DNA of 64,000 bases from Candidatus Woesearchaeota archaeon. GTDB lineage: Archaea > Nanobdellota > Nanobdellia > Woesearchaeales > UBA9642. Both the position numbers and the translations under genes were made by a program. Below the pieces are notes generated by a model. That model did not search any database. It had not been told where the DNA came from and was given only the letters and a program-made list of their open reading frames with translations. Below are positions 1 to 64,000 of this stretch, one piece after another (the stretch's first letter is position 1; the number at the start of each line of letters is the position of its first letter). The stretch covers positions 54,490 through 118,489 of the forward strand of contig BPGB01000001.1 of the NCBI GenBank assembly GCA_026002815.1, written 5' to 3'.

Positions 1-6
1 AACACT

Positions 7-78
7 TGTTAATTATTTTTAACATATTCAAGAAAAATCTAAATATTTAAATATTAATGTTAATTATTTTTAACATAT
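7..78 (+). promoter_or_regulatory. Two perfect 21-bp direct repeats (TGTTAATTATTTTTAACATAT at 7-27 and 58-78) flanking a TATA-like AT box (41-55). Each repeat contains TGTTAA-N6-TTAACA. Candidate operator and promoter of the first MNT-HEPN-hsdR operon.
   Basis: Read directly from the sequence. The second copy overlaps the ATG at 77. Confidence 0.5.
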
Positions 79-589
79 GTTAGATATACTTAACAATTTA
101 AAGCCTTTTTTTGAAGATAATTACAGAAAGATAAATGTTCGCGAGTATGCCAGGATTCAAAAAATAAGCCCGCCGACAGCTTCAAAAATTCTTGAAAATA
201 TGCATAAAGAAGGATTACTAAAAAAAGAAAAAGACAAGTTATACATATATTATTATCCTAATAGGGGATGCGATTTATTTATTGAATTAACAAGGATTTA
301 TTGGAAAAATGTTCTTGAAAATTGTGGTCTATTAAAAGAGCTTGAAGAAACCTTCTTGAATCCAGTAGTTATTCTTTTCGGCTCTTTGTCAAAGGCAGAA
401 GCGAAAAAGGATTCTGATATTGATTTAGCGATTTTTGCACCGTCAAAAAAAGAATTTAACAGTGAGAAATATGAAAAATTGCTAAAAAGAAAGATTCAAC
501 TTTTCATTTTTAAGAATTTGGAAGATGTTAAAAGCAAAGAATTACTTAATAATATACTAAACGGATATAAACTTAAAGGAGATTGGTGA
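77..589 (+). CDS. wHTH-fused minimal nucleotidyltransferase (MNT-type antitoxin-like), 170 aa
   Basis: N-terminal HTH-like segment NVREYARIQKISPPTASKILENMHKEGLL. NTase motif FGSLSKAEAKKDSDIDLAIF (GS...DxD). The stop lies one nt before the ATG of the HEPN gene. Confidence 0.8.
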   Translation: MLDILNNLKPFFEDNYRKINVREYARIQKISPPTASKILENMHKEGLLKKEKDKLYIYYYPNRGCDLFIELTRIYWKNVLENCGLLKELEETFLNPVVILFGSLSKAEAKKDSDIDLAIFAPSKKEFNSEKYEKLLKRKIQLFIFKNLEDVKSKELLNNILNGYKLKGDW

Positions 590-590
590 A

Positions 591-992
591 ATGGATTGGA
601 GCGAATGTATAGAAGAAAAGATAGTAAAAGAAGCAAAAGCTGATAAAAATCTTGCTTTATCATTGAAAGAAATTGCGAAGATAAAAATTAAATCAGCAGA
701 TAGTTTATCAGAAGAATTTTTCATAAGTAAAATTTCTTTATTGTATGATGCATTAAGAGAAATTCTAGAAGCAATAGCTATTCAAAAAGGATTTAAAATT
801 TATAATCACGAGTGCTATGCCGCATTTCTTAAGGAAATACTAAAAATGCCAGATGAAGCAAATATTTTTGATAATTTAAGAAAAACGAGAAATGCAATAA
901 ACTATTATGGAAGAAAACTTGACAAAGAAGAAAGTTTAGAGATTATAAAAAAAATAAAACAATTAATAGAAAAATTAAAAGATTTAGCATGA
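591..992 (+). CDS. HEPN-domain protein (partner of MNT), 133 aa
   Basis: All-helical small protein directly after the MNT gene. LRKTRNAINYYG sits where the HEPN R-x4-6-H motif is expected, but ends in Tyr. Its stop overlaps the hsdR ATG (ATGA at 989-992). Confidence 0.7.
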   Translation: MDWSECIEEKIVKEAKADKNLALSLKEIAKIKIKSADSLSEEFFISKISLLYDALREILEAIAIQKGFKIYNHECYAAFLKEILKMPDEANIFDNLRKTRNAINYYGRKLDKEESLEIIKKIKQLIEKLKDLA

Positions 993-3900
993 AAAAAGCA
1001 ATTTCAGAATCAGAAGTTGAAGAAGCAGCACTTGATATTCTGCGAGAATTAGGCTGGACTATTCTTCATGGTCCTGACATTTCCGAAGGTGGAAGTAATG
1101 AAGAAAGAAAATATAGTGAAGTTGTTTTAGTGAATAGATTAAGAAATGCGCTTGAAAGAATCAATAAAGACATTCCAGAAGAAGCGATACAAGAAGCAAT
1201 AAAAAAAGTTCTCAGGACAGACAGCCAGAACCAAATCATCAACAACCAACAATTCCATAAAATGGTTGTTAATGGCGTTGATGTTGAATACAAAAAGAAT
1301 GGGGAAATAAAAAATGATAAAATCTGGCTTTTTGATTTTAAGAATATAAAAAATAATGAGTTTCTTGCAGTAAAACCAATTTACAATCATTGAAGAAAGA
1401 AAAAACAGAAGACCGGACATAATCTTATTTGTTAATGGTTTGCCATTAGTTTTAATAGAATTAAAGAATCCTGCTGATGAGAATGCAACAATCTGGTCAG
1501 CATTTAATCAGTTTGAAACATATAAACAGCAGATTCCATCAGTTTTCAGGTTTAATGAAATTCTTGTAATAAGTGACGGGTTAGAAGCAAGAGCCGGAAC
1601 CCTTACAAGCAATAAAGAAAGATTTACGCCATGGAAGACTATTGATGGAAAGAAGATGCCAAAAACTGCTCCTCAACTAGAAATTTTACTAAAGGGTATG
1701 TTAAATAAAGAGGTCTTAATGGATTTGATCAGGCATTTCATTGTTTTTGAAATAGATAAAGACAAGAGAGAAGGAAGTGTAAAAATAATAAAGAAAATAG
1801 CTGCATATCATCAATATAATGCAGTAAACAAAGCAGTGCAATCAACAATAAACGCTACAAAAAAAGATAAAAGAGCAGGAGTTGTCTGGCACACGCAAGG
1901 ATCTGGAAAAAGTTTAATAATGGTATTTTATACAGGAAAGTTGGTTTTACAGCCAGAACTGGAAAACCCGACAATAATTCTATTAACAGACAGGAATGAT
2001 TTAGATGATCAATTATTTGGAACTTTTAGCAGATGCCACGAACTGCTAAGGCAGGAGCCAAAACAAGCAGAATCAAGAGATGAAATAAAAGAATTGCTTA
2101 AAGTTTCATCCGGAGGAATAATATTTACAACAATACAAAAATTTTTGCCAGAAGAAAAAGGTAAAAAATATCCCCTTCTATCTGAAAGAAAAAATATTAT
2201 TGTCATAGCAGATGAAGCTCATAGAAGCCAATATGATTTTATTGACGGATTTGCAAAACATATACGGGATGCTCTCCCAAACGCCTCGTTTATTGGATTT
2301 ACAGGAACACCTATAGAAAAAGCAGACAGAAGTACGCCGGCAGTTTTTGGGAAATATGTTGATGTTTATGATGTTGAGCAGGCAGTAGAGGATGAAGTGA
2401 CTGTAAGGATTTTCTATGAAAGCAGATTAGCAAAACTAGAATTAAAACCAGAAGAAAGACCTAAAATAGATAAGGATTTTGAAGAAGTTACTGAAGGTGA
2501 AGAGACAGAACATAAAGAAAAACTAAAAAGCAAATGGGCAAGACTTGAAAAAATTGTAGGAAGCCCAAATAGAATCAAGAGAATAGCAAAAGATATAGTC
2601 AATCATTGGGAAGAAAGACTAAATGTTCTTGACGGAAAAGCAATGATTGTCTGCATGAGCAGGAGAATCTGCATAGATTTGCATAATGAAATCATCAAAT
2701 TAAAGCCAGAATGGTATAATAAAGATGATGATAAGGGAGTTTTAAAAGTGATAATGACCGGCTCTGCTTCTGATCCAGTTGACTGGCAGGAACATATAAG
2801 AACAAAAGACAGAAGAAAAGCCATTGGGGAAAGAATGAAGGATGCTTCTGACCCTCTAAAAATAGTTATTGTCAGGGATATGTGGCTTACCGGATTTGAT
2901 GTTCCGTCTTTACACACAATGTATATTGACAAGCCAATGAGAGGGCATGGTTTAATGCAAGCAATCGCCAGAGTAAACAGGGTTTTTAAAGATAAACCTG
3001 GTGGATTAATAGTAGATTATATTGGGATTGCTTATGAATTAAAGAAAGCACTATCTGAATATACTGCTGGAGATCGGAAAGAGACAGGAATACCACAAGA
3101 AGAAGCAGTTGCTCTTATGCAAGAAAAATACGAGATTGTGTGTGGTTTATTCCATAAATTCAATTATAAAAAATTCTTTACTGCAACAACCAAAGACAAG
3201 ATGAAAATAATTGCAGATGCTATAGAACATATTTTGAAGCAAGAAAAAGGAAAAGAAAGATTCTTAAAATATGTAAGTGAGCTGTCAAAAGCCTTCGCTC
3301 TTGCTGTTCCTCACGAAGAAGCTATCAAAATAAGAGATAATGTTGGATTTTTCCAGGTGGTAAGGTCAGCAATTGCTAAGAATACTTCAACAAAAATATC
3401 AGATAGAGAGGATTTAGAAACAGCAATAAAACAAATTATCTCAAAAGCAATAGTCTCGGATAGAGTTATAGATATTTTTGAAGCTGCAGGTCTAAAAAAG
3501 CCAGACATTTCAATTTTATCAGAAGAATTTTTGGAAGAAGTCAAAAACATGCCTCAAAAGAATCTTGCATTTGAAATGCTGAAAAAACTTCTCAATGATG
3601 AAATCAAAATACGTCACAAGAAAAATCTTGTTCAAGCAAGGTCGTTCGCAGAAATGTTGGATAAAGCGATTAAGGCATATACTAATAAGAATATTGAAAC
3701 CGCAGAGGTAATTGAGCAGTTGATTGAATTAGCAAAAAAGATGCAGAATGAAAATAAAAGAACCAAGGAGATGGGTCTAAGTGAAGATGAAGTCGCTTTT
3801 TATGATGCCCTAGCAGACCATGAAGGAGTTAAAGAAGTTATGGGAGATGAAAAATTAATGATTATAGCAAGAGAACTTGTTGAAAGTATACACAACTCTG

Positions 3901-4070
3901 TAACAATTGATTGGACTATGAGGGAGAATGTCCAAGCAGAGATGAGAGTTAAAGTCAAGAAAATTCTAAGAAAATATGGTTATCCTCCAGATAAACAGCA
4001 GAAAGCAGCGGACACAGTTTTAGAACAGGCAAAATTATTATGTAAAGATTGGGCAGAGGCACAATCTTAA
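989..4070 (+). pseudogene. hsdR: Type I restriction enzyme R subunit (HsdR), interrupted by a +1 frameshift in the A4 run at 1372-1375
   Basis: ORF 989-1393 is a typical HsdR N-terminus. The next frame is open from 1374 and reads [32 protein letters not shown] (PD-(D/E)xK core). SF2 motifs follow: [26 protein letters not shown]. The C-terminal region is HsdR-type ([12 protein letters not shown]). Confidence 0.85.
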
Positions 4071-4098
4071 GTTATTTTCTTATATTTAATTGTTTCGT

Positions 4099-4416
4099 CG
4101 CCACCTCCGTTATAGTTAAAATTGTCTCCTATCAGTTCGTGCCACTAAAATTTAATTGCATAGAACATCGCGATTAAGAGAAGTCGTGAGCGTAGCGAAA
4201 GATTTGGGTGAAGCGAGGTGCAACCGAGTGGAGTCGGCTAAGCCCTGTTATACGCGTTTTCTCGAACAGAAAACCGAGGTTTAGTGCAACTTCCCGAAGG
4301 GAAACCGAAGAGTTAAATTTTAGTGGCAATCGTTCAATAAAGTGAAAACAGTAAGACATCGAGAACATATATCAAGGAGACAATTTTAATCAGTCGTTTC
4401 GTTAGGGAGAGGGGCG
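4099..4416 (+). ncRNA. Candidate structured non-coding element A (about 318 nt, GC-enriched), immediately 3' of hsdR
   Basis: Three nested long-range complementarities. First, 4099-4107 pairs with 4409-4416 (8 bp plus a bulge). Second, 4116-4130 pairs with 4375-4389 (15 bp, perfect). Third, 4141-4155 pairs with 4313-4327 (15 bp, perfect). There is also an internal GAA-loop hairpin at 4291-4303. Strand assignment is tentative. Confidence 0.45.
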
Positions 4417-4444
4417 TGTTTTTGGTTCTTTTTTTGAAAAAGAA
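4417..4444 (+). terminator. Oligo-T tracts (T5 at 4419-4423, T7 at 4429-4435) plus hairpin TTCTTTTT-TTG-AAAAAGAA (4426-4444). Candidate archaeal termination signal after element A.
   Basis: Read directly. Archaeal intrinsic termination uses oligo-T runs. Confidence 0.35.
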
Positions 4445-4477
4445 GGCAGTTTGAAGGGGGGCGTCGTTTCAGTAATA

Positions 4478-4486
4478 TTTATAAAG
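4478..4486 (+). promoter_or_regulatory. TATA-like box TTTATAAAG about 30 nt upstream of the RHH ATG
   Basis: AT box at the expected distance for a short-leader or leaderless archaeal transcript. Confidence 0.35.
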
Positions 4487-4514
4487 CTGTGTAAATATTT
4501 ATTATTAGATTACT

Positions 4515-4661
4515 ATGGGAAGCAAGAACATAACTCTAAAAGTTGATGAAAAACTATACAATGCCTATAAGGAATACTGCAAAAAGAAAGGCTTAATTAT
4601 ATCAAGGCAGTTTGAGATTTTCGTTGAGCAACAACTTAAAAAAAGTGATAAAAATGGATAA
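4515..4661 (+). CDS. Small ribbon-helix-helix (CopG/Arc-like) protein, 48 aa. Absent from the ORF track because it is under 60 aa.
   Basis: Own translation: MGSKNITLKVDEKLYNAYKEYCKKKGLIISRQFEIFVEQQLKKSDKNG. The pattern is beta-strand (ITLKVD), helix, G, helix. The ORF overlaps the methyltransferase ATG (4654) by 8 nt. Confidence 0.6.
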   Translation: MGSKNITLKVDEKLYNAYKEYCKKKGLIISRQFEIFVEQQLKKSDKNG

Positions 4662-7600
4662 TGATTTAGAATTAAGAAAGGAGATACATGAAAATTTAAG
4701 AAAAATTAAGACAGCAAAGGATATTTTTAGCCTGCTTAAGAAATTAAACTATCCTGAAAATGTGGTTTTTGATATATCCTCAAAAAGAAAAAAATCTACT
4801 TTTGACTTCAAAAAAGAAGATGAACAAAGAATAAAAGAAATTTATTCTGTATTAAGTTTTGATGAAAAGCTTCATGTTTTTCTCTTGGAAGTCTCAACTT
4901 TAACACCCTCTTTTATAAGGTCTGTAACAAGCACATTTGATAAGCAATATCTTCATTTTTTATTGATATTTTCTTCTGACTATTCAGAAATTGTTTTTGT
5001 CTTTCCCAATCGTGAAAAAATCGAGGCTGGAAAACACAAACTGAAACTAACAAAACTAATAGTGAACAGGGATGAAATCCATTATACAGATATTCAAACA
5101 CTCTCAAATATATCTTACGAAGGGGAAGGTAATTGGAGGGACATCTGGAGAAAATGGAAAAAAGCATTCAGCGTTGAGAGAGTAACAGAGGATTTCTTTG
5201 AAGATTATAAAAACATCTTTTTTACATTAAGGAACGAGTTGAACAAGCAAAGTGTTCCTATAAAAGAATCTCACGAGTTTACCTTGCAATTTCTAAACAG
5301 GATAATGTTCATTTATTTCATTTCAAAAAAGAAGTGGCTGGAGCATCCCAGATTTATGGAATGGGTTTGGACTGCTTATAAGAAGCTGAATAAATATGGA
5401 TCTGATGAGTTTTACGAAAAATGGCTTAGACAGATTTTCTTTAAAGCGTTTAACAACCGCTCCAATGAATTGGCAGGATTGCCAGGAGATATTATAAAAG
5501 CAATATCAAATTCTCCTTATTTAAATGGAGGACTATTCAGAGAAAATGGATTGGATAACCTTAAAATCAAAATCAGCGATAAGATGTTTGAGAGAATCTT
5601 TGAGTTCTTTGAGAAATACAATTTTACAATAAAAGAAGACATGCCTCTTGAGCAAGAGGTTGCGGTTGATCCTCAAATGATTGGATATGTTTATGAATCT
5701 TTGGCTAATGTCGCTGAAGAGATTTATGATAGAAATGATTTAGGTATATTCTATACTCCTAGAGTTGAAGTGGATTTCATGTGTAGGCGTTCCTTGGTTG
5801 AGTATCTTTCAAAGCACCTACCAGAAGTTCCAAAAGAGAAATTTTATCATCTGATATTTGATTTGCCTGAAGAGAAGGAAAAAATAGAAAAATGGTTTAG
5901 TGAAAATAATTTATGTAGTAAATTAGAAGAAATTTTAGATGAACTATCTGTTGTTGATCCTGCTTGTGGCTCAGGTGCTTTTTTGGTTGGAATGCTAAAT
6001 GTTCTTGCAGAAGTTTATAGATCAATCAACAAACACTTGAATAGAAATTTAACGGATTTTCAATTGAAAAATAGGATTATCCAGTATTCGCTTTATGGAG
6101 TTGATGTAATGACTTGGGCAATACATGCTGCAGAGCTAAGACTATGGCTTCAATTAATTGTCGAAACTGAATTCAAAAAAGAAGAGTTAAGAAAACATCC
6201 TTTACTGCCAAACTTGAACCTTAATTTAAGGATTGGAGATTCATTAGTTCAAGAAATTGGCGGCATTAGTTTTAATTTAAAAACTAATAACTTGAAACCT
6301 CATTTGAAAAAGAAGCTTGAAGACCTGAAACAAGAGAAAAGAAAATACTTTGAAAATTCTCCAACAGCAAAATTCAAAACACCTGAAGAAGTCAAAGCAG
6401 AAGAGATAAGGCTTTTTGAAGAGATTATTGATGAAAGGATTGAGAGTTTAGAAACTGATATTGAAGTTTTAGAAAATTCTGAAAAGAAAAAAGAAAAACA
6501 AACAGGACTCTTTGGCTCAGAAATAAATATTGAAGCAAAAAACATAAAAAAAGAAAAAGAGGAGATTGAAAAAATTGAAAAGAAAATACAAGATAATAAG
6601 AAAGAAATTGAAAATTTAAAAAAAGTAAAAGAATTGCTTAAAGAACCAGATAAAAAACCATTTGTATGGGATATTGATTTTGCTGAAATATTTGCCGAGA
6701 AAAATGGTTTTGATATTGTTATAGGAAATCCGCCTTATGTCAGGCAGGAAATGATTTCCCCGCCAAATAAGTTAAAGTCAGAAGTTACACTTGAAGACAG
6801 AAGAGAGTATAAAGAAAAATTGATTAATTCTGTAAAAAAGGTTTTTCCTGTTGTAGAGAATATTGACAAGAAAAGCGATTACTACATTTATTTTTATTTT
6901 CATGGTTTAGGTTTATTGAATGAAAAAGGAACATTCTGCTTTATCACAAGCAATTCTTGGCTTGATGTTGGTTATGGAAAAGAGTTGCAGGAATTTCTAT
7001 GCAAGTATGTTCCAATTTTAGGAATTTATGACAATCCAAAAAGAAGTTTTGCACATGCAGATGTTAACACAATAATTGCTTTATTTGGTGCTCCAAAGTT
7101 TGCGGAAGAAAAAACAATTCATGGTTTTAAGATTTCAGGAAATGAAAATAACTGGCCAATGCTAAATCATACTGCAAAGTTTGTAATGTTCAAGAAGCCA
7201 TTTGAAGAAGTTGTTAATTCAAAAAATCTTATTGAAATTGAAAACATTAAAGTTGAAACAAAAGGCGAAGGTATTACAGAATTAGTGAAAAATGTTAAAA
7301 AAACAGATGATTACAGATGTTTTCCAATATTACAAGGTGATTTGTTAGAAGATGGCTGGGAATATCCTGAAAATTATCAAAAAGAAAAAGGCAGATTTAA
7401 AGCTGGTAGTTATGAAGGCAACAAATGGGGCGGTAAATTTTTAAGAGCACCAGATATTTTTTATACGATTTTGGAGAAGGGTAAAGGAAAACTTGTAAGA
7501 TTAGGAGATATTGCTGAAGTGCGTCGTGGCTTTACGACAGGAGCGAATGAGTTTTTTTATCTTCCCAGCAAGTATTTTGATATAAAAGAAGAAGAAAAAT

Positions 7601-8412
7601 ACTACAAACTAATTCCAAAAGAAGAAGGTTTGCCAAATGATATTAAAATAGAGAAAGAATTTTTGAAGCCTGTAATAAAAAGCCCCAGAGAATGTAAAAC
7701 AATTCTAATAAATCCAAATGATTTGAAATACAAAGTATTTATGTGCCATAAAACAAAAAATGAGTTGAAAGGAACAGGTGCGTTGAAATATATTGAATGG
7801 GGTGAGAACGTTAAAGTTGAAATAAAACAAGGTTCAGATGAAGGTAAAAAAATAAAAGGATTTCAAAACATTTCAACAGTAAAGAACAGAGAGCTGTGGT
7901 ACTCGCTCCAATCTAATTTTGGAGCTAATATTTTTATACAAATGTCATTTAATGACACATTCCCTTTTTATTATTCCCAGAAAAAAATGCTAGCTGATGC
8001 TCGTCTATATGAAATAAAGATTAAAGATTTTAATTCTGAGCAATTAGCCTTATCTCTGAACTCTACATTATCAGTTATATTTATGGAACTTTTCGGAAGA
8101 TCTAATCTAGGTGAGGGAGCATTAGATTTCAAAGTTTATGAGGCTAAAAAAATATTATTTATAATAAAAAATATAAGAAATAATAAAATTTTACGCAGAA
8201 AGCCAAATCCAATCTTCACCGAACTCGGCTTCGATCCAAGTAAACCAATCCGTGAGCAAGAGCCAAAACCCTTGCCTGATAGAGCTGAGCTTGACAAAAT
8301 TATTTTTGATGAGCTTGGTTTAAGTGAGGAGGAAAAAAAAGAGGTTTATTGGGCTGTTGCTGAGTTGGTTAAGCAAAGGATTGATAAAGCCAAAAGTGTT
8401 AAAAGAGATTAA
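4654..8412 (+). CDS. Large gamma-class N6-adenine DNA methyltransferase of the Eco57I/type IIG/PglX-like family with its own specificity domain, 1252 aa from ATG 4654
   Basis: Motif I is VVDPACGSGAFLVG and motif IV is VIGNPPYV. Family-typical blocks are AFSVERVTEDFFEDY and FLNRIMFIYFISKKKWL. A K/E-rich coiled-coil linker is present. C-terminal VRRGFTTGANEFFYL resembles a TaqI-like specificity domain. The track start at 4612 is a TTG; ATG 4654 is preferred. Confidence 0.8.
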   Translation: MDNDLELRKEIHENLRKIKTAKDIFSLLKKLNYPENVVFDISSKRKKSTFDFKKEDEQRIKEIYSVLSFDEKLHVFLLEVSTLTPSFIRSVTSTFDKQYLHFLLIFSSDYSEIVFVFPNREKIEAGKHKLKLTKLIVNRDEIHYTDIQTLSNISYEGEGNWRDIWRKWKKAFSVERVTEDFFEDYKNIFFTLRNELNKQSVPIKESHEFTLQFLNRIMFIYFISKKKWLEHPRFMEWVWTAYKKLNKYGSDEFYEKWLRQIFFKAFNNRSNELAGLPGDIIKAISNSPYLNGGLFRENGLDNLKIKISDKMFERIFEFFEKYNFTIKEDMPLEQEVAVDPQMIGYVYESLANVAEEIYDRNDLGIFYTPRVEVDFMCRRSLVEYLSKHLPEVPKEKFYHLIFDLPEEKEKIEKWFSENNLCSKLEEILDELSVVDPACGSGAFLVGMLNVLAEVYRSINKHLNRNLTDFQLKNRIIQYSLYGVDVMTWAIHAAELRLWLQLIVETEFKKEELRKHPLLPNLNLNLRIGDSLVQEIGGISFNLKTNNLKPHLKKKLEDLKQEKRKYFENSPTAKFKTPEEVKAEEIRLFEEIIDERIESLETDIEVLENSEKKKEKQTGLFGSEINIEAKNIKKEKEEIEKIEKKIQDNKKEIENLKKVKELLKEPDKKPFVWDIDFAEIFAEKNGFDIVIGNPPYVRQEMISPPNKLKSEVTLEDRREYKEKLINSVKKVFPVVENIDKKSDYYIYFYFHGLGLLNEKGTFCFITSNSWLDVGYGKELQEFLCKYVPILGIYDNPKRSFAHADVNTIIALFGAPKFAEEKTIHGFKISGNENNWPMLNHTAKFVMFKKPFEEVVNSKNLIEIENIKVETKGEGITELVKNVKKTDDYRCFPILQGDLLEDGWEYPENYQKEKGRFKAGSYEGNKWGGKFLRAPDIFYTILEKGKGKLVRLGDIAEVRRGFTTGANEFFYLPSKYFDIKEEEKYYKLIPKEEGLPNDIKIEKEFLKPVIKSPRECKTILINPNDLKYKVFMCHKTKNELKGTGALKYIEWGENVKVEIKQGSDEGKKIKGFQNISTVKNRELWYSLQSNFGANIFIQMSFNDTFPFYYSQKKMLADARLYEIKIKDFNSEQLALSLNSTLSVIFMELFGRSNLGEGALDFKVYEAKKILFIIKNIRNNKILRRKPNPIFTELGFDPSKPIREQEPKPLPDRAELDKIIFDELGLSEEEKKEVYWAVAELVKQRIDKAKSVKRD

Positions 8413-8413
8413 A

Positions 8414-10060
8414 ATGAGCGAAGAAAAAAATAGATCAAAATCTCATGTTATCTTTAGCACAAGAGATAAACTAAATTCCGATAGCGAATACTATGGTAAA
8501 ATATACAAGATAAAGAATCTTACTAAGACAATCGTTCTCGTTGCTTCCTTTCTTCTAGTATTAATGCTAGCTATTTTTGTGTTTAATTCTAATCCTGATT
8601 TTAGTAATAAAGATAATTTAAGATATTTATTTAGTACATCTGCACAAACACTTGGAGCAATTTTTGGAATAATAATAACAATTACCTTTATGATTATACA
8701 AGTGAATATTCAAAAATACGGGCAGAAAATTTATTCATTCTTAATTAAAAGTAGATTTATTTTATTTTATACATTTTTGGCTTTATTATCCATATTACTT
8801 TCGTTAGTGTCTATACTATTTGTAGAGAAAATATCTCTATTTAAAATAGTGCTTGACAATTTTAGTTTTACTTTTTTAACATCGTACTTACACATTTTTA
8901 CATCTGTTCTTACAGGAATGTCTTTGATTTTTTTACCTTATTTTATCTACGAATTAATCTCCAAATTAAACATCATTAATTATCTAAGATACCTTTATGA
9001 AAACACAGTTGATGCGATCAACAAAAAAAATATAGATAAAGTTGAAAATAATCTATCTTTGATATTGGGCGTATTAAATAACGGTATTAGAGAAAGAGAT
9101 AGAGATACAATAAAGGAAGGTATTGAAACTTCACACGATTTGCTAAAATTTGCGATATGTAATCAGAAAGCAATGAATGATCTATTATTGCACGCTGGGA
9201 AACCAGAAGGAATGTTTAATTATAGGAGTAATTGGTTTGAAGATGAAATTTTGAGTAGTCTCGAGTCTTCTTTTAAAATATTATTAGAAACACGACAATA
9301 TAATTCTGCGAGATATTTAGTCAAAGGACTTAACTCATGTGCAACCGAAACACTGAATTTTGATTACCATGAGAGTATAAGAGGAAGAATAATAAAAACA
9401 TATCAAAAGTTTATTCTCCTATCATTAAAGGAAAATGAGTTACAAGAAGAAATTATACAAGAATTTAGGTTATTTTTTGAAAGATCCCTTTGTTTAGAAA
9501 AATCTGATTTTAGATTAATCATTAATGACTTGTTTGAAGAAACGTTCGTCATTGAATTGATAAAGAATCGTCCAGATATTATTGAAAAATTGATTTCAAC
9601 TTACTTTTATACCATAAAAAGAGGAATTCCATTTTGCAAGATAGATAATGAGAATGTAGTCGCTTTAGTTGAAGAAATAGGTAGCATAGTATCTATTTGT
9701 AATAAGTTAAAGCAAATAAAAGCTATTGACTCACGTCTCGCCTTATTTTTTAGTAATAAACTAAATGAACAAATCTCTGACATCGCATACCTCTTATCAT
9801 TATTCGTATTTTCAAAAAAAGATATAGAAAACTCAAAAAGGTGTAGGAAAATAATTAGAAGTTTTTTAAACGTAAACTCCATGAATAAAAAAATAGAAAA
9901 AATCGTAACAGATAAAAACGACTGGAAACCACGATTTAACTATTTGGTTCACCATCTATTTACTGAGATCAAAGAAGATAATGGAAAAACTGATTTTATT
10001 TTCAAACATAAAAATGTAATTAAACTTGCAAAAAATTTTAATAAAATGACGGTGAAATGA
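8414..10060 (+). CDS. Multi-pass membrane protein (4-5 N-terminal TM helices plus about 330-aa helical soluble domain), possibly DUF2254-like
   Basis: ATG 8414 lies one nt after the methyltransferase stop. TM segments include TIVLVASFLLVLMLAIFVF, LGAIFGIIITITFMIIQV, FILFYTFLALLSILLSLVSILFV and FTSVLTGMSLIFLPYFIY. The family assignment is from memory only. Confidence 0.55.
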   Translation: MSEEKNRSKSHVIFSTRDKLNSDSEYYGKIYKIKNLTKTIVLVASFLLVLMLAIFVFNSNPDFSNKDNLRYLFSTSAQTLGAIFGIIITITFMIIQVNIQKYGQKIYSFLIKSRFILFYTFLALLSILLSLVSILFVEKISLFKIVLDNFSFTFLTSYLHIFTSVLTGMSLIFLPYFIYELISKLNIINYLRYLYENTVDAINKKNIDKVENNLSLILGVLNNGIRERDRDTIKEGIETSHDLLKFAICNQKAMNDLLLHAGKPEGMFNYRSNWFEDEILSSLESSFKILLETRQYNSARYLVKGLNSCATETLNFDYHESIRGRIIKTYQKFILLSLKENELQEEIIQEFRLFFERSLCLEKSDFRLIINDLFEETFVIELIKNRPDIIEKLISTYFYTIKRGIPFCKIDNENVVALVEEIGSIVSICNKLKQIKAIDSRLALFFSNKLNEQISDIAYLLSLFVFSKKDIENSKRCRKIIRSFLNVNSMNKKIEKIVTDKNDWKPRFNYLVHHLFTEIKEDNGKTDFIFKHKNVIKLAKNFNKMTVK

Positions 10061-11214
10061 TGTCAAAAAAATCAATCACTGTTGAGGTGAATCCAGAAGT
10101 CTTAAAGTGGCTTAGGGAAAGATCTGGGTGGAAGATAGAAGAAGTAAGCAAAAGGCTAAGTACTACTGTTGAGAATGTAACTGAATTTGAAGCTGGAGGA
10201 AAATCACCTACACTAACACAATTGAAGATTTTATCAGGATTGTTTAAATGTCCATTGGCTGCTTTCTTTTTATCTGAGCCAAAAGAAGAAAAGCCTTTGC
10301 CTAAAGATTACAGATTTCTACCGGATAAAACAAATATCTTTGATAAAAAAACAATTTTGGCAATAAAAAAAGCAAGAGACTTGCAAAAGATAGGCAAAGA
10401 ACTTTCATTAAACATAAGATATGAAACAAAAACAAAAGTTGAGAAGGTCAAACTATCTGAAAATCCTGATTTGATTGCAAAAAGATATAGAGAACTATTC
10501 AATCTTGACTTTGAGAAGCAAGCAAAATTCAAGGATGCTTATAAGCTATTTAATTATCTCAGGGATGTTCTTGAAAATATAAATATTCTAGTTTTTCAGT
10601 TTTCAATGCCAATTGAAGATGCAAGAGGCTTCACACTAACAGATGAGTCGCCTGCTGTTATTGTTGTAAACTCCAGAGACAGCATTGAAGCAAGACTATT
10701 TACTCTCATGCATGAATTTGGACATATTATTCTGGGAGAAACAGTTATAGATATACCTGAAAGGTCGCTGGCAATCAGAGATAATATTGAAAGATGGTGC
10801 AATTCATTCGCCTCTTCCTTCCTATTGCCTACACAAGTAGCAAAAGAGATATTTAAAGAAAAACAAACAAAATTAACTGATACACAAACATTAAACAACC
10901 TATCTAGAAAATACAAGGTAAGCAAAGCAGTGCTTCTAATCAAAATGCTTAACTTAGGATATATCTCGCAATCGGATTTTGACGCTGTTGTTGAAAGATA
11001 TGTTCCAAAAGAAACCGAAAAAAAAGTTGAGCGAGAAAAAAAAGGAATAAGCTTAGCTTCTGATACGAGGTGCCTTTCTGAGATGGGCAACAAATTCATT
11101 TCACTTGTTGCAAACAACTTTGACAATAATTTCATAACATACTCAGATGCTTTGAGTTATCTATCAATTAAATCGAAGAACTTCGAGAAGGTTCTAGCTA
11201 AGGCGAGAAAATGA
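10057..11214 (+). CDS. XRE-type HTH fused to ImmA/IrrE (COG2856) zinc metallopeptidase, 385 aa
   Basis: N-terminal HTH region is LKWLRERSGWKIEEVSKRLSTTVENVTEFEAGGKSPTLTQLKILSGLF. HExxH motif is LMHEFGHIILGE. The ATGA start overlaps the upstream stop. Confidence 0.8.
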   Translation: MMSKKSITVEVNPEVLKWLRERSGWKIEEVSKRLSTTVENVTEFEAGGKSPTLTQLKILSGLFKCPLAAFFLSEPKEEKPLPKDYRFLPDKTNIFDKKTILAIKKARDLQKIGKELSLNIRYETKTKVEKVKLSENPDLIAKRYRELFNLDFEKQAKFKDAYKLFNYLRDVLENINILVFQFSMPIEDARGFTLTDESPAVIVVNSRDSIEARLFTLMHEFGHIILGETVIDIPERSLAIRDNIERWCNSFASSFLLPTQVAKEIFKEKQTKLTDTQTLNNLSRKYKVSKAVLLIKMLNLGYISQSDFDAVVERYVPKETEKKVEREKKGISLASDTRCLSEMGNKFISLVANNFDNNFITYSDALSYLSIKSKNFEKVLAKARK

Positions 11215-11702
11215 CATCAAATTGCTATATCATAGATTCATCGTCATTGATAGAGTTAAACAGGCACAACCCAATTGATGTGTTCCCTAGTGTATGGAAA
11301 AATATGGAGTCATTAGTTAACAAAAGTTTGCTTATAGCACCTAAAGAAGTACTTAATGAAATAAAAAAAAAAGACGATCAGTTAGCAAAATGGGCCAAGA
11401 AACAAAACAATCTTTTTAAGGATCCGACACCAAAACAAATAGAAATACTAAAGGATATATTGAAAAACTATCCTGCATTGGTAAAACTAGATAGGAAATA
11501 CAATGCTGATGCATGGGTTATTGCATTAGCCATTGAAATGGCTTCGGGTTCACAAAAAACATTATTACCTATAAAAAGAATAGTCGTAACAGAAGAAAAA
11601 TTAAGGGGAAATAAGATTAAAATACCTCTTGTTTGTCAAAAATATAGTATAGAAACGATCGACATCATAGACATGTTTAGAATAGAAGGATGGAAGTTTT
11701 AA
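11211..11702 (+). CDS. DUF4411-like PIN-fold protein (usual partner of ImmA/IrrE peptidases), 163 aa
   Basis: N-terminal YIIDSSSLIEL is a PIN-like acidic motif. Size and position directly after a COG2856 gene fit the known pairing. ATGA overlap with the upstream gene. Confidence 0.6.
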   Translation: MTSNCYIIDSSSLIELNRHNPIDVFPSVWKNMESLVNKSLLIAPKEVLNEIKKKDDQLAKWAKKQNNLFKDPTPKQIEILKDILKNYPALVKLDRKYNADAWVIALAIEMASGSQKTLLPIKRIVVTEEKLRGNKIKIPLVCQKYSIETIDIIDMFRIEGWKF

Positions 11703-11778
11703 AAAGTAGAAACTCTTTGGATTATATTAATAACATTTATCATCAGAAACACGATTAAAGCTCATCCAAACAAAAACA

Positions 11779-11815
11779 TTTAAATATATGGTAATACAAC
11801 CATAATATTATGGTA
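11779..11815 (+). promoter_or_regulatory. TATA-like box TTTAAATATA, palindrome ATGGT-N6-ACCAT (11788-11803) and a repeated ATGGTA at the start codon. Candidate operator of the second MNT-HEPN cassette.
   Basis: Read directly from the sequence. Confidence 0.4.
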
Positions 11816-12385
11816 AAAAACCATAGCAAACTTATAAGAACATTATTAGAAAACCAAGATAAAGAACTTAACATATTAGATTTATCCAGATATTCTAAAA
11901 TTGACTACAAAAATGTTTACAACATCATTAAGGATTTAGAAAAAGAAGGTTTAGTTGAAACAAATGTCTTTGGGAAAACAAAAAGAGTTATTCTTAACAA
12001 AAAAGTTCATCCTTTGATTTTCGAAGCAGAATACGAAAGAAGAAAATACTTATTAAAAAATAAAGACTTTTTAGTTTTACAAAAAAAACTTTCCTCATTA
12101 GAATTCCCATTTATAGCATTGCTTTTCGGCTCTTATGCTAAAGGAAATCAAACTAAACATTCTGATATTGACATATTAATTATTTGTGAGGAAAAAAGAG
12201 AAAATCAAATGCAAGAAGTTTTAGATTTTTTTCCATTAAAAATCCATCCAACAATTGTTAATTTTGAAGATTTTATAAAAATGTTAAAAACAAAAGAATT
12301 CAATGTTGCAATAGAAGCAGTTAAAAATAACATAATTTTAATAGGTATAGAAGATTATTACAGGTTGTTAGAAAATGTTAAGTGA
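11810..12385 (+). CDS. wHTH-fused minimal nucleotidyltransferase (second MNT), 191 aa
   Basis: wHTH segment is LDLSRYSKIDYKNVYNIIKDLEKEGLVE. NTase motif is LLFGSYAKGNQTKHSDIDILII. Confidence 0.8.
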   Translation: MVKNHSKLIRTLLENQDKELNILDLSRYSKIDYKNVYNIIKDLEKEGLVETNVFGKTKRVILNKKVHPLIFEAEYERRKYLLKNKDFLVLQKKLSSLEFPFIALLFGSYAKGNQTKHSDIDILIICEEKRENQMQEVLDFFPLKIHPTIVNFEDFIKMLKTKEFNVAIEAVKNNIILIGIEDYYRLLENVK

Positions 12386-12902
12386 AAAAAGAATAAAAGA
12401 AGCTGAAAGTAATGTGAATAAATATTTGAAAGAAGGGCTTTTGAAAAAATCAGATTTTAATAAACAAATTTTAGATATATTAAAGAAAAACGCAGATGAA
12501 AGTTTGGAAGTTGCAATTTTCCTTAACAAAAATAACAAATCCTCTCTTTGGATTATTGTAGTTTCATATTATTCTATGTTTTATTTGGCAAATGCTTTAT
12601 TGTACAGATTAGGTTATAAAGTTGGAGACAAAATTGCGCATAAAGTAACAGCAGATGCATTAATGATTTTTGCAAGAGAAAAAATTAAAGATGCTTTAAT
12701 AGAAGGATATGAAGAAATTAGAGATGAAGCATTAGCCAAAATGAAATCAGATGAATTAATTGAATACTTTGATTTTGAAAGAAGAAAAAGAAGTTTTATT
12801 CAATACAATACACCGGAAGAAATAAAAATATCAAAAGTTAAAACTTCATTAGAAAGAGCTAAAGAATTTATGTTTCAAATAAGTAAATTGCTTGAGGAAT
12901 AA
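12375..12902 (+). CDS. HEPN-domain protein (second copy), 175 aa
   Basis: Helical protein that overlaps the MNT gene by 11 nt. ERRKRSFIQYN sits at the HEPN motif position and again ends in Tyr rather than His. Its stop lies 2 nt before the PLD-SNF2 ATG. Confidence 0.65.
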   Translation: MLSEKRIKEAESNVNKYLKEGLLKKSDFNKQILDILKKNADESLEVAIFLNKNNKSSLWIIVVSYYSMFYLANALLYRLGYKVGDKIAHKVTADALMIFAREKIKDALIEGYEEIRDEALAKMKSDELIEYFDFERRKRSFIQYNTPEEIKISKVKTSLERAKEFMFQISKLLEE

Positions 12903-12904
12903 AA

Positions 12905-15900
12905 ATGCCCATACCAAAAGAAATAATAGATAACAGCGAAGGGAACAAGTTGATTAGTTTCCTGAATAACGCTTTAAAGGAAAATCCGAAGACAAAGCTT
13001 GACATAGCAACTGCTTTCTTCAACATAGAAGCCTTTGCAATGATTAAAGACAGCCTTAATGGCGTTGAAAGATTCAGGCTTCTTCTTGGCAAAGCTCCTG
13101 AAATACAGAACGAAAAAACACTTGGAGATGTTCTTTTGCAGGAAATAAGAAAAGAAGTCGAAGGCTTTGATTTGACAAAAGATTCAGATCAAACAGTAAA
13201 ATTGTTTATTGAATTCCTAAAAAGAAAAAATGTTGAAATAAGATTATTTGAGAAATTCCTTCACGGTAAGGCATATATATTTGATGATAGAATAGTTATC
13301 GGTTCTTCAAATTTTACTTCTGCAGGTTTAACAAGATATGGAGAATTAAACACTTGGCAGTTAAAATCACATGCAGATCATACAAGAAAAGAATGGTTTG
13401 AAAAATTCTGGGTAGAATCTGTTGATTTTAAAGATAAATTAATAAAACTTTTAGAAGAGTCAAGGTTTGGTAGCAAAGAATATACTCCTTACGAAGTTTA
13501 CATTAAAACCTTATACGAACTGCAAAAAGAGGATATAAAAGAAGAGCAGAAAGAGGAAAAACCAAGAGGTTTGCCAGAAACAAAGGTCAACTTAGCACAA
13601 TTCCAAGAAGATGCAATCGCAAGAATCTGGACTAGGATGAGAAAATATGGTGGCTGTATAGTTGCTGATTCTGTTGGATTGGGGAAAACTTGGATTGCTA
13701 AAAAGATTCTTGAGAAAATAGGATATTATGAAAGAAAGAATATTTTGATTATTTGTCCTGCTCAGCTAAGAGAGATGTGGAGAAAAGAATTGAAAAAAAT
13801 TGATGTTAAAGAGAACATTCTTTCACAGGAGGATTTGGCATCGGAGAAATATTTGGAAAAAGCAAAAAAAGCTTTGGGTGGACGGTTTGATAATGTTGAA
13901 TTAATTGTAGTTGATGAAAGTCACAATTTCAGAAATCCTTTGTCTAATAGATGGGAGAACTTTTTTACCTTGGTTAATGACCATATTGCCAAAAAGCAAA
14001 GACCAAAAATGCTTTTCCTTACAGCAACACCAATAAACAACACGCCTTGGGATCTATACTGGCAGATTATGCTTCTTGTACTAATGGACAGATCAGCATT
14101 TATCAAGGAAAACATTCCAGATTTGTTCAAATTCTTCAAACAGGCAAAAGAAAATCCTTCTTTATTGAATGACTTGCTAAATGAGATTTCCATAAGAAGA
14201 ACAAGAGACTACATAATAGAAAATTACCCAGATGCATTTATTATAGTTGAGTTGCCAAACGGAGAAACAAAAGAGCAAAAGATAATTTTCCCAGAAAGAG
14301 TTTTAGAAAATATCAATTATCAGTTAGATAAAGCATACAAAGGAATGTATAAGGAAATTTCTGACACAATAACAGAAAAGCTAATAATGGCGTATTATAA
14401 GATTCTGGAATACAGAAAAGAAGGTTTGAAGAGCGAAGAAGAACTACTTGCATTAGGTAGAATGATAGCCATAGGTGGAATATTTAGAACAATTCTTCTC
14501 AAGAGACTGGAGAGTAGTGTTGATGCTTTCAGAAAAAGCATATCTAATCATATAAAATTCTTAGAAAAGCTAAAAACCTATCTAAAATCTGGAAAGCTTC
14601 TTACAAAAGAAACTTATTTCAAATATTTAATGAGCCTAGATGAGGAACTGGAAGAAGAGGATTTGAAGGATATTCTTAAAGAATTCAAAATCAAAGAATA
14701 CAATGCAAATAAATTGTTTGAGGATATAGATACAGATATTAACCTGCTTAAAGTAATTTTGGAAAAAGTAAGTAAAATTACACCAGAAGAAGACTCTAAG
14801 CTCAAGGTATTGAAGGATAGACTTATAGAGTTGTCAAAAGATGGTCAGATTGTTCTATTTACTTACTATGCAGACACATTGAACTATATTTATGAAGAGA
14901 TACGACGCGATAAGAGATTTTCAAAGCTTAAAATTGAAGCCATATCTAGTTCAGGATTAACGAGTAAAAATCCGCAACAAAGAGAAAAAATAGTTGAAGA
15001 TTTCTTTTCAAAGAAAATTGATATATTATTAAGTACGGATGTGTTGTCTGAAGGACAGAATCTGCAATCTGCCAAATATTTAATAAATTACGACTTGCAT
15101 TGGAACCCTACAAGAATGATTCAAAGGGCAGGAAGGATTGACAGAATTGGCTCCCCCTACAAAAAAATATTTGTATATAATTTCTTTCCTGAAGATGAGC
15201 TCGAAGAATTATTAAAGCTTGTTGAGATTTTGCAGAATAAAATAATCGACATTGACAAATCCGTTGGTTTAGACCAGACTATACTTGGCGAAGAAATACA
15301 TCCGAAAGTATTTGGAATAATCAGGCATATTAGAAGCAAAGATGGTAAAATATTCGCAGAACTAGAGCAAGACGCTTTTGGTGGTGGGGAGAGATTTTAT
15401 CAACCTCTCAAAGACTTTTTAAAAAATAAAGGTGTAGAAGAACTTGAAAAAATGCCTTTAGGAATTTATAGTGGCCTAAAGAAAAACAAAATTTCTGCAA
15501 TATTTCTCTATTACAAATATGGAAATGACTTTCATTTCTGGTATATATACGATGTAAGTAATAGTTCAATTCTCACAAATAAGACAGATATATTGGGGTT
15601 TATAAGTTGTAAACAAAATGAAGAGAGAGTTATTCCTGACTTCTTTGAGAAGGTATACGAAGTTAATAAGATCGTAGTTGAAGATATTGAAAGAATGTAT
15701 AAAGAAATAGAATTGAGCTATACACAAGACTCAAAGTTAAAAGAACTGAGCAAATCCAGAAGCACTAAATTTGTAAAAAACATAATAAATGAAATAGAAC
15801 TTCAGATAGAATCTTATCTTAATGAATTTCCTGATGACGATTCAATAGAAAAAATCTGGGAGCCTATAAAAAACAAACTTATCTCCATCCCACAAACAAA

Positions 15901-16078
15901 AAAGAGACTCCAAAATCTAAGGAGAATATGGAGACAGTACAGAAAAGATAACGATTGGAGAAAAATGATTAAAGAATTAAGTGACTTTTTAATAGAAAAA
16001 GGAATTTTCAAGAAAGCAATTATTGAACCATTTGATAAAATGAAATTGAAATTGATTACTATTGATTTTATTTCGTAA
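12905..16078 (+). CDS. Phospholipase-D-family nuclease domain fused to an SNF2-family helicase/translocase, 1057 aa
   Basis: Single HKD motif FLHGKAYIFDDRIVIGSSNFTSAGL. SNF2 motifs are ADSVGLGKTWIA (I), VVDESHNFRN (II), LTATPINN (III), LSTDVLSEGQNLQ (V) and HWNPTRMIQRAGRIDRIG (VI). Confidence 0.85.
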   Translation: MPIPKEIIDNSEGNKLISFLNNALKENPKTKLDIATAFFNIEAFAMIKDSLNGVERFRLLLGKAPEIQNEKTLGDVLLQEIRKEVEGFDLTKDSDQTVKLFIEFLKRKNVEIRLFEKFLHGKAYIFDDRIVIGSSNFTSAGLTRYGELNTWQLKSHADHTRKEWFEKFWVESVDFKDKLIKLLEESRFGSKEYTPYEVYIKTLYELQKEDIKEEQKEEKPRGLPETKVNLAQFQEDAIARIWTRMRKYGGCIVADSVGLGKTWIAKKILEKIGYYERKNILIICPAQLREMWRKELKKIDVKENILSQEDLASEKYLEKAKKALGGRFDNVELIVVDESHNFRNPLSNRWENFFTLVNDHIAKKQRPKMLFLTATPINNTPWDLYWQIMLLVLMDRSAFIKENIPDLFKFFKQAKENPSLLNDLLNEISIRRTRDYIIENYPDAFIIVELPNGETKEQKIIFPERVLENINYQLDKAYKGMYKEISDTITEKLIMAYYKILEYRKEGLKSEEELLALGRMIAIGGIFRTILLKRLESSVDAFRKSISNHIKFLEKLKTYLKSGKLLTKETYFKYLMSLDEELEEEDLKDILKEFKIKEYNANKLFEDIDTDINLLKVILEKVSKITPEEDSKLKVLKDRLIELSKDGQIVLFTYYADTLNYIYEEIRRDKRFSKLKIEAISSSGLTSKNPQQREKIVEDFFSKKIDILLSTDVLSEGQNLQSAKYLINYDLHWNPTRMIQRAGRIDRIGSPYKKIFVYNFFPEDELEELLKLVEILQNKIIDIDKSVGLDQTILGEEIHPKVFGIIRHIRSKDGKIFAELEQDAFGGGERFYQPLKDFLKNKGVEELEKMPLGIYSGLKKNKISAIFLYYKYGNDFHFWYIYDVSNSSILTNKTDILGFISCKQNEERVIPDFFEKVYEVNKIVVEDIERMYKEIELSYTQDSKLKELSKSRSTKFVKNIINEIELQIESYLNEFPDDDSIEKIWEPIKNKLISIPQTKKRLQNLRRIWRQYRKDNDWRKMIKELSDFLIEKGIFKKAIIEPFDKMKLKLITIDFIS

Positions 16079-16107
16079 AGTTAAGACTCCCCTTCGTTTT
16101 TCGTACG

Positions 16108-16426
16108 TTCGTAAAAGCACCTGCCCGTTTCGTCAGAAAAATCTTTGGATGAAGCGAAGCGAAACCGCTTAACCAATGTTAGACTTTGTTTGCGAAGCAA
16201 ATTTAGTTATCTTTTTAGTTGTGAAGGTTAAGCGAAGGATTCGCTAGAAAAGCATAGCTTTTCTGCGCACCAAAAACCATTGGTTTTTGAGTGTTTCAGT
16301 TCCGTAAGCAAACTCCTCTCAAATTAGGGGTGGGTGGTTGGGAGGAAAGCCGAATTCTGAATTACGCCTAACATCTATTAAGCGTAATATTATTGTGTTT
16401 AATTGGAGGTTACGGTTTTTTACGAA
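16108..16426 (+). ncRNA. Candidate structured non-coding element B (about 319 nt, GC-enriched), immediately 3' of the PLD-SNF2 gene
   Basis: Nested complementarities are 16108-16116 with 16418-16426 (9 bp), 16118-16126 with 16328-16336 (9 bp including two G-U pairs on the plus strand) and 16166-16174 with 16226-16234 (9 bp). Local hairpins are at 16189-16201 (GAA loop), 16246-16264 and 16361-16387. It shares collinear sequence blocks with element A. Confidence 0.45.
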
Positions 16427-16462
16427 ATAAGTTTATAAATCTATATTTTTCATCTTATATTG

Positions 16463-16744
16463 ATGAATTATGAAGATATTCTTATGAACGAATGTAAACT
16501 TAAAGGTTATTTACAAAGGACGATACAGAAAATTATCGAAAATGCTGCTGTGAATTCAGGTATACGGAAAAGCATCACCCCACACACATTAGGGCATTCT
16601 TTTGCAACTCACCTAATAGAAAATGGTACTGATATTAGGTATATTAGGGATCTATTAGGTCATTCGGATATTAGTACTACATTAATTTATACAAAAGTTT
16701 CAAACAAGAATATATGTAAAATTAAAAGTCCATTGGATGATTAA
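16463..16744 (+). pseudogene. C-terminal fragment (about 93 aa) of a tyrosine recombinase/integrase (XerC/D-like)
   Basis: ITPHTLGHSFATHLIENGTDIRYIRDLLGHSDISTTLIYTKV matches box II (HxLRHxxAT...LLGH...Y). The N-terminal two thirds are missing and the conserved Arg is Gly. Confidence 0.75.
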
Positions 16745-16856
16745 TTAAATTCTATTGATATAATTAATGCAAAAAATATATTCTTATAATATTAAAAATT
16801 ATTAATATAAAAAGTAATAATAAATATTTTAATAATGATTAGTAAATTAAAGATGC

Positions 16857-18341
16857 TCAATTTCCCATAAGATAGTAAGTTAATAATCTTACTCCTGCTC
16901 CACTGGCATATTTTTGATTATATTCTCTTGATTCGGGAAGGAATGCTGTTCCTGCAATATCCAAGTGTGCCCACTTAGTTTTTTCTAAATCTACAAATTT
17001 GCTTATGAAAACTGCGCCGGTTATTGCTCCTGCCTCTCTTCCTTTTCCTTTTACGCTCATATTCTTTAGATCTGATATGTCTCCATCCATATTATCTTGA
17101 TATTCTTCAAAAAACGGTAATTCCCATACTCTATCATAACTATCATTTCCGGATTTGGAAAGTTTTCTAACTAATTCTGGACTATTGCTTATTAATCCTG
17201 AAGCATAATATCCTAAAGCAATAACACATGCACCAGTAAGAGTTGCTAAATCAATTATTGTATCTGGAGAATAATTTTTCTCAGTATATGCGATAGCATC
17301 AGCGAGTATTAATCTACCCTCAGCATCCGTGTTTGCTATTTCAACAGTTTTTCCATTATATGCCCTTATTATATCTCCTGGTTTATACGCTGATCCATTG
17401 ATTAGATTCTCACAAGCCGGTATCACTCCAAGAATGTTTTTTTTCAATTCAAGCTTTTGTGCAGCTTTTATTGTTCCAAGAACCGCTGCAGCTCCTGACA
17501 TATCACATTTCATATCCGCGAATTGTCCGGCTGGTTTTATATCATATCCTCCAGAGTCAAAAGTTATGCCTTTACCAACAATTGCTGTATATTTGTCTTT
17601 ACCGCCGTTGTTGTATTCTATTATTATTAGCTTTGCTGGTTTGTCGCTTCCAGAACTAACCGCTAATATTAAGTTTAATCCTAATTTTTCCATTTCCTTA
17701 CGATTTAGGACTCTTATTTTTGTATTTTTATTGGCTAATTTTAATGCTTCACCTTCTATATATTCAGGAGTTACTATTCTTGACGGTTCATTAACTAAAT
17801 CTTTAGCATAATTGGTTGATTCTGATATTATTATTCCTTCCTTAACACCTCTCATAAAATTTGATGCATCTTCTATCTGAAAACTAGCTATTATTTCACT
17901 ACGCTCTTCTTTTTTAGACTTGTATTTATCAAAAGAATAATCAGAAAGGCATAATCCCTCAGCACAGGATCTTCCAAGAGAAACAATATCAATAGATTTT
18001 TTATTAGAAACCAATGAAGTTATATTTGTTGTGAATGATTTATATTTATTCTTTCTAAGATACGATACAATTCTGGACATTACTCTTCGTATTCTTTCAG
18101 TGTTCATGTCTTTTTTATCACCAAGAGTGATTATTAAGATATCTTTATACAAAGAATCTTTTAATTTAGTTGAAAAAACATTACCGAATCCTCTTTCTAA
18201 AATTTTAGAATCTATTGATTGGCGTATATCTTCTGATAGTGTTGGATTTATACTGTTATATAAATCTGTATCATCATCCCATAATCCTAAAACAAGTAAT
18301 TCTGCTGTTGTGTCTAAATTATTTTTTGCTTTTATATTCAT
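16857..18341 (-). CDS. pepA: Leucyl aminopeptidase (M17)
   Basis: NTDAEGRLILAD signature and the VGKGITFDSGG block. ATG at 18341 follows GGTGA; the track start at 18371 is a TTG. Confidence 0.9.
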   Translation of the reverse strand: MNIKAKNNLDTTAELLVLGLWDDDTDLYNSINPTLSEDIRQSIDSKILERGFGNVFSTKLKDSLYKDILIITLGDKKDMNTERIRRVMSRIVSYLRKNKYKSFTTNITSLVSNKKSIDIVSLGRSCAEGLCLSDYSFDKYKSKKEERSEIIASFQIEDASNFMRGVKEGIIISESTNYAKDLVNEPSRIVTPEYIEGEALKLANKNTKIRVLNRKEMEKLGLNLILAVSSGSDKPAKLIIIEYNNGGKDKYTAIVGKGITFDSGGYDIKPAGQFADMKCDMSGAAAVLGTIKAAQKLELKKNILGVIPACENLINGSAYKPGDIIRAYNGKTVEIANTDAEGRLILADAIAYTEKNYSPDTIIDLATLTGACVIALGYYASGLISNSPELVRKLSKSGNDSYDRVWELPFFEEYQDNMDGDISDLKNMSVKGKGREAGAITGAVFISKFVDLEKTKWAHLDIAGTAFLPESREYNQKYASGAGVRLLTYYLMGN

Positions 18342-18385
18342 AATTTCACCTTTTGAAATCCATACAAACAATATAAGTATTAGTC

Positions 18386-18452
18386 TTTATCTAAAAATAT
18401 TTTTTTATCTAAAAATTTTAGATATTATAAAATTTATATTTTATCTAAAAAT
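18386..18452. repeat. Three perfect copies of TTTATCTAAAAAT (18386-18398, 18404-16, 18440-52) upstream of pepA
   Basis: Read directly. TATA-like boxes or regulator sites. Confidence 0.5.
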
Positions 18453-18503
18453 TATCATTAAACTTTGTTAATTTAAAATTTAGTACCAATGTATTTATTT
18501 CTT

Positions 18504-19196
18504 TTATGTATATCTTTCCATTATTATATTTTTTGTTTTATCTTTTAAGATAGTAATTACATCTGAAATAAATTCTTTCACACCACAAATATAAACTGTT
18601 TTGTCTGAGAAGGTATCAATTATATTAAGATGCTGTGTAAGACGCCCTTTCAAGCCATCCCATTCATGCTCGCGTGTCAAACTTGCAATATACTTAAAAT
18701 TCTTATACTTCTTTTCAAATTCCTTAAATTTATCATAATATAGCAACTCTTCTTTATTCTTTGCTCCATGAAATAGTGTGAATTCATTTTCTGATTCAAT
18801 ATGTTGTTGAATTATACTATGTATGGGAGTTATTCCTGTTCCAGTGCAAAAAAGAACATGTTTATTGTTGTTCTTGTCTAAAATAAATTTTCCAAACGGT
18901 CCTCTTAGTAAGACTTCATCAGAAACATTTAATTTTCTTAAATATTCAGATGCTAAACCATTAGGGATTAACCTTATGAAACTTTCAATAATACCTCTAG
19001 AATGAGCATCTTTTGGACTATTAAGTATTGAATATGGTCTGAATCCTGTTTTTTCATTATCAGGATCATCTTTATCAAGTATTATGTGAAAGAATTGTCC
19101 TGCCTTAAAATCAATATTAGCAGAAAAACCTATCAATAGTAGATCTTCTGTTAGATATTTCTTATAGACAACCCTTGAATTAAATATTTGTTTCAT
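18504..19196 (-). CDS. Ferredoxin-NADP reductase-like FAD/NAD(P)-binding oxidoreductase
   Basis: RPYSILNSP (RxYS FAD motif) and FCTGTGITP (NAD(P) motif). Confidence 0.75.
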   Translation of the reverse strand: MKQIFNSRVVYKKYLTEDLLLIGFSANIDFKAGQFFHIILDKDDPDNEKTGFRPYSILNSPKDAHSRGIIESFIRLIPNGLASEYLRKLNVSDEVLLRGPFGKFILDKNNNKHVLFCTGTGITPIHSIIQQHIESENEFTLFHGAKNKEELLYYDKFKEFEKKYKNFKYIASLTREHEWDGLKGRLTQHLNIIDTFSDKTVYICGVKEFISDVITILKDKTKNIIMERYT

Positions 19197-19274
19197 AAAA
19201 TTATACTTTAAAAAATAATACTACTTTTAATAATAATGATTATTTCTATATTATATTTCTATATTATAAAGATT

Positions 19275-19733
19275 TTATATGTATTTTAAAACTTCTTTAG
19301 TATGTCCAACTACGCTTACTTTCGGAAAGATCTTTTTTATCTTGAAATTTTCATCTATTATGAAAGTGGCTCTTGTTGTTCCCATATATTTTTTGCCCAT
19401 AAAACTCTTTTCTCCCCAGACGCCATATTTCTTAACGACTTTCTTTTCCGGATCTGCGAGCAGTATAAATGGAAGTTTGTATTTTTCAGCAAATTTTTTA
19501 TGGGACTCTTCACTGTCAACACTTACTCCTATAACAATGGCTCCTTTCTTTTTAAAATCCTTATAATTATCCCTGAAACTGCATGCTTCCATAGTACAAC
19601 CAGGAGTATCGTCTTTAGGATAAAAATATAATACAATAGGTTTGCCTTTATAATCTGAAAGCTTGTGTGTTTTACCATTTTGATCTTTAAGTGAAAAGTC
19701 AATAGCTTTTGAACCTTCTTTCATAATAATCAC
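19275..19733 (-). CDS. bcp: Peroxiredoxin, Bcp type
   Basis: [18 protein letters not shown] active-site block. Confidence 0.9.
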
Positions 19734-20329
19734 CTTTTCGTCATGTTTTCTTCAACTTGGTCCCAATTTATTATTTTGAAGAAATTCTCTACATATTCTG
19801 CTCTTCTATTTTGATATTTCAAATAATATGCATGCTCCCAAACATCTATCCCTAATATCGGAATCTTACCTTCTGATATTGGACAGTCTTGATTTGCGGT
19901 TGACATTACCTCTAATTTTCCATTGTTTAATACAAGCCACGCCCATCCGCTTCCGAACCTGTTTAATGCTGCATCTGTAAAAGCTTTTTTGAAATTTTCA
20001 AAACTTCCGAAGCTTTCATCTATTGCTACGTTAACTTTTTCTGAAATCTTAACATCCTTCTTCAATAATTTCCAGAATATAGAATGATTATAATGGCCAC
20101 CACCATGATTCCTTACGGCCGTTCTTATATCTTCTGGAAGTTTAGTTAGTTCCTTTAATAATTTCTCAACCGGTTTGTCCTGTAATTCAGGATACTTTTC
20201 TAATGCAGCATTCAACTTATCTATATATGCCTGATGATGTTTTGTATAATGTATCTCCATTGTTTTAGCATCGATATATGGTTCAAGCGCATCATATTCA
20301 TAGTCTAATTTTGGTAGTTCATGTTTCAT
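19730..20329 (-). CDS. Fe/Mn superoxide dismutase
   Basis: [35 protein letters not shown] and [12 protein letters not shown] 20329 is preceded by GGAGGT. Confidence 0.92.
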
Positions 20330-20579
20330 TTTCTTTACCTCCATACCATATTTTACCTTTTCTTGAATAATCATCTATTATCTTATATGATTCAACAGCT
20401 CTCTTGGCATCAATTAATGAATATTTATCTTCAAAAAACGCTGAGAGAGTTATTTTATCAATAGCTTTACGATACGCATAATATTCTATGAGTCCATCTA
20501 TGTCTTCATTTATATTTATAGCGTATTTTCTAAGATTTCTAAGTGAGTTTAAATTTTTGCTTTCTGCTAAATAATACAA
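20319..20579 (-). CDS. Hypothetical small helical protein (86 aa, TTG start only)
   Basis: ORF only. No ATG start and no recognisable motif. Confidence 0.25.
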
Positions 20580-20685
20580 CGTCTCTAATATAGATACTCT
20601 GATGTTTTTCTTGATTCATTTTTTATATTTATTATAATATATCTTTTTATTTCATATATATTGTCTTATCTTATCGTTTATGTTT

Positions 20686-21579
20686 TCATATTTTCTTATA
20701 TGTTGATTGCATTAGTAGAGCATCATCTTCAATATTCGGGCTCTCGCTTATAACTACTCCTTTTGCTTTAAATTCCTTTAATGCCCTCATTAAATCAACA
20801 TATTTAAAATCTGATTCTTTTAATATCAGATGATTTTTTTCTCCTTTATCACCATAATTTATTCCTGACATGTGTATGTGCATGTTGTCTAGACCTTCCC
20901 TACCAAGTCCTTTCTCTATTTCGGAGAGTATTTTTCTAAATTCTTCTAATGAATTATTGCCTCCACCATTTCTCGCGTGTAAATGTGCAAAATCAACGCA
21001 AGGCATTACTTGATCGAGTTCTTGAGACAAGGATATTATCTCTTTTAAATCACCGAATTGTGTTGCTTTACCGGTTGTTTCAGGACGTATCCATATATTG
21101 TTGTCGTTTTCTCTTAACTCTTCAGTTATGGTCTTTAAGGCTTCATAAACTCTATCATATACTTTACTAGGGGAATCTTTCAAATAATATGCTGCATGAA
21201 ACACAAGAGACCATGCTCCTGCTTGTCTAGCAATATATGCTGCGTGTAATATTCTCGATATTGATGCTGACAGTTTGTTCTTTTCTTGGGCATTAAGATT
21301 TATATAATAAGATCCGTGTGCTGTTAGAACTACGTCATTTTTAATTCTTGAATCGTTAGAAAGCCTTGCTGTTACTGGATTTAAATTTACAGAGTGTACA
21401 AACTCTAATTCCATTGCTTCAAGACCAAGTTTCCTAACTTCTGAGATACCCTCATGAGTTTTCAAACCATGTGCTCTTATAGGTATTCCTGCAGTTCCAA
21501 ATCTTAACCTGTCCATCTTTGGAATCTTTATTTCATTATAATCAAAAGTTTCTTTTTCATTTTTATTAATTGATTTCAT
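20686..21579 (-). CDS. Endonuclease IV-like / xylose-isomerase-like TIM-barrel protein
   Basis: AHGSYYINL, VFHAAYY, IRPETTG, VDFAHLHA and HIHMSG follow the pattern of AP endonuclease 2 metal ligands. Confidence 0.65.
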   Translation of the reverse strand: MKSINKNEKETFDYNEIKIPKMDRLRFGTAGIPIRAHGLKTHEGISEVRKLGLEAMELEFVHSVNLNPVTARLSNDSRIKNDVVLTAHGSYYINLNAQEKNKLSASISRILHAAYIARQAGAWSLVFHAAYYLKDSPSKVYDRVYEALKTITEELRENDNNIWIRPETTGKATQFGDLKEIISLSQELDQVMPCVDFAHLHARNGGGNNSLEEFRKILSEIEKGLGREGLDNMHIHMSGINYGDKGEKNHLILKESDFKYVDLMRALKEFKAKGVVISESPNIEDDALLMQSTYKKI

Positions 21580-21634
21580 TTTTACATTTATGGTTTTTAT
21601 TTTTTATTGATATTTGTAAACTTATTTTTTTATA

Positions 21635-22402
21635 TTATCCTTTATGAATAGTGTATCCCTTTCTTTCTAGTTCTTCTGCTAGTTCTGACCCTCCGCATTT
21701 CGTTATTCTTCCATCAACCATTATGCAAACTCTATCTGGTTTTATATAATTCAACATTCTCTGATAATGTGTAATAATTAGCAAAGTTAATTCAGGGTTA
21801 TCTTTCCTTATAATATTGATACTCTCACAAACATTTCTTAATGCATCAATATCCAGTCCTGAATCTGTCTCGTCAAGTATTGCAATTTTTGGGTTAAGCA
21901 TTGCAAGTTGTAATATTTCCATCTTCTTCTTTTCTCCTCCTGAAAAACCTTCATTAAGATACCTTGACGCAAATTCTCTAGGTATATGTAGTAAATCCAT
22001 TTTTTCGTTTAACAATTTTACGAACTCAATAATCTTTAGTTGATTGTTTTTTTGCCTTCTTGAATTTAATGCTGCTCTCAAAAAATTTGAAACAGTTACT
22101 CCAGGTATTTCAACAGGATACTGGAAAGACAAGAATATTCCTTCTTTTGAACGTTCGTCAGGGGTCAATTCTGATATATCCTTAGTCATATTATTGTCAT
22201 TAAGAATTATTTTTCCTTCTGTTTCAAAAGATGGATTGCCCATTATTGCACTAGCAAGCGTACTTTTTCCTGAACCATTAGGGCCCATTATTACAGTTAT
22301 CTCTCCTTTTTTTAAAGTCAAATTAACATTCTTAACTATTTTTTTATCTCCTATAGTTACACTAAAATTTTCTAGTTTAAGTATATCAACCATTTTTATC
22401 AC
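21635..22402 (-). CDS. sufC: Fe-S cluster assembly ATPase SufC
   Basis: Walker [13 protein letters not shown] signature FSGGEKKK and Walker [11 protein letters not shown]. Confidence 0.92.
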
Positions 22403-22505
22403 AACCTAATAACATTTTTTATTTTATGTTTTTAATTTTCTTTTTATTTTTGTATTCTTTATGTGTGTTTTATTTTATATTTTATTTTACATATATTCAT
22501 ATATC

Positions 22506-22892
22506 TTAATTTTCTTTTGAAAAATATTCTACTATTCCTTTTTGAAGAGTTTTTAATGGAAGCATCATGCACTTTATTCTTGAATGAGTTAATTCTATAC
22601 CTAAAATTTTAAGCATGTCTTCTGTTTGCATCTTATTTACTTCATTGATTTTTTTTCCAACTAATTCTTCCATTAACATTGATGCCGATGAGATGCAAAT
22701 TACACAACCTTGTCCTTTAAATGAGATGTCTGTTATTTTTTCTTTTTTAGTGTCGAGTTTTACAAAAATTTCGATATCATCACCACATAATGGATTACTA
22801 TCATGCTTATGAATATCCGGGTCTTTCAATTCTTTGAATCTTCGCGGGTTCTTATAATGATCTAGTAAGTGTTCTCTATATATTTCATCCAT
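22506..22892 (-). CDS. sufU: SufU/IscU-like Fe-S scaffold or sulfur-transfer protein
   Basis: NPLCGDDIEIFV, GQGCVICISSASM and RIKCMMLP are the conserved Cys positions. Confidence 0.85.
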   Translation of the reverse strand: MDEIYREHLLDHYKNPRRFKELKDPDIHKHDSNPLCGDDIEIFVKLDTKKEKITDISFKGQGCVICISSASMLMEELVGKKINEVNKMQTEDMLKILGIELTHSRIKCMMLPLKTLQKGIVEYFSKEN

Positions 22893-22955
22893 TTATTATT
22901 ACACCTATTTGTTATTATATCTATTTACATTATTAAGTTAGTTTACTAAATTTCA

Positions 22956-24191
22956 TTAATTTAGTATTTTTTTTGCTTGATTTATTGAATCGATTAATTT
23001 GTCTATATCTTTAGTGGTATTATAAAAAGATATACTTATTCTTGAGGTTGCAGGCACGCCTAGTTTGTTCATAAATGGCTGTGCGCAGTGATGCCCGCTT
23101 CTTATGCAAATATTATTTCTATCACATATAGATGCCAAATCATGAGGGTGGATGCCTTTTATGATAAAACTGATTATCGGTCCATATTCTTTAGTATTAT
23201 GACCTATTATCTTTAGTCCATTTATTGATTTTAGACGTTTTAAGGCGTAGTCTTTTATTTTTTCCTCTATATTATGATTGGTTTTATTAAGATATATTAA
23301 CGCTTCTGCTGAGGCGATTATTCCAGCATTATCCATGGTGCCTCCTTCAAATTTCTCAGGGATTTCAGCCCATTCAGATCTTTTTAATGATACATATGAT
23401 ATCATATTTCCTCCGTAGAGGAATGGTTCTAATACTTTCAAGAATTTTGTCTTAGAATAAAGCAATCCTACTCCTGTTGTTCCGTAAATCTTGTGAGCCG
23501 AAAAAACAATAAAGTCCGCATCCCACTCTTTAACATCACAATTTTTATGGGCAATGTATTGTGTTGCATCTATAATTATTACAGTATTCTTATTCTTTTT
23601 ACGTATTTGTGATATTGCTTTTTTAACATCTATTATTAATCCACTAACATTAGACATTGCTGTGAATGAGACAACTTTTGTTTTTTTATCAACATATTTG
23701 TATATTTCATCAATTTTTTGTTTCTTTAAATCGTAAGGCACAATTCTTAAAGCGATGTTTTTTCTAATGCATAATTGTTGCCATGGCAAAAAGTTTGAAT
23801 GATGCTCTATTTCTGTTACTACAATATTGTCATCTTTATCAAAAATAAATGTTCTTTCTATGCTTGTAGCTATTGCATTTATGCTTTCAGTTGCGTTTTT
23901 TGTAAAAATCATGTTCTGATAATCTGAATTTATTAATCTTGCAAATTTTTTTCTCGCATTTTCAACCATCAGGGAAGTTTTCTCAGATAAGGAGTATACT
24001 CCTCTATGAGGATTTGAATTTGAATTCTCATAATAATTTTTTAGCGTATCTATAACTATTTTCGGTTTTTGTGTTGTAGCAGAGTTATCTAAATAAACTA
24101 AATCTTTTTTTAATATTGGAAAATCTTCTCTCATGATATTTCTCTCATAATTTTTCTGTTTTTGATTTTTTTGAACATAATTTATTTTCAT
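22956..24191 (-). CDS. sufS: Cysteine desulfurase SufS (class V aminotransferase)
   Basis: FSAHKIYGTTGVG (PLP lysine) and RSGHHCAQP (catalytic Cys). Confidence 0.9.
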   Translation of the reverse strand: MKINYVQKNQKQKNYERNIMREDFPILKKDLVYLDNSATTQKPKIVIDTLKNYYENSNSNPHRGVYSLSEKTSLMVENARKKFARLINSDYQNMIFTKNATESINAIATSIERTFIFDKDDNIVVTEIEHHSNFLPWQQLCIRKNIALRIVPYDLKKQKIDEIYKYVDKKTKVVSFTAMSNVSGLIIDVKKAISQIRKKNKNTVIIIDATQYIAHKNCDVKEWDADFIVFSAHKIYGTTGVGLLYSKTKFLKVLEPFLYGGNMISYVSLKRSEWAEIPEKFEGGTMDNAGIIASAEALIYLNKTNHNIEEKIKDYALKRLKSINGLKIIGHNTKEYGPIISFIIKGIHPHDLASICDRNNICIRSGHHCAQPFMNKLGVPATSRISISFYNTTKDIDKLIDSINQAKKILN

Positions 24192-24214
24192 AAAAGTTTT
24201 ATAAATACTTTTTA

Positions 24215-25336
24215 TTATAATGTGCTTCTCTCATAAAATATTTCTTCAATTTCTTTTAGCACAGCATCTCTCAAACCGTTTGGAACCTCTGAGGTTATTT
24301 TTTCATAAAACCCTTTAACAAGCAATTTTTCAGAATCCGAAATACTTAAACCTCTGCTTTGTAAATAAAATACTTTTTCCTTATCAATTTTACTAACGCT
24401 TGAACCGTGCGTGCATCTAACTTCATTGTTATTTATTTTAAGGTCTGGAATACTTATTGCTCTTGAATTTTCGTCTAAAACAAGCAAATCATTTTTTTGA
24501 TAGCCGTTACTGTTGAATGCGTTGCTTCCAATATAAACTAATCCTCTTAGAATAACTTTTGAATTAATCAAAGCTGCTCTGCATTGCATCAAGCTTTTTG
24601 TATTTTTTGAATGATGATCTGTTCTCGTAAAAAAATTATACTCTGAATCTCTTGATAATAGTATAGTATTCATTATCGATCCAGAATTTTCTCCTTTTAT
24701 TATTGAATGAGTTTCTGACAAGTTTAATTTTGATGGCCCTTCTACATTTGTATATTTTAAATCTGCGTTGTTTTTAATTAATATTTTCTTTCTTGAATAG
24801 AGAAAATAATTTTTATTATAGTTTCTTAAATCAACAATATTGACTCTTGAATTATCGCTTACTATTACATCTAAGAAATCAGTCGATATGTTAATAGACT
24901 CATGAATATTATTGGAAGAATCATTAGATCTTGCTGTTATATAGATTGTTGCATCAACATTCTCGTATATATATACAAATAAATGAGAATATTGATTACC
25001 TATAAATCTCTTATCTATTATATACTCTCCACTCTTTTCTATTATTAATAACTTTATAGTTCTCAATGCTGCATGTAAATAATCAACCTTGTTTTCTAGA
25101 ACGGGGTTTTCAATTATTTTAATTATTTCATTTGATATGTTTTTGCTCAAATCTTTTATTGAATCTTCATCAAATAAATCCTCGTTAGAAACATAATCAA
25201 CGCTGCCTTTTTTTGCATATAAGTCATCTAGGTCTAACCAATCAGTTCTAGTAACTATTCCTAACCCTCCGCTTATATTGTTAAGTTTCAATTCATGAAA
25301 TTTTTTTAAGTACCTTTCTCTCATTTTCATTACCAA
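24215..25336 (-). CDS. sufD: Fe-S cluster assembly protein SufD
   Basis: C-terminal block VRCTHGSSVSKIDKEKVFYLQSRGLS and its position between sufB and sufS. Confidence 0.8.
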   Translation of the reverse strand: MVMKMRERYLKKFHELKLNNISGGLGIVTRTDWLDLDDLYAKKGSVDYVSNEDLFDEDSIKDLSKNISNEIIKIIENPVLENKVDYLHAALRTIKLLIIEKSGEYIIDKRFIGNQYSHLFVYIYENVDATIYITARSNDSSNNIHESINISTDFLDVIVSDNSRVNIVDLRNYNKNYFLYSRKKILIKNNADLKYTNVEGPSKLNLSETHSIIKGENSGSIMNTILLSRDSEYNFFTRTDHHSKNTKSLMQCRAALINSKVILRGLVYIGSNAFNSNGYQKNDLLVLDENSRAISIPDLKINNNEVRCTHGSSVSKIDKEKVFYLQSRGLSISDSEKLLVKGFYEKITSEVPNGLRDAVLKEIEEIFYERSTL

Positions 25337-25410
25337 AAATTATTACCTAAAAAATCGCCAAAGTATCAATAATTTTTATTTTCTATTTATTTTATCGTTT
25401 TTTTAATAGT

Positions 25411-26802
25411 TCATCCTAGACTTCCTTCCATTTCTAGTTCAATCAAACGATTCATTTCAACAGCATATTCTAGAGGTAATTCTTTGACTAATGGTTCTAT
25501 AAATCCTGAAACGATCATTTTTACTGATTCTTCTGCACTCAACCCCCTTGATTGAAGATAGAATATTTGTTCTTCAGAGATTTTTCCAACTGTTGCCTCA
25601 TGAACTACATCTGAATTTTTTTCTTCGACATCAATACTTGGATATGTGTTGCTTTGGCTTTTATTATCAAACATTAAGGCATCACAACTTACAGAGCATT
25701 TACTGTTTTCGGCTCCTTTAGCGATCTTTATTAAACCCCTATATGCGGTTATTCCCCCGTCTTTGCTTATGCTCTTGCTTTTTATTATTGAACTAGTATT
25801 TTTGGCAAGGTGATACACCTTCGCACCTGTATCTTGATTCTGATCATGACCTGCATACGCTATGCTTATATGATCTGCACGAGCATTCTCTCCGATTAAT
25901 AAAGACGTGGGATAAAGCATTGTTGTTCCACTTCCTAAATTTCCACCAACCCATTCTATTATGCCATTTTCCTCAACTATTGCTCTTTTTGTATTTAGAT
26001 TGAAAGTATTCTTTGACCAATTTTCAACACTTGAATATCTCATACGCGCATTTTTTTTGACATATATTTCAACACAGCCGGCATGTATTGAACTCATATT
26101 ATATAAAGGAGCAGAACAGCCTTCAATATAGTGGAGTTGTGAACCTTCATCAACAATTATTAATGTATGTTCAAATTGTCCTCCTTTTTTAGCATTCATT
26201 CTAAAATACGCTTGAAGGGGCATATCTACTTTGGTGTTTTTTGGAACATAAATAAATGTTCCTCCACTCCATACTGCTCCATGTAGTGCGGCAAATTTAT
26301 GTAAATTAACTGTAACATTTTTCATGAAATATTTTTTTACTAAGTCAGGATACTTTTGAACAGCAACATCCATATCTTCGAAGATGACTCCTTTTGATTT
26401 TAAATCATCACGAATTTTATGATATACTACTTGAGAATCATATTGTGCGCCTACTCCTGCCAGTGCTTTTCTTTCAGCTTCTGGAATCCCTAATTTCTCG
26501 AATGTTCTTTTTATGTTTTCTGGAACATTTTCCCATGAATCTTGATTGGGTTCAGCTTCTGGTATTACAAAATATGTTATTTTGTTTAGATCCAATTTTT
26601 CTAAACTTGGTCCCCAATTAGGCATTTTTAATTCTCTGAAAGTTTTTAATGCATGTAATCTCTTGTTTAACATCCACTCTGGTTCATTCTTATATTTAGA
26701 AATGCTTTTTACTGTTTCCTCATTTAATCCTTCTGGTGCTACATACTTATTTCTAATATTATCGTATTGGTCATACAATTCTCTTCTAATTTTTATTTCC
26801 AC
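25411..26802 (-). CDS. sufB: Fe-S cluster assembly protein SufB
   Basis: 463 aa with VHEATVGKISEEQIFYLQSRGLSAEES and GGQFEHTLIIVDEGS blocks. Confidence 0.9.
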   Translation of the reverse strand: MEIKIRRELYDQYDNIRNKYVAPEGLNEETVKSISKYKNEPEWMLNKRLHALKTFRELKMPNWGPSLEKLDLNKITYFVIPEAEPNQDSWENVPENIKRTFEKLGIPEAERKALAGVGAQYDSQVVYHKIRDDLKSKGVIFEDMDVAVQKYPDLVKKYFMKNVTVNLHKFAALHGAVWSGGTFIYVPKNTKVDMPLQAYFRMNAKKGGQFEHTLIIVDEGSQLHYIEGCSAPLYNMSSIHAGCVEIYVKKNARMRYSSVENWSKNTFNLNTKRAIVEENGIIEWVGGNLGSGTTMLYPTSLLIGENARADHISIAYAGHDQNQDTGAKVYHLAKNTSSIIKSKSISKDGGITAYRGLIKIAKGAENSKCSVSCDALMFDNKSQSNTYPSIDVEEKNSDVVHEATVGKISEEQIFYLQSRGLSAEESVKMIVSGFIEPLVKELPLEYAVEMNRLIELEMEGSLG

Positions 26803-26884
26803 TATTTCACCTTGAATATTTTATAAAATTGGTGTTGTTTTATAAAGTTATTATCTTTATACTGATATTTTTATTTTATATTAA

Positions 26885-27208
26885 TTATAATAACTTATTA
26901 CTTTTTTTGCTGCTTAATTTTAAACATTTAGGGCACATTTTTTTGGCATGTGAATCAACTATCTTTAGTATTGGTAGTATAGTGTTCTTGTTTAATGAGT
27001 ATATTTTTTGTTTTCCATTTCTTTTGAAAGTAACTATCTTACAATCATACATTTTCTTTAATGAATGACTAACTAAGCTTTGTTCTATTCCTGTTAGTTG
27101 AACAATTTGCATTACGCTCAAAGATTTTTTTAATAATTCTTGAATAATGGTTTGATTCGTAGGATTTGCTAGTGTCTGAAAAAAATCATTATATGATTTG
27201 CAAAACAT
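26885..27208 (-). CDS. ArsR/SmtB-family wHTH regulator with a C-terminal CxxC, heading the suf cluster
   Basis: LANPTNQTIIQELLKKSLSVMQIVQLTGIEQSLVSHSLKKM is ArsR-like. Cys residues are at MFC.. and CPKC. Confidence 0.75.
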   Translation of the reverse strand: MFCKSYNDFFQTLANPTNQTIIQELLKKSLSVMQIVQLTGIEQSLVSHSLKKMYDCKIVTFKRNGKQKIYSLNKNTILPILKIVDSHAKKMCPKCLKLSSKKSNKLL

Positions 27209-27264
27209 ATGAATATGTATTCATACTTGATTTATAAAGTTTGTGTAAGAGATTGTGTAAGAGA
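27208..27264. promoter_or_regulatory. Promoter region of the ArsR-suf operon. It holds an 8-bp-arm palindrome TATGAATA-TG-TATTCATA (27208-27225), a TATA box TTTATAAA (27231-27238) and a tandem 12-mer TTGTGTAAGAGA x2 (27241-27264).
   Basis: Read directly. The palindrome lies between the TATA box and the ATG. Confidence 0.5.
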
Positions 27265-27352
27265 ATATGTTTGAATATTACTATTAATAAGAATTCTGTA
27301 AGCTCCTTGTTTTTATAATTATATTATCATGTCCAATCATTACAATAATCCA

Positions 27353-27390
27353 ATTATTAGATATTTAAGAAATTATTAGATATTTAAGAA
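27353..27390. repeat. Perfect tandem duplication of 19 nt (ATTATTAGATATTTAAGAA x2) covering the stop codon of the gene at 27376-28437
   Basis: Read directly from the sequence. Confidence 0.8.
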
Positions 27391-28437
27391 CTCTTTCAAT
27401 TCATCTATGCTTCTTTTGTAGGATAAATACTCTTTCTCTGAAGGAGATATTCTATTATAAGCAATTTTTTTAACTATAGAAGCGTATGCCTTTGCTGCTC
27501 CTTGTTTTGATTTTATGAATGATTCTGCCTTTTCTTGCATTTTGCGTATTTCTTTTTCAGAGACCTTCCTTTCAAGTTCTTTTTCTAAATCGTATATATT
27601 GATTTTTCTAAGGAGACCGCTTTCTAGCAAACCATAATATGCATCTTTATTCCATAAATGATAATCTGTACCTGTTAATATTCTTTTTCCATAAAAAGCA
27701 GGCTCTAAAGGATTTTGACCGTCATAAGAATTTTCACCGAAAGTATTTCCCATCAACACTACGTCTGCTATAGAATAAAGTTTATCAAGTATTCCTTGTT
27801 CCTCTATAACTATGCAGTTTTTATTTCCTTTTAGAGAATGATTTGTTTCAAAATCTATATATCTTGCTATATCATCTAAGTATCCTTCTGTATATGGAAC
27901 TATTACTGCCTTAGATTTCTTGTTTTTGTATAAGTGATTTTTAACAGCAGGAAGAACATTGCTTAGCTCATGATAATGTATTGCTCCTGCAAAAATAATT
28001 TTCTCCTTTTCTCTTATTTTATATGATTCTTTTAATTTTAATATTTCCTCTTCATTTAATAATCTTCTTTCTTCGAATTTTAATGGGTCAATATGAAAAG
28101 TGAGTTCTTTTTTATTTTCATTATTTATTATACTATGATTATTATAGCTCAGTTTTATTGTTATGTTATTTTCTGAATTATTACTTGTTTTTTCTTTATA
28201 AGATATATTTGTTTTTATGTTATTAAAAGAAAGTTCTTTTAAAAGAATATCCGAATGAAATTTACTACCTGTTATTATTATTTTTTGGTTTGGTATGCTG
28301 TGTGATATTTCCTTAATTAATGGCACATATTGTTTTGCTGCAGCTATTCCATTAACAGGTAAAATTATTTTTTTATTTATTTGCATATTGTTTATTATAG
28401 ATATTGTTTTATTTAAAAATTTTATTTTTATAATCAT
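27376..28437 (-). CDS. Glycosyltransferase resembling the C-terminal half of Kdo transferase (GT30, WaaA/KdtA-like)
   Basis: YSIADVVLMGNTFGENSYDGQNPLEPAFYGKRILTG resembles the WaaA block (GGS...GGHNPLEPAA.G.P...GP). Assignment is from memory only. Confidence 0.45.
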   Translation of the reverse strand: MIIKIKFLNKTISIINNMQINKKIILPVNGIAAAKQYVPLIKEISHSIPNQKIIITGSKFHSDILLKELSFNNIKTNISYKEKTSNNSENNITIKLSYNNHSIINNENKKELTFHIDPLKFEERRLLNEEEILKLKESYKIREKEKIIFAGAIHYHELSNVLPAVKNHLYKNKKSKAVIVPYTEGYLDDIARYIDFETNHSLKGNKNCIVIEEQGILDKLYSIADVVLMGNTFGENSYDGQNPLEPAFYGKRILTGTDYHLWNKDAYYGLLESGLLRKINIYDLEKELERKVSEKEIRKMQEKAESFIKSKQGAAKAYASIVKKIAYNRISPSEKEYLSYKRSIDELKEFLNI

Positions 28438-28532
28438 TGATAAGTGATAAAATTATCTTATGATGATTAAAATTAATACAAACGAATATGTATTCCTTTA
28501 AAATTAATACAAATACAATAAACACACAAAAG

Positions 28533-29840
28533 TTAAGAAACCTTTTTAATAACCTCTGAAATATCTAATAATTCTTCTTTACCCGTATGTAGATTCTTTA
28601 ATTTAATTTTATTTTCCTTCAATTCTGAATCTCCAATAAATGCAACAAAGGGTATTTTTAATGAATTTGCATAATCTAAATTTTTAGATAGTCCCCTATT
28701 CATTAAATCAATATCAACATTTAAGCCAGCATTCCTAAGTTCAGAAGCAATAATTAAAGATTCCTTAAAAGTCTGTATAGGAATAATATACAATTGAGTT
28801 AATGTTCTCTTTCGTTCAATAGAAGAAAGTTTTAATGCATCAGTTATTGGCTCTAATCCAAAAGAGATTCCTACTGCAGGATAACTTCTCGCGTTTTCTG
28901 CGTACAAACCTATCATATTATCATATCTGCCACCGGCACAGATGCTTGATGTTATCTTTGAATTTTTAAGGAAACCCTCAAAAATAATTCCTGTATAGTA
29001 AGATAATCCTCTTGCTAGTGAGGGATTAAAAACAATTTTTCCAGATTCTACAAAACCTAAATAACCTATCAACTCTTCAAGTTCATTTAAACCATCAATC
29101 CCAATCTCAGAATTCATTACTTGTCTCAATTTATTTAATCTCTCATTAATGCTTCCATCTATGCTGAGTACTTCAAAAAGTTTTTTTATATGATCATCAT
29201 TCAATCCCTTATTAATAAGTTCCTCCCTTACAGAGTTGACCCCTTGCTTCTTTAATTTATCAATACTTATTATAACACTATCAATCAAATCATCAGGTAT
29301 ATCACAATAATGCATTATTCCATAAAGTACTTTTCTATTATTAAATTCTATATAATAGTCTAATCCTAATTTTTTAAGTCCTAATTCCTTGAAAACATCT
29401 ATAGCGAGAAGTATTAATTCTGCCTCGGCCTTTACAGAGGCGCACCCTGCAATATCAACATCACACTGCCAAAATTCTCTGTATCTTCCTAACTTTATAG
29501 GACCATCTCTAAAAACTCTGCCAATCTCATATCTTTTGAAAGGCATTTTTAATGTAGGATTCATAGCAATAACTCTTGAAAATGGAACAGTAAGATCAAA
29601 TCTTAATCCAAGATCACGATTTCCCTGATCCTTAAATTTAAATATCTCTCTTATTGCATCACTATCTGTTCCAGCAGCAAACTTTGCTGTCAAGGTATCA
29701 AGACGCTCAATTGAAGGAGTTTCAAGTGGAGAATAGCCATAACGCTGAAAAACAGAAATCATCTTATTTATTAAATCGTCTCGAAATATTTTATCTTCTG
29801 GAAGAAAATCTCTCACACCTTTAGCAAGTTCAATGTTCAT
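28533..29840 (-). CDS. hisS: Histidyl-tRNA synthetase
   Basis: Class II motifs FRYERPQ-like (FRDGPIKLGRYREFWQCD) and GGRYDNMIG. Size is 435 aa. Confidence 0.9.
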   Translation of the reverse strand: MNIELAKGVRDFLPEDKIFRDDLINKMISVFQRYGYSPLETPSIERLDTLTAKFAAGTDSDAIREIFKFKDQGNRDLGLRFDLTVPFSRVIAMNPTLKMPFKRYEIGRVFRDGPIKLGRYREFWQCDVDIAGCASVKAEAELILLAIDVFKELGLKKLGLDYYIEFNNRKVLYGIMHYCDIPDDLIDSVIISIDKLKKQGVNSVREELINKGLNDDHIKKLFEVLSIDGSINERLNKLRQVMNSEIGIDGLNELEELIGYLGFVESGKIVFNPSLARGLSYYTGIIFEGFLKNSKITSSICAGGRYDNMIGLYAENARSYPAVGISFGLEPITDALKLSSIERKRTLTQLYIIPIQTFKESLIIASELRNAGLNVDIDLMNRGLSKNLDYANSLKIPFVAFIGDSELKENKIKLKNLHTGKEELLDISEVIKKVS

Positions 29841-29956
29841 AACATAAAGATAAAATCATACTTTAAATATTTAATGAAAAAAATATCGACAAAATTTACT
29901 TAAAATATTAAAGAAAACATTACCTTTAAAAAAAGAAATCTTATTCCATAAAGTGA

Positions 29957-30065
29957 GGGAGTGTAGCGCAGCTTGGATAGCGCGGCAGCCTTCTATTCAG
30001 TAAAAAATATTTTAAAAAACTGAAAAGTAAGCTGTAGGTCCGGGGTTCAAATCCTCGCACTCCCG
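29957..30065 (+). tRNA. tRNA-Arg(UCU) with a 34-nt intron at the canonical 37/38 position (intron 29996-30029)
   Basis: Folded by hand. Acceptor stem is GGGAGTG/CACTCCC and D-arm is GCGC/GCGC. Anticodon stem is GCAGC/GCTGT with loop CT-TCT-AA. T-arm is CGGGG-TTCAAAT-CCTCG. The intron contains hairpin TTCAGT...ACTGAA. Confidence 0.85.
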
Positions 30066-30078
30066 TATTAAAGGATTT

Positions 30079-30165
30079 TCTATAACCTATTATGTAATTA
30101 TCTATAAAATCAATTATCTATAACCTATTTATACATTATAACTATAATCTATTTATACATTATAA
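30079..30165. repeat. Interleaved short direct repeats just 3' of tRNA-Arg: TCTATAACCTATT x2 (30079, 30117) and CTATTTATACATTATAA x2 (30125, 30149)
   Basis: Read directly from the sequence. Confidence 0.7.
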
Positions 30166-30244
30166 TTATCTTACATTATTATATTTTTAATATACTAAAA
30201 ATAATATCATAATATTTAAAAAACTCTTTAAATAACTTATCACA

Positions 30245-31315
30245 ATGAGTATTAACTGGAAAAATTGGCTTAATGGTTCATTTTTATTAATAGGTATATT
30301 TGGACTATATTTTATCTTAAAAGAACAAAGTCTTAAAGAAATATTGAATACTTACAAAAACGCCAATATAACAATTTTAATTCTATACATATTAGCTGTA
30401 TTGTCTATATTGCTTCTTTTGAATTGGAGGTGGAATTGTATACTTCAATCAAGAAAAATATATGTTCCTTTCAGAAAGCTTTTCATTTATAGGATAATTG
30501 GTATTAGTATAAATTTCCTTACTCCAGGTCCAAGAGTAGGTGGAGAACCAACACAAGCAACAATGCTAACGAGACACAAAATAGACTTTACAGAAGGACT
30601 AAGCACTATCATGATAGATAAAATAATAGATATTACTACTTCAGGCGTCCTTTTCCTAATAGGATTATCATTAGTAGGATTGAAATACAGTATAGCAGGA
30701 AAGTTTGGATTGATACTTCTCATTTGTGGATTAATATTTATTATATTAATAGTGTTATTCTATTATAGGATGCTTAATAGCAAGCATTTTTTCTTAAAAA
30801 TATTCCATATGCTAAAAATTTACAACATAAAAAGCAAAACATTAGTTAAGATAGAAAGAAAATTAGAAGAAATCGAAGGTATGATGATAGAATTTTACAA
30901 AAATAATAAAAAGTCTTTTATAAAAGCATTAACTATAAGCGTATTGTCCTGGGTTGCGATGTTTTTTGAATATAAATTTGCGGCGCAATTATTAGGATAC
31001 AATATAGGGGTTATAGAAATATTTTTTATAGTATCTTTTGTTGGAATGGCTATGTTGTTTCCAATACCTATGGCAATAGGAGTTCTTGAAGCCGGTCAGA
31101 TTTCCGCTTTTACATTGCTTGGACTTCCAATTAATGCGGGTATTGCATTAGCGTTTCTCGTAAGAGCAAAGGACATACTAATTTCAATTATTGGAGTATT
31201 ATTGTTGACATTTTATGGATTTCATGCTCCGAAGGTTGTAAAGAAAAAATATATAAGTAAAGCAGAACAATTAGATGATGGATTAAAGATAAAAAAAGTC
31301 TCGAAAAATAAGTAA
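30245..31315 (+). CDS. Integral membrane protein, lysyl-PG-synthase-TM / flippase-like (UPF0104-like)
   Basis: About 8 TM helices, typical size, and adjacency to glycosyltransferases. Confidence 0.5.
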   Translation: MSINWKNWLNGSFLLIGIFGLYFILKEQSLKEILNTYKNANITILILYILAVLSILLLLNWRWNCILQSRKIYVPFRKLFIYRIIGISINFLTPGPRVGGEPTQATMLTRHKIDFTEGLSTIMIDKIIDITTSGVLFLIGLSLVGLKYSIAGKFGLILLICGLIFIILIVLFYYRMLNSKHFFLKIFHMLKIYNIKSKTLVKIERKLEEIEGMMIEFYKNNKKSFIKALTISVLSWVAMFFEYKFAAQLLGYNIGVIEIFFIVSFVGMAMLFPIPMAIGVLEAGQISAFTLLGLPINAGIALAFLVRAKDILISIIGVLLLTFYGFHAPKVVKKKYISKAEQLDDGLKIKKVSKNK

Positions 31316-31488
31316 ATAAAAAATAATTGAAATGAATAATTATTGAATAGATAATTATTGAAATAAGTAATAGAATAAATAAAGAATAAAATAATAATGC
31401 TAAAGTGTTATTAGTTATTATAATTAAAGAATACATACTTTAAGAATAAGTAGAAAATATAATAATTTAAAGAATAATCTTAAACCTT

Positions 31489-32538
31489 ATGGCGAGAATA
31501 ATTTATTCAATAAACGGAGAGGGAATGGGTCACGCAACAAGAAGCATGGCCCTTATTGAAGAATTAAGAAATAAACACGACATACTAATAATAGCTGGTA
31601 GTTCAAGAATATATCCTTATCTTAAGGAATTACATCCAAAAGTAGTTATGTATGAAGGTATAAGAATAAGTTATAATCAAGACAAAGTTGATGATTATGA
31701 AACATTAAAAAAATATTTCAGATGGATATTAAAAGAGAGTCCTAAGAGTATAAAAAAAATTTATAGAACATTCAAAAAATATAATCCGGATATTTTATTG
31801 ACAGATTTTGAAGGAACAACATCTTATATAGCGAACATATTAAATATTCCAGTGGTCTGTATATGTAATGTTCATTCAATAACAAAACTAAAAAATATTA
31901 TCCCTAAGAAATACACTAAAGAATTACTTAAAGCAAAAATTGTAGTTAATACAACATTCCCAAAAGCAGATTATCACTTAATAACTACTTTTTTTTATAA
32001 TCCTGTAAGGAGAGAAAATGTTTTCTTGTTTCCGCCTATTCTAAGAAAAGAGCTTTTGAAATTAAAACCTAAATCTCTAGACTACATACTAGTATATCAA
32101 ACTGCAAGCACTAATAAAAAAATCTTTGATGAGCTTAAGAAGACAAACTATGATTATATAGTTTATGGGTTTGACATGGAAAAAAAAGATGAAAATTTAA
32201 CATTTAGAAAATTTAATAATAAAGAGTGGCTCAAGGATTTAGAAAATTGTAAAGCTGTAATAACAAACGGAGGTTATAGTTTAATATCTGAAGCGATAAG
32301 TTTACACAAACCAATACTTTCTGTTCCAATAAAAGGACAATTCGAGCAAATACTAAATGCACTTCATGTAAAGAAATTAGGATATGGAGAAATGTATGAT
32401 AATATAACTTCAAGTAATATTGAAAAATTTATTAATAACATACAAAAGTATGAAAAAAATCTTAAGAATTTTAAGACTGAAGATAATTCTCGTATTTTAA
32501 AAAAAATAGAAGAAATAATTGAAAAAGAATGTTCATAA
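31489..32538 (+). CDS. Glycosyltransferase (MJ1255/TIGR00661-like, GT-B fold)
   Basis: N-terminal IIYSINGEGMGHATRS and C-terminal ITNGGYSLISEA motifs. Confidence 0.65.
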   Translation: MARIIYSINGEGMGHATRSMALIEELRNKHDILIIAGSSRIYPYLKELHPKVVMYEGIRISYNQDKVDDYETLKKYFRWILKESPKSIKKIYRTFKKYNPDILLTDFEGTTSYIANILNIPVVCICNVHSITKLKNIIPKKYTKELLKAKIVVNTTFPKADYHLITTFFYNPVRRENVFLFPPILRKELLKLKPKSLDYILVYQTASTNKKIFDELKKTNYDYIVYGFDMEKKDENLTFRKFNNKEWLKDLENCKAVITNGGYSLISEAISLHKPILSVPIKGQFEQILNALHVKKLGYGEMYDNITSSNIEKFINNIQKYEKNLKNFKTEDNSRILKKIEEIIEKECS

Positions 32539-33644
32539 TATTTAAAGAAGGATTAAGGATATTCAAAAGAAATGTAGAAGTGAAACTATTTGGATTTAAA
32601 AAATTCTCAGGAAACTCTAGAGAAATATGTACAAATATAATCGATAAATGCTGGAATAATAAAATACTAACAACTACTGTTAATGGAAACTATTATTTTT
32701 ATTCGAGAGACTTTGGCATGTGTTCGGAGGCATTAATTGATTTAGGATACAAAGATAGAGTGATAAAGACACTAACTTATGTAATGAGATTATTTTCAAA
32801 ATATAATGCCATATATGTAGCGATTTCAACTAGGGAAATTCCTTTTAATTTTCCGAACAAATATAGCCCTGATTCTGTAGCATATATACTTAGGGCGATC
32901 AGAATTTCTAAAGATAAAAACATTATATTGAAGTATAATCAATTTCTGAATAAAGAGATAGAAAAATTTGAAGAAAGAGTTATAGACAAAAATAAAGGAA
33001 TTGTCAAAAACGAAAGTTTTTCTGGAATGAGAGACTATGAGATAGCAAATAGTTCTTGCTATGATATGATAATGGCGTGCTTACTTCATGACGAGATAGA
33101 AAGAATAAATTCTTTTATGAAAAAGAAAATACTCGATAATAAATTGAAAAAATATAATTTGAAAAATAATCTAATAAAATATTATTGGAATAAGAAAGGT
33201 TATTTTAATAATTCAATAGAAGATACTTCAATAACCGCTCACTGCAATATTTTTCCTTTTTGGCTAGGAATAATTAATAATAAAGAAATGTTAAAAAAAT
33301 CTCTTAAATCAATAGAAAAAGAAGGACTTATAGATCCATTACCTGCAAAGTACTCTAAGTCAAAGCATAAATTCATATGGCAGGAGATATTAGTTCCTAA
33401 CTGGGAATCTACTTCAATATGGAGTTGGTTAGGAATGACCTATATAGAATTGCTTTTAAGATTAGATAAAGAAGAACGTGAAAAGGCAAAAGAATATTTC
33501 AGTAAATACTCTGAATTAATATCTAAAAACGGATTTGTGGAACTATATGATGAGAAATTAAGGCCTTATAGTTCATTATTTTTTACAGCAGATAACACTA
33601 TGATATGGGCTAGTTTGTTTCTTTCGATTGAAAAGAAATTATAA
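32529..33644 (+). CDS. Hypothetical protein, possibly an (alpha/alpha)6 glycoside-hydrolase-like fold
   Basis: ORF overlaps the upstream glycosyltransferase gene by 10 nt. Only weak resemblance. Confidence 0.3.
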   Translation: MFIIFKEGLRIFKRNVEVKLFGFKKFSGNSREICTNIIDKCWNNKILTTTVNGNYYFYSRDFGMCSEALIDLGYKDRVIKTLTYVMRLFSKYNAIYVAISTREIPFNFPNKYSPDSVAYILRAIRISKDKNIILKYNQFLNKEIEKFEERVIDKNKGIVKNESFSGMRDYEIANSSCYDMIMACLLHDEIERINSFMKKKILDNKLKKYNLKNNLIKYYWNKKGYFNNSIEDTSITAHCNIFPFWLGIINNKEMLKKSLKSIEKEGLIDPLPAKYSKSKHKFIWQEILVPNWESTSIWSWLGMTYIELLLRLDKEEREKAKEYFSKYSELISKNGFVELYDEKLRPYSSLFFTADNTMIWASLFLSIEKKL

Positions 33645-33678
33645 TAAAATACGCTATCTCATTGTGCCATCCTATTTG

Positions 33679-34599
33679 CTATTCTATTATCTTAACTTCG
33701 AAATCTTCTATGTTAGGATATTTTATTCTTAATCTGTTCATTATCATATCTAATTCTTTTGCTGTTTTTACCTCTGCATTGAACGATAGTTCATAGTCTC
33801 CAATGTTTTCTTCTATTTTTGTTACATTTATTTCAGATTTTAATTGTTCTATAATATATTTCTTATTATTTGAATCGGAAATTTTTATATCAACATTATA
33901 TTTGCTGTATCCGAGAAGAGACGTGTTCAATATCGGGGTTGCTTTTAATAATATTTTTTCTGCGATTAAACGTTTGATTTTTGTTGTGACTGTTGATGCT
34001 GGAATATTGAGTTTCTTTGATATTTCCAATGTTCCTTCTAACGGGTTTTTTTCTATTAATAATAATATTTTTTCTTCGTCACTGCTTATTTCTTTATTTT
34101 TTGATATGCCTATCGTTGTTTCTTGCGTTATTTTATGTATATATTTTTTGCTTAGAAAAGTATTTTTATATATTATTGTGAAATTTTTTTCTTTAATATA
34201 TTTACCGTATTTATTCATTAATACATCATATTTTTCTAATAATTCTTTTTGATTCTTAACCCAGAAAGTTATTCTTATATCTGTTGTTCCTTGTATGAAT
34301 GGCATAACTTCTATTTTTTCTATACTTCTAAATTCTTTTATAATGTCTGTTTTTGTAGTTTCTTCTAAACGATGTAAGTTTATTAATAATGCGTATTGGT
34401 TGTATCCTAATGCATAATAGTCTATTATTGCTTTGTATCCTTCTATGAATCCTTCTTCTTGCATACGTTTTATTCTGTAGTTTGCAACTTCTTTGATTAT
34501 ACCGCAATTTTTTGCTATTTGTGATATGCTTGTTCTAGAATCTTTTTCTAATTCTGCTATTATTTTCAAATCTTTTTCATAAAGACGAAAATGGTTCAT
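33679..34599 (-). CDS. Transcriptional regulator with two Lrp/AsnC-type wHTH modules
   Basis: DLKIIAELEKDSRTSISQIAKNCGIIKEVANYRIKRMQEEGFI and EEKILLLIEKNPLEGTLEISKKLNIPASTVTTKIKRLIAEKIL. Confidence 0.7.
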   Translation of the reverse strand: MNHFRLYEKDLKIIAELEKDSRTSISQIAKNCGIIKEVANYRIKRMQEEGFIEGYKAIIDYYALGYNQYALLINLHRLEETTKTDIIKEFRSIEKIEVMPFIQGTTDIRITFWVKNQKELLEKYDVLMNKYGKYIKEKNFTIIYKNTFLSKKYIHKITQETTIGISKNKEISSDEEKILLLIEKNPLEGTLEISKKLNIPASTVTTKIKRLIAEKILLKATPILNTSLLGYSKYNVDIKISDSNNKKYIIEQLKSEINVTKIEENIGDYELSFNAEVKTAKELDMIMNRLRIKYPNIEDFEVKIIE

Positions 34600-34738
34600 A
34601 AAATTAATTATACTTCTTTTTATTTATAAATATATTGAATTTTGATAAAAAAATTAATAAAAAAATTTATATATTTAGTTTGTTATATAACTACTAATAA
34701 GAAGTAAAAAATAAACTAAGATATTAAAGGTGATATAA

Positions 34739-35785
34739 ATGAAAATGTACGTAATCAAAGCAGACATTCGATATTACGAGAATAAGATAAAATCTTTACA
34801 GGAAGAAAAGAAAAAGTTCTTTGAAGGTAATAAATCGGTATTGAAAGAATTATTTGATAACTATATTATAGGCCCTTTCGTAATAAGAAAATATGACAAA
34901 GAAATAAGAGCGTACGAATCCAAGATTACTCAGCTTAAACAAGAAAAGGAAAAAGAAGAAAAATTATTAGATCTTATTAATACTATGACTATGGAAGAAT
35001 ACTCAAAATTAGAATCAGAATTAAAGGAAAGAATAGATAAACATGTAAAAGCGGGTTATTGCGGATGCAGTAGAATTGATGCGAAAGATTTCATTATGAA
35101 CTATTTTAGAGATGAGAATGAAAATTTTATTACTACCATTAATAATGATCTTGAAGCAATAATCGCTTATAATCCTCTGAAACCAAAACTTTTCTCTTAT
35201 TGCAATGTGACAGAAAGCAGTACTGATTACCGTGATGAAAGTATAGAATTGTTTTTATCCCTAGCACAGAGCTCAGAAGTTGTTGTTTCAAAAATAAAAA
35301 AGACTACTGATGTTACTGATAAATTACTTGACACGATAGAATCACTCGTATCGGTAGCAGCAGACAAAGCAAGACACGACTATGATCTCGTTGTGAGTGG
35401 AGAATACAAGAAGCTGTTTTATCTGTTGCATGGTTTTTATAAGGGGGAATATAATTTTAATAAATATAAAAATTATTATGAAACTGCTTCAAATGTATTT
35501 CAAAGATTTGCTGAATCATTGGAAAGAGCTTCAGAAGAAGGAAGATATTATCACGCATATAGAATCGCCAAGATTATGAAAAAATTCGCATTAAATGATG
35601 AGATGAATCATGTAGCAACAGAATTAATGAAGAAGTATACCAAACAAGCAATACACGAGATATTATCCGATGAAAGCACCGATATGGAATTCAAGAGGAA
35701 GCGTCTTGAATATATTAGTTTGTCACAAAAATTCATGAACGAAATGTATCGGTTTAAAGAAATGACAAAAAAACCGACCAGTTAA
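34739..35785 (+). CDS. Hypothetical coiled-coil protein, 348 aa
   Basis: ORF with an SD-like AAAGGTGA upstream. No recognisable domain. Confidence 0.5.
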   Translation: MKMYVIKADIRYYENKIKSLQEEKKKFFEGNKSVLKELFDNYIIGPFVIRKYDKEIRAYESKITQLKQEKEKEEKLLDLINTMTMEEYSKLESELKERIDKHVKAGYCGCSRIDAKDFIMNYFRDENENFITTINNDLEAIIAYNPLKPKLFSYCNVTESSTDYRDESIELFLSLAQSSEVVVSKIKKTTDVTDKLLDTIESLVSVAADKARHDYDLVVSGEYKKLFYLLHGFYKGEYNFNKYKNYYETASNVFQRFAESLERASEEGRYYHAYRIAKIMKKFALNDEMNHVATELMKKYTKQAIHEILSDESTDMEFKRKRLEYISLSQKFMNEMYRFKEMTKKPTS

Positions 35786-35824
35786 AAAGTGTAGAAGAAG
35801 ATATTACCGTACATAATTAAGAAA

Positions 35825-36190
35825 TTGCAAGATTCAAAGAACAGGCTGGTAGATTATAGGGACGAACATATGAATAGTGCTACAAGATCCTTAATCCATT
35901 CCATAAATGTATTGGAAGAAAGCAAAAAAAAGTACCAATCCATCAAAGGAAAAAACGTATTTGATGAAATTACAGATAAAGAAATAGAAACTCTTGATAA
36001 AAAGATAGCGGAAACACAGATACAAATTGATAAATTAAAAAAACCTTTCGAGCAAAAGTACAATCCAGTGATAGAAAAAATAGATGAGCTTAATGAATTC
36101 CTCGGAAGTGCGATGGAAAAGATTCATAATAGAAAAATGACAAGAGAAGAATACAAGAGACTACAACATGAATTAAGGTTGTATAGATAA
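35825..36190 (+). CDS. Hypothetical coiled-coil protein (121 aa from TTG, 106 aa from ATG 35870)
   Basis: ORF only. Confidence 0.4.
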   Translation: MQDSKNRLVDYRDEHMNSATRSLIHSINVLEESKKKYQSIKGKNVFDEITDKEIETLDKKIAETQIQIDKLKKPFEQKYNPVIEKIDELNEFLGSAMEKIHNRKMTREEYKRLQHELRLYR

Positions 36191-36274
36191 ATTTTTTCTT
36201 TTTTCTTCTTCCTGTTTATATATAATGAATTGATAACTGTACTATATCTGTAGACATTGCATTGAATTGTCGGC

Positions 36275-36679
36275 CTATTTTTCCGCGTTTTCCCATAATA
36301 TATTGAATAGTGTTCTTTGAGATTTTGATACTTCTTCGTTTTCTATCAATATTCCTAGTGGTTCTTTTTTAAGTAATGTTATGATTGCAACTTTGTTTCC
36401 ATATATGTATGTTGCAGTACTTATTGTCTGTAGTTGCTTTATGAATCGTGTTTCCCTAAAGCTCTTTTTGTCTTCTTTTTGCATATTCCTGCTATTTTGA
36501 GATGGTTCGGTTAGTAGTTGAAAAAATATTTTTTCTTCTATTCGTTTTTTAATATAGGATGGTACGTAATGCTCTAATAATTCAATCATGAGATGTGTAT
36601 TTCCGTATCCTTTTATGTCTTGTTTTGTTTTAAGTATGTCTTCAAATATTGTTTTTATTCCTGTTATTCCCTCATACAA
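36275..36679 (-). CDS. TrmB-like regulator C-terminal domain without the N-terminal wHTH (possible gene remnant)
   Basis: YEGITGIKTIFEDILK matches the post-HTH region of TrmB-type regulators. The frame is closed by a stop just upstream, where asnS ends. Confidence 0.4.
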   Translation of the reverse strand: MYEGITGIKTIFEDILKTKQDIKGYGNTHLMIELLEHYVPSYIKKRIEEKIFFQLLTEPSQNSRNMQKEDKKSFRETRFIKQLQTISTATYIYGNKVAIITLLKKEPLGILIENEEVSKSQRTLFNILWENAEK

Positions 36680-36773
36680 TTCAATCGTGAGTTTTTCTCC
36701 TACGGTTTGTTTTATTATTTCTAGCTGGGGTACTATTTTCTTTAGGATTTCTGTTTTTTCTTGTTATTCTAAT

Positions 36774-38066
36774 TTATGGCGTAGTCCTTAACATTGTTCT
36801 AGGGAATGGAATTGCGTCTTTAATGTTCTCTAAGTGGCATATGAATGATATTAATCTTTCTACACCCATTCCGAATCCTCCGTGAGGGACTGAACCATAT
36901 CTTCTTGTGTCTAAGTAGAATGTGTATTTTTCTGGGTCTTCCCCTTGGTCCAGAAGTCTTGTCCTTATTTTCTCAAGATCTGATTCTCTTTCTGATCCGC
37001 CAATAATCTCTCCGTAACATTCTGGTGCTATAAAATCGCATCCATGAACTACTTTAGGATCAGTATCATCTTCTTTCATATAGAATGCTTTAACTTCTTT
37101 AGGATAATTTGTCACAATTAGGAATTGGTTGTGTAGTTTTGATAATTCGTCTTCTTCTATTGTTCTTAGATCTTTACCCCATTCTATATCAATGTTGCAT
37201 TTTTCTTTTAATTCTTTCAATGCATCAGTGTATGTCATTCTTATGAATGGTTCATCCCTTACTTTCTCAAGTATTTTAGTGTCTCTGTTTAATATTTTTA
37301 GTTCTTCTTGGTTTTTTTCGAGAACTCTTTTTATTACGTGTTTTATTAGTTCTTCTCCATAATCTTGTATGTCTTTGAATGTTGCCCATGCTACTTCCAT
37401 TTCTGCATGCCAATATTCTGTCAAGTGTCTTGATGTTTTTGATTTTTCTGCTCTGAAACTTGGTGCAATAGTATATATTTTTTCTAGAGCGAATATTGCC
37501 GGTTCAGCATATAATTGCCATGTTTGTGCTAAATATACTGGTTTTCCGAAGTAATTGACTGAAAAAAGTGTTGAGCCGCCTTCTGCTTGTGTTGCTTGGA
37601 ATATTGGGCTCTGAAATTCATAGAATCCTTTAGACCTGAAATATTCATGTATTGCTCCAAACACTGTGCTTCTTATTTTAAGTATTGATGTCATATATCT
37701 GCTTCTTAGCCATAGGTGTTTTAAGTCAGCAAGTAATTCTGTTGATTGATCTTTTTGTATTGGCCATCCGATACTTTCTCCAATCAGTTTTATCTCTTTG
37801 ACTTTAACTTCGTATCCTGTAGGAGCTCTTTTATCCTCAACAATCTCTCCTGATAATTCAAACGATGCTTCAACATCTATTTTTTGTGCATCATCCCACG
37901 ATTCTTCTGAGACTTTATCTTTTTCAACAACGCATTGTATTATATCAGTTGCATCCCTCAATATTATGAATCTTAATGCATTGCTTCCTCTAGCTCTATA
38001 ACACCATCCGCGAAGTTTTACTTCGCCACTTCCCTTTTTTATGGCTTCTTTTACTGATATAAACAT
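36774..38066 (-). CDS. asnS: Class IIb aminoacyl-tRNA synthetase, most likely asparaginyl-tRNA synthetase
   Basis: FRAEKSKTSRHLTEYWHAEMEVAW and GGFGMGVERLISFICHLENIKDAIPFPR. AspRS is not fully excluded. Confidence 0.8.
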   Translation of the reverse strand: MFISVKEAIKKGSGEVKLRGWCYRARGSNALRFIILRDATDIIQCVVEKDKVSEESWDDAQKIDVEASFELSGEIVEDKRAPTGYEVKVKEIKLIGESIGWPIQKDQSTELLADLKHLWLRSRYMTSILKIRSTVFGAIHEYFRSKGFYEFQSPIFQATQAEGGSTLFSVNYFGKPVYLAQTWQLYAEPAIFALEKIYTIAPSFRAEKSKTSRHLTEYWHAEMEVAWATFKDIQDYGEELIKHVIKRVLEKNQEELKILNRDTKILEKVRDEPFIRMTYTDALKELKEKCNIDIEWGKDLRTIEEDELSKLHNQFLIVTNYPKEVKAFYMKEDDTDPKVVHGCDFIAPECYGEIIGGSERESDLEKIRTRLLDQGEDPEKYTFYLDTRRYGSVPHGGFGMGVERLISFICHLENIKDAIPFPRTMLRTTP

Positions 38067-38188
38067 TTGATACTCTTGTAACTTGCAATTTAAAAGATAT
38101 TAAAAATTTAAATGATATTAACCGGTGAATCTTTGTATTTATATATTTGATGAAATTAGCGTAATGCTCGTTTAATGCTTTGTTTTAT

Positions 38189-38737
38189 TCACTTTTTTAA
38201 AAAATCTTTGTATATCTCTGTTGTTTCTTCTTTTTGCCATGTAGATGCTGGTCTAATTCTTGAAGTGAATTTGTATTTTATTACTATTTTTTCATCGAGT
38301 ACATCGAAATCATAGTCTATCTTATACTCTTTCTTGAAAAAACTTATTATGTCCCCTATCAATATAGGAATTATTTCTTTTGTTTCTAAGTCTATTAGGT
38401 CAAGTCTTTGTTTCATTACATCATGATGGCCGTATTCTGTCATTAAGCGATAGGATCTAACTACTGCATATTTATCTTTTATCAACACTTTATCTATTTC
38501 GTATGTTTCTGATTTTATCCAATAGTATTTGTCGTATGGTTTTTCTTCTATAGGATCGAATGCAGTGTATTCTGTCGGTAGTTTTAAGCTTCTTCCTAAG
38601 TGCATATATTCATCTAAGTATTTACTCATATAATCTGATAATTCATAGGCTAACTCCGTTTGTTGTTTTTTTTCGTCTTCTATTTCTTTAATTATTTTAT
38701 ATAAATCTTCTAGTTTTGTTTTTGTCATTTTTATCAC
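38189..38737 (-). CDS. Hypothetical protein, 182 aa
   Basis: ORF only. Confidence 0.45.
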   Translation of the reverse strand: MIKMTKTKLEDLYKIIKEIEDEKKQQTELAYELSDYMSKYLDEYMHLGRSLKLPTEYTAFDPIEEKPYDKYYWIKSETYEIDKVLIKDKYAVVRSYRLMTEYGHHDVMKQRLDLIDLETKEIIPILIGDIISFFKKEYKIDYDFDVLDEKIVIKYKFTSRIRPASTWQKEETTEIYKDFLKK

Positions 38738-38877
38738 CTTTTATTAAAATTATTGTTACTTATTAGTTATTACAATACTATTATATCTTTTATTTTTTTA
38801 TATTTATTTCTTAAAAATTGGTAAAAAATAATATAAATTAGTAAAATTTATATAATAAATGGAACAATTGTTCCATT

Positions 38878-39333
38878 ATGATGCAAGAAATTGATGAAAA
38901 AGATATGCTAATACTTGAAGTTTTGAAAGATCATGCAGATTTTACAACGAGACAGATAGCTAAAAAAACACTTCTTCCAATAACAACCGTTCATAACAGA
39001 ATTAGAAAGTTAAGAAAAAACGGTATAATAAAGAAATACACTATCGAATTAGATAACGAAAAAATCGGTAAAAATTTTATGGCATACGTGCTTATCTCAG
39101 TTAATCTTTTATTATTGAAACAGAAGCATAAGACACAACACGATTTAGTTAATGAATTGAAAAAGTTTTATTTTGTTGAAAGAGCAGATATAGTTACTGG
39201 CGGTACTGATATTGTTGTTGTTATACGTGTAAAAGATGTTAAGGAGTTTGATAACTGCTTGCTAAATAAGCTACAATTGGTCGAAGGCATAGATAGAACA
39301 CAAACATTTATGGTAATATATAGTAGGGCCTAA
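38878..39333 (+). CDS. Lrp/AsnC-family transcriptional regulator
   Basis: DMLILEVLKDHADFTTRQIAKKTLLPITTVHNRIRKLRKNGII plus a RAM-like C-terminal half. Confidence 0.85.
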   Translation: MMQEIDEKDMLILEVLKDHADFTTRQIAKKTLLPITTVHNRIRKLRKNGIIKKYTIELDNEKIGKNFMAYVLISVNLLLLKQKHKTQHDLVNELKKFYFVERADIVTGGTDIVVVIRVKDVKEFDNCLLNKLQLVEGIDRTQTFMVIYSRA

Positions 39334-39366
39334 ATATAATAAAAAAATTGAAAATAATTTATTATT

Positions 39367-39606
39367 TTATTTTTTCTTTTTGTTGACACTTTTTTTTGTT
39401 GAAGTTGAACTCTTCTCGGATTTATTCATTTTACAAGTATTCCATCCAAACAAGGAGTATAAACCACACCATCCTAATAATCCCGTTATTAATGCTATTG
39501 CTGCAATAATAAACCACCATGGACTATAAAGAAATCCTAGTATTATAAATATTATTGCTATAATAAACCTTATCAACCTATCTATCATTCCAACATTTTC
39601 TTTCAT
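39367..39606 (-). CDS. Small membrane protein, DUF2892/YgaP-like
   Basis: IDRLIRFIIA...GLLGWCGLYSLFGWNTC pattern. Confidence 0.6.
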   Translation of the reverse strand: MKENVGMIDRLIRFIIAIIFIILGFLYSPWWFIIAAIALITGLLGWCGLYSLFGWNTCKMNKSEKSSTSTKKSVNKKKK

Positions 39607-39701
39607 GAGGCATCACCAATCATTTTTAAGTAGTTAAAATTTATAAATTTGTCTGTTTTTTATTTAATTATCTTTTTAAAGTATGTTTTTTTCTTTCTAT
39701 T

Positions 39702-40832
39702 ATGTCATTTAAAATACTAAAGAAAGATAAAAAAAGCAAAGCCAGAATAGGAAAGCTTATTACAAAACATGGCACTGTAGAGACGCCATATTTTATGGCC
39801 GTAGCTACCAAAGCTACTGGTAAGATTATTGGTCCTGATGATTACGCTGTTATTGCAGATGGTTTAATATGTAATGCTTTGGTTCTGTCATTAAGGCCAG
39901 GTGTAGATGTTATACAAAAGTTTGGTACAATTCATGATTTTATGAATTTTCAAAAGCCGATATTTACTGATTGTGGCGGTTTTCAAATGTTAAGAGATAG
40001 TTTTATGAACGGAACATCTAGTCAGGGTATAAATTTCAAAAACCCTTTCACTGGAGAAAAATTCGTGATTACTCCTAAAAAAATTATGGAGATAGAAATG
40101 AATATTGGTGCTGATGCAGTTATGATGCTTGATGATGTTGCTCCTTATGGCGCTTCTCGAAAGAAAGTTGAGGATAGTCTTGAGAATACTCATCGATGGG
40201 GTAAAGAATGTAAAAAATATCACACAAAGAAAGGCCAGATGTTATATGGTATTGTACAAGGAGGGTTCTTTCCTGATTTAAGGAAAAAGTCTGCAGATTA
40301 TATTAATTCATTGGACTTTGACGGTATAGCAATTGGAGGAGTTGCTATAGGTGAGACAAGAGAAGAAATGTATATTGCAGTAAATTCAGCAATACATCAT
40401 CTTGATGAGAATAAGCCTAAGCATATACTTGGTGTTGGAAGTCCTGATGATGTTGTTGAACTAGTATCTTTAGGTGCGGACACTTTTGATTCTGTTTATC
40501 CTACTCAAACAGCAAGGCATGGAACATTATTTACCTTTAACGGAAAGATAGATATTCTTAAGTCTAAATATTCAAATGATGATTCTCCTATTGAGGTAGG
40601 ATGTAAATGTTTAGCTTGTAAAAATTTTTCTAAAGGATATCTTCGTCATTTATTGAGAATAAATGAGCCCATTGGTAAAAGATATTGTTCTATTCATAAT
40701 GTTTATTTCATGAATGAATTGATGAGAAGATTAAGAAAGAGTATACGGGATGGTACTTTTGAAAATTTTAAAGAATTAATAATAAGTAAATATAGAAATA
40801 ATAAGAATGTTGGCATTAGGGTGAAGCAATAA
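39702..40832 (+). CDS. tgt: tRNA-guanine transglycosylase, short bacterial-type (376 aa, no PUA extension)
   Basis: ARIGKLITKHGTVETPYFM, TDCGGFQM, GIVQGG, GIAIGGVAIGE, LGVGSPDD and zinc site CKCLACKNFSKGYLRHLL. Confidence 0.88.
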   Translation: MSFKILKKDKKSKARIGKLITKHGTVETPYFMAVATKATGKIIGPDDYAVIADGLICNALVLSLRPGVDVIQKFGTIHDFMNFQKPIFTDCGGFQMLRDSFMNGTSSQGINFKNPFTGEKFVITPKKIMEIEMNIGADAVMMLDDVAPYGASRKKVEDSLENTHRWGKECKKYHTKKGQMLYGIVQGGFFPDLRKKSADYINSLDFDGIAIGGVAIGETREEMYIAVNSAIHHLDENKPKHILGVGSPDDVVELVSLGADTFDSVYPTQTARHGTLFTFNGKIDILKSKYSNDDSPIEVGCKCLACKNFSKGYLRHLLRINEPIGKRYCSIHNVYFMNELMRRLRKSIRDGTFENFKELIISKYRNNKNVGIRVKQ

Positions 40833-40954
40833 TTCTTGTGTTTATTCATTGTTTTTTTTGTTTAAGAATAGTTAATTTCAAAATTATTATTATTTTATTA
40901 TTTAAAAGTAGTTACAATAATAAAATTTTTAAATAGTATTTATTATCTTATAAT

Positions 40955-41644
40955 ATGACTGACATATATTCAATACCTAAAATGGATTTATCTTTAATTG
41001 TAAATTCAGAATTAAAAAATATAATAAAAACCAGAATGCATAGTAAAACTTCAAATATTATAAAACTAGGGCATTACATAAAAATAGCTGATAATGAATT
41101 GCTTTTAGGAAATACAAAAATATATGCTAATCCAAGCGGGTTTTTTGAAATAGATTTTAATCCTTTTGCAGAATTAATCGATGAGAGAAGGGTCATAGAA
41201 TACTACTTAGATGAAAAAAAGAAGGATAGATTATATTTGAATGATATTGCAGATTTAATAATAAAAAAATCAAAAGACAATAAGCTTTTATCTTATAGAT
41301 TCATCTCTAATATAAAGGAAGATGAAAGAAATTCAGAATTGCATAATTACACTATTTTAAGACCGGAAGGAATGATAAAAAATCATAGAGGGAAATTTGA
41401 TGTTCTAGCAACTATCCAAACTGCTCAATACTTAAAAGAAAACTTCAGTCATGTGGAAAATGATTTTTGTGTAAAATATGTTTCTATTGATCCTGAGTGG
41501 AAGAATCAGTTGAGAGAGATGAAATTAAATGCTGGTTTTTCTTGGTATTCTTTGGCAAAAAGCATTAGTTTACCAATAGATGAGTGCTTATATTATTATC
41601 ATTTTAAAATAGAAAGATATGCTAAAGAAAAAGGATTCTTATAA
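40955..41644 (+). CDS. Hypothetical protein, 229 aa
   Basis: ORF only. Confidence 0.45.
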   Translation: MTDIYSIPKMDLSLIVNSELKNIIKTRMHSKTSNIIKLGHYIKIADNELLLGNTKIYANPSGFFEIDFNPFAELIDERRVIEYYLDEKKKDRLYLNDIADLIIKKSKDNKLLSYRFISNIKEDERNSELHNYTILRPEGMIKNHRGKFDVLATIQTAQYLKENFSHVENDFCVKYVSIDPEWKNQLREMKLNAGFSWYSLAKSISLPIDECLYYYHFKIERYAKEKGFL

Positions 41645-41870
41645 TATGTGATATATTTTTATAATATATTTGATATATTAAATGTATCTTAGGTAATATT
41701 TATCGTATTTTTATTATTTATTTTTTTATATTTTTAATATTTTTTATATTTAATTTACTTTTATTTATTTTATCATCATTTATCATTATTTATTATTAGA
41801 TGTTATTTGTTTTTTTATCATTAGATGTTGTTTAGTTATTAATGTTGTTTGTTTATTATTTTTTTTATTG

Positions 41871-42587
41871 CTATTTTATCTTTTTAAGGAAGCCTATTAA
41901 CGCGTATGCTTCTCTTTTACTAAGCATTGCTTTTCCTAATATTTTTTTCCATAAAATTCTTTGAGTGTTTCTTTTTTCTTCTGTTGCAAAGTACATATTT
42001 TTTAATTTTTCATCTATTATCTTTAATATTTGTTCTTTTTCAGCGTTAGAAATTGGTGTGATATGACTTATTATATTTTCTGATTTTTGTTTTTTAAATA
42101 TTTCATACAATATTATTGTGGTTGCATGGCTCACATTCATAGTTCCATATTTTTTTGAGGTAGGTATGGTTACTGTAAAGTCTGTTACTGATATTTCTTC
42201 ATTTTTTAGGCCTATTCCTTCTCTTCCTATTAATAATCCTATTTTTGTTTTGTTATTTTTTTTATTATTATTTATTTCTATGATTTTTTCTGCTAATTCT
42301 TCTGGCGTTATCGGACTCCTTAATATGTTATAATCTCTTCCTATTTTTGCCGTTGTTGCTATTAGATAATCAAATTCTTTTCTTAGTTTATTCATATCAT
42401 AAGGATATACTCGTATATTGTTTATAAGGTTCTTGGCCCATTTTGCTCTATCAAGGAGTTCTTCAGAGTTTGTATCAAATGAAGGATTTACTATTATTAT
42501 ATCTGTGAAATCGAAATTTTTCATACTTCTAAGTATTGCTCCTGTATTTCCGGGATTTTCAGGTTCTATAAGAATTATTGTTATCAT
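41871..42587 (-). CDS. SpoU/TrmH-family RNA 2'-O-methyltransferase (TrmJ-like)
   Basis: ILIEPENPGNTGAILRSMKNF, LLIGREGIGL and MNVSHATTIILYE motifs. Confidence 0.8.
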   Translation of the reverse strand: MITIILIEPENPGNTGAILRSMKNFDFTDIIIVNPSFDTNSEELLDRAKWAKNLINNIRVYPYDMNKLRKEFDYLIATTAKIGRDYNILRSPITPEELAEKIIEINNNKKNNKTKIGLLIGREGIGLKNEEISVTDFTVTIPTSKKYGTMNVSHATTIILYEIFKKQKSENIISHITPISNAEKEQILKIIDEKLKNMYFATEEKRNTQRILWKKILGKAMLSKREAYALIGFLKKIK

Positions 42588-42748
42588 ATTCGTGTATTCC
42601 TTTTTAATTATATTTTTAATTGTATTTTAATTATTTGGGTGCATATCTTTATATTAATAAATTTTAGTAAAATTTATAATAGATTAATTATTACTTAATA
42701 GTAGTTGCTTAAATGATTTAATTGATTAACTGCTTTAAAGGAGGATTT

Positions 42749-43969
42749 ATGGAAGAATTAAGAGAAGATTTTTCAAGTTATAAGATGCAGGCAGCATATG
42801 ATTTTATAAAGTCTGTATTATTGAAAGAATATCCTTCAAACGAAGTTATTTCTATGCTGTTTAATGGTCAGGAAAAAAACATAATTAAATCTGTTGAATG
42901 GTTCTGGAATAATCCTGATCTCGTTTTGGGAAGAAGATTAAGAACAAAAAAATATGATCCTAAGGAGATATTCATGGCAAGATATGAAATTGAAAACAAT
43001 CCATTGATAATAGATCTTGATTTTTATGTGCATACACAGCAGGATCCGCCAAGAAATCTTATGGAGAAAGTATACGGAGAGTTTGCAGATGATGTTATAT
43101 CTGTATATAGATATTACAATGAGGCAGGTCTTGAAAGAGAAAGCGGAATACCTGCTTCAACACATCCGCATAATTTAGCGATGACCGGCTATTCTATGAA
43201 TTTTAGCACAATAGGTGTTGCAGCATTAGCATATCATGATGTTCCTGAGGACTTATATAATTTCTTGGTTAATAAATATAATTTACCTTCCGGTATAGAA
43301 GGATATGATAATTTTATGGAAGTTATGATTCCTGAAAAGATACGCATGCATGTAAATTCAATAACTAACAAATATGATACTATAATAGAAACCATAGGTT
43401 ACTCACTAAAAAATTTAAAAAACAATGGTAAAGAATTAAAATTCAATAAAGAAAACGTATTAGAAGCAATAATTCCATTACTTGAAAAAGATAACGGTTC
43501 TATGGGTATTTATTTAATGAGGACATATTCAATTGCAAATGCACTCACAGATAGTTCTGATTTTAGGGATAAGTTGAAGTGGGCATGTTATAGGGATTAT
43601 ATAGAAGATATTGCTGATAATTGCAAAGCTAACAATAATTTTTTAGCATTTGATATGAAAGGTATAGACTTATTCTTCAATGGAATAGGAAGAGAATCTG
43701 TTAAAAGAGAGAGTAAAATAAAAAATGCATTAAAACAAATGACTTGGGTAAATAAAGGCTATCAAATACAAACCAACTATATGCCATTAAACAATCACAT
43801 AATGGAGATTGCTGAAAATGCTCTTTCTTTTGCTAAAGATTTCGTTGCAAGAGATTTAATAAAATCAATATATAAAACGTCTTTCTTATATAGGGCGTAT
43901 AAGAATATGAAACAATTGACACCAATATTTTTTGAAGATGTTGATACGGATTACAAATTAACAGAGTAA
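42749..43969 (+). CDS. SpoT/RelA-type HD-domain protein (paralogue 1)
   Basis: SGIPASTHPHNLAMTG...GVAALAYHDVPEDL follows the H...HD..ED pattern. ATG 42749 is preceded by AAAGGAGGA. Confidence 0.6.
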   Translation: MEELREDFSSYKMQAAYDFIKSVLLKEYPSNEVISMLFNGQEKNIIKSVEWFWNNPDLVLGRRLRTKKYDPKEIFMARYEIENNPLIIDLDFYVHTQQDPPRNLMEKVYGEFADDVISVYRYYNEAGLERESGIPASTHPHNLAMTGYSMNFSTIGVAALAYHDVPEDLYNFLVNKYNLPSGIEGYDNFMEVMIPEKIRMHVNSITNKYDTIIETIGYSLKNLKNNGKELKFNKENVLEAIIPLLEKDNGSMGIYLMRTYSIANALTDSSDFRDKLKWACYRDYIEDIADNCKANNNFLAFDMKGIDLFFNGIGRESVKRESKIKNALKQMTWVNKGYQIQTNYMPLNNHIMEIAENALSFAKDFVARDLIKSIYKTSFLYRAYKNMKQLTPIFFEDVDTDYKLTE

Positions 43970-44154
43970 AAAGTAATAGATATTAAAATAATTAATTAAA
44001 GAATAGAATATGAAATAACCTAAGATGAAATAAAAAATTACAAAAAAAGTAATAAAATCAATCTATATTAGATAATCTGTATTATACTTTCTTAAAAGTT
44101 ATAAAAAATTATAATTTCTATAAATATTTAAATATGTAAGTATTTCCTTAATTT

Positions 44155-45363
44155 ATGAGGTATACAGATGAAATTTCTACACTAAAAAAGAGTCCTCGAT
44201 ATAAGTATGCAAAAACAGTGTTTGATTCATTATTAAAAGGCAAAATGCCTGAAGATGCTATTTTAAAAAAATTATATAAAAATTCTTACAAAAAAATTAT
44301 AGAATTATCAACTAGTTTTTTATCTGAAGAGCACGGAACACTAAGAACTCATGACTTTGAGGCTCCAACATTAATAAGCGATGCAAGAATTGCTGTCGCA
44401 AAAAATAAATACTATCAAGAAATACATAACACTTTGTTAAATTTTAAAATTCCAGATATATCGTTATTAAAGAAATTTTTTGGAAAATATTCTGAATCTG
44501 TTCAATTATCTTACAAACTTTTCATTCAACAAAAAAAATTAAGAAAATCTGGAATAAGCATGACCTGTCATCATAACAGGGTTGCTTTTACAGTTTATGA
44601 ATTAAATAAAAAGCATCCTCTAATAGAATGGTATGCTTCAATAGCTGCACTTCATGATTTTATAGAGGATTTAATGTATAACCTAAAAGACGAGGATGGG
44701 AATAGATATACTATAGAAAATTATCAAGAGTTTCTTGACAAATTAATCTCTAAAGATTTGCAGGAGCCAGTTAAACTACTTACAAACCATTACGATATGA
44801 TATTGAAATATGTTGATTATCATCTTGAAAGGCGTGGTAAAAGATTCAATAAAGAAAACGTATTAGAATTTTTAAAACTTTTAGATTATCAAGCATATAA
44901 TGAACTGAGAGATTTTATAATAAAGATAGTAAAAATTATAGAGTCCACTCCTTATGAAGAAGTTTCTAGCAAGGATTATCTTGAATATATAAAATGGAAA
45001 TGTTATACTGAATTGTATATACCTGAGATTGTAAACACTAGTTATAATTCAAATATGGATAATTCTCATTTAATATTGTTGATAAAAATAGTAGACCTAT
45101 CAGATAATAATCATGGTCTGGATAGTATGGATCAAGAGAGCAAGATAAAAAACATCAGAAAATCAGTAATTACCTCTGATCTAATAGCTAAGTTGGATAA
45201 AGACAAACTTCTTGAAAATTATATTAGGGAAATTAGAGAGGATGCTCTTGTAAAAGCTGAACATTTAGTAATAAAAGATTTCATGCATATAGAATCATGC
45301 CAGGATTTTTTTGTTGACGGCCTCTTAAAAGTACGGAAAATGAAAGATGTCTTTTTTTTATAG
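44155..45363 (+). CDS. SpoT/RelA-type HD-domain protein (paralogue 2)
   Basis: KSGISMTCHHNRVAFTV...IAALHDFIEDL. It shares FNKENVLE, KW.CY and ESKIKN blocks with the upstream gene. Confidence 0.6.
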   Translation: MRYTDEISTLKKSPRYKYAKTVFDSLLKGKMPEDAILKKLYKNSYKKIIELSTSFLSEEHGTLRTHDFEAPTLISDARIAVAKNKYYQEIHNTLLNFKIPDISLLKKFFGKYSESVQLSYKLFIQQKKLRKSGISMTCHHNRVAFTVYELNKKHPLIEWYASIAALHDFIEDLMYNLKDEDGNRYTIENYQEFLDKLISKDLQEPVKLLTNHYDMILKYVDYHLERRGKRFNKENVLEFLKLLDYQAYNELRDFIIKIVKIIESTPYEEVSSKDYLEYIKWKCYTELYIPEIVNTSYNSNMDNSHLILLIKIVDLSDNNHGLDSMDQESKIKNIRKSVITSDLIAKLDKDKLLENYIREIREDALVKAEHLVIKDFMHIESCQDFFVDGLLKVRKMKDVFFL

Positions 45364-45452
45364 AAACTCTTTTATATTGATTTTTTTATTTTGTTCTTCA
45401 TTATTTTATTTGATTATTCATTATTGTTTATATCAAATTTTATATTAAGCTT

Positions 45453-46616
45453 CTAATTATTGGAACAAACAAAAGAAGTATTAATACTACTAATGTAATC
45501 CAACTTATTCTTAACCATAATTGTAATCCTTTTTTCTTTTCCTTTTACATCTATTAATGCCGTATGGAGCATTCTTCCTCCATCTACCGGTCCTAGTGGT
45601 AGAAGATTAGCTAATCCTATTCCAAGAGACAACATAAAAATCCACTCTAGAAGAGTTGTTAGCATATATACTATTTGGTATGGCGTTTTTAGTTTTTTGT
45701 CTTTTAGAGTATATTCTGTTGTAATTCCACTCACTCCCATATATCCTTTTTCTTTATTATTAGGATTCTCAGTAAGTGTTATTGTTATGCTCTTGTTTTC
45801 GTTCTGTAGAGTTATATTATCTCCAGGAGCAGAGCAGGATATTATGTTTGTGAATGTTGTCTTATCTTCAATTGGTTTTCCATTTATATGTGTGTATATA
45901 ACATCTTTTTCTAAGCCCGCTGCTGCGGCAGGATATCCTTCTTGTATTGAACTAAATTTTACTCCTGAAGGAACAATCATTGATGAAAGAATAGGGTTAA
46001 GAATTAATAATAATATTAAAATTGTTATTCCAGAAAGTATTGCATTAAAGAATGGCCCTGATGCAAATATAGAAACCTGTACTGGGGAAGATGCTTTTGT
46101 AACTTTTTTTTCATCAGGTTCAACAAATGCGCCAGGCAACGGTCCAAAAAAAGCAATCCCTGTAGATTTTATAGGTATCCCATGTGCTTTCGCAACAACA
46201 CCATGTCCAAACTCATGAAAAACAATCACTACAAATAATGCTAGTATACCATACCAGAAAGGCAGAAATATTGGGCTTCCAGGTATTTTAACACCAGGAA
46301 TAACTAATGACATTACTGGTGGTGCATTCGGAACGAAAAATAATTCGTATACACCCCTTAAAAGAAACCCTATTATTAAAAGCATTCCTAAAAAACCTAC
46401 GCCTATTGCTGAATATCCTATTATTTTAACTAATTCTTTATTCTTATCCGTGAACTTGTCAATAACATTTATACCCCATTTTGTTCTTAATAGAAATATG
46501 AACTTACTTTCTACTTGCCATTTTTTTCTAGTGATAAATATGATAAGGGCAATTATTACATAGAACAATAGGACCGAAATGTCTACATATTCTGATATCG
46601 ATCTGAAAATCTCCAT
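45453..46616 (-). CDS. Site-2 protease (M50) with PDZ domain
   Basis: HEFGHGVVA (HExxH), NLLPLGPVDGG, and multiple TM helices. Confidence 0.88.
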   Translation of the reverse strand: MEIFRSISEYVDISVLLFYVIIALIIFITRKKWQVESKFIFLLRTKWGINVIDKFTDKNKELVKIIGYSAIGVGFLGMLLIIGFLLRGVYELFFVPNAPPVMSLVIPGVKIPGSPIFLPFWYGILALFVVIVFHEFGHGVVAKAHGIPIKSTGIAFFGPLPGAFVEPDEKKVTKASSPVQVSIFASGPFFNAILSGITILILLLILNPILSSMIVPSGVKFSSIQEGYPAAAAGLEKDVIYTHINGKPIEDKTTFTNIISCSAPGDNITLQNENKSITITLTENPNNKEKGYMGVSGITTEYTLKDKKLKTPYQIVYMLTTLLEWIFMLSLGIGLANLLPLGPVDGGRMLHTALIDVKGKEKRITIMVKNKLDYISSINTSFVCSNN

Positions 46617-46650
46617 ATTAAAAACCTTAAATAGAAGTTTATAAATTTAC

Positions 46651-46812
46651 TTATTTTTTTCTAACAGGTCTTAATGCCTTGCTATTACATTTTCTGCACT
46701 TTACTTTCTTTGCAAGTACTTTCATGTTATCTGTTCTAATCTTAGTTTTACAATTCCTACAGACGAAAACATTCTTATATAATCTTACATTTGCTTCTGG
46801 AAATTTTACCAT
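46651..46812 (-). CDS. rpl40e: Ribosomal protein L40e (53 aa, absent from the ORF track)
   Basis: Own translation: MVKFPEANVRLYKNVFVCRNCKTKIRTDNMKVLAKKVKCRKCNSKALRPVRKK. It has a CxxC...CxxC zinc ribbon and the LRP tail. Confidence 0.8.
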   Translation of the reverse strand: MVKFPEANVRLYKNVFVCRNCKTKIRTDNMKVLAKKVKCRKCNSKALRPVRKK

Positions 46813-46850
46813 ATGAAATTTTTACAAAACTATGTTTTGTAATTCCCTCC

Positions 46851-47249
46851 TTACTCAGGTTTAACCTGTTTCATTACTTTATCATTTAATATTATCCAGT
46901 ATAAAACATTTGATCCTTCTTTACAGCTTTCTTTTAATTCTTCAGGTATTTTTAAGTCGAACGTTTCAAAACTTTCTGAATCCATAACATTTGCAATGTC
47001 TCCGTTTATGCTTAATACTTGTGCAGTTTTCTTTTCTATTATTGGAACATCAATATTATCATGACCGGGCATTACTACTTCTCTTTTTTTTCCATCTATT
47101 ATTCCTACTGCTACGAGCCTTACTTTTGCATGGCCGTGTTTTCCGGGTCTTGAAGTTTGTGTATCTGTAACTATGCTTGCTACTCCGTCAATAACCACAT
47201 AGTTGCCCTTTTGTAATGAACCGACTGATTTTGGCACTGTATCTCCCAT
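46851..47249 (-). CDS. Translation initiation factor 5A (aIF5A)
   Basis: TSRPGKHGHAKVRLVAVG is the hypusine loop. Size is 132 aa. Confidence 0.92.
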   Translation of the reverse strand: MGDTVPKSVGSLQKGNYVVIDGVASIVTDTQTSRPGKHGHAKVRLVAVGIIDGKKREVVMPGHDNIDVPIIEKKTAQVLSINGDIANVMDSESFETFDLKIPEELKESCKEGSNVLYWIILNDKVMKQVKPE

Positions 47250-47357
47250 AATTTCACCATGCTGGAAGAAAATTTAGTTCATTTATAAATATTATTGTTA
47301 TTCTTTAATTTTTTTTATTTTTGTTTTTTATTTGTATTTTTGTTAAATTTTCATTTG

Positions 47358-47777
47358 TTAAATTTTTATAGATTTTATCAAACCTTTAAATTCTGGTATT
47401 TTTTTTATTTTTTTAACCTTGCTTTTTATCATCGAAAATATTTTTTTATGTATCTTTTTAGAAAAGTAGTTTTGATTTATTGATACATTTATAGTGGCGA
47501 TATATTTTTCCTTTCCGAGAATAGTCTTTTTTGGATAGAATGATATAAATATTTTTGATACAATGTTGTTAATGTTGTTTTTATCTTTATATTCTTCTAT
47601 TTTGGGTATAAAGTAAATGTTGTATGTAAAATTTTGCATATCTATATCCCCAAAGTATCTTATTTGTTTGTCTTGTATTAATTTATTCAATTCTTCATCA
47701 AAGTCATTAAATAATAATGCAAGTAATTCAGGACTAGAATATATGCTTCCATTTTTTAATTGAATGTATTTATTCAT
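47358..47777 (-). CDS. Hypothetical protein, 139 aa
   Basis: ORF only. Confidence 0.4.
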   Translation of the reverse strand: MNKYIQLKNGSIYSSPELLALLFNDFDEELNKLIQDKQIRYFGDIDMQNFTYNIYFIPKIEEYKDKNNINNIVSKIFISFYPKKTILGKEKYIATINVSINQNYFSKKIHKKIFSMIKSKVKKIKKIPEFKGLIKSIKI

Positions 47778-47834
47778 AAAAACTTAGTAACTACATATAT
47801 TAATAAATCTTTTTATAGTATTATGTAGGCAATA

Positions 47835-48350
47835 TTATATGTTGGTTTCTATTTTTATCGTACATTTAGTTTTTTTAATAGTAGGGTCGTTCAGTAATAT
47901 TTGTCTTGAGGAAAATATAACGCTTTTTATGGCTTCCGTTTGTTCATATGTGAATTCTTCTGCACTAATTATTGCGTTAATAGTTAATGAATAACTTTTC
48001 CTAATAAAATCGTGCGTGCTGGCGTTAAATATTATCGATAGTAGAGGCATATTCTTTCTACCATAGATTATATAACTGTAAATTTCATCATTTCTTATTA
48101 TATCGTCTTTTACTTCTTTTTTTAAGAATCTTTTAATCATATCTTTTATTCCTGTTTTATATACATAATATAGCAAAAATTCTTTTGTTAAATAGATCTT
48201 TTCATTTTTAAACAGTATGTTACCATCTATTATGTTTCCATAAGCATCTTCTGTATAGCTTCTTCCATATTTGTCGAGTTTAATTTTTATCGGAGAACTT
48301 ATCTTTGGGGGTAATGTCTCATCTTTTGTTGTTTTTTCTTCTATTTTCAT
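47835..48350 (-). CDS. Hypothetical protein, 171 aa
   Basis: ORF only. Confidence 0.4.
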   Translation of the reverse strand: MKIEEKTTKDETLPPKISSPIKIKLDKYGRSYTEDAYGNIIDGNILFKNEKIYLTKEFLLYYVYKTGIKDMIKRFLKKEVKDDIIRNDEIYSYIIYGRKNMPLLSIIFNASTHDFIRKSYSLTINAIISAEEFTYEQTEAIKSVIFSSRQILLNDPTIKKTKCTIKIETNI

Positions 48351-48517
48351 AAGATCACCTTTGTGCAGAATGCTATTACATTATATATTTATTTTAACTA
48401 TTGTTATTTATATTGTTATTTATTTTATAATACCTATTGTTTGTATTATTGCTTTTTATATCTTGTTGTGTTATTTTGCTTTTTCTATTTATATTGTTTT
48501 TTTTGTATGATGTTGCT

Positions 48518-49199
48518 TTAAAATCTTAAAAAATTTATTCTATTAATATATCTATTAATTTTTTTCCTTTTGAGCCAATTTTCTAATTTTTTCTCTGCAT
48601 TATCACCAAATTTTTTTTCATCCATTCTAAATTCTTTAGTGTGAGCGTTATGCCTCCCGTTTTTTTATATTAAATGAATGTTTTTTATGCAATAGTTCGT
48701 GATACATAACATAGTCAAGAATGTTTTTTTCTTCAAGCGGAAGATTTTTGAATATTCTGCTTATATAAACCGTATCGCTTGTGTATTCGTAGCTTCCTAA
48801 CTTTCTAAAGGATTCTCCTGCAAAAACTAAATTTGGTTTATCCATTAATCCGTTGAAGAATTTCTCGTTTATTCTCTCAAAACTTTCTTCAAGTTCAGGT
48901 TCATGAATTGTTTTTTTTGCATATTTTGATAGTCCCTTCATGAAATTTTCATATAATTCCATTTGAGTTGTTTTTCTTATTTTTAATTTAAGAATTTTAA
49001 TAATTAAACTTTGTATTAGTCCTATTTGTATTTCATCATCTATTATTTTCCATTCTTTTGATAAGTTAAACTCTATTTTTTGATGATTGTATTTAGCATT
49101 GGCATTATATCCTTTAAAGTGTCCTGAATATTTTATGATATGTATCCTTTTGTCTTCAATATTTAATCCTTTAAACGCTCTCTCTGCAAGAATGTTCAT
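48518..49199 (-). pseudogene. SprT/DUF45-like zinc metallopeptidase with a frameshift in an A7 run (T7 on the plus strand, 48660-48666)
   Basis: The track ORF ends ...YVMYHELLHKKHSFNIKKREA. The adjacent frame continues KNGRHNAHTKEFRMDEKKFGDNAEKKLENWLKRKK..., down to the stop at 48518-48520. Confidence 0.65.
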
Positions 49200-49255
49200 G
49201 AAGAAGGCAATAAATTTTAAGTTTAATAATTTTATGAAACTTATTCTAAAATGTA

Positions 49256-50377
49256 TTATTCTGCATGAACTTCATATCTTAGTATGGCCGCTATTTTTCC
49301 TAATTCTTTTAGTTGAACTCCTTCTCTTGTTTCAGTACTTACAATAAAAACGTTTGTTGACATTTTTTCTGCTTCTTCAGTAAATTGATCTATTGTTTCA
49401 TCATCTAATGATTCTGATAACAAAACGGTTTCAACCGCTCCCATTTTTATTTTATTCATTACTTCTTCTTTTCCATATGCCGCTTTAGCAGGAGTTCTTC
49501 CTAGTATGTCAAAGAATTTGTTCATAATTTTTTTTTCTTCAGCCACATCCTCATTAGCAAGTATGTCTTCTGATTTTTCAACTAATTCCTGAAGTCCAAA
49601 TTCGCCTGTATAACTTAAATCTTTTATTGTCACTATTTTATTTTTTACTTCAGTTGTAATATAATTTCCATCTACGAATTCGTATTTTGTTGGTCCTGGT
49701 CCTCCTACTAGGATTCCTTTCAGTTCAGTCATTTGGAGAAATTGATCTTTTGCCATATCACCTATTTTTTTATAAAATTCTTTTGCGGCCAGTTCTCTGT
49801 TTTGTGCGAATCTTACGGCAGATTGTCCTCCAGCTTTAAATTTTCCAGGAACCATAGATTCCTCGTTAACTAAAGGTATTATTGATTTTCCTTTTAATAA
49901 TGCAATGTTTGCTTCTCTTCTATCAAGAACTATTAATCCATAAACAGACTTATCCTCTGCCATTTCTTTCAGAGGATCGAGAATGAATTGTTTATCGCAC
50001 CTATATAATCTTAAATTCACTGGATTCGGAGGTTCTATAGACCAGACCCTATAATCTTGAAATCCTTCTCTTTTTGCTACATTTCCTGAAAATGCAGCGA
50101 GACCATTGGGAGGGGTTCTTTTTATGAGTTTTAAGTGTTGTATCATCTTTTCTAAGGCTGCAATTACTGCATCCCTATTAGTTTTTGATTTTATGTTTGT
50201 TGCTGTTCCTTGCTCTTGTTGTAAATGGTTTATTATTGCATTCATGTCATATCCTGCAGGGATATAAACTGAAACTAGTTCGGTATGGCGTCCTCTAATT
50301 GGTTCTAATTCTTTTATAAAGTGTTTCAACTTTTGTCTTTGTAATATAGTTATCTTTTTTTGTTCTTCATCATTCAT
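49256..50377 (-). CDS. prf1: Peptide chain release factor aRF1
   Basis: TATNIKSK (NIKS) and KAGGQSAVRF (GGQ). Confidence 0.92.
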   Translation of the reverse strand: MNDEEQKKITILQRQKLKHFIKELEPIRGRHTELVSVYIPAGYDMNAIINHLQQEQGTATNIKSKTNRDAVIAALEKMIQHLKLIKRTPPNGLAAFSGNVAKREGFQDYRVWSIEPPNPVNLRLYRCDKQFILDPLKEMAEDKSVYGLIVLDRREANIALLKGKSIIPLVNEESMVPGKFKAGGQSAVRFAQNRELAAKEFYKKIGDMAKDQFLQMTELKGILVGGPGPTKYEFVDGNYITTEVKNKIVTIKDLSYTGEFGLQELVEKSEDILANEDVAEEKKIMNKFFDILGRTPAKAAYGKEEVMNKIKMGAVETVLLSESLDDETIDQFTEEAEKMSTNVFIVSTETREGVQLKELGKIAAILRYEVHAE

Positions 50378-50485
50378 AATAGAAGGATTAGAGAATACTT
50401 TTTAAATGTTATTACGTTTTTATATGTTGTCTGTTTTTTTATATGCTTATAAGATATGTGTGATTATTTTTAGTATAATCATATT

Positions 50486-50522
50486 TTTAGTGTCATTATT
50501 TTTAGTGTCATTTAGTGTCATT
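50486..50522. repeat. Three copies of TTTAGTGTCATT (50486, 50501, 50511) plus a degenerate copy at about 50468, between aRF1 and tRNA-Cys
   Basis: Read directly from the sequence. Confidence 0.7.
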
Positions 50523-50594
50523 AAATTTTTAAATGATTTATCATTCTATCTTTTATATCCTAAAATTTACTTGTTTTATAGATATTAATATATT

Positions 50595-50666
50595 TGCGGG
50601 TATAGCCAAGCGGTAAGGCAGCCGCCTGCAGAGCGGCCATGCGGGGGTTCAAATCCCTCTACCCGC
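50595..50666 (+). tRNA. tRNA-Cys(GCA)
   Basis: Folded by hand. Acceptor stem is GCGGGTA/TACCCGC. Anticodon arm is GCCGC-CTGCAGA-GCGGC. T-arm is GGGGG-TTCAAAT-CCCTC. Confidence 0.88.
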
Positions 50667-50685
50667 TTAAAATTAGGAGGATAAA

Positions 50686-50958
50686 ATGGGATTATATACT
50701 GAATTTTCGGATCACAAAGGATTATTTTATAATTTGTATGACTTATATCAACCTAAAATATCTAAGAGTTCTGAACTATGTCAAGTTTCTAAAGTTAATT
50801 CAATGAAAAATGATTCTTCTGATATTCCCATAAATATATTTTATGATATGGATTTGTTTTTTTATGGAATAAATGAGAAAACTGTTAAGAAAGAAGACCA
50901 TATTAATAGAGATTATATTAATAGAACTGTATTTTTTAATAAATTCTTTGGAATCTAA
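50686..50958 (+). CDS. Hypothetical small protein, 90 aa
   Basis: ORF with a strong SD (TAGGAGG) 7 nt upstream. Confidence 0.5.
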   Translation: MGLYTEFSDHKGLFYNLYDLYQPKISKSSELCQVSKVNSMKNDSSDIPINIFYDMDLFFYGINEKTVKKEDHINRDYINRTVFFNKFFGI

Positions 50959-51073
50959 GGTTTCCTATCAACTTTTTTCTAAATTTTATGTTTTATATTT
51001 ATTTTATATTTTAATAACTCTTTATGTTAATTATCGAAAACATTTTTAAATAATTATTTTTTTCAATTCTTGC

Positions 51074-51409
51074 ATGAAAGATAACATAAATGTTGAAAAG
51101 CATATTTTCAAATTAGTGACTCCTAACAATTGGAGAGGTATGATGGATAATACTGTATCTTTAGAAGATTATATATTTAATGTAAATGCTCGTTTAATAG
51201 ATTTTGAGCAGTTTATTCCTAATAACATGCAAATAGTATATGATGATAGAAGCAATTATGATTATGGTCAAACTTATTTTGTTGTTTTCGGTTCTAAAGA
51301 AGAATCTCAGAGAGCTATGGAGATATTTTCTACTAGGTTCGAATCTTATTTGAAGAAGTTTTCTGACAGTGCTGATGTTTGTAAGTTGAATTATATCTTA
51401 TTGAGATAG
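51074..51409 (+). CDS. Hypothetical small protein, 111 aa
   Basis: ORF only. Confidence 0.4.
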   Translation: MKDNINVEKHIFKLVTPNNWRGMMDNTVSLEDYIFNVNARLIDFEQFIPNNMQIVYDDRSNYDYGQTYFVVFGSKEESQRAMEIFSTRFESYLKKFSDSADVCKLNYILLR

Positions 51410-51474
51410 TTTGGTTTTCTTAATTCTATGTATTATTTTCTAGTTATTTTTTTCTATTTTTTATTTTCTTGTTG

Positions 51475-52125
51475 TTATTTTCTTTTAATTAATTCATATA
51501 AGAAATATATTATTATTACTGCAATTCCCCCAATTAAGAAATATGTTACTGGTGTTGTTTGTAATGCCTGGCTTGCAACTTCTTGGACCATTGGTGTTGC
51601 AGCCATCAATTTTGCACTCGCTTCTGAAGCTTGATCCGTTGCAACTGATTCTAAATTCATTAATGCGTTGCTTCGTGATGATGTGATTGTATTAAATAAT
51701 TGCATCACAAACGCGACTCCTGCAGTGATTATTGCTATAGGCAGTATATTCTTGAGTGCTTCAACTAACTTATTATTTTCTGTTTTTGGAGCGATTATAA
51801 TATATTTATTCGCCAGGGTATAATGATTGACTTCTTTTCCTTTTTTGCTGTAATGGAATTCTTCTACGACTACTAATCCTGCATCTCGTAATTGTTTTAG
51901 GTTATAATGCACAGTCGATATTGGTATGCCTAATTCTTTTGACAATTCTGATTCTGTAGCATCTTTTTTTGCGAGAAAGTCAATTATCTTTTTTGAAGTG
52001 TCATTATTTATTACCTCTGCAATCTTCTTTGCCTTTTTTTCTTCTAATGATATCAGTAAAAAGTTTTTATTCATATGCTCGTCTCGTTTTTCTTCCTTTT
52101 TAAATTCTTTAGTATTGTAGCCCAT
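51475..52125 (-). CDS. ArsR-type wHTH protein with C-terminal TM helices (membrane-anchored regulator)
   Basis: KKIIDFLAKKDATESELSKELGIPISTVHYNLKQLRDAGLV. Hydrophobic segments are ILPIAIITAGVAFVMQLF and VTYFLIGGIAVIIIYFLYELI. Confidence 0.65.
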   Translation of the reverse strand: MGYNTKEFKKEEKRDEHMNKNFLLISLEEKKAKKIAEVINNDTSKKIIDFLAKKDATESELSKELGIPISTVHYNLKQLRDAGLVVVEEFHYSKKGKEVNHYTLANKYIIIAPKTENNKLVEALKNILPIAIITAGVAFVMQLFNTITSSRSNALMNLESVATDQASEASAKLMAATPMVQEVASQALQTTPVTYFLIGGIAVIIIYFLYELIKRK

Positions 52126-52266
52126 AAAGAGAAGTAGTTTGTCATTATTTAAATATGTTTTTAACTTTTAATGATTTAGAAGTTAATATTTAAGAGTATT
52201 TATTCAAAATTAGTTTGTTATTTATTCTTTATTGGTTTTTTAGTTATGTTTTTTATTGATGCCTTT

Positions 52267-53013
52267 TTATATTAATAAGCTTCCGCTGCATTCTCCAAGA
52301 GTCCAATCTCCCATGTATCTGCATGGTTCTCCTATATTGCATATTGTTTGAGAATTAAATCTTTCTTCTTTTGTTTTTTGAAGGAATTCTCTTAGATTAG
52401 CATTGTTTATGAATATGCATTCCGCTTCTTTTCCTATCGATTCTCTCTCTAATCTCCTAGATTCTTCTAATTGTATGGTTAATTCTTCTTCAGTTATTCC
52501 ATTAGCTAATGCTTGTTCTTTGAGTTGATCTGAAAACATTACTTCCTTGTCTATTATTTTTATTTTTAATATACATTTTTCTCTGTTAATTATTTCGTAT
52601 CTTGTTATTGTAGTTATTACAATTCCTCCTAGATTAGTTTGTGAATTAAATTCTGTGGCACCTTCCTCGCAGTTATCCGCATTAGAAATCATACAGTCAA
52701 TATCACATTTTTCTTGTTGTGTAATATTTTTTTCTTCTAATAGTTTATCCGCTGCTTTTGTCGCGTAAATTTTTATTGGATCCTTAAAATAGTATCCAGA
52801 GAAACCTATTAGTATTACAATAATTACTGGTAAAAACCATATTTTTTTGTTTTGTTTGTTTATCTCTCTTCTTCCTTCTTCCATTGCATATATCGATGCT
52901 TGTTTAATGTCTTCTTCAGGTATTCCTTGTTGTAATAATGACTGTTTTATTTGCTCCAGCGTGTATCCTTTGTTAAGATATTTTTTTATATAGGGTACCA
53001 ATCTATAATCCAT
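52267..53013 (-). CDS. Single-pass membrane protein with a Cys-rich extracytoplasmic domain
   Basis: TM segment is IWFLPVIIVILIGFSGYYF. There are eight Cys residues after the TM segment. Confidence 0.5.
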   Translation of the reverse strand: MDYRLVPYIKKYLNKGYTLEQIKQSLLQQGIPEEDIKQASIYAMEEGRREINKQNKKIWFLPVIIVILIGFSGYYFKDPIKIYATKAADKLLEEKNITQQEKCDIDCMISNADNCEEGATEFNSQTNLGGIVITTITRYEIINREKCILKIKIIDKEVMFSDQLKEQALANGITEEELTIQLEESRRLERESIGKEAECIFINNANLREFLQKTKEERFNSQTICNIGEPCRYMGDWTLGECSGSLLI

Positions 53014-53320
53014 AATATATAATTATTTACTTTCATAATAAAAATGTTTTGAACTATGATGCAATGATTACTTTTTACTTAATACTGTTTGTTTAATTAG
53101 TATTTTATTTTTATTAATTTTAATATGTTCTTTGTATTAACTCAATATATGCTATCTGTATTGTTGTTTGTTGGTTATTTGTTTATTATTTGTTGACTAT
53201 TTTTTATTTATGTTATTTCTATTTGTTAAAATGTATGTCTGTTTGTTAAGTATATAACTCTGTTAATTATATAGTTTTTTTTAATTACCTTTTTAAATGG
53301 ATTTTCTATCTCTGCTTTTA

Positions 53321-53645
53321 GTAGGGTAGTGCTTGGCTGTGGGTATCTTGCTGTAAAATGCAAGAGGCTCAGGAAAGTCCGTCCACATTAAACGGCCACA
53401 CGTGAAAGCGTGCTCGCTAATAACGAGGGCAACAGCACAGAAACGCAACCCATTACCGGTTGGAATGATTGGATATATCCTTAGGCGACTATGGATTGAT
53501 TCCTTGACGTCCCGGTATTGAGGATGAAACGGCTAGTCCTGGCTTGTGCAACTCTTGAAAGAGGCTTAGTTTAATGCCAAGAAAGTCGATTCCATGGCGT
53601 CATTGCAATGGATGACTTACAGAAGACGGCTTACAGCTACCCTAC
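53321..53645 (+). ncRNA. rnpB: RNase P RNA
   Basis: P1 pairing is GTAGGGTAG (53321) with CTACCCTAC (53637-53645). CR-I-like CAGGAAAGTCCG and CR-V-like ACAGAAGACGGCTTACAG are present. GC-rich island with a TATA-like TTTTAAAT box about 25 nt upstream. Confidence 0.88.
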
Positions 53646-53693
53646 TATTTAGTTTTTATTTATCGCATCGTATTGCTCTTTTGTTGTCTTGTT

Positions 53694-54533
53694 TTAGAAT
53701 GTTTTTTCTATTATTTTTTTTAGTATCAATAATTTATATTGTCCAAAACCCTGTGTTGTTAAGTGATAGATTTCTTTTATTGGATTCATCTCTAATTTAC
53801 GATTATCGTATTCTATTATGTTTTTCATAGCTTCTTTTATTTCATATGTTTTATTATGATATTTTGTATAATTTAGTTTGAATATTGATGTTAGTTCATC
53901 TATCGGTTTTTTTGAATTATAATGAAGAGATATTAAGAATTGCATGATGTCTCTTGCTTTATCCTCTATCTTCTCCATCGGTTGTGTAAATATTAGGTTG
54001 TTTAATGATATTATTTTTCTCGTAGGAGAAATCATTACTGTATATATGGACGGATCTCTATAAGTTATGTCAGATAAATGCATTTTTGAGAGGTATTCGG
54101 CAATTATTTTCGTTAATGTCTTCGGCATTATTTTACAATACTCTGTTGCATTCATCATATCATGAGGTATTTCTGTTAATATTATTTTATCCTCTAAATA
54201 TGTTCCTTTTATTTTGTAATTTACTATTTTTGGTATATTTATTATTTCCTGTAGTTTTTCATAGATTCTTATTTGATGTTTTATAGGTTCTTCTTCATAT
54301 TTTATTGTTGAAAAACCATCATTCCATTTTTTTTCCGCATATTCTCTTAACTTAATTATTATTTCAGGTATTACTGGATATGTTATTATTTGATATTTTT
54401 CTTTATCGAATAAGAATGTTTTTGTTATTTTTTCTGCGTTATACTTGCTTCTAAACAAGAATGTATATTTATCTATTATGGTTCTATTTGTTATCTCTTT
54501 TTCTATTTTTTCTATTAATGTCTCTTGTTTCAT
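53694..54533 (-). CDS. Hypothetical protein, 279 aa (faint kinase-fold-like features)
   Basis: ORF only. MHLSDITYRDPSIYTVMIS loosely resembles a degenerate kinase catalytic loop. Confidence 0.4.
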   Translation of the reverse strand: MKQETLIEKIEKEITNRTIIDKYTFLFRSKYNAEKITKTFLFDKEKYQIITYPVIPEIIIKLREYAEKKWNDGFSTIKYEEEPIKHQIRIYEKLQEIINIPKIVNYKIKGTYLEDKIILTEIPHDMMNATEYCKIMPKTLTKIIAEYLSKMHLSDITYRDPSIYTVMISPTRKIISLNNLIFTQPMEKIEDKARDIMQFLISLHYNSKKPIDELTSIFKLNYTKYHNKTYEIKEAMKNIIEYDNRKLEMNPIKEIYHLTTQGFGQYKLLILKKIIEKTF

Positions 54534-54750
54534 TGTTTTGGAAAGTTTTTTTCGTTTTAAAAAGGTTTCTATAATTATTTACTTTTTAGTAATAATTATT
54601 TTATGGTTTGTTTAGGGTTAAAAATATAAATAAATATTATAACAGAGTGTTTTATCTTTTAAAATATTAAATAATCGATATTAGGATTATAAACGATATT
54701 AGGATAAAGATGTGTAAAGCAAATAAAACCTAAAGCAAATAAAACCTAAA

Positions 54751-55374
54751 ATGAATAAAACCGAATATTTTCTGGAAATATTCCGTAAAGCTGAAAAAAA
54801 ATACGGTAATTCAGCAAAGAGACTCGCAGGCGAGGGATGGAAAGAAGACTGGCAGACTCTCATAGCAACAATTCTAAGCGCGCAAACACGAGATGAGACA
54901 ACAATTCCTGTAGCAGAATCATTATTCAAGAAGTATCCTAAAGTAAATGACCTTGCACATGCAAAACTATCTGAAGTTGAAAAGACAATAAAAAGAATCA
55001 ATTTTTACAAGAATAAATCCAAAAACATAATCGGAGCAGCAAAATGGCTTATCGATAATGGTTATAAAGACGGTTCTGTTCCAGACACTATCGAAGAACT
55101 TATCAAGATGCCTGGCGTTGGAAGGAAGACGGCAAACTTAGTCATAACTGAGGTTCATGATAAGGACGGAATATGCGTAGATACTCATGTTCATCGTATA
55201 AGTAATGTTCTCGGTTTTGTAAAAACTAAAACACCTAAAGAGACAGAGTTTGCTTTAATGAAAGTTGCTCCAAGAAAGTATTGGTCAAAAATAAACAGAA
55301 TATTTGTTTTATGGGGCAAAGATGTTAAGGGGAGGGACAAGAAAAAGTTTTTAGAAAAATTAAAGAAAAATTAA
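54751..55374 (+). CDS. nth: Endonuclease III-like HhH-GPD DNA glycosylase
   Basis: LIATILSAQTRD, MPGVGRKTANLV (HhH) and VDTHVHRISNVLG. No C-terminal Cys cluster. Confidence 0.85.
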   Translation: MNKTEYFLEIFRKAEKKYGNSAKRLAGEGWKEDWQTLIATILSAQTRDETTIPVAESLFKKYPKVNDLAHAKLSEVEKTIKRINFYKNKSKNIIGAAKWLIDNGYKDGSVPDTIEELIKMPGVGRKTANLVITEVHDKDGICVDTHVHRISNVLGFVKTKTPKETEFALMKVAPRKYWSKINRIFVLWGKDVKGRDKKKFLEKLKKN

Positions 55375-55416
55375 ATTCTCCATAACCTTTTTAAATCAAG
55401 TATCATTCTTCATAGT

Positions 55417-55593
55417 ATGGCTCAAGACAAGATAAGCATGCCCAGCAGTATGGCCGGACTTACAAGATATTTTGATGATTATAAAAGTAAAATAGAGCTT
55501 AAACCAGAGCATGTTATATTTCTTATTATACTGGTTATATTAATAGAAATCCTATTAAACTGGCAAGGAAATGCATGGTTTGGTATCCAGTAA
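55417..55593 (+). CDS. Preprotein translocase subunit Sec61-beta (58 aa, absent from the ORF track)
   Basis: Own translation: MAQDKISMPSSMAGLTRYFDDYKSKIELKPEHVIFLIILVILIEILLNWQGNAWFGIQ. It has the AGL.RYFD motif and a C-terminal TM helix. Confidence 0.8.
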   Translation: MAQDKISMPSSMAGLTRYFDDYKSKIELKPEHVIFLIILVILIEILLNWQGNAWFGIQ

Positions 55594-55839
55594 GATTCTT
55601 ATAATATTTTTATGTCAAATAATTTATTTTTAATAAAATAATTATTTTCAATAATAAATAAATATTATAGAAATCATACATATTAATGGAATAATAATCG
55701 AATAATACTTTGATAAAATTAATAACTTACGATACTATTAATAGGTTATTAATGCTTTATAAATATTAATAACATATACTACTTAAAATATTATAGAAGA
55801 TAAAAAAATTAAAAAATAATTCAAAATAGGTGAACACTT

Positions 55840-56193
55840 ATGATGCCCAATATTAATCATAGACAAATGCAGCAAATGATGCGAAGGATGGGAATACAGC
55901 AAGAGGACATCGATGCAGAGGAAGTTATAATAAAATGTTCTGATAAAAAGATAGTTATAAGAAACCCTTCAGTTCAAAAGGTCAATATGATGGGTCAAAA
56001 AAGTTATCAGATTTCAGGAGAAGAGTATATAGAGAGCACAGATATAAAGCCAGAATTATCAGAAGATGACATAAAGACAGTCATGGAACAAACAAACTGT
56101 ACTAAGGAAGAAGCAATACAAGCACTAGAGGATACTGAAGGAAATCTCGCTGAGGCAATACTATTGTTAACTGCTGAGAAAGAAGAAAATTAA
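55840..56193 (+). CDS. nac: Nascent polypeptide-associated complex protein (NAC plus UBA)
   Basis: QMQQMMRRMGI, a NAC beta-barrel segment and a C-terminal UBA (EEAIQALEDTEGNLAEAILLL). Confidence 0.9.
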   Translation: MMPNINHRQMQQMMRRMGIQQEDIDAEEVIIKCSDKKIVIRNPSVQKVNMMGQKSYQISGEEYIESTDIKPELSEDDIKTVMEQTNCTKEEAIQALEDTEGNLAEAILLLTAEKEEN

Positions 56194-56314
56194 AAAATAC
56201 TTTTTAGAATCTTTTGATAATTTGCTATTTTTTATTATTAGTGTATTCCTAGCAAAATTTATATATATGATTTATTCAATATTATGCTATACTTATGCTA
56301 TATCCCGCTTAAAA

Positions 56315-56776
56315 ATGTTTCATAATTCAATAAAATCTCAAGCAGAGAATAAATTAAGAATAGCAGATCATCTTCTAAGCACAACATATCCGGTCATTAA
56401 GGATCCAAAGTTGCTTCTTTCAGCTTTATCAGCATTATATCAAGCTCTTGATCTGGCAATAGATGCAGTACTTGTTTTTGAAAAGAATTTTAAATCAATA
56501 CAGTATACTCCAGAGAACAAGATCGATATTTTTAGGAGAAAAATAATACCAAAATATTCCCTTGACAATGAATTAATATTTTTTTACAATGCCTTGAAAG
56601 AAATACTAGAAAGTCATAAGAATTCAGATGTTGAATTTACTAAAAAAGAAACTTTTGTAATATCAGATAAGGAATATAATCTCAAAACATTAACATACGA
56701 AGACGTTAAAAATAAATATTCTTTAACAAAAAGATATATTGAAAAAATATTTGAAGTGATAAAAAAATATGATTAA
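56315..56776 (+). CDS. Hypothetical helical protein (153 aa from ATG 56315)
   Basis: The track ORF starts at a TTG at 56222 inside AT-rich promoter-like sequence. ATG 56315 is preferred. Confidence 0.45.
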   Translation: MFHNSIKSQAENKLRIADHLLSTTYPVIKDPKLLLSALSALYQALDLAIDAVLVFEKNFKSIQYTPENKIDIFRRKIIPKYSLDNELIFFYNALKEILESHKNSDVEFTKKETFVISDKEYNLKTLTYEDVKNKYSLTKRYIEKIFEVIKKYD

Positions 56777-56870
56777 GTCTTATTAATGATAACATATTCG
56801 TATTATTAAAATATAATTATATTTAAACGATTATATCATGCGTATAAATCAATGGGACTAGGGTGATAAT

Positions 56871-57665
56871 ATGGATGAAGCAATAGAGAATGCTGTTGAA
56901 GAATTAAAAAGAATAGACCATTCAATATTTGTTAGTTTAAAATATACACGTACTGTTGACATATTAGAAAATATTCTTATAAGAATGGTGGATTGTTATG
57001 AGTATTTATTTGTAGCTCTTCTTAAATATGCTAAAGAACATAAAATGATATCGGAAATTCCTTCTACCCCAAAAGAAAAAGTTACACTAATAAAAGAGGT
57101 TTTTAAAGAACAAGAGATTCATGATAACATTGATTTATATTTATTATTAAAGGCAATGCTTAAGGCTAACTTCACCAGAGAAAACGAGTATAGAAGACAT
57201 GTTGCAATGCGTGCAATAATTGCAGGAAGGGAAGAGATAATTAATATAAATATAATAAGTAGATATTATGAATTATTAATAAGTTTCTTTCACTTAGTTG
57301 ATAATTTAAGAAGAGGAACGTATGTTATTGGAACAGGTCCATTAGTTGAAGAACACCATGAATCTGATGAGGAAAATCCTAATAATCCGTACTGGGCCGA
57401 AATAAGAAAGATGAAGGAAGAGGCAGAGGCGGAAATTGCTAGAGACAAAGAAATGAGGGAACGTATAAGATTAGAAAAACAGCAAAAAGAACTTCAAAGA
57501 CAAGCAGATTTAAAAAGGACCATTGAAAAAAATCAGGAAAAAAAGTTAAAGAGAATAACTAAGAGAAAACCAAAGATAAAACCTAAAAGGGTAATAACAA
57601 AAGAAAAAGAAAAATATTTATTGCTTAAAAAGAAGTCAAAGTCTAAGAAAAAGATTAAAAAATGA
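56871..57665 (+). CDS. Hypothetical helical protein with a Lys/Glu-rich C-terminal tail, weakly similar to the upstream gene
   Basis: ORF, SD-like GGGTGA upstream, and a K-rich tail (KKKSKSKKKIKK). Confidence 0.5.
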   Translation: MDEAIENAVEELKRIDHSIFVSLKYTRTVDILENILIRMVDCYEYLFVALLKYAKEHKMISEIPSTPKEKVTLIKEVFKEQEIHDNIDLYLLLKAMLKANFTRENEYRRHVAMRAIIAGREEIININIISRYYELLISFFHLVDNLRRGTYVIGTGPLVEEHHESDEENPNNPYWAEIRKMKEEAEAEIARDKEMRERIRLEKQQKELQRQADLKRTIEKNQEKKLKRITKRKPKIKPKRVITKEKEKYLLLKKKSKSKKKIKK

Positions 57666-57719
57666 TTAATCAAGGTTAATATATGCTCTTAATATGGTAT
57701 ATGATAATGGTGTTATTAT

Positions 57720-57760
57720 ATCTGATGTCTTAATAATATTATCTGATATCTTAATAATAT
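57720..57760. repeat. Two 20-nt direct repeats (ATCTGATGTCTTAATAATAT and ATCTGATATCTTAATAATAT) spaced 21 nt apart
   Basis: Read directly from the sequence. Confidence 0.7.
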
Positions 57761-57888
57761 GGATATATTTTATTTAAAATTTTATTTATTATTAATAAAG
57801 AAAAAATTTATTAACACTGTTATTAATATTTAATTAGTATGCTTTATTAAGAATTTCATTAAAAAGTTATTGTTTAATTTGTTTTAAA

Positions 57889-58554
57889 ATGGCAAAGTTA
57901 ATAAGTATAATAAGCTTAAAATCTAATACTGGGAATACAACGGTTGCATTAAATCTTGGTTTAGCACTTCATAAATTAGGTAATAAAGTTGTTGTTATTG
58001 ATGCTGATTTTTCTAGAAGCAACATTATTGATCATTTAAATATTTTAAATCCAATGCATACATTAAATTCTGTTGTAAATAACGAATCGTATATTTTCGA
58101 TTCCATAATAGCACATGATTCTGGTCTTAAAGTAGTACCTAGCATAATCAGTAATAGTGTTGACAATCAAAAGGTAGGCTTTTATCTGAATCTTTTATCC
58201 CCACATAATGACTTTGTAATTATAGACATGCCAAAAGAACATGAGTTAATAGATATTCTTTTAAAATATGTTGATGAAGCTTTTATAGTCCACTCTCCAG
58301 AGTATAGTTCTAAAATGATTGTTGACGCGAGCAACTTATTATCAAAGAACAAAGTTATCAATTTAGGGGTAATTCTTAATAAATCTCCTGAGGAGAGTGT
58401 AGATTCTTTTTTTTCTAATCCAGTAATAGAGAAAATCCCTCAACACAGGAAGATAATAAAGTCTTTTCAGAAAAAACAACCATTAACTTATTTATACCCA
58501 AAAAGCGACATATCTAAAAAATTTTTTCGAATAGCTAATAGAATTACTCATTGA
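57889..58554 (+). CDS. MinD/ParA-like P-loop protein with a degenerate Walker A
   Basis: ISIISLKSNTGNTTVALNLGLAL..VVVIDAD aligns with the KGGVGKTT..IDAD pattern. The P-loop Lys is Asn. Confidence 0.7.
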   Translation: MAKLISIISLKSNTGNTTVALNLGLALHKLGNKVVVIDADFSRSNIIDHLNILNPMHTLNSVVNNESYIFDSIIAHDSGLKVVPSIISNSVDNQKVGFYLNLLSPHNDFVIIDMPKEHELIDILLKYVDEAFIVHSPEYSSKMIVDASNLLSKNKVINLGVILNKSPEESVDSFFSNPVIEKIPQHRKIIKSFQKKQPLTYLYPKSDISKKFFRIANRITH

Positions 58555-58703
58555 TACATGAGTAATACATGTCTTAATTAATAATTAAATTAATACTAAT
58601 AATTATACTAATTAATAACTACGCAATTTCATTAATCAATTTCATTAATAATTATTATAAATAATTTTTATTAATATTGTTTGCTTATTTTACAAATTAA
58701 GGG

Positions 58704-59798
58704 GTGTTTAAGATAGAGTTATTCGCATTAATTAGCGTAAATAAAGGTTTTGAAATTTTATTTGATGGAAAAATAAATCCTTTACCTCTCGAGTTTATAG
58801 AAGAAGATTCAAGAACAAATGTTTTGGTTAAATTCAATTCTTTTAAAGAATTATTTTATTATACGTATATGAATCAATTGGCAAATGATGTTAGCATATT
58901 ATTAGATAGAAAGAAAGACATTGATTCTTTGGTTTTGCCTTCTTTTTTTTATGAAGTAATGCCTGCGGATAGTACTTTTAAAATTCTTTCTAAAGTAGGA
59001 TATGATATTGCGAGATTATTCAAGGATTACAAAGTAGATTTGAAAAATCCTGATTTTAATATATATTTAAAGAATCTTAAAGATGAATTTTTTTTAACTT
59101 TAGACATTTCTGGAGATTTGAGCGTCAGAGATTATAAGATTTTTAATACTCCTCTATCTTTAAAGGGTACAACTGCCTTTGGAGTATTGATGCTTTCTGG
59201 TTATTCCAAGGGAAAATCATTATTAAATCCATTATGTAATTCTGGCGTGTTAGAAATAGAAGCAGCATTATATAATTCAGGGATTTCACCAAAACACTAT
59301 AATATAGAAATACCTTTTAAAAGACTTAATGTTGATTTTGATATAGAAAAATTTTTTAGCGATATTAATCATAGTATCGATTCTACTAAAGTTGATCCTA
59401 CTAAAATTAAAATAGTTTCTGCTGATCCTTTATTAAAAAATATTACCGCAGCAAAAAAGAATGCAAAGATAGCGGGTGTTGAAAAATATATTGATTTTAG
59501 AAGAATAGATATAGATTGGATGGATATAAAACATGATGAGAATGCATTTGATTTTATAATAACATTCATACCAGGAAGCAGTAAAAATAAAAATATTAAT
59601 ACATTAATGAAAGAGTTTGATACTTTTTTTTATAATTCAGAGTATATATTAAAAAAAACAGGAGTACTGTCAATATTATGTATTTCAAGAGATTTGTTAC
59701 TTACTTCCGCTTCAAAATATTTTGAGTTGAGAGAGATAAAGAATTTTTATTCAGGAACGCAGTTAATGAATTTATTATTATTAAATAAGAGAAAATAG
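58704..59798 (+). CDS. THUMP-domain methyltransferase-like protein (Trm14/RlmL-like) with degenerate catalytic motifs
   Basis: SVRDYKIF.. and LNPLCNSGVLEIEAAL correspond to motif I DPMCGSGT..IEAA. IITFIPGSS sits where NPPY is expected. GTG start. Confidence 0.55.
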   Translation: MFKIELFALISVNKGFEILFDGKINPLPLEFIEEDSRTNVLVKFNSFKELFYYTYMNQLANDVSILLDRKKDIDSLVLPSFFYEVMPADSTFKILSKVGYDIARLFKDYKVDLKNPDFNIYLKNLKDEFFLTLDISGDLSVRDYKIFNTPLSLKGTTAFGVLMLSGYSKGKSLLNPLCNSGVLEIEAALYNSGISPKHYNIEIPFKRLNVDFDIEKFFSDINHSIDSTKVDPTKIKIVSADPLLKNITAAKKNAKIAGVEKYIDFRRIDIDWMDIKHDENAFDFIITFIPGSSKNKNINTLMKEFDTFFYNSEYILKKTGVLSILCISRDLLLTSASKYFELREIKNFYSGTQLMNLLLLNKRK

Positions 59799-59807
59799 AG
59801 AAAATAA

Positions 59808-59897
59808 ATATTAATATAAAAATAATATAAATTTATACTTAATATTAATATAAATTAAATATTAATATAAATTAAATTAAATATTAATATAAATTAA
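59808..59897. repeat. AT-only tandem-like repeats. ATATTAATATAAATTAA occurs 3 times (59842, 59859, 59881), with a partial copy at 59808.
   Basis: Read directly from the sequence. Confidence 0.7.
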
Positions 59898-60015
59898 TAA
59901 CATAAATTAATATGATCTTATAAAGATACGCATATAAGTTAAGTATAAAATAATCTCTATTAATTATAACATAATATCTGTTAATATAAAATTAATATAA
60001 ACTTGTGAGGAAAAA

Positions 60016-60486
60016 ATGAATTGCGAATTATGTGGCCAAAAACCTGCGGTTTATGATTGTGAGATAGAAGGAACATTAATGAAAGTATGTAATGAATGCT
60101 CAAAATTCGGGGTTACAAAAAAGAAAGAAAAGGTCAAAATACTAGTTAAAGAAGAAAATATTGAAGAAAAGGAATCAACATATTTGTTTGTCGAAGGATA
60201 TGGTTCGATAGTTAAGAAAGCAAGGGAAAAGCTTGGATTAAAACAAGAAGAAATGGCAAAGAGGTTAAATGAAAGAGTGAGTCTTCTGCATCAAATAGAG
60301 TCTGAACATCTAAAACCGAGTATAGATCTTGCTAAGAAGCTAGAAAAGGAACTTAAAATAAAAATAATAGAAGAAGTAAAAGAAGACAATATGTCTTATG
60401 AAATTCCTGTTAAGAGAAAAAACGTAAGTACTTCCTCCAGTTCAGGTTTGACTTTGGGTGATTTTATTAATTATAAAAAAAAGTAA
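60016..60486 (+). CDS. mbf1: Multiprotein bridging factor 1 (zinc ribbon plus XRE HTH)
   Basis: CELCG...CNEC zinc ribbon, and HTH IVKKAREKLGLKQEEMAKRLNERVSLLHQIE. Confidence 0.88.
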   Translation: MNCELCGQKPAVYDCEIEGTLMKVCNECSKFGVTKKKEKVKILVKEENIEEKESTYLFVEGYGSIVKKAREKLGLKQEEMAKRLNERVSLLHQIESEHLKPSIDLAKKLEKELKIKIIEEVKEDNMSYEIPVKRKNVSTSSSSGLTLGDFINYKKK

Positions 60487-60714
60487 TTTTGTATTTTTTA
60501 TTTTTTTGATTTTTAATATCTTCTTTAATATCTCTCTTTATTATTATATATTTTTCATCATATCTATTATATTATATTTATTATAATAAAATTATTATAT
60601 TATATATCTTTTAGTATAATAAATGCTGTTTGGCTAACAAATTTATTTATCGTTCTTTGGCATCTTTAAATTTTTTTGAGTAATATTTAAAAATAATCAT
60701 TACATACGTATATT

Positions 60715-61971
60715 ATGTTTGGAACTATAGAGATAATACAGAATATAATATACTTCATTTCTTTATATTATGTGGTATTTTGGCTATTAGTTCTTATTGA
60801 TTCAGAAGATATTCCTAGAAGAAAAATAAAAGAATGGCCTTCAATAACAATAATAATACCAGCATATAATGAAGAGGAAAACATAATTAAAACAATAAAA
60901 TCTGTAGAATCTTTAGATTATCCAAAAGATAAAATAAGTTTAATAGTTGTGGATGATGGTTCTTCTGATAATACTTTTTCTCTGAGTAAAGAATATTGCT
61001 CTAAAATAAAAGGATTCAAAGATATTGTTGTCATGACTCAGAAGAATAAAGGAAAATATGCTGCAATGAATAATGCATTAAAAATTGTAAATACAGAATA
61101 TTTTGCAACTCTTGATGCTGATAGTTTCCCAAAAAGTAATTCTCTGAAGAAGATAATTTCTTTGTTTAATTCAGAAGATATTGCTGCGGTTAGTCCCGTA
61201 CTTAAAGTTTATAGGCCTAGAAATTATGTACAATTTGTACAATGGTTTGAGTATTCAGTTAATCATTTTTATAAGAGCGTGATAACTAGGCTTAATGCAA
61301 TACATGTTACTCCCGGACCGCTTTCTGTTTACAGGTCAGATGTTATTAAGAAAATAGGTGGTTTTAGAGAAGCATATAAAACTGAAGACATGGAAATAGC
61401 CATGCGCATACAAAAAAATAATTATAGAATAGTTCAGTGCGATGATGCATTTGTTTACACGAAGGCACCTTATACTATTAAGAGTCTTTATACTCAACGT
61501 TTAAGATGGAATTATGGCACCTTCAAAAATCTTTTGGATTATAGAAAAATGATTTTAAACAAAAAATATGGCGATTTTGGATTATTTCAGTTGCCAATAA
61601 TACTAATATCCGGAATACTCGGAATAACCATTATATTCCTAATAGTATATGATTTTATCAAAAGAATGAAGCCTACTTTTAGGATGTTAGAATTATATAA
61701 TTTCAATATAATAGAATACCTGGCTAATACAAAAATAAACATAATATGGCTTGATATAGATGTGAGATCTGTAGTTACTTTCTTGGTATTTCTAGTATTA
61801 ACACTCATTGTAATAAGATTTTCAATGCAAATATATAGAGAAAAATATCCTTTTAAGAGATCTTTTTCATTTATACTTTATTTAATGTATTATTATATAT
61901 TTCTCGCAATAGTTTGGCTTGGAGTTTTTAAGGAATACCTGTTGGGGAGAGATAATAAATGGAAAAAATAA
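60715..61971 (+). CDS. Family 2 glycosyltransferase, processive type with C-terminal TM helices
   Basis: ITIIIPAYNEE, VVDDGSSD, TLDADS, TEDMEIA and QRLRWNYG (Q(R/Q)xRW). Confidence 0.85.
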   Translation: MFGTIEIIQNIIYFISLYYVVFWLLVLIDSEDIPRRKIKEWPSITIIIPAYNEEENIIKTIKSVESLDYPKDKISLIVVDDGSSDNTFSLSKEYCSKIKGFKDIVVMTQKNKGKYAAMNNALKIVNTEYFATLDADSFPKSNSLKKIISLFNSEDIAAVSPVLKVYRPRNYVQFVQWFEYSVNHFYKSVITRLNAIHVTPGPLSVYRSDVIKKIGGFREAYKTEDMEIAMRIQKNNYRIVQCDDAFVYTKAPYTIKSLYTQRLRWNYGTFKNLLDYRKMILNKKYGDFGLFQLPIILISGILGITIIFLIVYDFIKRMKPTFRMLELYNFNIIEYLANTKINIIWLDIDVRSVVTFLVFLVLTLIVIRFSMQIYREKYPFKRSFSFILYLMYYYIFLAIVWLGVFKEYLLGRDNKWKK

Positions 61972-62067
61972 TAAATAGCAAAGAATAGCAATAATAGTTC
62001 CAATAGACAAATAATACTTTATTTTATAAATAACAGATAATTTATTTTATAAATAAAAGGTGGTTAA

Positions 62068-62766
62068 ATGAGAGATTATAAGAGAAGAAGATACTTATTT
62101 GCGTTTATAATATCTGCATCTATATTCGCATTAGGTTTTTTCTTTGGATTCTTAATGGATTTACAAAGAATAGATTATTTTACCTCTTTAAATGAAATTC
62201 AGAAAATCAATCTAAGAAGCATTCAATTACAGTATGAATTATTGCAAAACATAGATACTGGGAACCAATGTAAAGCATTTAGGTTTGTATTTGACAGTGC
62301 AATTCAAGAGTTAGAAAAAAACAGAGAACGATTAGAGAGCTACGAAAGGCAAAGCACTGTTAGAAAGGAAGATTTTAATATGCTAAAGAGAGAATACACA
62401 TTATCCCAAATAAATTTTTGGCAAATAAGCAAGAATTTCAAGAAAACATGCCCAGATGATTCTGATTTTGTGACCGTATTATACTTTTTCTCTGACACAA
62501 AAAATTGTCCAGATTGTGAAAAACAAGCCGCAGTGTTAAATTATTATAAAGATAAATTGAATGAAAATCTTTTAATATTTGCTATCGATGAAACATTCGA
62601 AGACAAGGAGTCTTTAATAAAGCTTCTTAAGCAAGCATATGAGATTAACAGTTATCCCTCAATAATTATTGGAGAGAAAAAATATGGCTTATTAACTAGT
62701 CAAGATATGAGGGAAATATTATGTAATATTTATTCTGATGAGAGCACTAAATCAAAGGTCTGTTAA
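62068..62766 (+). CDS. Membrane-anchored thioredoxin-fold protein (CxxC)
   Basis: N-terminal TM segment is YLFAFIISASIFALGFFFGFL. Redox motif is NCPDCEKQ. Confidence 0.6.
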   Translation: MRDYKRRRYLFAFIISASIFALGFFFGFLMDLQRIDYFTSLNEIQKINLRSIQLQYELLQNIDTGNQCKAFRFVFDSAIQELEKNRERLESYERQSTVRKEDFNMLKREYTLSQINFWQISKNFKKTCPDDSDFVTVLYFFSDTKNCPDCEKQAAVLNYYKDKLNENLLIFAIDETFEDKESLIKLLKQAYEINSYPSIIIGEKKYGLLTSQDMREILCNIYSDESTKSKVC

Positions 62767-62900
62767 TTATTAAATATTGAATTATCAACTCTTAACATTT
62801 GTTTATAAAAAATAAGCCAAATAATGAAAAGAAAATGTTTTGAGAAAATACTTAAATAATTTTAATCAAAAACATACTTAAATTCTAAAATTTTGTTAAA

Positions 62901-63980
62901 CTATATTGTGTCTAAATACATCCACACTTCTATCTCTTTATCAGTATATATCTCCTTGAATTTTTTGCTATTTTCTATTAAGAACAACAAACCTTCATCT
63001 TCTTCTAGTTTTTGTTTGAATCTTTTATCTATGAAAATATATTTTATAGAGTATTCCTTTAATATTTTTTCTGTTGTTTCAAGATTTCTGATTTTTGTAA
63101 TATTCTCATATATTTTTATTCTTTCAGGTTCATATATTATCGTTTTTTCATCAATAAAAACACTTCTTCTAGCATAATATTCAATCATATAGCCATTTTC
63201 TGGAGTGCTCAGAATAACTTCTTTTTGTATGCTTTGTTTCTCCAAGAATTTTAGTGCATCAACATATTCAGGTGTTGGTTCTGATTTTGATATTTTTGTA
63301 ATATATAATATTGTTGTGAAAATTATGCTACATATTATTAGTAATAGTGTTATTTTTTTTATTATTTGTATTGACCATTTCCTCTTTGTAAGATATGTAA
63401 AAGCAAATCCTGCATATATTGCTATTATAAAATTTATATATGCTTTTATTGTGTTGTTAAATATGGATAATATTATTAATAATATTAAAGAAGTATATAT
63501 TAATGTATTTTTAAATCCTTTCTCCCATAAGAGTATGATTCCTATTATGTAGAGAATTATTATTGAGAAAGAGAATCCAGCATCTCCTCCTATTTCTGTC
63601 AATAGTCTTGTTTTTTCTACAGGTATTTTAGGCGCATATCCTGTCGATATATTTAATAGTGTTGCTATTATTATAGAAAATATTGCTACAGATAGTATTA
63701 TTAAGTTTTTTCTTTCTTTTCTTGATGTTAATAATAAGTATATAAATAAGAGGATAAAAAATATTATTGAACTATAAAAGTCGACAAAAGGAATTATTAT
63801 TAAAGGAATTATCGAAATAAATCGTTTTTTTATATTTATTAAATAAATAGTGAGTAATGAGAGCAATATGCTGAACGAAAAATATTTTAAATCTAAAAAA
63901 GTATTTATGAATATTGGACTACTTATTATTATCAAAGATATTGCTGTTATATTCTTATCACTTATGTTATGTTTCTTCAT
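62901..63980 (-). CDS. Polytopic membrane protein with a C-terminal soluble domain (GT-C/ArnT-like glycosyltransferase candidate)
   Basis: About 8 TM helices followed by about 120 soluble residues. It lies next to the GT2 gene. No motif verified. Confidence 0.45.
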   Translation of the reverse strand: MKKHNISDKNITAISLIIISSPIFINTFLDLKYFSFSILLSLLTIYLINIKKRFISIIPLIIIPFVDFYSSIIFFILLFIYLLLTSRKERKNLIILSVAIFSIIIATLLNISTGYAPKIPVEKTRLLTEIGGDAGFSFSIIILYIIGIILLWEKGFKNTLIYTSLILLIILSIFNNTIKAYINFIIAIYAGFAFTYLTKRKWSIQIIKKITLLLIICSIIFTTILYITKISKSEPTPEYVDALKFLEKQSIQKEVILSTPENGYMIEYYARRSVFIDEKTIIYEPERIKIYENITKIRNLETTEKILKEYSIKYIFIDKRFKQKLEEDEGLLFLIENSKKFKEIYTDKEIEVWMYLDTI

Positions 63981-64000
63981 TATTAATATAGAGAGTCCTA

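Follow-up and report, generated by a model that had tools for sequence, protein, structure and literature searches.

An archaeal locus with two MNT-HEPN-bearing defence operons: probably an integron-like array of gene cassettes rather than a new four-part defence system

Introduction

In HEPN-MNT toxin-antitoxin (TA) systems (type VII, HepT/MntA; PDC-M05), the MNT gene lies 5' of the HEPN gene, the two reading frames overlap or abut, and a GS...DxD motif is present. HEPN or Abi genes are also known from within restriction-modification (R-M) operons, where they sit between the modification or specificity genes and the restriction gene, as PrrC does in type I loci (PMC3710099, PMC3632139). Table 1 of Anantharaman et al. 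2013 (PMC3710099) places HEPN-T/PF05168 among the families that cluster with R-M operons, and the idea of a back-up or abortive layer has its published form in the hypothesis that immunity is coupled to dormancy or suicide (Makarova et al. 2013, PMC3632139). DISARM, type IIG R-M and Hma-type systems offer a DrmD-like SNF2 helicase, a DrmC-like PLD nuclease and a DrmMI- or type IIG-like N6-adenine methyltransferase. Most archaeal integrons are CALINs with many TA and R-M cassettes (Ghaly et al. 2022, PMC9668308). Their attC sites have RYYYAAC...GTTRRRY-type boxes and a folded imperfect hairpin and lie in co-oriented arrays on the 3' side of small ORFs; the strand that folds is the integrase sense strand, the cargo includes TA, GNAT and R-M genes, and sharing extends across domains (PMC9668308). 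In Xer-dependent modules (pdif, IMEX), a Xer-type recombinase flanks a variable, module-like region.

These systems are compared below with the first 16.75 kb of the stretch analysed here, 64,000 nucleotides of a Woesearchaeota contig (BPGB01000001.1) that we call the window. A sequence-only reading of the window had described one four-part order occurring twice, namely MNT, HEPN, a translocase-nuclease and a structured element, and had not known it as a named system. The genes are real, while the four-part cassette as a single unit is not borne out, and HEPN/R-M clustering had already been published (PMC3710099). Our most likely reading of the locus is an integron-like array of gene cassettes.

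Results

Gene calls and junctions

A read assembly, Logan DRR290133_6084, is identical to the window over 1-16439 except for one base. Pfam and PADLOC confirm both MNT genes, HEPN2 and the PLD-SNF2 gene at the positions read earlier (Table 1); HEPN1, placed by the same reading, is matched by PADLOC, and a Pfam search gave no HEPN match for it. The reported junctions also stand, with an ATGA overlap at 989-992 and a 2-nt gap at 12902/12905, as does the tight joining of each MNT-HEPN pair to the translocase-nuclease gene 3' of it; the MNT2 and HEPN2 frames overlap by 11 nt. Repeated palindromes were found at both MNT starts, where operators had been claimed, and may have that regulatory role. 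The one call that fails is HsdR as a single ORF: in the window it is split into two (989-1393 and 1440-4070) and carries a frameshift, one additional A within the run 1372-1375, whereas the gene is unbroken (1026 aa) in the Logan contig (L002).

Table 1. Features of the locus, in window coordinates
Feature	Position	Strand	Evidence or detail
Putative operator 1	7-75	+	Palindrome TGTTAATTATTTTTAACA twice, 7-24 and 58-75; the 58-75 copy stops 1 nt 5' of the MNT1 ATG
wHTH-MNT 1, minimal nucleotidyltransferase, predicted antitoxin	77-589	+	Pfam NTP_transf_2 9e-9, Polbeta; weak HTH families
HEPN-like protein 1, predicted toxin	591-992	+	PADLOC PDC-M05B 4.9e-8; some homologues with PF05168/UPF0332
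hsdR, type I restriction subunit	989-4070	+	Pfam HSDR_N, SWI2_SNF2, T1R_D3, T1RH-like_C; PADLOC REase_I 1065 bits
Element A	4093-4463	+	attC-like core, nested inverted repeats; covariance model R1 match
Element A, C-rich box	4093-4115	+	
Element A, nested inverted repeats	4115-4129/4376-4389 and 4139-4155/4313-4328	+	
Element A, attC-like core	4160-4253	+	AGAAC box 4160-4166, conserved motif 4203-4226, GTTATAC 4247-4253
Element A, second conserved module	4254-4316	+	
Element A, G-rich boxes	4402-4416 and 4453-4463	+	
48-aa ORF, possibly a small regulator, just 5' of the methyltransferase	4515-4661	+	Gene call in L001/L002
1252-aa MmeI/Eco57I-type (type IIG/DrmMI-like) N6-adenine methyltransferase	4654-8412	+	Pfam MmeI_Mtase, Eco57I, M_Eco57I_C
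548-aa predicted multi-pass membrane protein, between methyltransferase and PLD-SNF2	8411-10060	+	Weak DUF2254 match
HTH-ImmA/IrrE metallopeptidase + DUF4411 module	10057-11214, 11211-11702	+	Pfam Peptidase_M78, HTH_3, DUF4411; PADLOC RmrA
Putative operator 2	11788-11824	+	ATGGTAATACAACCAT and ATGGTAAAAAACCAT, ATGGT-N-ACCAT twice; second copy includes the MNT2 ATG
wHTH-MNT 2	11810-12385	+	Pfam Polbeta 1.8e-9, NTP_transf_2, TrmB; PADLOC PDC-M05A 9e-14
HEPN 2, UPF0332/PF05168 family	12375-12902	+	Pfam HEPN (PF05168) 9e-4; PADLOC PDC-M05B; PF05168 in many homologues
PLD(HKD)-SNF2 helicase-nuclease	12905-16078	+	Pfam PLDc_2, SNF2-rel_dom, Helicase_C; PADLOC 'HKD+Snf2' 8e-48, DrmD
Element B	16079-16384	+	R1 match; layout as in L005, L147/L153
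Element B, C-rich leader	16085-16136	+	
Element B, conserved motif	16144-16167	+	
Element B, stem	16166-16174/16226-16234	+	GTTAGAC 16178-16184 inside
Element B, two hairpins	16243-16293	+	
Element B, hairpin with G-rich loop	16313-16346	+	
Element B, junction box	16360-16372	+	AATTACGCCTAAC
Element B, 5' half of integrase-proximal hairpin	16373-16384	+	
Tyrosine recombinase remnant, C-terminal ~84 residues, ending IKSPLDD	16460-16744	+	Pfam Phage_integrase 1.4e-18

The MNT-HEPN pairs are probably facultative modules

Both pairs are dyads of a 5' MNT and a 3' HEPN gene, and PADLOC PDC-M05A/PDC-M05B match each of them (MNT1: PDC-M05A 4e-13; its NCBIfam MntA match, 2.7e-8, lies under the cut-off). 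As in described HEPN-MNT systems, the MNTs carry the GS...DxD nucleotidyltransferase motif and relatives of the pairs also stand alone; the window pairs differ in the N-terminal wHTH of the MNTs and in the HEPN proteins, where the Rx4-6H RNase motif was not found and R-x4-Y stands instead (RNAINY; RSFIQY), toxicity and AMPylation being predictions. R-x4-Y is conserved in both HEPN families (RN.INY; R.fiQY), and the conservation profiles place the conserved His elsewhere.

A dedicated link between MNT-HEPN and the translocase had been claimed, and the neighbourhoods of homologues show a facultative one. Linkage to hsdR does recur in two archaeal lineages, while a HEPN1 relative of 60% identity stands alone; four independent HEPN2 relatives (62-74% identity) retain the MNT, none preceding PLD-SNF2 in the 4 neighbourhoods examined. 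Comparisons of this kind make it probable, in our view, that the pairs are facultative, self-regulated and autonomous TA-like modules (type VII-like, PDC-M05).

A type I operon and a methyltransferase/PLD-SNF2 pair

All HsdR domains (nuclease, SF2 motor, C-terminal) are present in Pfam and PADLOC searches, and the C-terminus of hsdS is seen in the Logan contig within 844 nt 5' of the window. Cassette 1 thus most probably represents the tail of an ordinary type I operon, hsdS-MNT-HEPN-hsdR, truncated by the window edge. The order hsdM-x-hsdS-MNT-HEPN-hsdR, with the same 4-nt overlap, also occurs in two further archaeal lineages (HEPN 65-69% identity), and both syntenic relatives, L071 and L074, have an hsdM gene. 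In L071 the type I operon with its MNT-HEPN is bracketed on both sides by canonically oriented sites of the family described below.

Cassette 2 as drawn earlier omitted the methyltransferase (PADLOC REase_MTase_IIG 9e-56, plus a DrmMI match), which is the real and conserved partner of PLD-SNF2. Our survey covered 58 relatives of PLD-SNF2, for which 45 metagenomic loci were informative for synteny. In 22/45 the methyltransferase and PLD-SNF2 genes are immediate neighbours, and their junction is interrupted by ImmA/DUF4411 in 6/45, by MNT-HEPN in 2/45 and by other ORFs in 5/45; MNT2-HEPN2-PLD-SNF2 recurs as an order in L091 and L103. We predict that PLD-SNF2 supplies the restriction function alongside the methyltransferase. 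Of the other genes in this stretch, the 48-aa ORF gave no match in a Pfam search, and the membrane protein gave none in PADLOC and a weak one to DUF2254.

DISARM membership was considered and rejected: the matches are limited to DrmD-like, PLD and DrmMI-like ones, no DrmB (DUF1998) was found, and the DrmA match is to the shared helicase domain only. The pair further differs from DISARM in that PLD and SNF2 are fused and the conserved core is two genes. Compared with R-M operons that embed a HEPN gene, the window inserts a whole MNT-HEPN dyad with its own operator, and the same slot is used also in a second, non-type-I system.

Elements A and B

The elements had been described as G+C-rich, structured and related. 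G+C is 43% in A and 40% in B against a background of 29-31%, and both fold better than shuffled sequence (z = -3.0 and -3.5). What survives of their relatedness is a common 24-nt motif (4203-4226 and 16144-16167; not matched by chance in any of 100 shuffles), alignment of A with B outside it giving no similarity. A covariance model, R1, built without window sequence matches A at 4168-4234 (E = 2e-3) and B at 16084-16184 (E = 2e-4), and these are its sole matches in the whole 64 kb. Rfam holds no relevant match for the elements at gathering thresholds or at E <= 10. The P1 stem of element A has almost no pairing, element B uses a different, downstream stem, and a strict scan of the window for RYYYAAC...GTTRRRY hairpins found none. 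A and B share their strand with the genes beside them, which is the minority orientation (~15-20% of sites elsewhere), and the implied cassettes measure at least 12 kb against the usual 0.5-1 kb. Over ~190 nt, element B has a layout in common with the region 5' of a complete integrase gene in L005, and likewise in L147/L153.

Each element had also been taken as the fourth part of its cassette, and its absence beside orthologous genes had been named beforehand as telling against that claim. The elements are absent beside 58/58 PLD-SNF2 orthologues, with no motif match alongside (nhmmer for all 58, covariance model for 17) and no sequence similarity; the flanks of hsdR orthologues hold no element in L074-76 and a diverged opposite-strand copy in L071-73.

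A family of attC-like sites across genomes

Scanning 185,579 genomes for the motif returned 68 loci, against ~4 expected by chance on a rough estimate, and ~61 of these have common flanking similarity. Their hosts belong to many bacterial phyla and to DPANN and methanogen archaea. Members are covarying hairpins between AAC...GTT boxes, arrayed among small cassettes and antisense to genes; inside their stem sit a small hairpin and the conserved arm TTTGGGTGA-hairpin-GAACC. Compensatory changes affect 8/10 pairs of P1 and 6/6 pairs of P2, pairing reaches 96% against 32-43% in slid controls, and for the family members (not the window copies) changes are compensatory at 14/24 pairs, with 0/500 shuffles reaching the observed score. 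Non-Watson-Crick pairs are G.T rather than A.C by 8:0 in reliable stems and by 20:1 overall, where composition alone predicts 1.3:1, and this excess marks the motif strand as the folding strand. Genes are antisense to that strand upstream in 51/60 cases and downstream in 49/61, the site lying just 3' of the ORF.

In the family, RYYYAAC...GTTRRRY boxes close an imperfect hairpin; the window has AGAAC...GTTATAC in A, with a decayed stem, and GTTAGAC in B, with a different one. Site ends carry canonical integron core boxes (e.g. GCCTAAC, GTTAGAT/GTTAGGC), the spacer is asymmetric (5 nt, GTTCC, vs 1 nt), and bulged bases occur occasionally. Some loci hold 2-6 co-oriented sites spaced 0.6-3 kb apart, and complete int-attI-cassette arrays occur in L043 and L050, where sites with the motif alternate with plain RYYYAAC-stem-GTTRRRY sites. 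The cargo of related arrays includes YoeB/YefM, PIN, GNAT, PemK/MazE and MNT-HEPN, and cassette exchange is visible in a relative's populations, L147 and L149 being 99.9% identical up to a TAAC box and carrying different cassettes beyond it. Unlike attC sites of archaeal integrons, these sites have an invariant three-way-junction arm within the variable region, and the window copies are decayed, inverted with respect to the genes and bracket ~12 kb cassettes. The portion of the supplements to the archaeal-integron paper (PMC9668308) considered here does not contain the checked contigs.

Recombinase genes beside the sites

Downstream on the motif strand, 8/8 loci have a Xer/IntI-like recombinase gene, and L147-153, fetched independently from the integrase side, have strong same-strand sites upstream (50 bits). 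The window's own recombinase is a pseudogene or relic: its best NCBIfam match is the integron integrase TIGR02249 at positions 239-313 of 315, and an N-terminal part, sought across the whole 64 kb, was not found. The recombinases adjoining sites in relatives lack the IntI-specific insertion (IntI4 residues 180-237; TIGR02249 profile positions 175-236), as judged from TIGR02249 and VchIntIA matching them in two pieces, a region that the window remnant does not cover. Those of L005, L050 and L147 belong to a very conserved, archaea-wide XerA-type family (63-74% identical, ~269 aa), and the bacterial ones of L043, L006 and L047 score best against the integron integrase VchIntIA. An IntI with the additional domain (I2 helix) beside attI was not found among the adjoining recombinases; since these lack the IntI insertion and some are XerA-type, the arrays are not integrons in the strict sense. 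In L147-152 the recombinase gene lies where a conserved core gives way to a variable array.

Discussion

On balance, we read window positions 1-16.75 kb as the end nearest the integrase of an integron-like array (CALIN-type) that has decayed and holds two large defence operons. One occupant would be the type I operon (hsdM)-hsdS-[MNT-HEPN]-hsdR and the other an R-M-like pair, the MmeI/Eco57I-type methyltransferase with PLD-SNF2, between which three accessory modules (membrane protein, ImmA/IrrE-DUF4411 and MNT-HEPN) appear to have been inserted. Elements A and B would be inter-cassette recombination sites and not operon-owned RNAs, attC-like in that one DNA strand is predicted to fold to a stem between AAC...GTT boxes; recombination at the sites would act on single-stranded DNA, and element B would also hold the junction with the integrase-proximal site. 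With its recombinase gene truncated and the stem of element A decayed, the array is probably no longer active in cis. The two MNT-HEPN pairs would have arrived by separate insertions, each at the equivalent place between modification and restriction genes. There, addiction to the pair would stabilise the operon, the restriction gene may draw its expression from the TA's autoregulated promoter, with translational coupling, and the pair may act as an abortive-infection back-up.

A possible but doubtful extension is that elements A and B belong to an undescribed class of integron-like platform, defined by the invariant three-way-junction arm and a short Xer/IntI-like recombinase without the I2 "additional domain", the arm replacing recognition of extrahelical bases. 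That domain is thought essential for single-strand attC recombination. The proposed class would span archaea (DPANN and others) as well as CPR bacteria, Spirochaetota, Bacteroidota and further groups.

The arrays could instead be Xer-dependent modules, comparable to the pdif modules or IMEX elements of bacteria, in which housekeeping XerA exchanges double-stranded dif-like sites; the XerA-type recombinases of L005, L050 and L147 without the IntI insertion, and the position of the gene at the core/array border in L147-152, point that way. We consider this unlikely. The sites are covarying hairpins without 11-6-11 dif architecture, unlike the 28-bp dif-like duplex sites of such modules, and their stem sequences vary freely with complementarity kept, which argues for folding and not for a duplex protein-binding palindrome. 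The bias of G.T over A.C likewise indicates one folded strand, and the affinity of the bacterial recombinases is with VchIntIA.

We give little credence to the family being a structured RNA from the motif strand (e.g. one with an antisense regulatory role, or a small mobile or catalytic one) in which the AAC/GTT boxes are incidental. The strong P1/P2 covariation around an invariant arm resembles that of many ribozymes and riboswitch-like motifs, the motif strand accepts G.T (G.U) pairs, and this strand, co-directional with the downstream recombinase gene, could belong to its leader. Against this stand the lack of an Rfam match even at E <= 10, the co-oriented arrays with one site per small ORF and canonical integron core boxes at site ends, motif-less sites of the same frame alternating with motif-bearing ones within one array, and a cassette-swap breakpoint on the TAAC box; GCGAAGC, moreover, is an extremely stable mini-hairpin as DNA. 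That each MNT/HEPN/translocase-nuclease/element set is a dedicated four-part defence system, with MNT-HEPN as regulator or back-up of the motor-nuclease and the element as a non-coding RNA specific to the system, is highly improbable for all the tight gene junctions in both cassettes, the MNT-HEPN-hsdR synteny in two relatives and MNT2-HEPN2-PLD-SNF2 in L091 and L103, and the better-than-shuffled folding of A and B: the synteny survey already contradicts it, with 43 of the 45 informative PLD-SNF2 loci lacking MNT-HEPN and all 4 examined HEPN2 neighbourhoods lacking PLD-SNF2, the elements are missing beside every one of the 58 PLD-SNF2 orthologues, and their family lies elsewhere among unrelated small genes, antisense to them.

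The locus shows the junction of modification and restriction genes to be a place where small modules, selfish or regulatory (MNT-HEPN, ImmA-DUF4411, other ORFs), settle repeatedly, a pattern seen in two unrelated R-M-type systems that cautions against reading neighbours as obligatory components. The G+C-rich elements link an archaeal defence island to an integron-like array, and the site family with its invariant motif spans bacteria and archaea beside Xer/IntI-like recombinases without the integron-specific domain. If the link between sites and recombinases is functional, it bears on the evolution of integron integrases from Xer recombinases and on the movement of large defence operons between domains. 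If the undescribed platform class is real, its members could mobilise entire defence operons of 10-12 kb and might account for many "integrase-less" CALINs.

Elements A and B and the wider site family

The two G+C-rich, folded non-coding stretches of the window, element A, which follows MNT1, HEPN1 and hsdR (cassette 1), and element B, which follows MNT2, HEPN2 and PLD-SNF2 (cassette 2), are members of a cross-domain family of sites that resemble attC, the integron cassette recombination site, and that carry an invariant structured arm (TTTGGGTGA...GAACC). They had been described from the sequence alone as related structured elements; both are indeed G+C-rich and fold better than shuffled sequences, but the only thing common to both is a 24-nt motif. 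When prokaryotic genomes were scanned, one for each species, this motif occurred at 68 loci, against a chance expectation that we estimate at about 4, and seven of the 68 look like chance matches because flanking similarity is absent. The remaining bacterial loci lie in Spirochaetota, Bacteroidota, Fibrobacterota, CPR bacteria and others, and the archaeal ones in Woese-, Pace-, Aenigm-, Nano- and Altiarchaeota and in Methanosarcinales.

The sites have a common architecture: ..RYYYAAC-GTTYC, the 5' arm of a stem, GAAGT, a small hairpin, TTTGGGTGAAGCGARG...AACC, the 3' arm of the stem and TGTTRRRY. Across 19 diverse copies, compensatory changes occur in 8 of the 10 pairs of the outer stem and in all 6 of the inner hairpin; 96% of cells are paired, compared with 32-43% when partners are slid, and none of 500 shuffles reached the observed score. 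The stems vary freely, yet the 23-nt arm stays invariant and so is evidently under direct selection. Non-Watson-Crick stem positions are G.T rather than A.C by 8:0 in reliable stems and 20:1 overall, where composition alone predicts 1.3:1, and this excess marks the motif strand as the folding strand. We infer that the folded strand works as DNA rather than as RNA.

Because our first nhmmer profile included both window copies, the window test was repeated with R1, a covariance model built without window sequence. R1 matched the 64 kb in exactly two places, at element B with E = 2e-4 and at element A with E = 2e-3; the scores come mainly from the conserved arm, and the outer stem of A has decayed. 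Element A falls into a sub-type from DPANN that has TTTAGTGCAAC...CCGAAGG as a second conserved module, and element B into one seen just upstream of the recombinase gene in two of the fetched loci, L005 and L053. B and L005 have in common the motif, the following stem, a hairpin with a G-rich loop and a AATTACGCCTAAC junction box, beyond which the integrase-proximal hairpin is reduced in B to its 5' half. Of the recombinase past element B only the last ~84 codons are left, and its N-terminal part was not found anywhere in the 64-kb window. Of two Logan contigs from the same run, one stops at 16439 and the other begins at 16684, which leaves a 244-nt gap inside this remnant; the missing stretch may recur elsewhere in the genome (in a second recombinase gene, perhaps a complete one) or be heterogeneous in the population. 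Separately, the TAAC junction box of a site is repeatedly preceded, at a distance of ~15-75 nt, by a G-rich box (GGGGYGGGTGGTYGGGRG) that often forms the loop of a hairpin.

No canonical attC hairpin turned up in the window when it was scanned by regex and stem search, which means that neither A nor B qualifies as a canonical attC. Rfam gave nothing relevant for either element at gathering thresholds or E <= 10, blastn found no match for element A among PLSDB plasmids, and a full-text literature search with the motif sequence returned no paper. In the archaeal-integron paper (PMC9668308), the attCs tested are canonical and without the motif, and six contigs of our analysis do not occur in its available supplements. 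A MITE is ruled out, as copies are co-oriented, occur once per ORF beside an integrase and have neither terminal inverted repeats nor target duplications. Hyperthermophile RNA genes and CRISPR leaders are ruled out by homologues in DPANN and a family widespread in mesophilic bacteria, and a viral element by the single match in a motif scan of viral contigs.

Association with recombinases and cassette arrays

In all eight loci that have a tyrosine recombinase akin to the 94-aa fragment of the window, its gene is found downstream of a site and on the motif strand; in class 1 integrons, intI has the same strand relation to the bottom strand of attC. In the reverse test, loci were fetched through homologues of the recombinase of L050, a complete Pacearchaeota genome. 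In a Nanoarchaeota population (L147-152) and a Woesearchaeota genome (L153), the recombinase gene is preceded by strong sites on its own strand, which score 50 bits with R1, a model made only from bacterial-type copies. Up to the TAAC box of one site, two variants from the population share 99.9% identity; past it their cassettes differ (PemK-type versus MNT-HEPN). This comparison is direct evidence that cassettes are exchanged at the predicted crossover. The archaeal site-adjacent recombinases belong to a very conserved XerA-type family. Unlike canonical IntI, site-adjacent recombinases match TIGR02249 and VchIntIA (2A3V) in two pieces and are missing the integron-specific insertion (IntI4 residues 180-237), and strict integron membership fails on the IntI domain.

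In ~80-85% of cases the neighbouring genes run antisense to the motif strand, with the site just 3' of an ORF, and several loci have 2-6 co-oriented sites at a spacing of 0.6-3 kb. Both in L043, from a CPR bacterium, and in L050, a recombinase gene and proximal site come first and then small cassettes, each with a site of the same frame after it; only some of these sites carry the motif, the others being plain GCCTAAC-stem-GTTAGGC hairpins. Cassette cargo (YoeB/YefM, PIN, GNAT, PemK/MazE, MNT-HEPN) is typical of integrons. In one Woesearchaeota genome (L071) a type I operon is enclosed in full, MNT-HEPN pairs included, by two sites that are weak and have the antisense orientation that is canonical, and it looks like a cassette of ~10 kb; two successive MNT-HEPN-like pairs stand there between hsdS and hsdR. 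In a Spirochaetia genome, an IS110-family transposase gene (DEDD_Tnp_IS110, Transposase_20) lies 14-16 nt from a motif-bearing site, recalling IS1111-attC elements, which target attC sites.

Restriction-modification units and MNT-HEPN passengers

The region is archaeal, with ~31% G+C. The sequence-only reading had seen two parallel four-part cassettes, and its account of genes and junctions stands: the six named proteins are real, with domain and PADLOC matches for the MNT, HEPN, hsdR and PLD-SNF2 genes, the ATGA overlap (cassette 1) and 2-nt gap (cassette 2) are as claimed, and repeated palindromes lie at the start codons of both MNT genes. Its intact hsdR and cassette limits do not hold, and A and B are related through the 24-nt motif only. 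In both MNTs a weak winged-helix region precedes the nucleotidyltransferase domain, and both match PDC-M05A, a component of PADLOC's candidate HEPN-MNT system. For HEPN1 and HEPN2 the match is PDC-M05B, with an additional Pfam HEPN match for HEPN2, and both have relatives with the annotation UPF0332/PF05168. The canonical Rx4-6H motif is absent from both window HEPN proteins; R-x4-Y is conserved in both families, plus a His elsewhere.

A one-base insertion in the A-run at 1372-1375 splits hsdR (GTAAAACC in the window versus GTAAACC in Logan contig DRR290133_6084). That contig equals window 1-16439 at all other bases and encodes an intact 1026-aa HsdR; the extra A could be a homopolymer sequencing error, a recent inactivating mutation or population heterogeneity. 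The C-terminus of hsdS lies in its 844 nt upstream of the window, preceding MNT1, so that cassette 1 is probably an ordinary type I operon cut by the window edge. Codons of conserved regions in this hsdS are strikingly G+C-rich (e.g. CCGCCCCTCCCCGAGCAACGCGCCATCGCCCGC) in a gene otherwise of 30% G+C, which may reflect recombination or foreign origin.

PLD-SNF2 has 58 metagenomic relatives (29-91% identity, most >45%), and none of these loci has a counterpart of A or B beside the gene. Gene order in these relatives shows its conserved partner to be a large MmeI/Eco57I-type methyltransferase. Among 45 loci with sufficient upstream sequence, the methyltransferase is immediately adjacent in 22 and upstream with other uncharacterised ORFs intervening in 5; ImmA/DUF4411 lies between the two genes in 6 and MNT-HEPN in 2, the order is reversed in 3, and no methyltransferase is seen in 7. 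Family searches of the intervening ORFs gave no informative match; one of them, in L130, contains an RNNYIH stretch resembling the HEPN Rx4-6H motif. The unit in the window therefore extends from methyltransferase to PLD-SNF2, with three accessory modules inserted at its M-to-R junction. DISARM is ruled out because DrmA and DrmB are missing. A 48-aa ORF without family match shares 8 nt with the beginning of the methyltransferase gene; its product might act as a small regulator of controller type for the methyltransferase/PLD-SNF2 system.

HEPN1 homologues are nearly all from Woese-, Pace- and Nanoarchaeota, which suggests a DPANN host. Around relatives at 65-69% identity the order hsdM-x-hsdS-MNT-HEPN-hsdR recurs with the same 4-nt overlap, once with two MNT-HEPN pairs, and around one at 60% the pair is solitary. 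Four independent neighbourhoods of HEPN2 relatives (62-74% identity) keep the MNT partner and its 11-nt overlap, and none continues with PLD-SNF2; what comes next is Sec61-beta, Trm56, an AAA_14/DUF4143 ATPase or a Schlafen-like ATPase. MNT-HEPN dyads are facultative passengers in the same kind of slot of two unrelated R-M-type systems, and the pair is shown to be dispensable for both. With this link facultative and the elements missing beside PLD-SNF2 orthologues, a four-part system is largely unsupported. Nor is the arrangement a new idea, since HEPN-T clustering with R-M operons (PMC3710099) and the coupling of immunity with suicide or dormancy (PMC3632139) are already published. MNT-HEPN may have a regulatory, addiction or abortive-infection role.

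Coordinates of features in the window and in related loci
Feature	Sequence	Position	Remark
hsdR stretch with extra A	window	1365-1395
Element A	window	4093-4463	motif 4203-4226
48-aa ORF	window	4515-4661
Methyltransferase	window	4654-8412	1252 aa
Methyltransferase/PLD-SNF2 unit	window	4654-16078
Element B	window	16079-16384	motif 16144-16167
Gap between Logan contigs	window	16440-16683
tRNA with 36-nt intron	window	29957-30065	found by Rfam, missed by ARAGORN
tRNA-Cys	window	50596-50667
Archaeal RNase P RNA	window	53321-53645	126 bits
G-rich box	window	16313-16346
G-rich box	L005	~4530-4560
G-rich box	L017	~1790-1830
G-rich box	L147	1210-1230, 2878-2896
G+C-rich hsdS segments	L002 (DRR290133_6084)	1-60, 770-830	upstream of window
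Two MNT-HEPN-like pairs	L071	6407-8405
Junction ORF	L130	2957-3760	RNNYIH
Junction ORF	L092	3159-3938
Junction ORF	L097	2685-3991
Junction ORF	L091	1829-2515
IS110-family transposase gene	L067	1082-2173
IS110-family transposase gene	L027	5391-6482

Interpretation

The window is most economically read as an integrase-proximal part of a decayed integron-like array, in which two large defence operons are the cargo and A and B the inter-cassette sites. Two features count against this integron-like reading: in the window, genes and sites point the same way, an orientation found in the minority of cases, and the implied cassettes are unusually large. The non-coding elements are the most interesting component, for a reason other than the one the sequence-only reading proposed: their attC-like family is linked to Xer/IntI-like recombinases without the integron-specific domain.

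Follow-up and report, generated by a model that had tools for sequence, protein, structure and literature searches.

In Type III restriction-modification (RM) enzymes, a methylase with a specificity domain works with an SF2 ATPase-nuclease against unmodified DNA, and Type ISP enzymes hold the same modules in a single polypeptide. Class 1 DISARM (DrmA, DrmB, DrmC, DrmD, and DrmMI) includes an Eco57I-type N6-adenine methylase, an SNF2 helicase, and a PLD nuclease domain. In Hma or "Type-2 BREX-related (BR)" systems, an N6-methyltransferase is paired with a helicase in which an N-terminal HKD endoDNase is fused to a Swi2/Snf2 core, and auxiliary HEPN/PIN "backup effectors" are embedded in the operons (Rakesh & Krishnan 2026, PMC12839542). 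A DUF4411 gene placed after an HTH-DUF955 (M78) fusion belongs to a published, three-component toxin-antitoxin architecture, counted in 13 archaeal versus 616 bacterial sequences in 2017 (Matelska 2017, PMC5499597), and in RosmerTA an XRE-HTH and Zn-peptidase antitoxin lies beside a small toxin (Millman 2022; Ernits 2023). At the prr locus, the operon of the Type Ic enzyme EcoprrI also encodes the PrrC anticodon nuclease, which the RM enzyme holds inactive until restriction is inhibited by a phage (PMC1484252).

The locus analyzed here lies in a 64,000-nucleotide stretch of a Candidatus Woesearchaeota genome (the window), and its features are listed in Table 1. We consider it fairly likely that the same-strand array at 4515-16078 comprises an unnamed two-gene, RM-like system (the methyltransferase M and the PLD-SNF2 protein R) and embedded abortive-infection cassettes.

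Table 1. Features of the M-R locus and its flanks (window coordinates)
Feature	Position	Strand	Evidence
Direct repeat, left copy, 24 nt, imperfect	4203..4226	+	20/24 identical to 16144-16167
RHH-like protein, 48 aa	4515..4661	+	Predicted strand-helix-helix, read from the sequence
M, 1252-aa gamma-type N6-adenine DNA methyltransferase with built-in specificity region	4654..8412	+	Pfam, PADLOC
M N-terminal family-specific domain, aa 1-170	4654-5163	+	
M SAM motif DPACGSG, aa 435	5956-5976	+	Motif search
M NPPY motif, aa 692	6727-6738	+	Motif search
M hypervariable TRD-like region, aa 941-1190	7474-8223	+	Conservation profile
Membrane protein, 548 aa, rare accessory	8414..10060	+	TM prediction, homologue searches
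XRE-M78, 385-aa XRE-HTH + M78 (ImmA/IrrE) zinc peptidase	10057..11214	+	Pfam, PADLOC
XRE-M78 HEFGH motif, aa 219	10711-10725	+	
DUF4411, 163-aa PIN-like nuclease	11211..11702	+	Pfam DUF4411 2.2e-29
MNT, 191-aa wHTH + minimal nucleotidyltransferase	11810..12385	+	Pfam, PADLOC
HEPN-like protein, 175 aa	12375..12902	+	Pfam (sub-cut-off), PADLOC
R, 1057-aa PLD(HKD) nuclease + SNF2 ATPase	12905..16078	+	Pfam, PADLOC
R HKD..GSSN	13262-13312	+	Motif
R Walker A	13676-13690	+	Motif
R DExH	13913-13924	+	Motif
Direct repeat, right copy, 24 nt, imperfect	16144..16167	+	
Tyrosine recombinase/integrase C-terminal fragment, 94 aa	16460..16744	+	Pfam Phage_integrase 1.4e-18

Recomputation from the sequence reproduced the five genes that the initial annotation had placed in 4515-11702, with every coordinate and junction: an 8-nt overlap of the RHH-like stop with the ATG of M (4654-4661), 1 nt between the M stop (8410-8412) and the membrane protein ATG at 8414, and ATGA overlaps at 10057 (membrane protein/XRE-M78) and 11211 (XRE-M78/DUF4411). 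Pfam and TM prediction upheld its domain calls for M, XRE-M78, DUF4411, and the multi-TM protein. The unit does not end at 11702, however, as the compact same-strand array continues through MNT and HEPN to R, whose gene lies 4.5 kb downstream of M. A 107-nt gap between DUF4411 and MNT (11703-11809) could hold a promoter, MNT and HEPN overlap by 11 nt, and 2 nt separate HEPN from R. Spacing and strand suggest that 4515-16078 is a single operon. Since two further modules of the window, MNT/orf591/HsdR at 77-1393, show equally tight packing, tight junctions by themselves are weak evidence for a system.

M matched Pfam Eco57I (1.6e-25), MmeI_Mtase (1.6e-12), and N6_Mtase, as well as PADLOC REase_MTase_IIG (9e-56) and DrmMI (5e-23). 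Searches found 7698 homologues. Homologues begin at the Met of ATG 4654, and an upstream start at TTG 4612 was rejected for this reason. Intact catalytic motifs predict an active methylase. Mean column conservation falls to 0.45 in aa 941-1190, compared with about 0.8 on either side, a hypervariability consistent with the built-in specificity domain first proposed for M. Its placement outside BREX likewise stands: M was rejected as a PglX because NCBIfam PglX models scored 30 to 60 bits against cut-offs of 400 to 900.

R carries Pfam PLDc_2, SNF2-rel_dom, and Helicase_C domains and matched PADLOC "HKD+Snf2" (8e-48), DrmD (1e-44), and HmaA (1e-31). Its catalytic HKD, Walker A, DExH, and motif VI residues are invariant across 54 sequences, and on that basis R looks active. 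By tblastn, R adjoins M homologues in 62 of 83 fetched loci (window left out of the count); a genome scan gave 80 M loci, of which 60 contain R, and among the 28 whose flanks reach 5 kb or more on either side, 26 do (93%). M occurs without R in the fully flanked loci L058 and L078 and is thus able to persist alone. The M-R loci are spread over many archaeal phyla and bacteria, including plasmids of cultured Planktothrix and Deinococcus. Housekeeping genes often border the pair directly, and no third conserved gene cluster was found around it among the 83 loci. Across pairs of loci, M identity correlates with R identity with a Spearman coefficient of 0.93, computed on non-independent pairs and partly driven by the archaea/bacteria split. 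By co-occurrence and co-divergence, R is the real restriction/effector partner of M, a role for which the membrane and PIN proteins had been the candidates.

M and R are directly adjacent in 28 of 62 loci and separated by one to five same-strand genes in the other 34. Contents of this slot elsewhere include DUF488, radical SAM, YhcG nuclease, PIN, ORF6N, Schlafen/AlbA_2, Fic/DOC, AAA_14-DUF4143, DUF3800, FRG, GmrSD, and many unknowns. Because the gaps of other genomes hold such different genes, the five-gene set represents one cargo load and no fixed system.

XRE-M78 matched Pfam Peptidase_M78 (4.5e-18) and HTH_3 (1e-7) and PADLOC RmrA (4e-23), with an NCBIfam spr1629 antitoxin match under its cut-off (2.5e-19). 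Residues H219, E220, H223, and E245 are invariant, as are four acidic residues of DUF4411 (D9, E50, D100, and E129). These features predict XRE-M78 to be the antitoxin/sensor of a RosmerTA-like module and DUF4411 its toxin partner. Similarly, MNT (Pfam Polbeta, 1.8e-9; NTP_transf_2, 3.9e-9; PADLOC PDC-M05A, 9e-14) is the putative antitoxin half of an MNT-HEPN module, with the HEPN-like protein (Pfam HEPN, E = 9e-4, its 19.8 bits falling short of the cut-off of 22; PADLOC PDC-M05B, 1.5e-6) as its predicted RNase toxin. Among fetched loci, MNT occupies the slot only in the window and in L017, where the HEPN counterpart is 77% identical and XRE-M78 is missing. In L001, which has the closest membrane-protein relative, DUF4411 is followed directly by R, without MNT/HEPN. 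The window also contains a second MNT module, directly upstream of an HsdR fragment.

The initial annotation had treated the RHH-like protein, M, the membrane protein, XRE-ImmA, and DUF4411 as a self-contained new defense system, with a self-marking methylase tied to membrane and PIN effectors under RHH/ImmA control. Junctions that are all overlaps or 1-nt gaps, the absence of a detectable nuclease in M, the co-divergence of the ImmA-PIN pair with M, and the same MTase-TM-XRE/M78-DUF4411 order in L001 (= L084) fit that arrangement, but L001 is close kin (membrane protein 86% identical to that of the window) and hence gives no independent support. Homologues of the membrane protein numbered 3 among 5.8 billion proteins, with 24 cluster representatives among 1.84 billion, and none was found in the 80 genome-scan M loci. 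The family comprises four lineages, directly 3' of M in three (the window, L001, and L002/L085; not L003), and in L002/L085 the next gene is a PDDEXK_1 gene followed by the contig end, with no ImmA-PIN directly downstream. The protein has about four predicted N-terminal TM helices and an all-helical, repeat-like cytoplasmic domain (AF2 model, pLDDT 65.6); a Foldseek search returned generic or designed helical repeats and nothing else, and no Pfam family exceeded its threshold (DUF2254, E = 0.0019, under cut-off). A start at GTG 8324 was rejected, as homologues align from the Met of ATG 8414. The RHH-like protein, probably an operon regulator, was seen in just 3 of the 44 loci, with homologues directly upstream of M only in L054 (89%) and L028 (63%); it had no Pfam match, and NCBIfam RelB_DinJ (E = 0.005) was under cut-off. 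By co-occurrence, ImmA-PIN recurs 3' of M, while the membrane and RHH-like proteins are sporadic accessories and do not belong to the core. Moreover, R lies downstream in every complete five-gene-like locus, and in 28 loci R directly adjoins M, leaving no space for cargo. A self-contained five-gene system is therefore very unlikely, and we conclude that this is not a new methyltransferase/membrane/PIN system.

It is still less probable, and in our judgment highly improbable, that M is an ordinary stand-alone Type IIG RM enzyme with a cryptic N-terminal nuclease and that the PLD-SNF2 protein is a separate defense gene. The best PADLOC matches of M are Type IIG profiles, yet their alignments begin at aa 171 and leave the N-terminal domain unmatched. 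A published account treats bacterial relatives as homologues of Cj0031, a Type IIG enzyme (PMC9881135), but bacterial family members do not share the N-terminal 100-170 aa of M. The predicted fold of the domain is alpha/beta and compact, and it contains one invariant Glu; this residue, E79, is the sole invariant strand acid, the "K" of a would-be ExK varies, and no conserved D...(D/E)xK was found. In agreement with the initial annotation, which had recognized no nuclease motif in M, the N terminus gave no motif, Pfam, or PDB sequence match, and a fold search with a 430-aa two-domain model (pTM 0.49) returned none, although a divergent nuclease may have escaped these searches. R, for its part, is not readily separated from M, given its frequency in fully flanked loci and its co-divergence. 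By contrast, an arrangement in which M-R is the unit and the membrane protein, XRE-M78/DUF4411, and MNT/HEPN are autonomous selfish or defense cassettes that landed in a permissive intergenic site, functionally unconnected to the RM genes, is unlikely but less so. Slot contents are highly heterogeneous, both XRE-M78 with a toxin and MNT-HEPN are recognized as toxin-antitoxin types that exist autonomously, and an MNT module also sits upstream of HsdR in the same window. On the R tree, XRE-M78/DUF4411 has a scattered distribution; its closest relatives can be found without M (L090/L091), and the pair stands alone in Nitrososphaera, so it may be an autonomous hitch-hiker. Against this, the pair, far from a chance neighbor, is in the slot or 3' of the slot in 14 of 62 loci, always 3' of M and on the same strand, and its gaps of 0 to 14 nt or overlaps, including with the stop of M, often leave too little space for a promoter of its own. 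Its identity follows that of M and R from 81% to 28%, bacterial L051 and L065 included (Spearman 0.80 to 0.88, with the same non-independence of pairs and the same influence of the archaea/bacteria split). In L090-L092, where R or M is lost, the DUF4411 gene is frameshifted, which hints at dependence on M-R.

At the flanks, the two repeat copies possibly bound an inserted block from RHH to R. The chance estimate is rough (about 0.02 to 0.05), and the shuffle statistic is circular because both copies had served to define the pattern searched for; the repeat is absent from all related loci. The integrase fragment, which covers only positions 106-170 of the 172 in the Phage_integrase profile, marks the edge of a mobile island; beyond it, on the opposite strand, lies a housekeeping gene for leucyl aminopeptidase.

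Judged by its proteins, the M-R system is related to DISARM and to Hma/BREX-related type 2. It shares with class 1 DISARM the type of methylase, the SNF2 and PLD domains (R against NCBIfam DrmD, 1e-52), and a presumed logic of self-marking by methylation, but a single protein carries both PLD and SNF2, the core has two genes rather than five, neither the window nor any related locus contains DrmA or DrmB (DUF1998), and NCBIfam scores are well under DISARM cut-offs (180 versus 610). With Hma/BR it has in common the MTase and HKD-Snf2 pairing and embedded HEPN/PIN effectors; it lacks, however, the DUF499 AAA+ ATPase by which those systems are defined, the near-universal DUF3780 was unmatched among sampled neighbors, no third gene cluster is conserved, and the large M-R neighbors tested are housekeeping proteins. 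The predicted functional layout resembles the DrmMI/DrmD/DrmC part of DISARM, a Type III enzyme, or a split Type ISP enzyme (cf. PMC3874165). From Type III and Type ISP enzymes it differs in a PLD/HKD nuclease instead of PD-(D/E)xK or Mrr, an SNF2-type ATPase, and an Eco57I/MmeI-like gamma-class methylase of about 1250 aa. XRE-M78 with DUF4411 is exactly the published arrangement (PMC5499597; RosmerTA, Millman 2022), and the proposal of a previously undescribed system falls to that extent. Its setting is different: an archaeal host, unusual for this architecture, co-divergence with M and R, and a position between M and R, which at least 13 related loci share and which often leaves no intergenic space.

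In the model we favor, M would mark host DNA by N6-adenine methylation through its own target-recognition region. R would be recruited by M, since M holds the sole specificity domain, and would then translocate on unmethylated DNA using ATP and cut it with its HKD nuclease. The M-R junction in this lineage appears to serve as an accessory-gene slot, which in the window contains three loads: the membrane protein, the RosmerTA-like pair, and MNT/HEPN. The prr locus (PMC1484252) provides the earlier example of an RM operon that includes the gene of a latent RNase, although PrrC, an ABC-ATPase with an anticodon nuclease, is unrelated to the M78/PIN and MNT/HEPN proteins. By analogy, a guarding relationship might link M-R and the toxin modules. 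These would be co-transcribed with the RM genes and may act as second-line abortive-infection or addiction modules.

Both an ORF listing and direct reading of the DNA confirmed the five genes that the initial annotation had described at 4515-11702, along with their overlapping or 1-nt junctions. Homolog alignments favored ATG 4654 and ATG 8414 as the starts of the methyltransferase (M) and the membrane protein, respectively, over upstream TTG and GTG codons. The array had been taken to end at 11702, however, and three further genes on the same strand carry it to 16078; these encode an MNT protein, a HEPN-like protein, and a helicase-nuclease (R) that combines an N-terminal PLD (HKD) domain with an SNF2 ATPase. 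What was described as a five-gene "system" makes up the 5' two-thirds of a predicted M-cargo-R operon. Of the earlier interpretation, the absence of BREX and the lack of a recognizable nuclease in M still stand, while the claim of a novel system linking a methylase to membrane and PIN effectors fails, as its boundary was drawn too early. An archaeal RNase P RNA marks the window itself as archaeal, and the G+C content is ~29%. A structured RNA in the 444 nt that separate HsdR from the RHH-like ORF was considered and rejected, as Rfam gave no credible match and the folding z-scores were 0.9 and 0.1; a locally G+C-rich stretch within this gap folds no more stably than shuffled sequence on either strand.

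Positions of the array genes and of other features in the window
Feature	Positions	Strand	Junction with next gene
wHTH-MNT gene	77-589		
133-aa ORF	591-992		4-nt overlap with HsdR start
HsdR (type I), HSDR_N part	989-1393		
HsdR, rest (profile from position 145)	1440-4070		
Locally G+C-rich stretch	4170-4330		
24-nt direct repeat, upstream copy	4203-4226		
RHH-like ORF, 48 aa	4515-4661	+	8-nt overlap, M ATG at 4654
Methyltransferase (M), 1252 aa	4654-8412	+	1-nt gap
Membrane protein, 548 aa	8414-10060	+	ATGA overlap at 10057
XRE-M78, 385 aa	10057-11214	+	ATGA overlap at 11211
DUF4411, 163 aa	11211-11702	+	107-nt gap
MNT	11810-12385	+	11-nt overlap
HEPN-like gene	12375-12902	+	2-nt gap
PLD/HKD-SNF2 protein (R), 1057 aa	12905-16078	+	
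24-nt direct repeat, downstream copy	16144-16167		
Integrase fragment, 94 aa	16460-16744		
tRNA (Rfam), 109 nt	29957-30065		
Archaeal RNase P RNA	53321-53645		

The assignment of M as a methyltransferase holds: it matches Eco57I, MmeI_Mtase, and N6_Mtase and carries DPACGSG as its SAM motif (aa 435) and NPPY as its catalytic motif (aa 692). Conservation at aa 941-1190 is 0.45 versus ~0.8 on both sides, a profile typical of a swappable target-recognition domain (TRD) and in agreement with the annotated specificity domain. The family is very large, with 7698 homologs in many archaeal phyla, and identities of 56-80% among the best 120 of these. A stand-alone Type IIG enzyme carries a nuclease, usually an N-terminal PD-(D/E)xK, fused to its methyltransferase-TRD polypeptide. 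Residues 1-170 of M were modeled by AF2 as a small alpha/beta domain with a confident fold (pLDDT ~90), in which E79 is the only invariant strand acid and the lysine of a would-be ExK varies between K, T, and S; no conserved D...(D/E)xK was found in this N terminus in 26 homologs. Searches of the PDB gave no sequence match for an N-terminal nuclease (phmmer) and no Foldseek match for the model of aa 1-430, and aa 1-170 had no Pfam match even at a lax threshold. PADLOC Type IIG profiles align to M only from aa 171, and bacterial family members lack the N-terminal segment. With no conserved nuclease motif and no PDB, Foldseek, or Pfam match, we agree with the annotation that M contains no recognizable nuclease, though one of novel fold could escape such searches.

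A subfamily of these methyltransferases (related loci L017, L012, and L047, and many matches of ~900-917 aa) stops at approximately aa 905-950, before the TRD-like region, and a Schlafen/AlbA_2 + HATPase_c_4 gene comes next. At L017 (10001-14986), a separate 284-aa ORF matching the methyltransferase C terminus follows the Schlafen gene. The arrangement represents either an insertion into the methyltransferase gene or a split between methyltransferase and specificity polypeptides.

By its domains and conserved residues, R is predicted to supply the nuclease of the M-R system. Pfam places PLDc_2 at aa 28-169, followed by ResIII/SNF2/Helicase_C, and H120/K122 with GSSN133-136, the Walker A residues G258-K261, DExH 337-340, and motif VI are invariant in 54 sequences. 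A genome scan with the methyltransferase alignment, restricted to one genome per species, yielded 80 loci, each with flanks of up to 10 kb. PLD-SNF2 genes were present in 60 of the 80, and in 26 of the 28 scan loci in which the methyltransferase was flanked by 5 kb or more on each side. When the 83 loci fetched were searched by tblastn, PLD-SNF2 matched in 62 plus the window, XRE-M78 in 15, DUF4411 in 13, the membrane protein in 4, the RHH-like ORF in 3, and MNT/HEPN in 2, the window being included in the last five counts. All-against-all clustering of ~1000 neighboring ORFs revealed no third widely shared family; only the methyltransferase and PLD-SNF2 form large clusters across loci, and the identities of M and R co-vary (Spearman 0.93). 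Plasmids from the cultured bacteria Planktothrix agardhii (p4) and Deinococcus radiophilus (pRadio5) show this layout as well, and the genes there carry only the annotations "DNA methyltransferase" and either "SNF2-related" or "helicase-related protein." The M-R linkage is near-obligate. A literature search for a PLD-SNF2 or HKD-helicase pairing returned no dedicated description; a paper on programmed inversions (PMC9881135) briefly notes Cj0031-like Type II RM genes paired with an adjacent PLD + SNF CDS.

Among the 62 loci with both genes, M and R are directly adjacent in 28, where flanks are not conserved, and are separated by one to five same-strand genes in 34. Inserts are present in 28 of the 39 loci with the order M>R and in 6 of the 23 with R>M. 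The inserted genes encode DUF488, radical SAM + wHTH, YhcG/DUF1016 nuclease, PIN, ORF6N, Schlafen/AlbA_2 + HATPase_c_4, DUF365, Mrr_N, Fic/DOC + HTH, DUF4365, AAA_14-DUF4143, DUF3800, FRG, GmrSD, and sigma-70-like proteins, a typical defense-accessory mix, as well as many proteins that match no family. Accessories that recur in the flanks comprise a Cas4-like PDDEXK_1 nuclease, an MBL/RMMBL hydrolase, PIN-ATPase-KH, and AIPR-Mrr. The PDDEXK_1 gene (~190-224 aa) recurs just after the PLD-SNF2, membrane protein, or DUF4411 gene (L001, 8406-9041; L017, 21879-22553; L028, 11121-11795; L085, 7037-7228; L086, 2373-2942) and is absent from the window. The slot in the window holds the membrane protein, XRE-M78/DUF4411, and MNT/HEPN, whereas L001 lacks MNT/HEPN, and L017 has MNT/HEPN and lacks XRE-M78; with loads differing in this way, the cassettes have evidently been exchanged.

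The annotation of an XRE-ImmA peptidase followed by a DUF4411 PIN protein was borne out by HTH_3 and Peptidase_M78 matches in Pfam and by a DUF4411 match at E = 2e-29 with four invariant acidic residues. The peptidase matched 16 PADLOC profiles of RmrA, the RosmerTA antitoxin (best, 4e-23), and H219/E220/H223/E245 are invariant, leaving HExxH and the Glu intact. Judged by these residues, both proteins look active. The pair has the RosmerTA-like arrangement of an XRE-HTH/Zn-peptidase (M78/COG2856) with intact HExxH and an adjacent, co-oriented small toxin gene. RosmerTA has demonstrated phage defense, and HTH-DUF955 with DUF4411 was described in 2017 as a three-component toxin-antitoxin system (PMC5499597); what is new is the context, not the pair itself. 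XRE-M78/DUF4411 lies 3' of M in 14 of the 62 loci, as a rule with an exact fit to the slot (gaps of 0-14 nt or overlaps). Its identity falls in parallel with those of M and R, from 81% to 28% (Spearman 0.80-0.88), including at the bacterial loci L051 and L065, and its distribution on the R tree is patchy. Close XRE-M78 homologs occur in varied settings. Two further loci (L088 and L089) are complete M-XRE-M78-DUF4411-R operons, two (L086 and L087) have the pair at a contig start, one (L092) has M and the pair with a frameshifted toxin and no R, and two in Nitrososphaera (L090 and L091) have a stand-alone pair with a frameshifted toxin. Together, slot position, tracking divergence, and varied contexts indicate that XRE-M78/DUF4411 is a long-term, co-inherited passenger of the operon.

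In the frameshifted cases, DUF4411 is split into two ORFs (L090, 9149-9641; L091, 8469-8961; L092, 3758-4248) and XRE-M78 is intact. All three loci lack PLD-SNF2, and the Nitrososphaera loci also lack the methyltransferase. The predicted DUF4411 toxin decays once out of context.

The membrane protein is predicted to have ~4 TM helices and a cytoplasmic domain of helical repeats, and its AF2 model, of modest quality, matched designed or generic helical repeats alone in Foldseek. Just three homologs were found among 5.8 billion proteins, and a profile search of 1.84 billion gave a family of 24 cluster representatives; a metagenome scan returned merely duplicates or close relatives of known loci. 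At L001, where the membrane protein is 86% identical, the order is M-membrane protein-XRE-M78-DUF4411-PLD/SNF2-PDDEXK_1; L002 (49% identical) has M-membrane protein-PDDEXK_1, and L003 (45% identical) shows no methyltransferase in the 190 nt available upstream. The gene directly follows M in three of four lineages, one of them represented by L085, where M is just 31% identical and the order is R>M>membrane protein>PDDEXK_1; this suggests that the association is real, if rare. The RHH-like ORF, a candidate ribbon-helix-helix (CopG/Arc/MetJ) regulator, had no Pfam match and a weak NCBIfam RelB_DinJ match (E = 0.005; 17 bits versus a cut-off of 45.65), and its strand-helix-helix pattern is a by-eye reading of the 48-aa sequence. 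Among 44 loci, it lies upstream of M in the window, L054, and L028 only; an operon regulator is the simplest guess. The MNT and HEPN-like genes may form an MNT-HEPN (type VII) toxin-antitoxin module, in which a minimal nucleotidyltransferase adjoins a HEPN RNase; MNT is a clear match (NTP_transf_2, 3.9e-9), and the HEPN-like protein scored 19.8 bits against the Pfam HEPN cut-off of 22 and matched PADLOC PDC-M05B at 1.5e-6.

Upstream of the array lies a frameshifted type I HsdR, preceded directly by a wHTH-MNT gene and a small ORF that overlaps the HsdR start; homologs of both of these small genes also lie upstream of the methyltransferase at L054. An MNT-type module immediately upstream of a restriction-subunit gene therefore occurs twice in the window. 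Downstream, a short ORF matches a tyrosine recombinase/phage integrase profile over its C-terminal catalytic portion alone (positions 106-170 of 172) and is an integrase remnant at the defense-island edge, beyond which a housekeeping leucyl aminopeptidase is encoded on the opposite strand. These two genes on one side, with HsdR and MNT on the other, place the array in a defense island ending at ~16.8 kb. A 24-nt imperfect direct repeat, TTTGG[G/A]TGAAGCGA[G/A]G[T/C]G[C/A]AACCG (20/24 identical), brackets the RHH-to-PLD/SNF2 block. The pair was absent from 94 related loci and may be an att-like scar, for which the statistics are weak. Elsewhere in the window, a tRNA called by Rfam and missing from ARAGORN output is probably an intron-containing archaeal tRNA.

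BREX expects PglZ, BrxC, and other Brx genes around its PglX methyltransferase. M scores 30-60 bits against NCBIfam BREX MTaseX cut-offs of 400-900, and no PglZ- or BrxC-like gene was found among the neighbors at 1-18371 or as a conserved cluster in related loci, in line with the placement of M outside BREX in the initial annotation. Class 1 DISARM has a core triplet of DrmA (helicase), DrmB (DUF1998), and DrmC (PLD) with DrmD and DrmMI. Although the window shows DrmD-like and DrmMI-like similarity, this falls below NCBIfam cut-offs, and no DrmA or DUF1998 gene was seen in its island or as a recurrent neighbor in the 83 loci; DISARM membership was rejected because DrmA and DrmB are absent. With Hma/Type-2 BR, M-R shares an HKD-endoDNase fused N-terminally to a Swi2/Snf2 helicase and an N6-methyltransferase, adjacent here in 62 loci. 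The defining component of Hma/Type-2 BR is the DUF499 AAA+ ATPase HmaC, and 98% of members have a stand-alone DUF3780 (PMC12839542). DUF499 was absent from nine large neighbors (MMPL, tRNA synthetase, FeoB, dehydratase, and others, or proteins with no Pfam match), and DUF3780 gave no match in ~45 slot and flank proteins scanned against Pfam; membership was rejected on the lack of DUF499 in the large neighbors scanned. Being none of these three and having no dedicated description, M-R is filed as a new, minimal two-gene version of a known system type and would be a minimal relative of DISARM and Hma/BR. Its embedded cassettes belong to toxin-antitoxin types already known, apart from one orphan membrane protein.

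At the sequence level, the methylase, with its own specificity region, and the HKD-SNF2 protein are both intact, and the two are linked. In the mechanism that we propose, M would methylate host sites, and R, because it has no recognizable specificity module, would be targeted through M and act on unmethylated DNA by ATP-driven translocation and HKD cleavage, a mode of action like that of Type III, Type ISP, and the DrmMI/DrmD/DrmC part of DISARM. Toxin-antitoxin cassettes in the slot would add a second, abortive layer or stabilize the locus. In the PrrC/EcoprrI precedent (PMC1484252), an RNase embedded in an RM locus can act as guard of the RM enzyme when a phage counters restriction, and PrrC-like guarding by XRE-M78/DUF4411 is, by this analogy, the most interesting possibility. 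Such guards would respond when the M-R complex is inhibited or lost, unleashing an RNase or membrane effector. The whole combination, in which M with HKD-SNF2 would be a widespread, unnamed two-gene RM-like class of archaea and bacteria, the M-R junction a dedicated docking slot for abortive-infection cassettes, and the co-diverging, promoter-less XRE-M78/DUF4411, perhaps with the membrane protein, its guards, strikes us as rather unlikely to be right in every part.

The merits lie in the unnamed M + HKD-SNF2 pair, the cargo slot, and the co-diverging ImmA-PIN passenger. Pipelines label the two core genes merely "Eco57I methylase domain protein" and "helicase-related protein." If the pair is accepted as a two-gene relative of DISARM and Hma/BR, thousands of archaeal and bacterial "orphan Type IIG methylases" would gain a restriction partner, SNF2/PLD effectors that read methylation would gain a simple model, and the cargo slot, rich in unknown genes, would become a hunting ground for archaeal defense genes.

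Follow-up and report, generated by a model that had tools for sequence, protein, structure and literature searches.

The DNA analysed here, a stretch of 64,000 nt to which we refer as the window, is archaeal and AT-rich (29% GC) and contains an archaeal RNase P RNA as well as an intron-bearing tRNA. Its first part (1-16.4 kb) is a defence island in which all genes lie on one strand. Comparison with Pfam and NCBIfam identified a split HsdR, an RHH protein, a 1266-aa methylase of the Eco57I/MmeI type, a 578-aa protein of unknown function, an ImmA/IrrE protein with DUF4411, two nucleotidyltransferase/HEPN pairs and a PLD+SNF2 helicase. Two GC-richer blocks fill gaps between these genes: element A (4092-4418, 42% GC) lies 3' of HsdR and element B (16108-16426, 39% GC) lies 3' of the helicase. 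B is followed by the remnant of a tyrosine recombinase gene (Table 1). A tRNA scan gave no match near A or B. In a preliminary description of this DNA the two blocks had been taken for diverged paralogues of about 319 nt that act as a functional RNA. All strings that it quoted from A and B are present where it placed them. It had also located both elements directly behind a translocase gene and in front of a TATA box. Indeed, A follows the stop of HsdR (4070) and B that of the PLD+SNF2 helicase (16078), and TATA-like boxes come after them at 4478-4486 and 16432-16440. The position behind a translocase is, however, not general, since the gene in front of a related element may be MunI, SIR2-STAND, an acetyltransferase or yet another one. 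A common size of about 319 nt did not turn out to be a trait of the family either.

Table 1. Features of elements A and B and of the genes next to them. Positions are those of the window.
Feature	Position	Strand	Parts and remarks
Left arm block X'	4092..4155	+	C-rich arm 4092-4109; I2 4116-4130; I1 4140-4155
A-type core	4155..4258	+	Family model R1, 26.3 bits, E 5.5e-05. 5' half: flank ATTGCATA; box GAAC 4163-4166; arm a CGCGATTAAGAG 4169-4180; AAGT; P3. 3' half: junction TTTGGGTGAAGCGAGGTGCAACCGAG 4203-4228; arm a' TCGGCTAAGCCC 4234-4245; box TGTTATAC 4246-4253
A-type extension	4256..4312	+	Hairpin H5 4256-4274, then domain 2: stem S GGTTT/AAACC; conserved AGTGCAAC 4283-4290; H6 TTCCC-GAA-GGGAA 4291-4303
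Right arm block X	4313..4418	+	I1 4313-4328; I2 4375-4389; G-rich arm TTAGGGAGAGGGGCG 4402-4416
Hairpin GGTTCTTTTTTTGAAAAAGAAGG, second G-rich run, TATA-like box TTTATAAAG	4424..4486	+	Precede RHH gene 4515-4661; same order in L048
Cargo between A and B	4515..16078	+	Pfam/NCBIfam: RHH, 1266-aa methylase, 578-aa protein of unknown function, ImmA/IrrE-HTH, DUF4411, nucleotidyltransferase/HEPN pair, PLD+SNF2 helicase
5' part of B	16070..16143	+	ATTTCGTA; TTCGTA repeats; C-rich arm CACCTGCCC 16118-16126; GTTTC
B-type site	16144..16238	+	Model R1, 22.1 bits. Junction TTTGGATGAAGCGAAGCGAAACCG 16144-16167; arm CGCTTAACC 16166-16174; box TGTTAGAC 16177-16184; hairpin TTTGC-GAA-GCAAA 16189-16201; returning arm GGTTAAGCG 16226-16234; CGAAGG
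Two strong hairpins and G-rich arm	16246..16345	+	Hairpins 16246-16264 and 16271-16289; G-rich arm GGGGTGGGTGGTTGGGAGG 16327-16345
Compact attC-like hairpin	16366..16415	+	GCCTAAC-ATCTA-TTAAGCG-loop-GTTTAA-TTGGAG-GTTACGG
Internally deleted IntI-like tyrosine recombinase gene	16463..16744	+	94-codon ORF

The pairwise evidence that links A to B is weak on its own. Alignment of the two by MAFFT and blastn was too weak to decide; blastn reported block 2 alone, one of four segments that the preliminary description had aligned between the elements (29 nt, 79% identity, E=0.2). That an alignment of A and B should score better than shuffled controls held for the collinear global alignment, which was equalled by 0/500 shuffles (1/500 once block 2 was removed), but less well for the Smith-Waterman local score, which 9/500 dinucleotide shuffles reached. 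The perfect inverted repeats of A, 15 and 16 nt long, were as good in none of 300 shuffles, and the 9-nt helices of B alone are at chance level (108/300 shuffles). Both elements fold better than shuffles on both strands, with z between -2.9 and -3.8. A search of A and B with the Rfam 15 covariance models gave nothing at the gathering threshold and noise only at E up to 10.

Much clearer is the evidence from the family to which both elements belong. Block 2 proved to be true homology: the 24-mer TTTGGNTGAAGCGANGNGNAACCG matches 36 loci in species-representative genomes, where chance would give about one, as judged by the size of the database and the 20 bases that the 24-mer specifies. The motif also occurs in one viral locus, and 26 further metagenome loci were recovered with a 20-mer specific for the A-type, so that the family comprises more than 60 loci. 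A degenerate block-2 pattern matched one viral contig, with three additional matching bases. The archaeal hosts are Woese-, Pace-, Nano-, Aenigm- and Altiarchaeota, Methanosarcinales and Syntrophoarchaeum, and the bacterial hosts include many Spirochaetia, CPR bacteria, Nitrospirae, Desulfobulbaceae and others. A literature search with the motif string found no paper that contains it.

In these loci the motif is the junction of a three-way hairpin of ~90-180 nt that is closed by TAAC/GTTA boxes. The commonest form reads ATTKCRTA-TAAC-GTTTC-[10-bp stem]-GAAG-[variable hairpin]-TTTGG-N-GAAG in its first half and [variable hairpin]-GGA-N-CC-[stem]-T-GTTATRY in its second. The junction is near-invariant across phyla and domains (GAAG, TTTGGNTGAAG, GGAACC), and the variable hairpins differ widely in size, some having 3-nt loops and others insertions of more than 60 nt. 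The compensatory stem changes suspected from A and B are abundant across the family. In an alignment of 15 sequences 93% of the cells are paired and 12 pairs show double changes, which none of 500 shuffles equalled. Among 82 model-aligned copies 94% of the cells are paired, compared with 33-44% in controls with slid partners, and 20 of the 26 pairs show double, compensatory changes. Stems P2 are mostly perfect; one base is bulged in some copies only, and clear canonical extrahelical bases are absent. The spacer is asymmetric, with GTTTC (5 nt) on one side and a single T (1 nt) on the other. The box consensus RTATAAC...GTTATRY differs in one position from RYYYAAC/GTTRRRY, and GCCTAAC and GTTAGGC are present in some copies. 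The loops are often C-GNA-G triloops, and GCGAAGC mini-hairpins recur. Both are exceptionally stable as DNA and are regarded as hallmark DNA mini-hairpins. On the motif strand G.T pairs outnumber A.C pairs by 67 to 34, which fits a folded bottom strand of DNA and an RNA alike. The folded strand is the plus strand, as had been proposed.

The sites are organised in arrays. Searching the window and 37 loci with the covariance model gave 90 copies with E no higher than 1, and at most 9 within 8 kb. In all 21 loci that hold at least two copies these share one strand, and the copies are spaced like genes or cassettes. Of the ORFs between consecutive copies 54 are antisense and 8 sense. Breaks of homology, of a crossover-like type, lie at the TAAC/GTTA boxes. 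Two different sites of L008 have been hit by a DDE-transposase element, whose ends are 11 bp long and which has a GTT target duplication, and an IS110-family element is found at the box of two sites in L016/L036, which belong to one Spirochaete genome. The GTT box is thus an insertion hotspot. For members of the IS1111 group, one end of attC sites is an established target (PMC11187229). The ends of the cassettes are complementary over 14-24 nt, often in a nested fashion, in L010, L021, L024, L031, L045 and L062. In the window there are two copies only, 12 kb apart and both with broken stems, and all cargo genes between them are sense to the site strand. This is the minority orientation in the family, shared with L048 and L065.

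The core of A is a weak match to the family model, and many of its P1 and P2 pairs are broken. Its 5' arm is of the L019/L022 type, whereas its 3' arm is of the L048/L009 type. Since the arms derive from differing lineages, the hairpin is chimeric and the main stem P2 cannot close; recombination inside the shared junction is a plausible origin of such a chimera. The extension that follows the GTTA box is kept in ~20 A-type loci and comprises a variable H5, a covarying 9-bp stem, the invariant AGTGCAAC and H6. Stem S and H6 covary (e.g. CTGAATTTT/AAAATTCAG, TTGATTTTT/AAAAATCAA and GCCCG/CGGGC). Here block 3 of the preliminary description had been wrongly matched: the hairpin of A is H6 of domain 2, whereas the similar hairpin of B (TTTGC-GAA-GCAAA) occupies the H5 position directly 3' of the GTTA box. 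Between L022 and L051 the sequence is nearly the same all the way from the junction, across the 5' box-side arm, to the end of domain 2; beyond it they diverge. A proposed linkage of A-type sites to a large methylase had to be rejected, as the 1263-aa ORF of L013 is unrelated to the 1266-aa methylase of the window.

The long arms of A are best understood by comparison with the metagenome locus L048, to which the window is 77% identical over 279 nt (4202-4468), with the similarity running through the promoter into the RHH gene. In A, I2 and I1 of the left block perfectly complement 4375-4389 (15 nt) and 4313-4328 (16 nt), and the C-rich and G-rich stretches of blocks 1 and 4 are real complementary arms. 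In L048, however, the partners of the I1 and I2 repeats lie 7 kb apart and flank cargo genes for a type III restriction-modification system, a C5-methylase and an ATPase. The equivalent X' arms fall between the last cargo gene and the next site core, which begins right behind them, and the C-rich stretch of L048 itself is also at the far end. The repeat unit is therefore core, domain 2, X, cargo and X'. X' marks the end of the HsdR-bearing cassette in the window and X the start of the next one. Judged from this arrangement, the long outer helices of A are probably cassette-terminal inverted repeats, in which the X' of one cassette faces the X of the next.

Element B is built differently. It starts with the 5'-flank consensus of the family, ATTTCGTA, which overlaps the helicase stop, but the TAAC box and the 5' arm of P2 are both absent. 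In this B-type site the stem arm returns downstream and not upstream. The arm pair CGCTTAACC/GGTTAAGCG, which is the third helix proposed for B (16166-16174/16226-16234), is supported by compensatory changes in L006, L017, L024 and L048 (copy L048b). The closest relative of B is L004 from Methanosarcinales (85% identity over 114 nt, plus a second block), where a MunI restriction gene in divergent orientation lies on one side of the element and an intact recombinase gene on the other. The first of the proposed helices is missing there and is not conserved. The second is kept, as the C-rich arm is retained as CGCCCGCCC and still able to pair with GGGTGGGTG, but through one-sided, wobble-compatible changes only. 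The two strong hairpins downstream of the B-type site are missing in L004, and the G-rich module recurs in L004 and L013. The G-rich run (GGGG-T-GGG-TGGTT-GGG-A-GG), for which a G-quadruplex had been considered, has just three tracts with at least 3 G. When an exact-arm regular expression was used to look for more B-type copies, it returned L004, L006 and the window only. A and B thus belong to one superfamily of structured elements, as the idea of paralogy implied, but they represent two different subtypes (A-type and B-type) and not copies of a duplicated 319-nt unit.

The 3' end of B carries a compact hairpin with canonical geometry of box, 5-nt spacer and stem, just 5' of the recombinase promoter (TATA box). 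A like hairpin is located upstream of the recombinase gene of L065 (CTTAAC-ACCTA-TTAAACG-11 nt-CGTTTAA) and is partly present in L004. By analogy with integrons, it would be the equivalent of an attI or attC site. An identical public contig (Logan) ends at 16439, as would be expected if a repeat or a breakpoint within the population were located there.

In the recombinase ORF of the window the N-terminal residues ..ECKLKGY are joined to the C-terminal 77 aa; ~150 internal codons are lost and the catalytic HxxR reads HTLGH, with glycine in place of arginine. The N-terminus matches the protein of the intact gene of L065 and the remainder matches the last 77 residues of that protein, so B is the native region upstream of a recombinase gene. 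The best NCBIfam match of the fragment is the integron integrase TIGR02249 (101.5 bits), followed by XerD (89). Its relatives are 77-90% identical and often disrupted too. L065 has an in-frame TAG, in L068 a transposase lies upstream, and the window copy has the internal deletion. A split integrase of the SSV type was considered and rejected, because many relatives of 105-107 aa begin at an internal Met of variously disrupted genes.

Apart from this deleted copy, 8 arrays in 7 loci (L004, L005, L023, L026, L027, L029 and, twice, L065) have an IntI-like gene, in each case downstream of the sites and in sense orientation to them, as in the window. The tyrosine recombinases of the six loci other than L065 share roughly 30% of their residues with an IntI1 query along more than 300 positions. 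Four full-length proteins (L004, L023, L026 and L027) have 265-294 aa, and their match to TIGR02249 (315 positions) is interrupted, covering 1-174 and 237-305. The scores of 181-223 bits fall short of the curated cut-off of 265 and are about equal to those with the archaeal XerA model. For the L023 protein the best solved relative is VchIntIA (2A3V, 172 bits), with XerA at 152 bits. It has ~15 residues where 2A3V has 180-237, the stretch that makes up the IntI-specific insertion and contacts the extrahelical bases. This insertion is absent from all four full-length proteins.

We consider it likely that A and B serve as boundary modules in a gene-cassette system of an integron-like kind and that both contain one copy of the recombination-site hairpin. 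The layout of the family is that of a classical integron, with the motif strand in place of the attC bottom strand. The sites would most likely fold as single-stranded DNA of the plus strand, into TAAC box, bulge, 10-bp stem, three-way junction and GTTA box. The short IntI-like tyrosine recombinase from the end of the array might then exchange folded sites at the box, which would move the genes between sites as cassettes. A is an A-type site that is unable to close, and its outer helices would be the complementary ends of neighbouring multi-gene defence cassettes. In B, the B-type site and the compact attC-like hairpin together form the native upstream region of the recombinase gene. Both copies in the window and the recombinase gene look decayed.

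The preliminary description took preserved pairing as the mark of a functional RNA. We find no support for this, and the evidence favours recombination-site DNA instead. It may nevertheless be argued that structured non-coding RNAs are made from the motif strand, and in one version of this idea the RNA regulates or guides the adjacent recombinase like a bridge RNA or seekRNA. The folding of both strands of A and B, the strong covariation and the wobble pairs that favour the motif strand all speak for it. A near-invariant junction with stems of variable length is the pattern usual in structured RNAs, and the elements of B, L004 and L005 lie directly upstream of, and sense to, a recombinase gene. 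In arrays of up to nine sites with mostly antisense ORFs, however, most copies would be antisense to their neighbours and far from recombinase genes. The loops are often of the DNA type rather than GNRA or UNCG, the boxes act as DNA breakpoints and as targets of insertion sequences, and in L048 the partners of A's outer helices are separated by 7 kb. Together with the linkage to recombinases and the lack of any Rfam match, these features favour recombination sites over RNA genes, and we think an RNA unlikely.

Quite improbable, in our judgement, is also that A and B are MITE-like non-autonomous transposable elements with long terminal inverted repeats that are mobilised by a transposase and came to lie next to a recombinase by chance. 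The nested perfect repeats of A have this appearance; many contigs break at such elements (as the Logan contig does), many relatives are on short contigs, and complementary ends flank cargo in many loci. Yet no target-site duplications are seen around A or B, the copies all point the same way and follow one another at regular intervals between genes instead of being scattered, and the tyrosine recombinase is consistently linked in a fixed orientation. The arms in L048 flank the cargo and not the core, and the transposases found belong to insertion sequences that landed in the sites. Finally, the high E-value of the direct comparison, the chance level of B's own helices and a 64-aa ORF on the minus strand within A could suggest that the resemblance is accidental or that both elements are relics of a degraded protein-coding gene. 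This is hardly credible, given that the shared motif defines the whole family, that A and B both match the family model and that each has a close full-length relative (L048 for A, L004 for B). The possibility of a degraded gene, raised in the preliminary description as well, was rejected: the ORFs are short only, and conservation tracks stems and not codons.

If A and B are cassette boundaries, as we favour, there are consequences for annotation. An intergenic block that is GC-rich and folds well need not be an RNA gene when it is met in an AT-rich DPANN genome, and it should not be called one by default; the blocks described here probably delimit cassettes of a defence island. Judging by the related loci, there is a large class of cassette sites that seems not to have been described before. 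Its members have a conserved three-way junction, are linked to IntI-like recombinases without the IntI-specific domain, occur in both domains of life and carry restriction-modification and other defence systems. More tentatively, and with considerable doubt, we propose that these sites and the short IntI-like recombinases are a distinct cross-domain integron-like system. Its features may be a recombinase lineage that is closest to IntI and lacks the defining domain, a sequence-specific three-way-junction core as substrate instead of extrahelical bases, and multi-gene defence cassettes with long complementary ends. Such a system could either stand at the ancestry of classical integrons or have branched off in parallel to them, and it would be common to DPANN archaea, relatives of methanogens, CPR bacteria and Spirochaetes. 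If the recombinases act on the hairpins, the evolution of integron integrases from Xer-type enzymes becomes testable, and so does the movement of multi-gene defence modules between archaea and bacteria.

Archaeal integrons and CALINs, including those of Nanoarchaeota, have already been published (Ghaly et al. 2022, PMC9668308), and between archaeal attC sites and their counterparts in Spirochaetota, Nitrospirota and Desulfobacterota the identity can reach 95-100% (same paper). Within the part of the supplements of that paper that was available, neither the motif nor the accessions of our loci are present. The likeness to attC sites and CALINs is extensive. In both, imperfect palindromes are closed by AAC/GTT boxes, fold in a strand-specific manner and have GAA-type triloops. 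They form one-strand arrays with the spacing of cassettes and ORFs on the other strand, a tyrosine recombinase gene diverges from the array, and IS110/IS1111-family elements insert at one end. Both are found in Nanoarchaeota and are shared between archaea and Spirochaetota, Nitrospirota and Desulfobacterota. There are distinct differences as well. Where the terminal structure of attC sites is variable in sequence, the sites described here have a near-invariant 24-nt three-way junction. Their spacer is 5 nt on one side and 1 nt on the other instead of ~5 nt on each side, canonical extrahelical bases are not evident, and the box is GTTATRY and not GTTRRRY. A-type sites have a second domain outside the boxes, complementarity between cassette ends, over 14-24 nt or more, is frequent, and the cassettes of the window are multi-gene and sense to the site strand.

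The elements of the window show these likenesses to different degrees. A has the boxes GAAC...TGTTATAC, B has the 3' box TGTTAGAC alone and no 5' box, and the compact hairpin has GCCTAAC...GTTACGG. The family forms attC-like one-strand hairpins, but in A the P2 arms are mismatched, and in B such a hairpin is possible only via the downstream arm. Arrays are seen in the related loci, whereas the window has its two distant copies and sense genes. In B and L065, and in part in L004, a compact hairpin of box, spacer and stem lies just 5' of the TATA box of the recombinase gene and may be a candidate for an attI site, which in integrons lies with a promoter between the integrase gene and the first cassette.

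Comparison with the enzymes leads to a similar picture. Of the solved structures the closest to the linked recombinases is that of IntI (VchIntIA 2A3V), whose family model (TIGR02249) also ranks first, alone or jointly, among their family matches. The C-terminal DIR..LLGH...SPLD is shared, as is the position of the gene at the end of the array and sense to the folded strand. The linked proteins are, however, short, their IntI-specific insertion is reduced to ~15 residues and they score below the curated cut-off, so no integrase with the IntI-specific domain was found beside an array among the four full-length proteins. They have the length and domain layout of XerA and score near the cut-off of the XerA model. 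In contrast, the dif site of the XerA and XerC/XerD enzymes is a 28-bp double-stranded sequence, whereas the sites here are covarying hairpins of 90-180 nt in arrays. The bacterial hosts would use XerC/XerD, and yet they carry an extra IntI/XerA-like gene beside the arrays. With the bridge RNA and seekRNA systems of IS110/IS1111 elements our loci share a structured non-coding region that adjoins a sense recombinase gene (B, L004, L005). The enzymes of those elements are of the DEDD type and not tyrosine recombinases, and they have one RNA per element, unlike the arrays between unrelated genes without Rfam match described here. Since the recombinases are short, lack the IntI-specific domain and are accompanied by divergent sites, we call the system integron-like and not a canonical integron.

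An independent assembly, the Logan contig DRR290133_6084, is identical to the window over 6.5 kb and ends at window position 16439, which is 13 nt past element B. Where element B meets the recombinase gene there may thus be a repeat, or a point at which strains differ by a breakpoint. In a close relative of the recombinase fragment of the window, found in the related locus L065, the codon of a conserved Trp is replaced by an in-frame TAG, and many other relatives are called as ORFs of 105-107 aa that start at the same internal Met. Thus, disruption of this recombinase gene seems to be common across DPANN genomes.

Within the A-type elements the motif GTGCAAC occurs twice per element (e.g. window 4217-4224 and 4283-4290). 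One copy lies in the extended P4 hairpin and the other forms the invariant bulge of domain 2, and we consider that GTGCAAC may be a protein-binding motif. The related locus L006 harbors an ORF in which the HsdM N-terminus is fused to the last 63 residues of the HsdR C-terminal domain, with a B-type site directly 3' of it; the ORF looks like a deletion product within a type I restriction-modification cassette. The tandem repeats of the related locus L026 have a unit of about 434 nt, each consisting mostly of one 175-nt site with long insertions in P3 and P4, and these units are near-empty cassettes.

In the defense island of the window HsdR is split into two ORFs. The 134-aa ORF covers the N-terminal region in the HsdR model, and the HSDR_N profile match of the 876-aa ORF begins at profile position 138. 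The split reflects either a frameshift or pseudogene, or else a two-piece enzyme. The same island contains two separate pairs of an MntA-like nucleotidyltransferase and a HEPN-like gene. Elsewhere in the window, the RNase P RNA carries several lineage-specific insertions.

Positions of the features in the window and in related loci
Feature	Sequence	Position	Strand	Remark
HsdR, two ORFs	window	989-1393; 1440-4070	+
MntA-like/HEPN-like pairs	window	77-992; 11810-12902	+
tRNA with 36-nt intron	window	29957-30065	+	Rfam match; missed by ARAGORN
tRNA-Cys(GCA)	window	50596-50667	+	sole tRNA reported by ARAGORN
Archaeal RNase P RNA	window	53321-53645	+	RF00373, 126 bits
HsdM-HsdR fusion ORF	L006	46-714
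Insertion sequence, 1.77 kb	L008	834-2602; 4049-5817
IS110-family element	L016	4931-6540
IS110-family element	L036	1024-2633
Tandem repeats	L026	3895-4938; 7190-7798
Recombinase gene	L065	3521-4324

Insertion sequences were found at the boxes of some sites. The element present twice in locus L008 encodes a DDE transposase and has 11-bp terminal inverted repeats (GAGGCTGTCGC); both insertions lie exactly within the GTTA box of a site and have duplicated GTT. An IS110-family element with a DEDD transposase has replaced the 3' box in two different sites of a single Spirochaete chromosome (L016 and L036). These IS110-family insertions at site boxes resemble those IS1111 elements that target attC.
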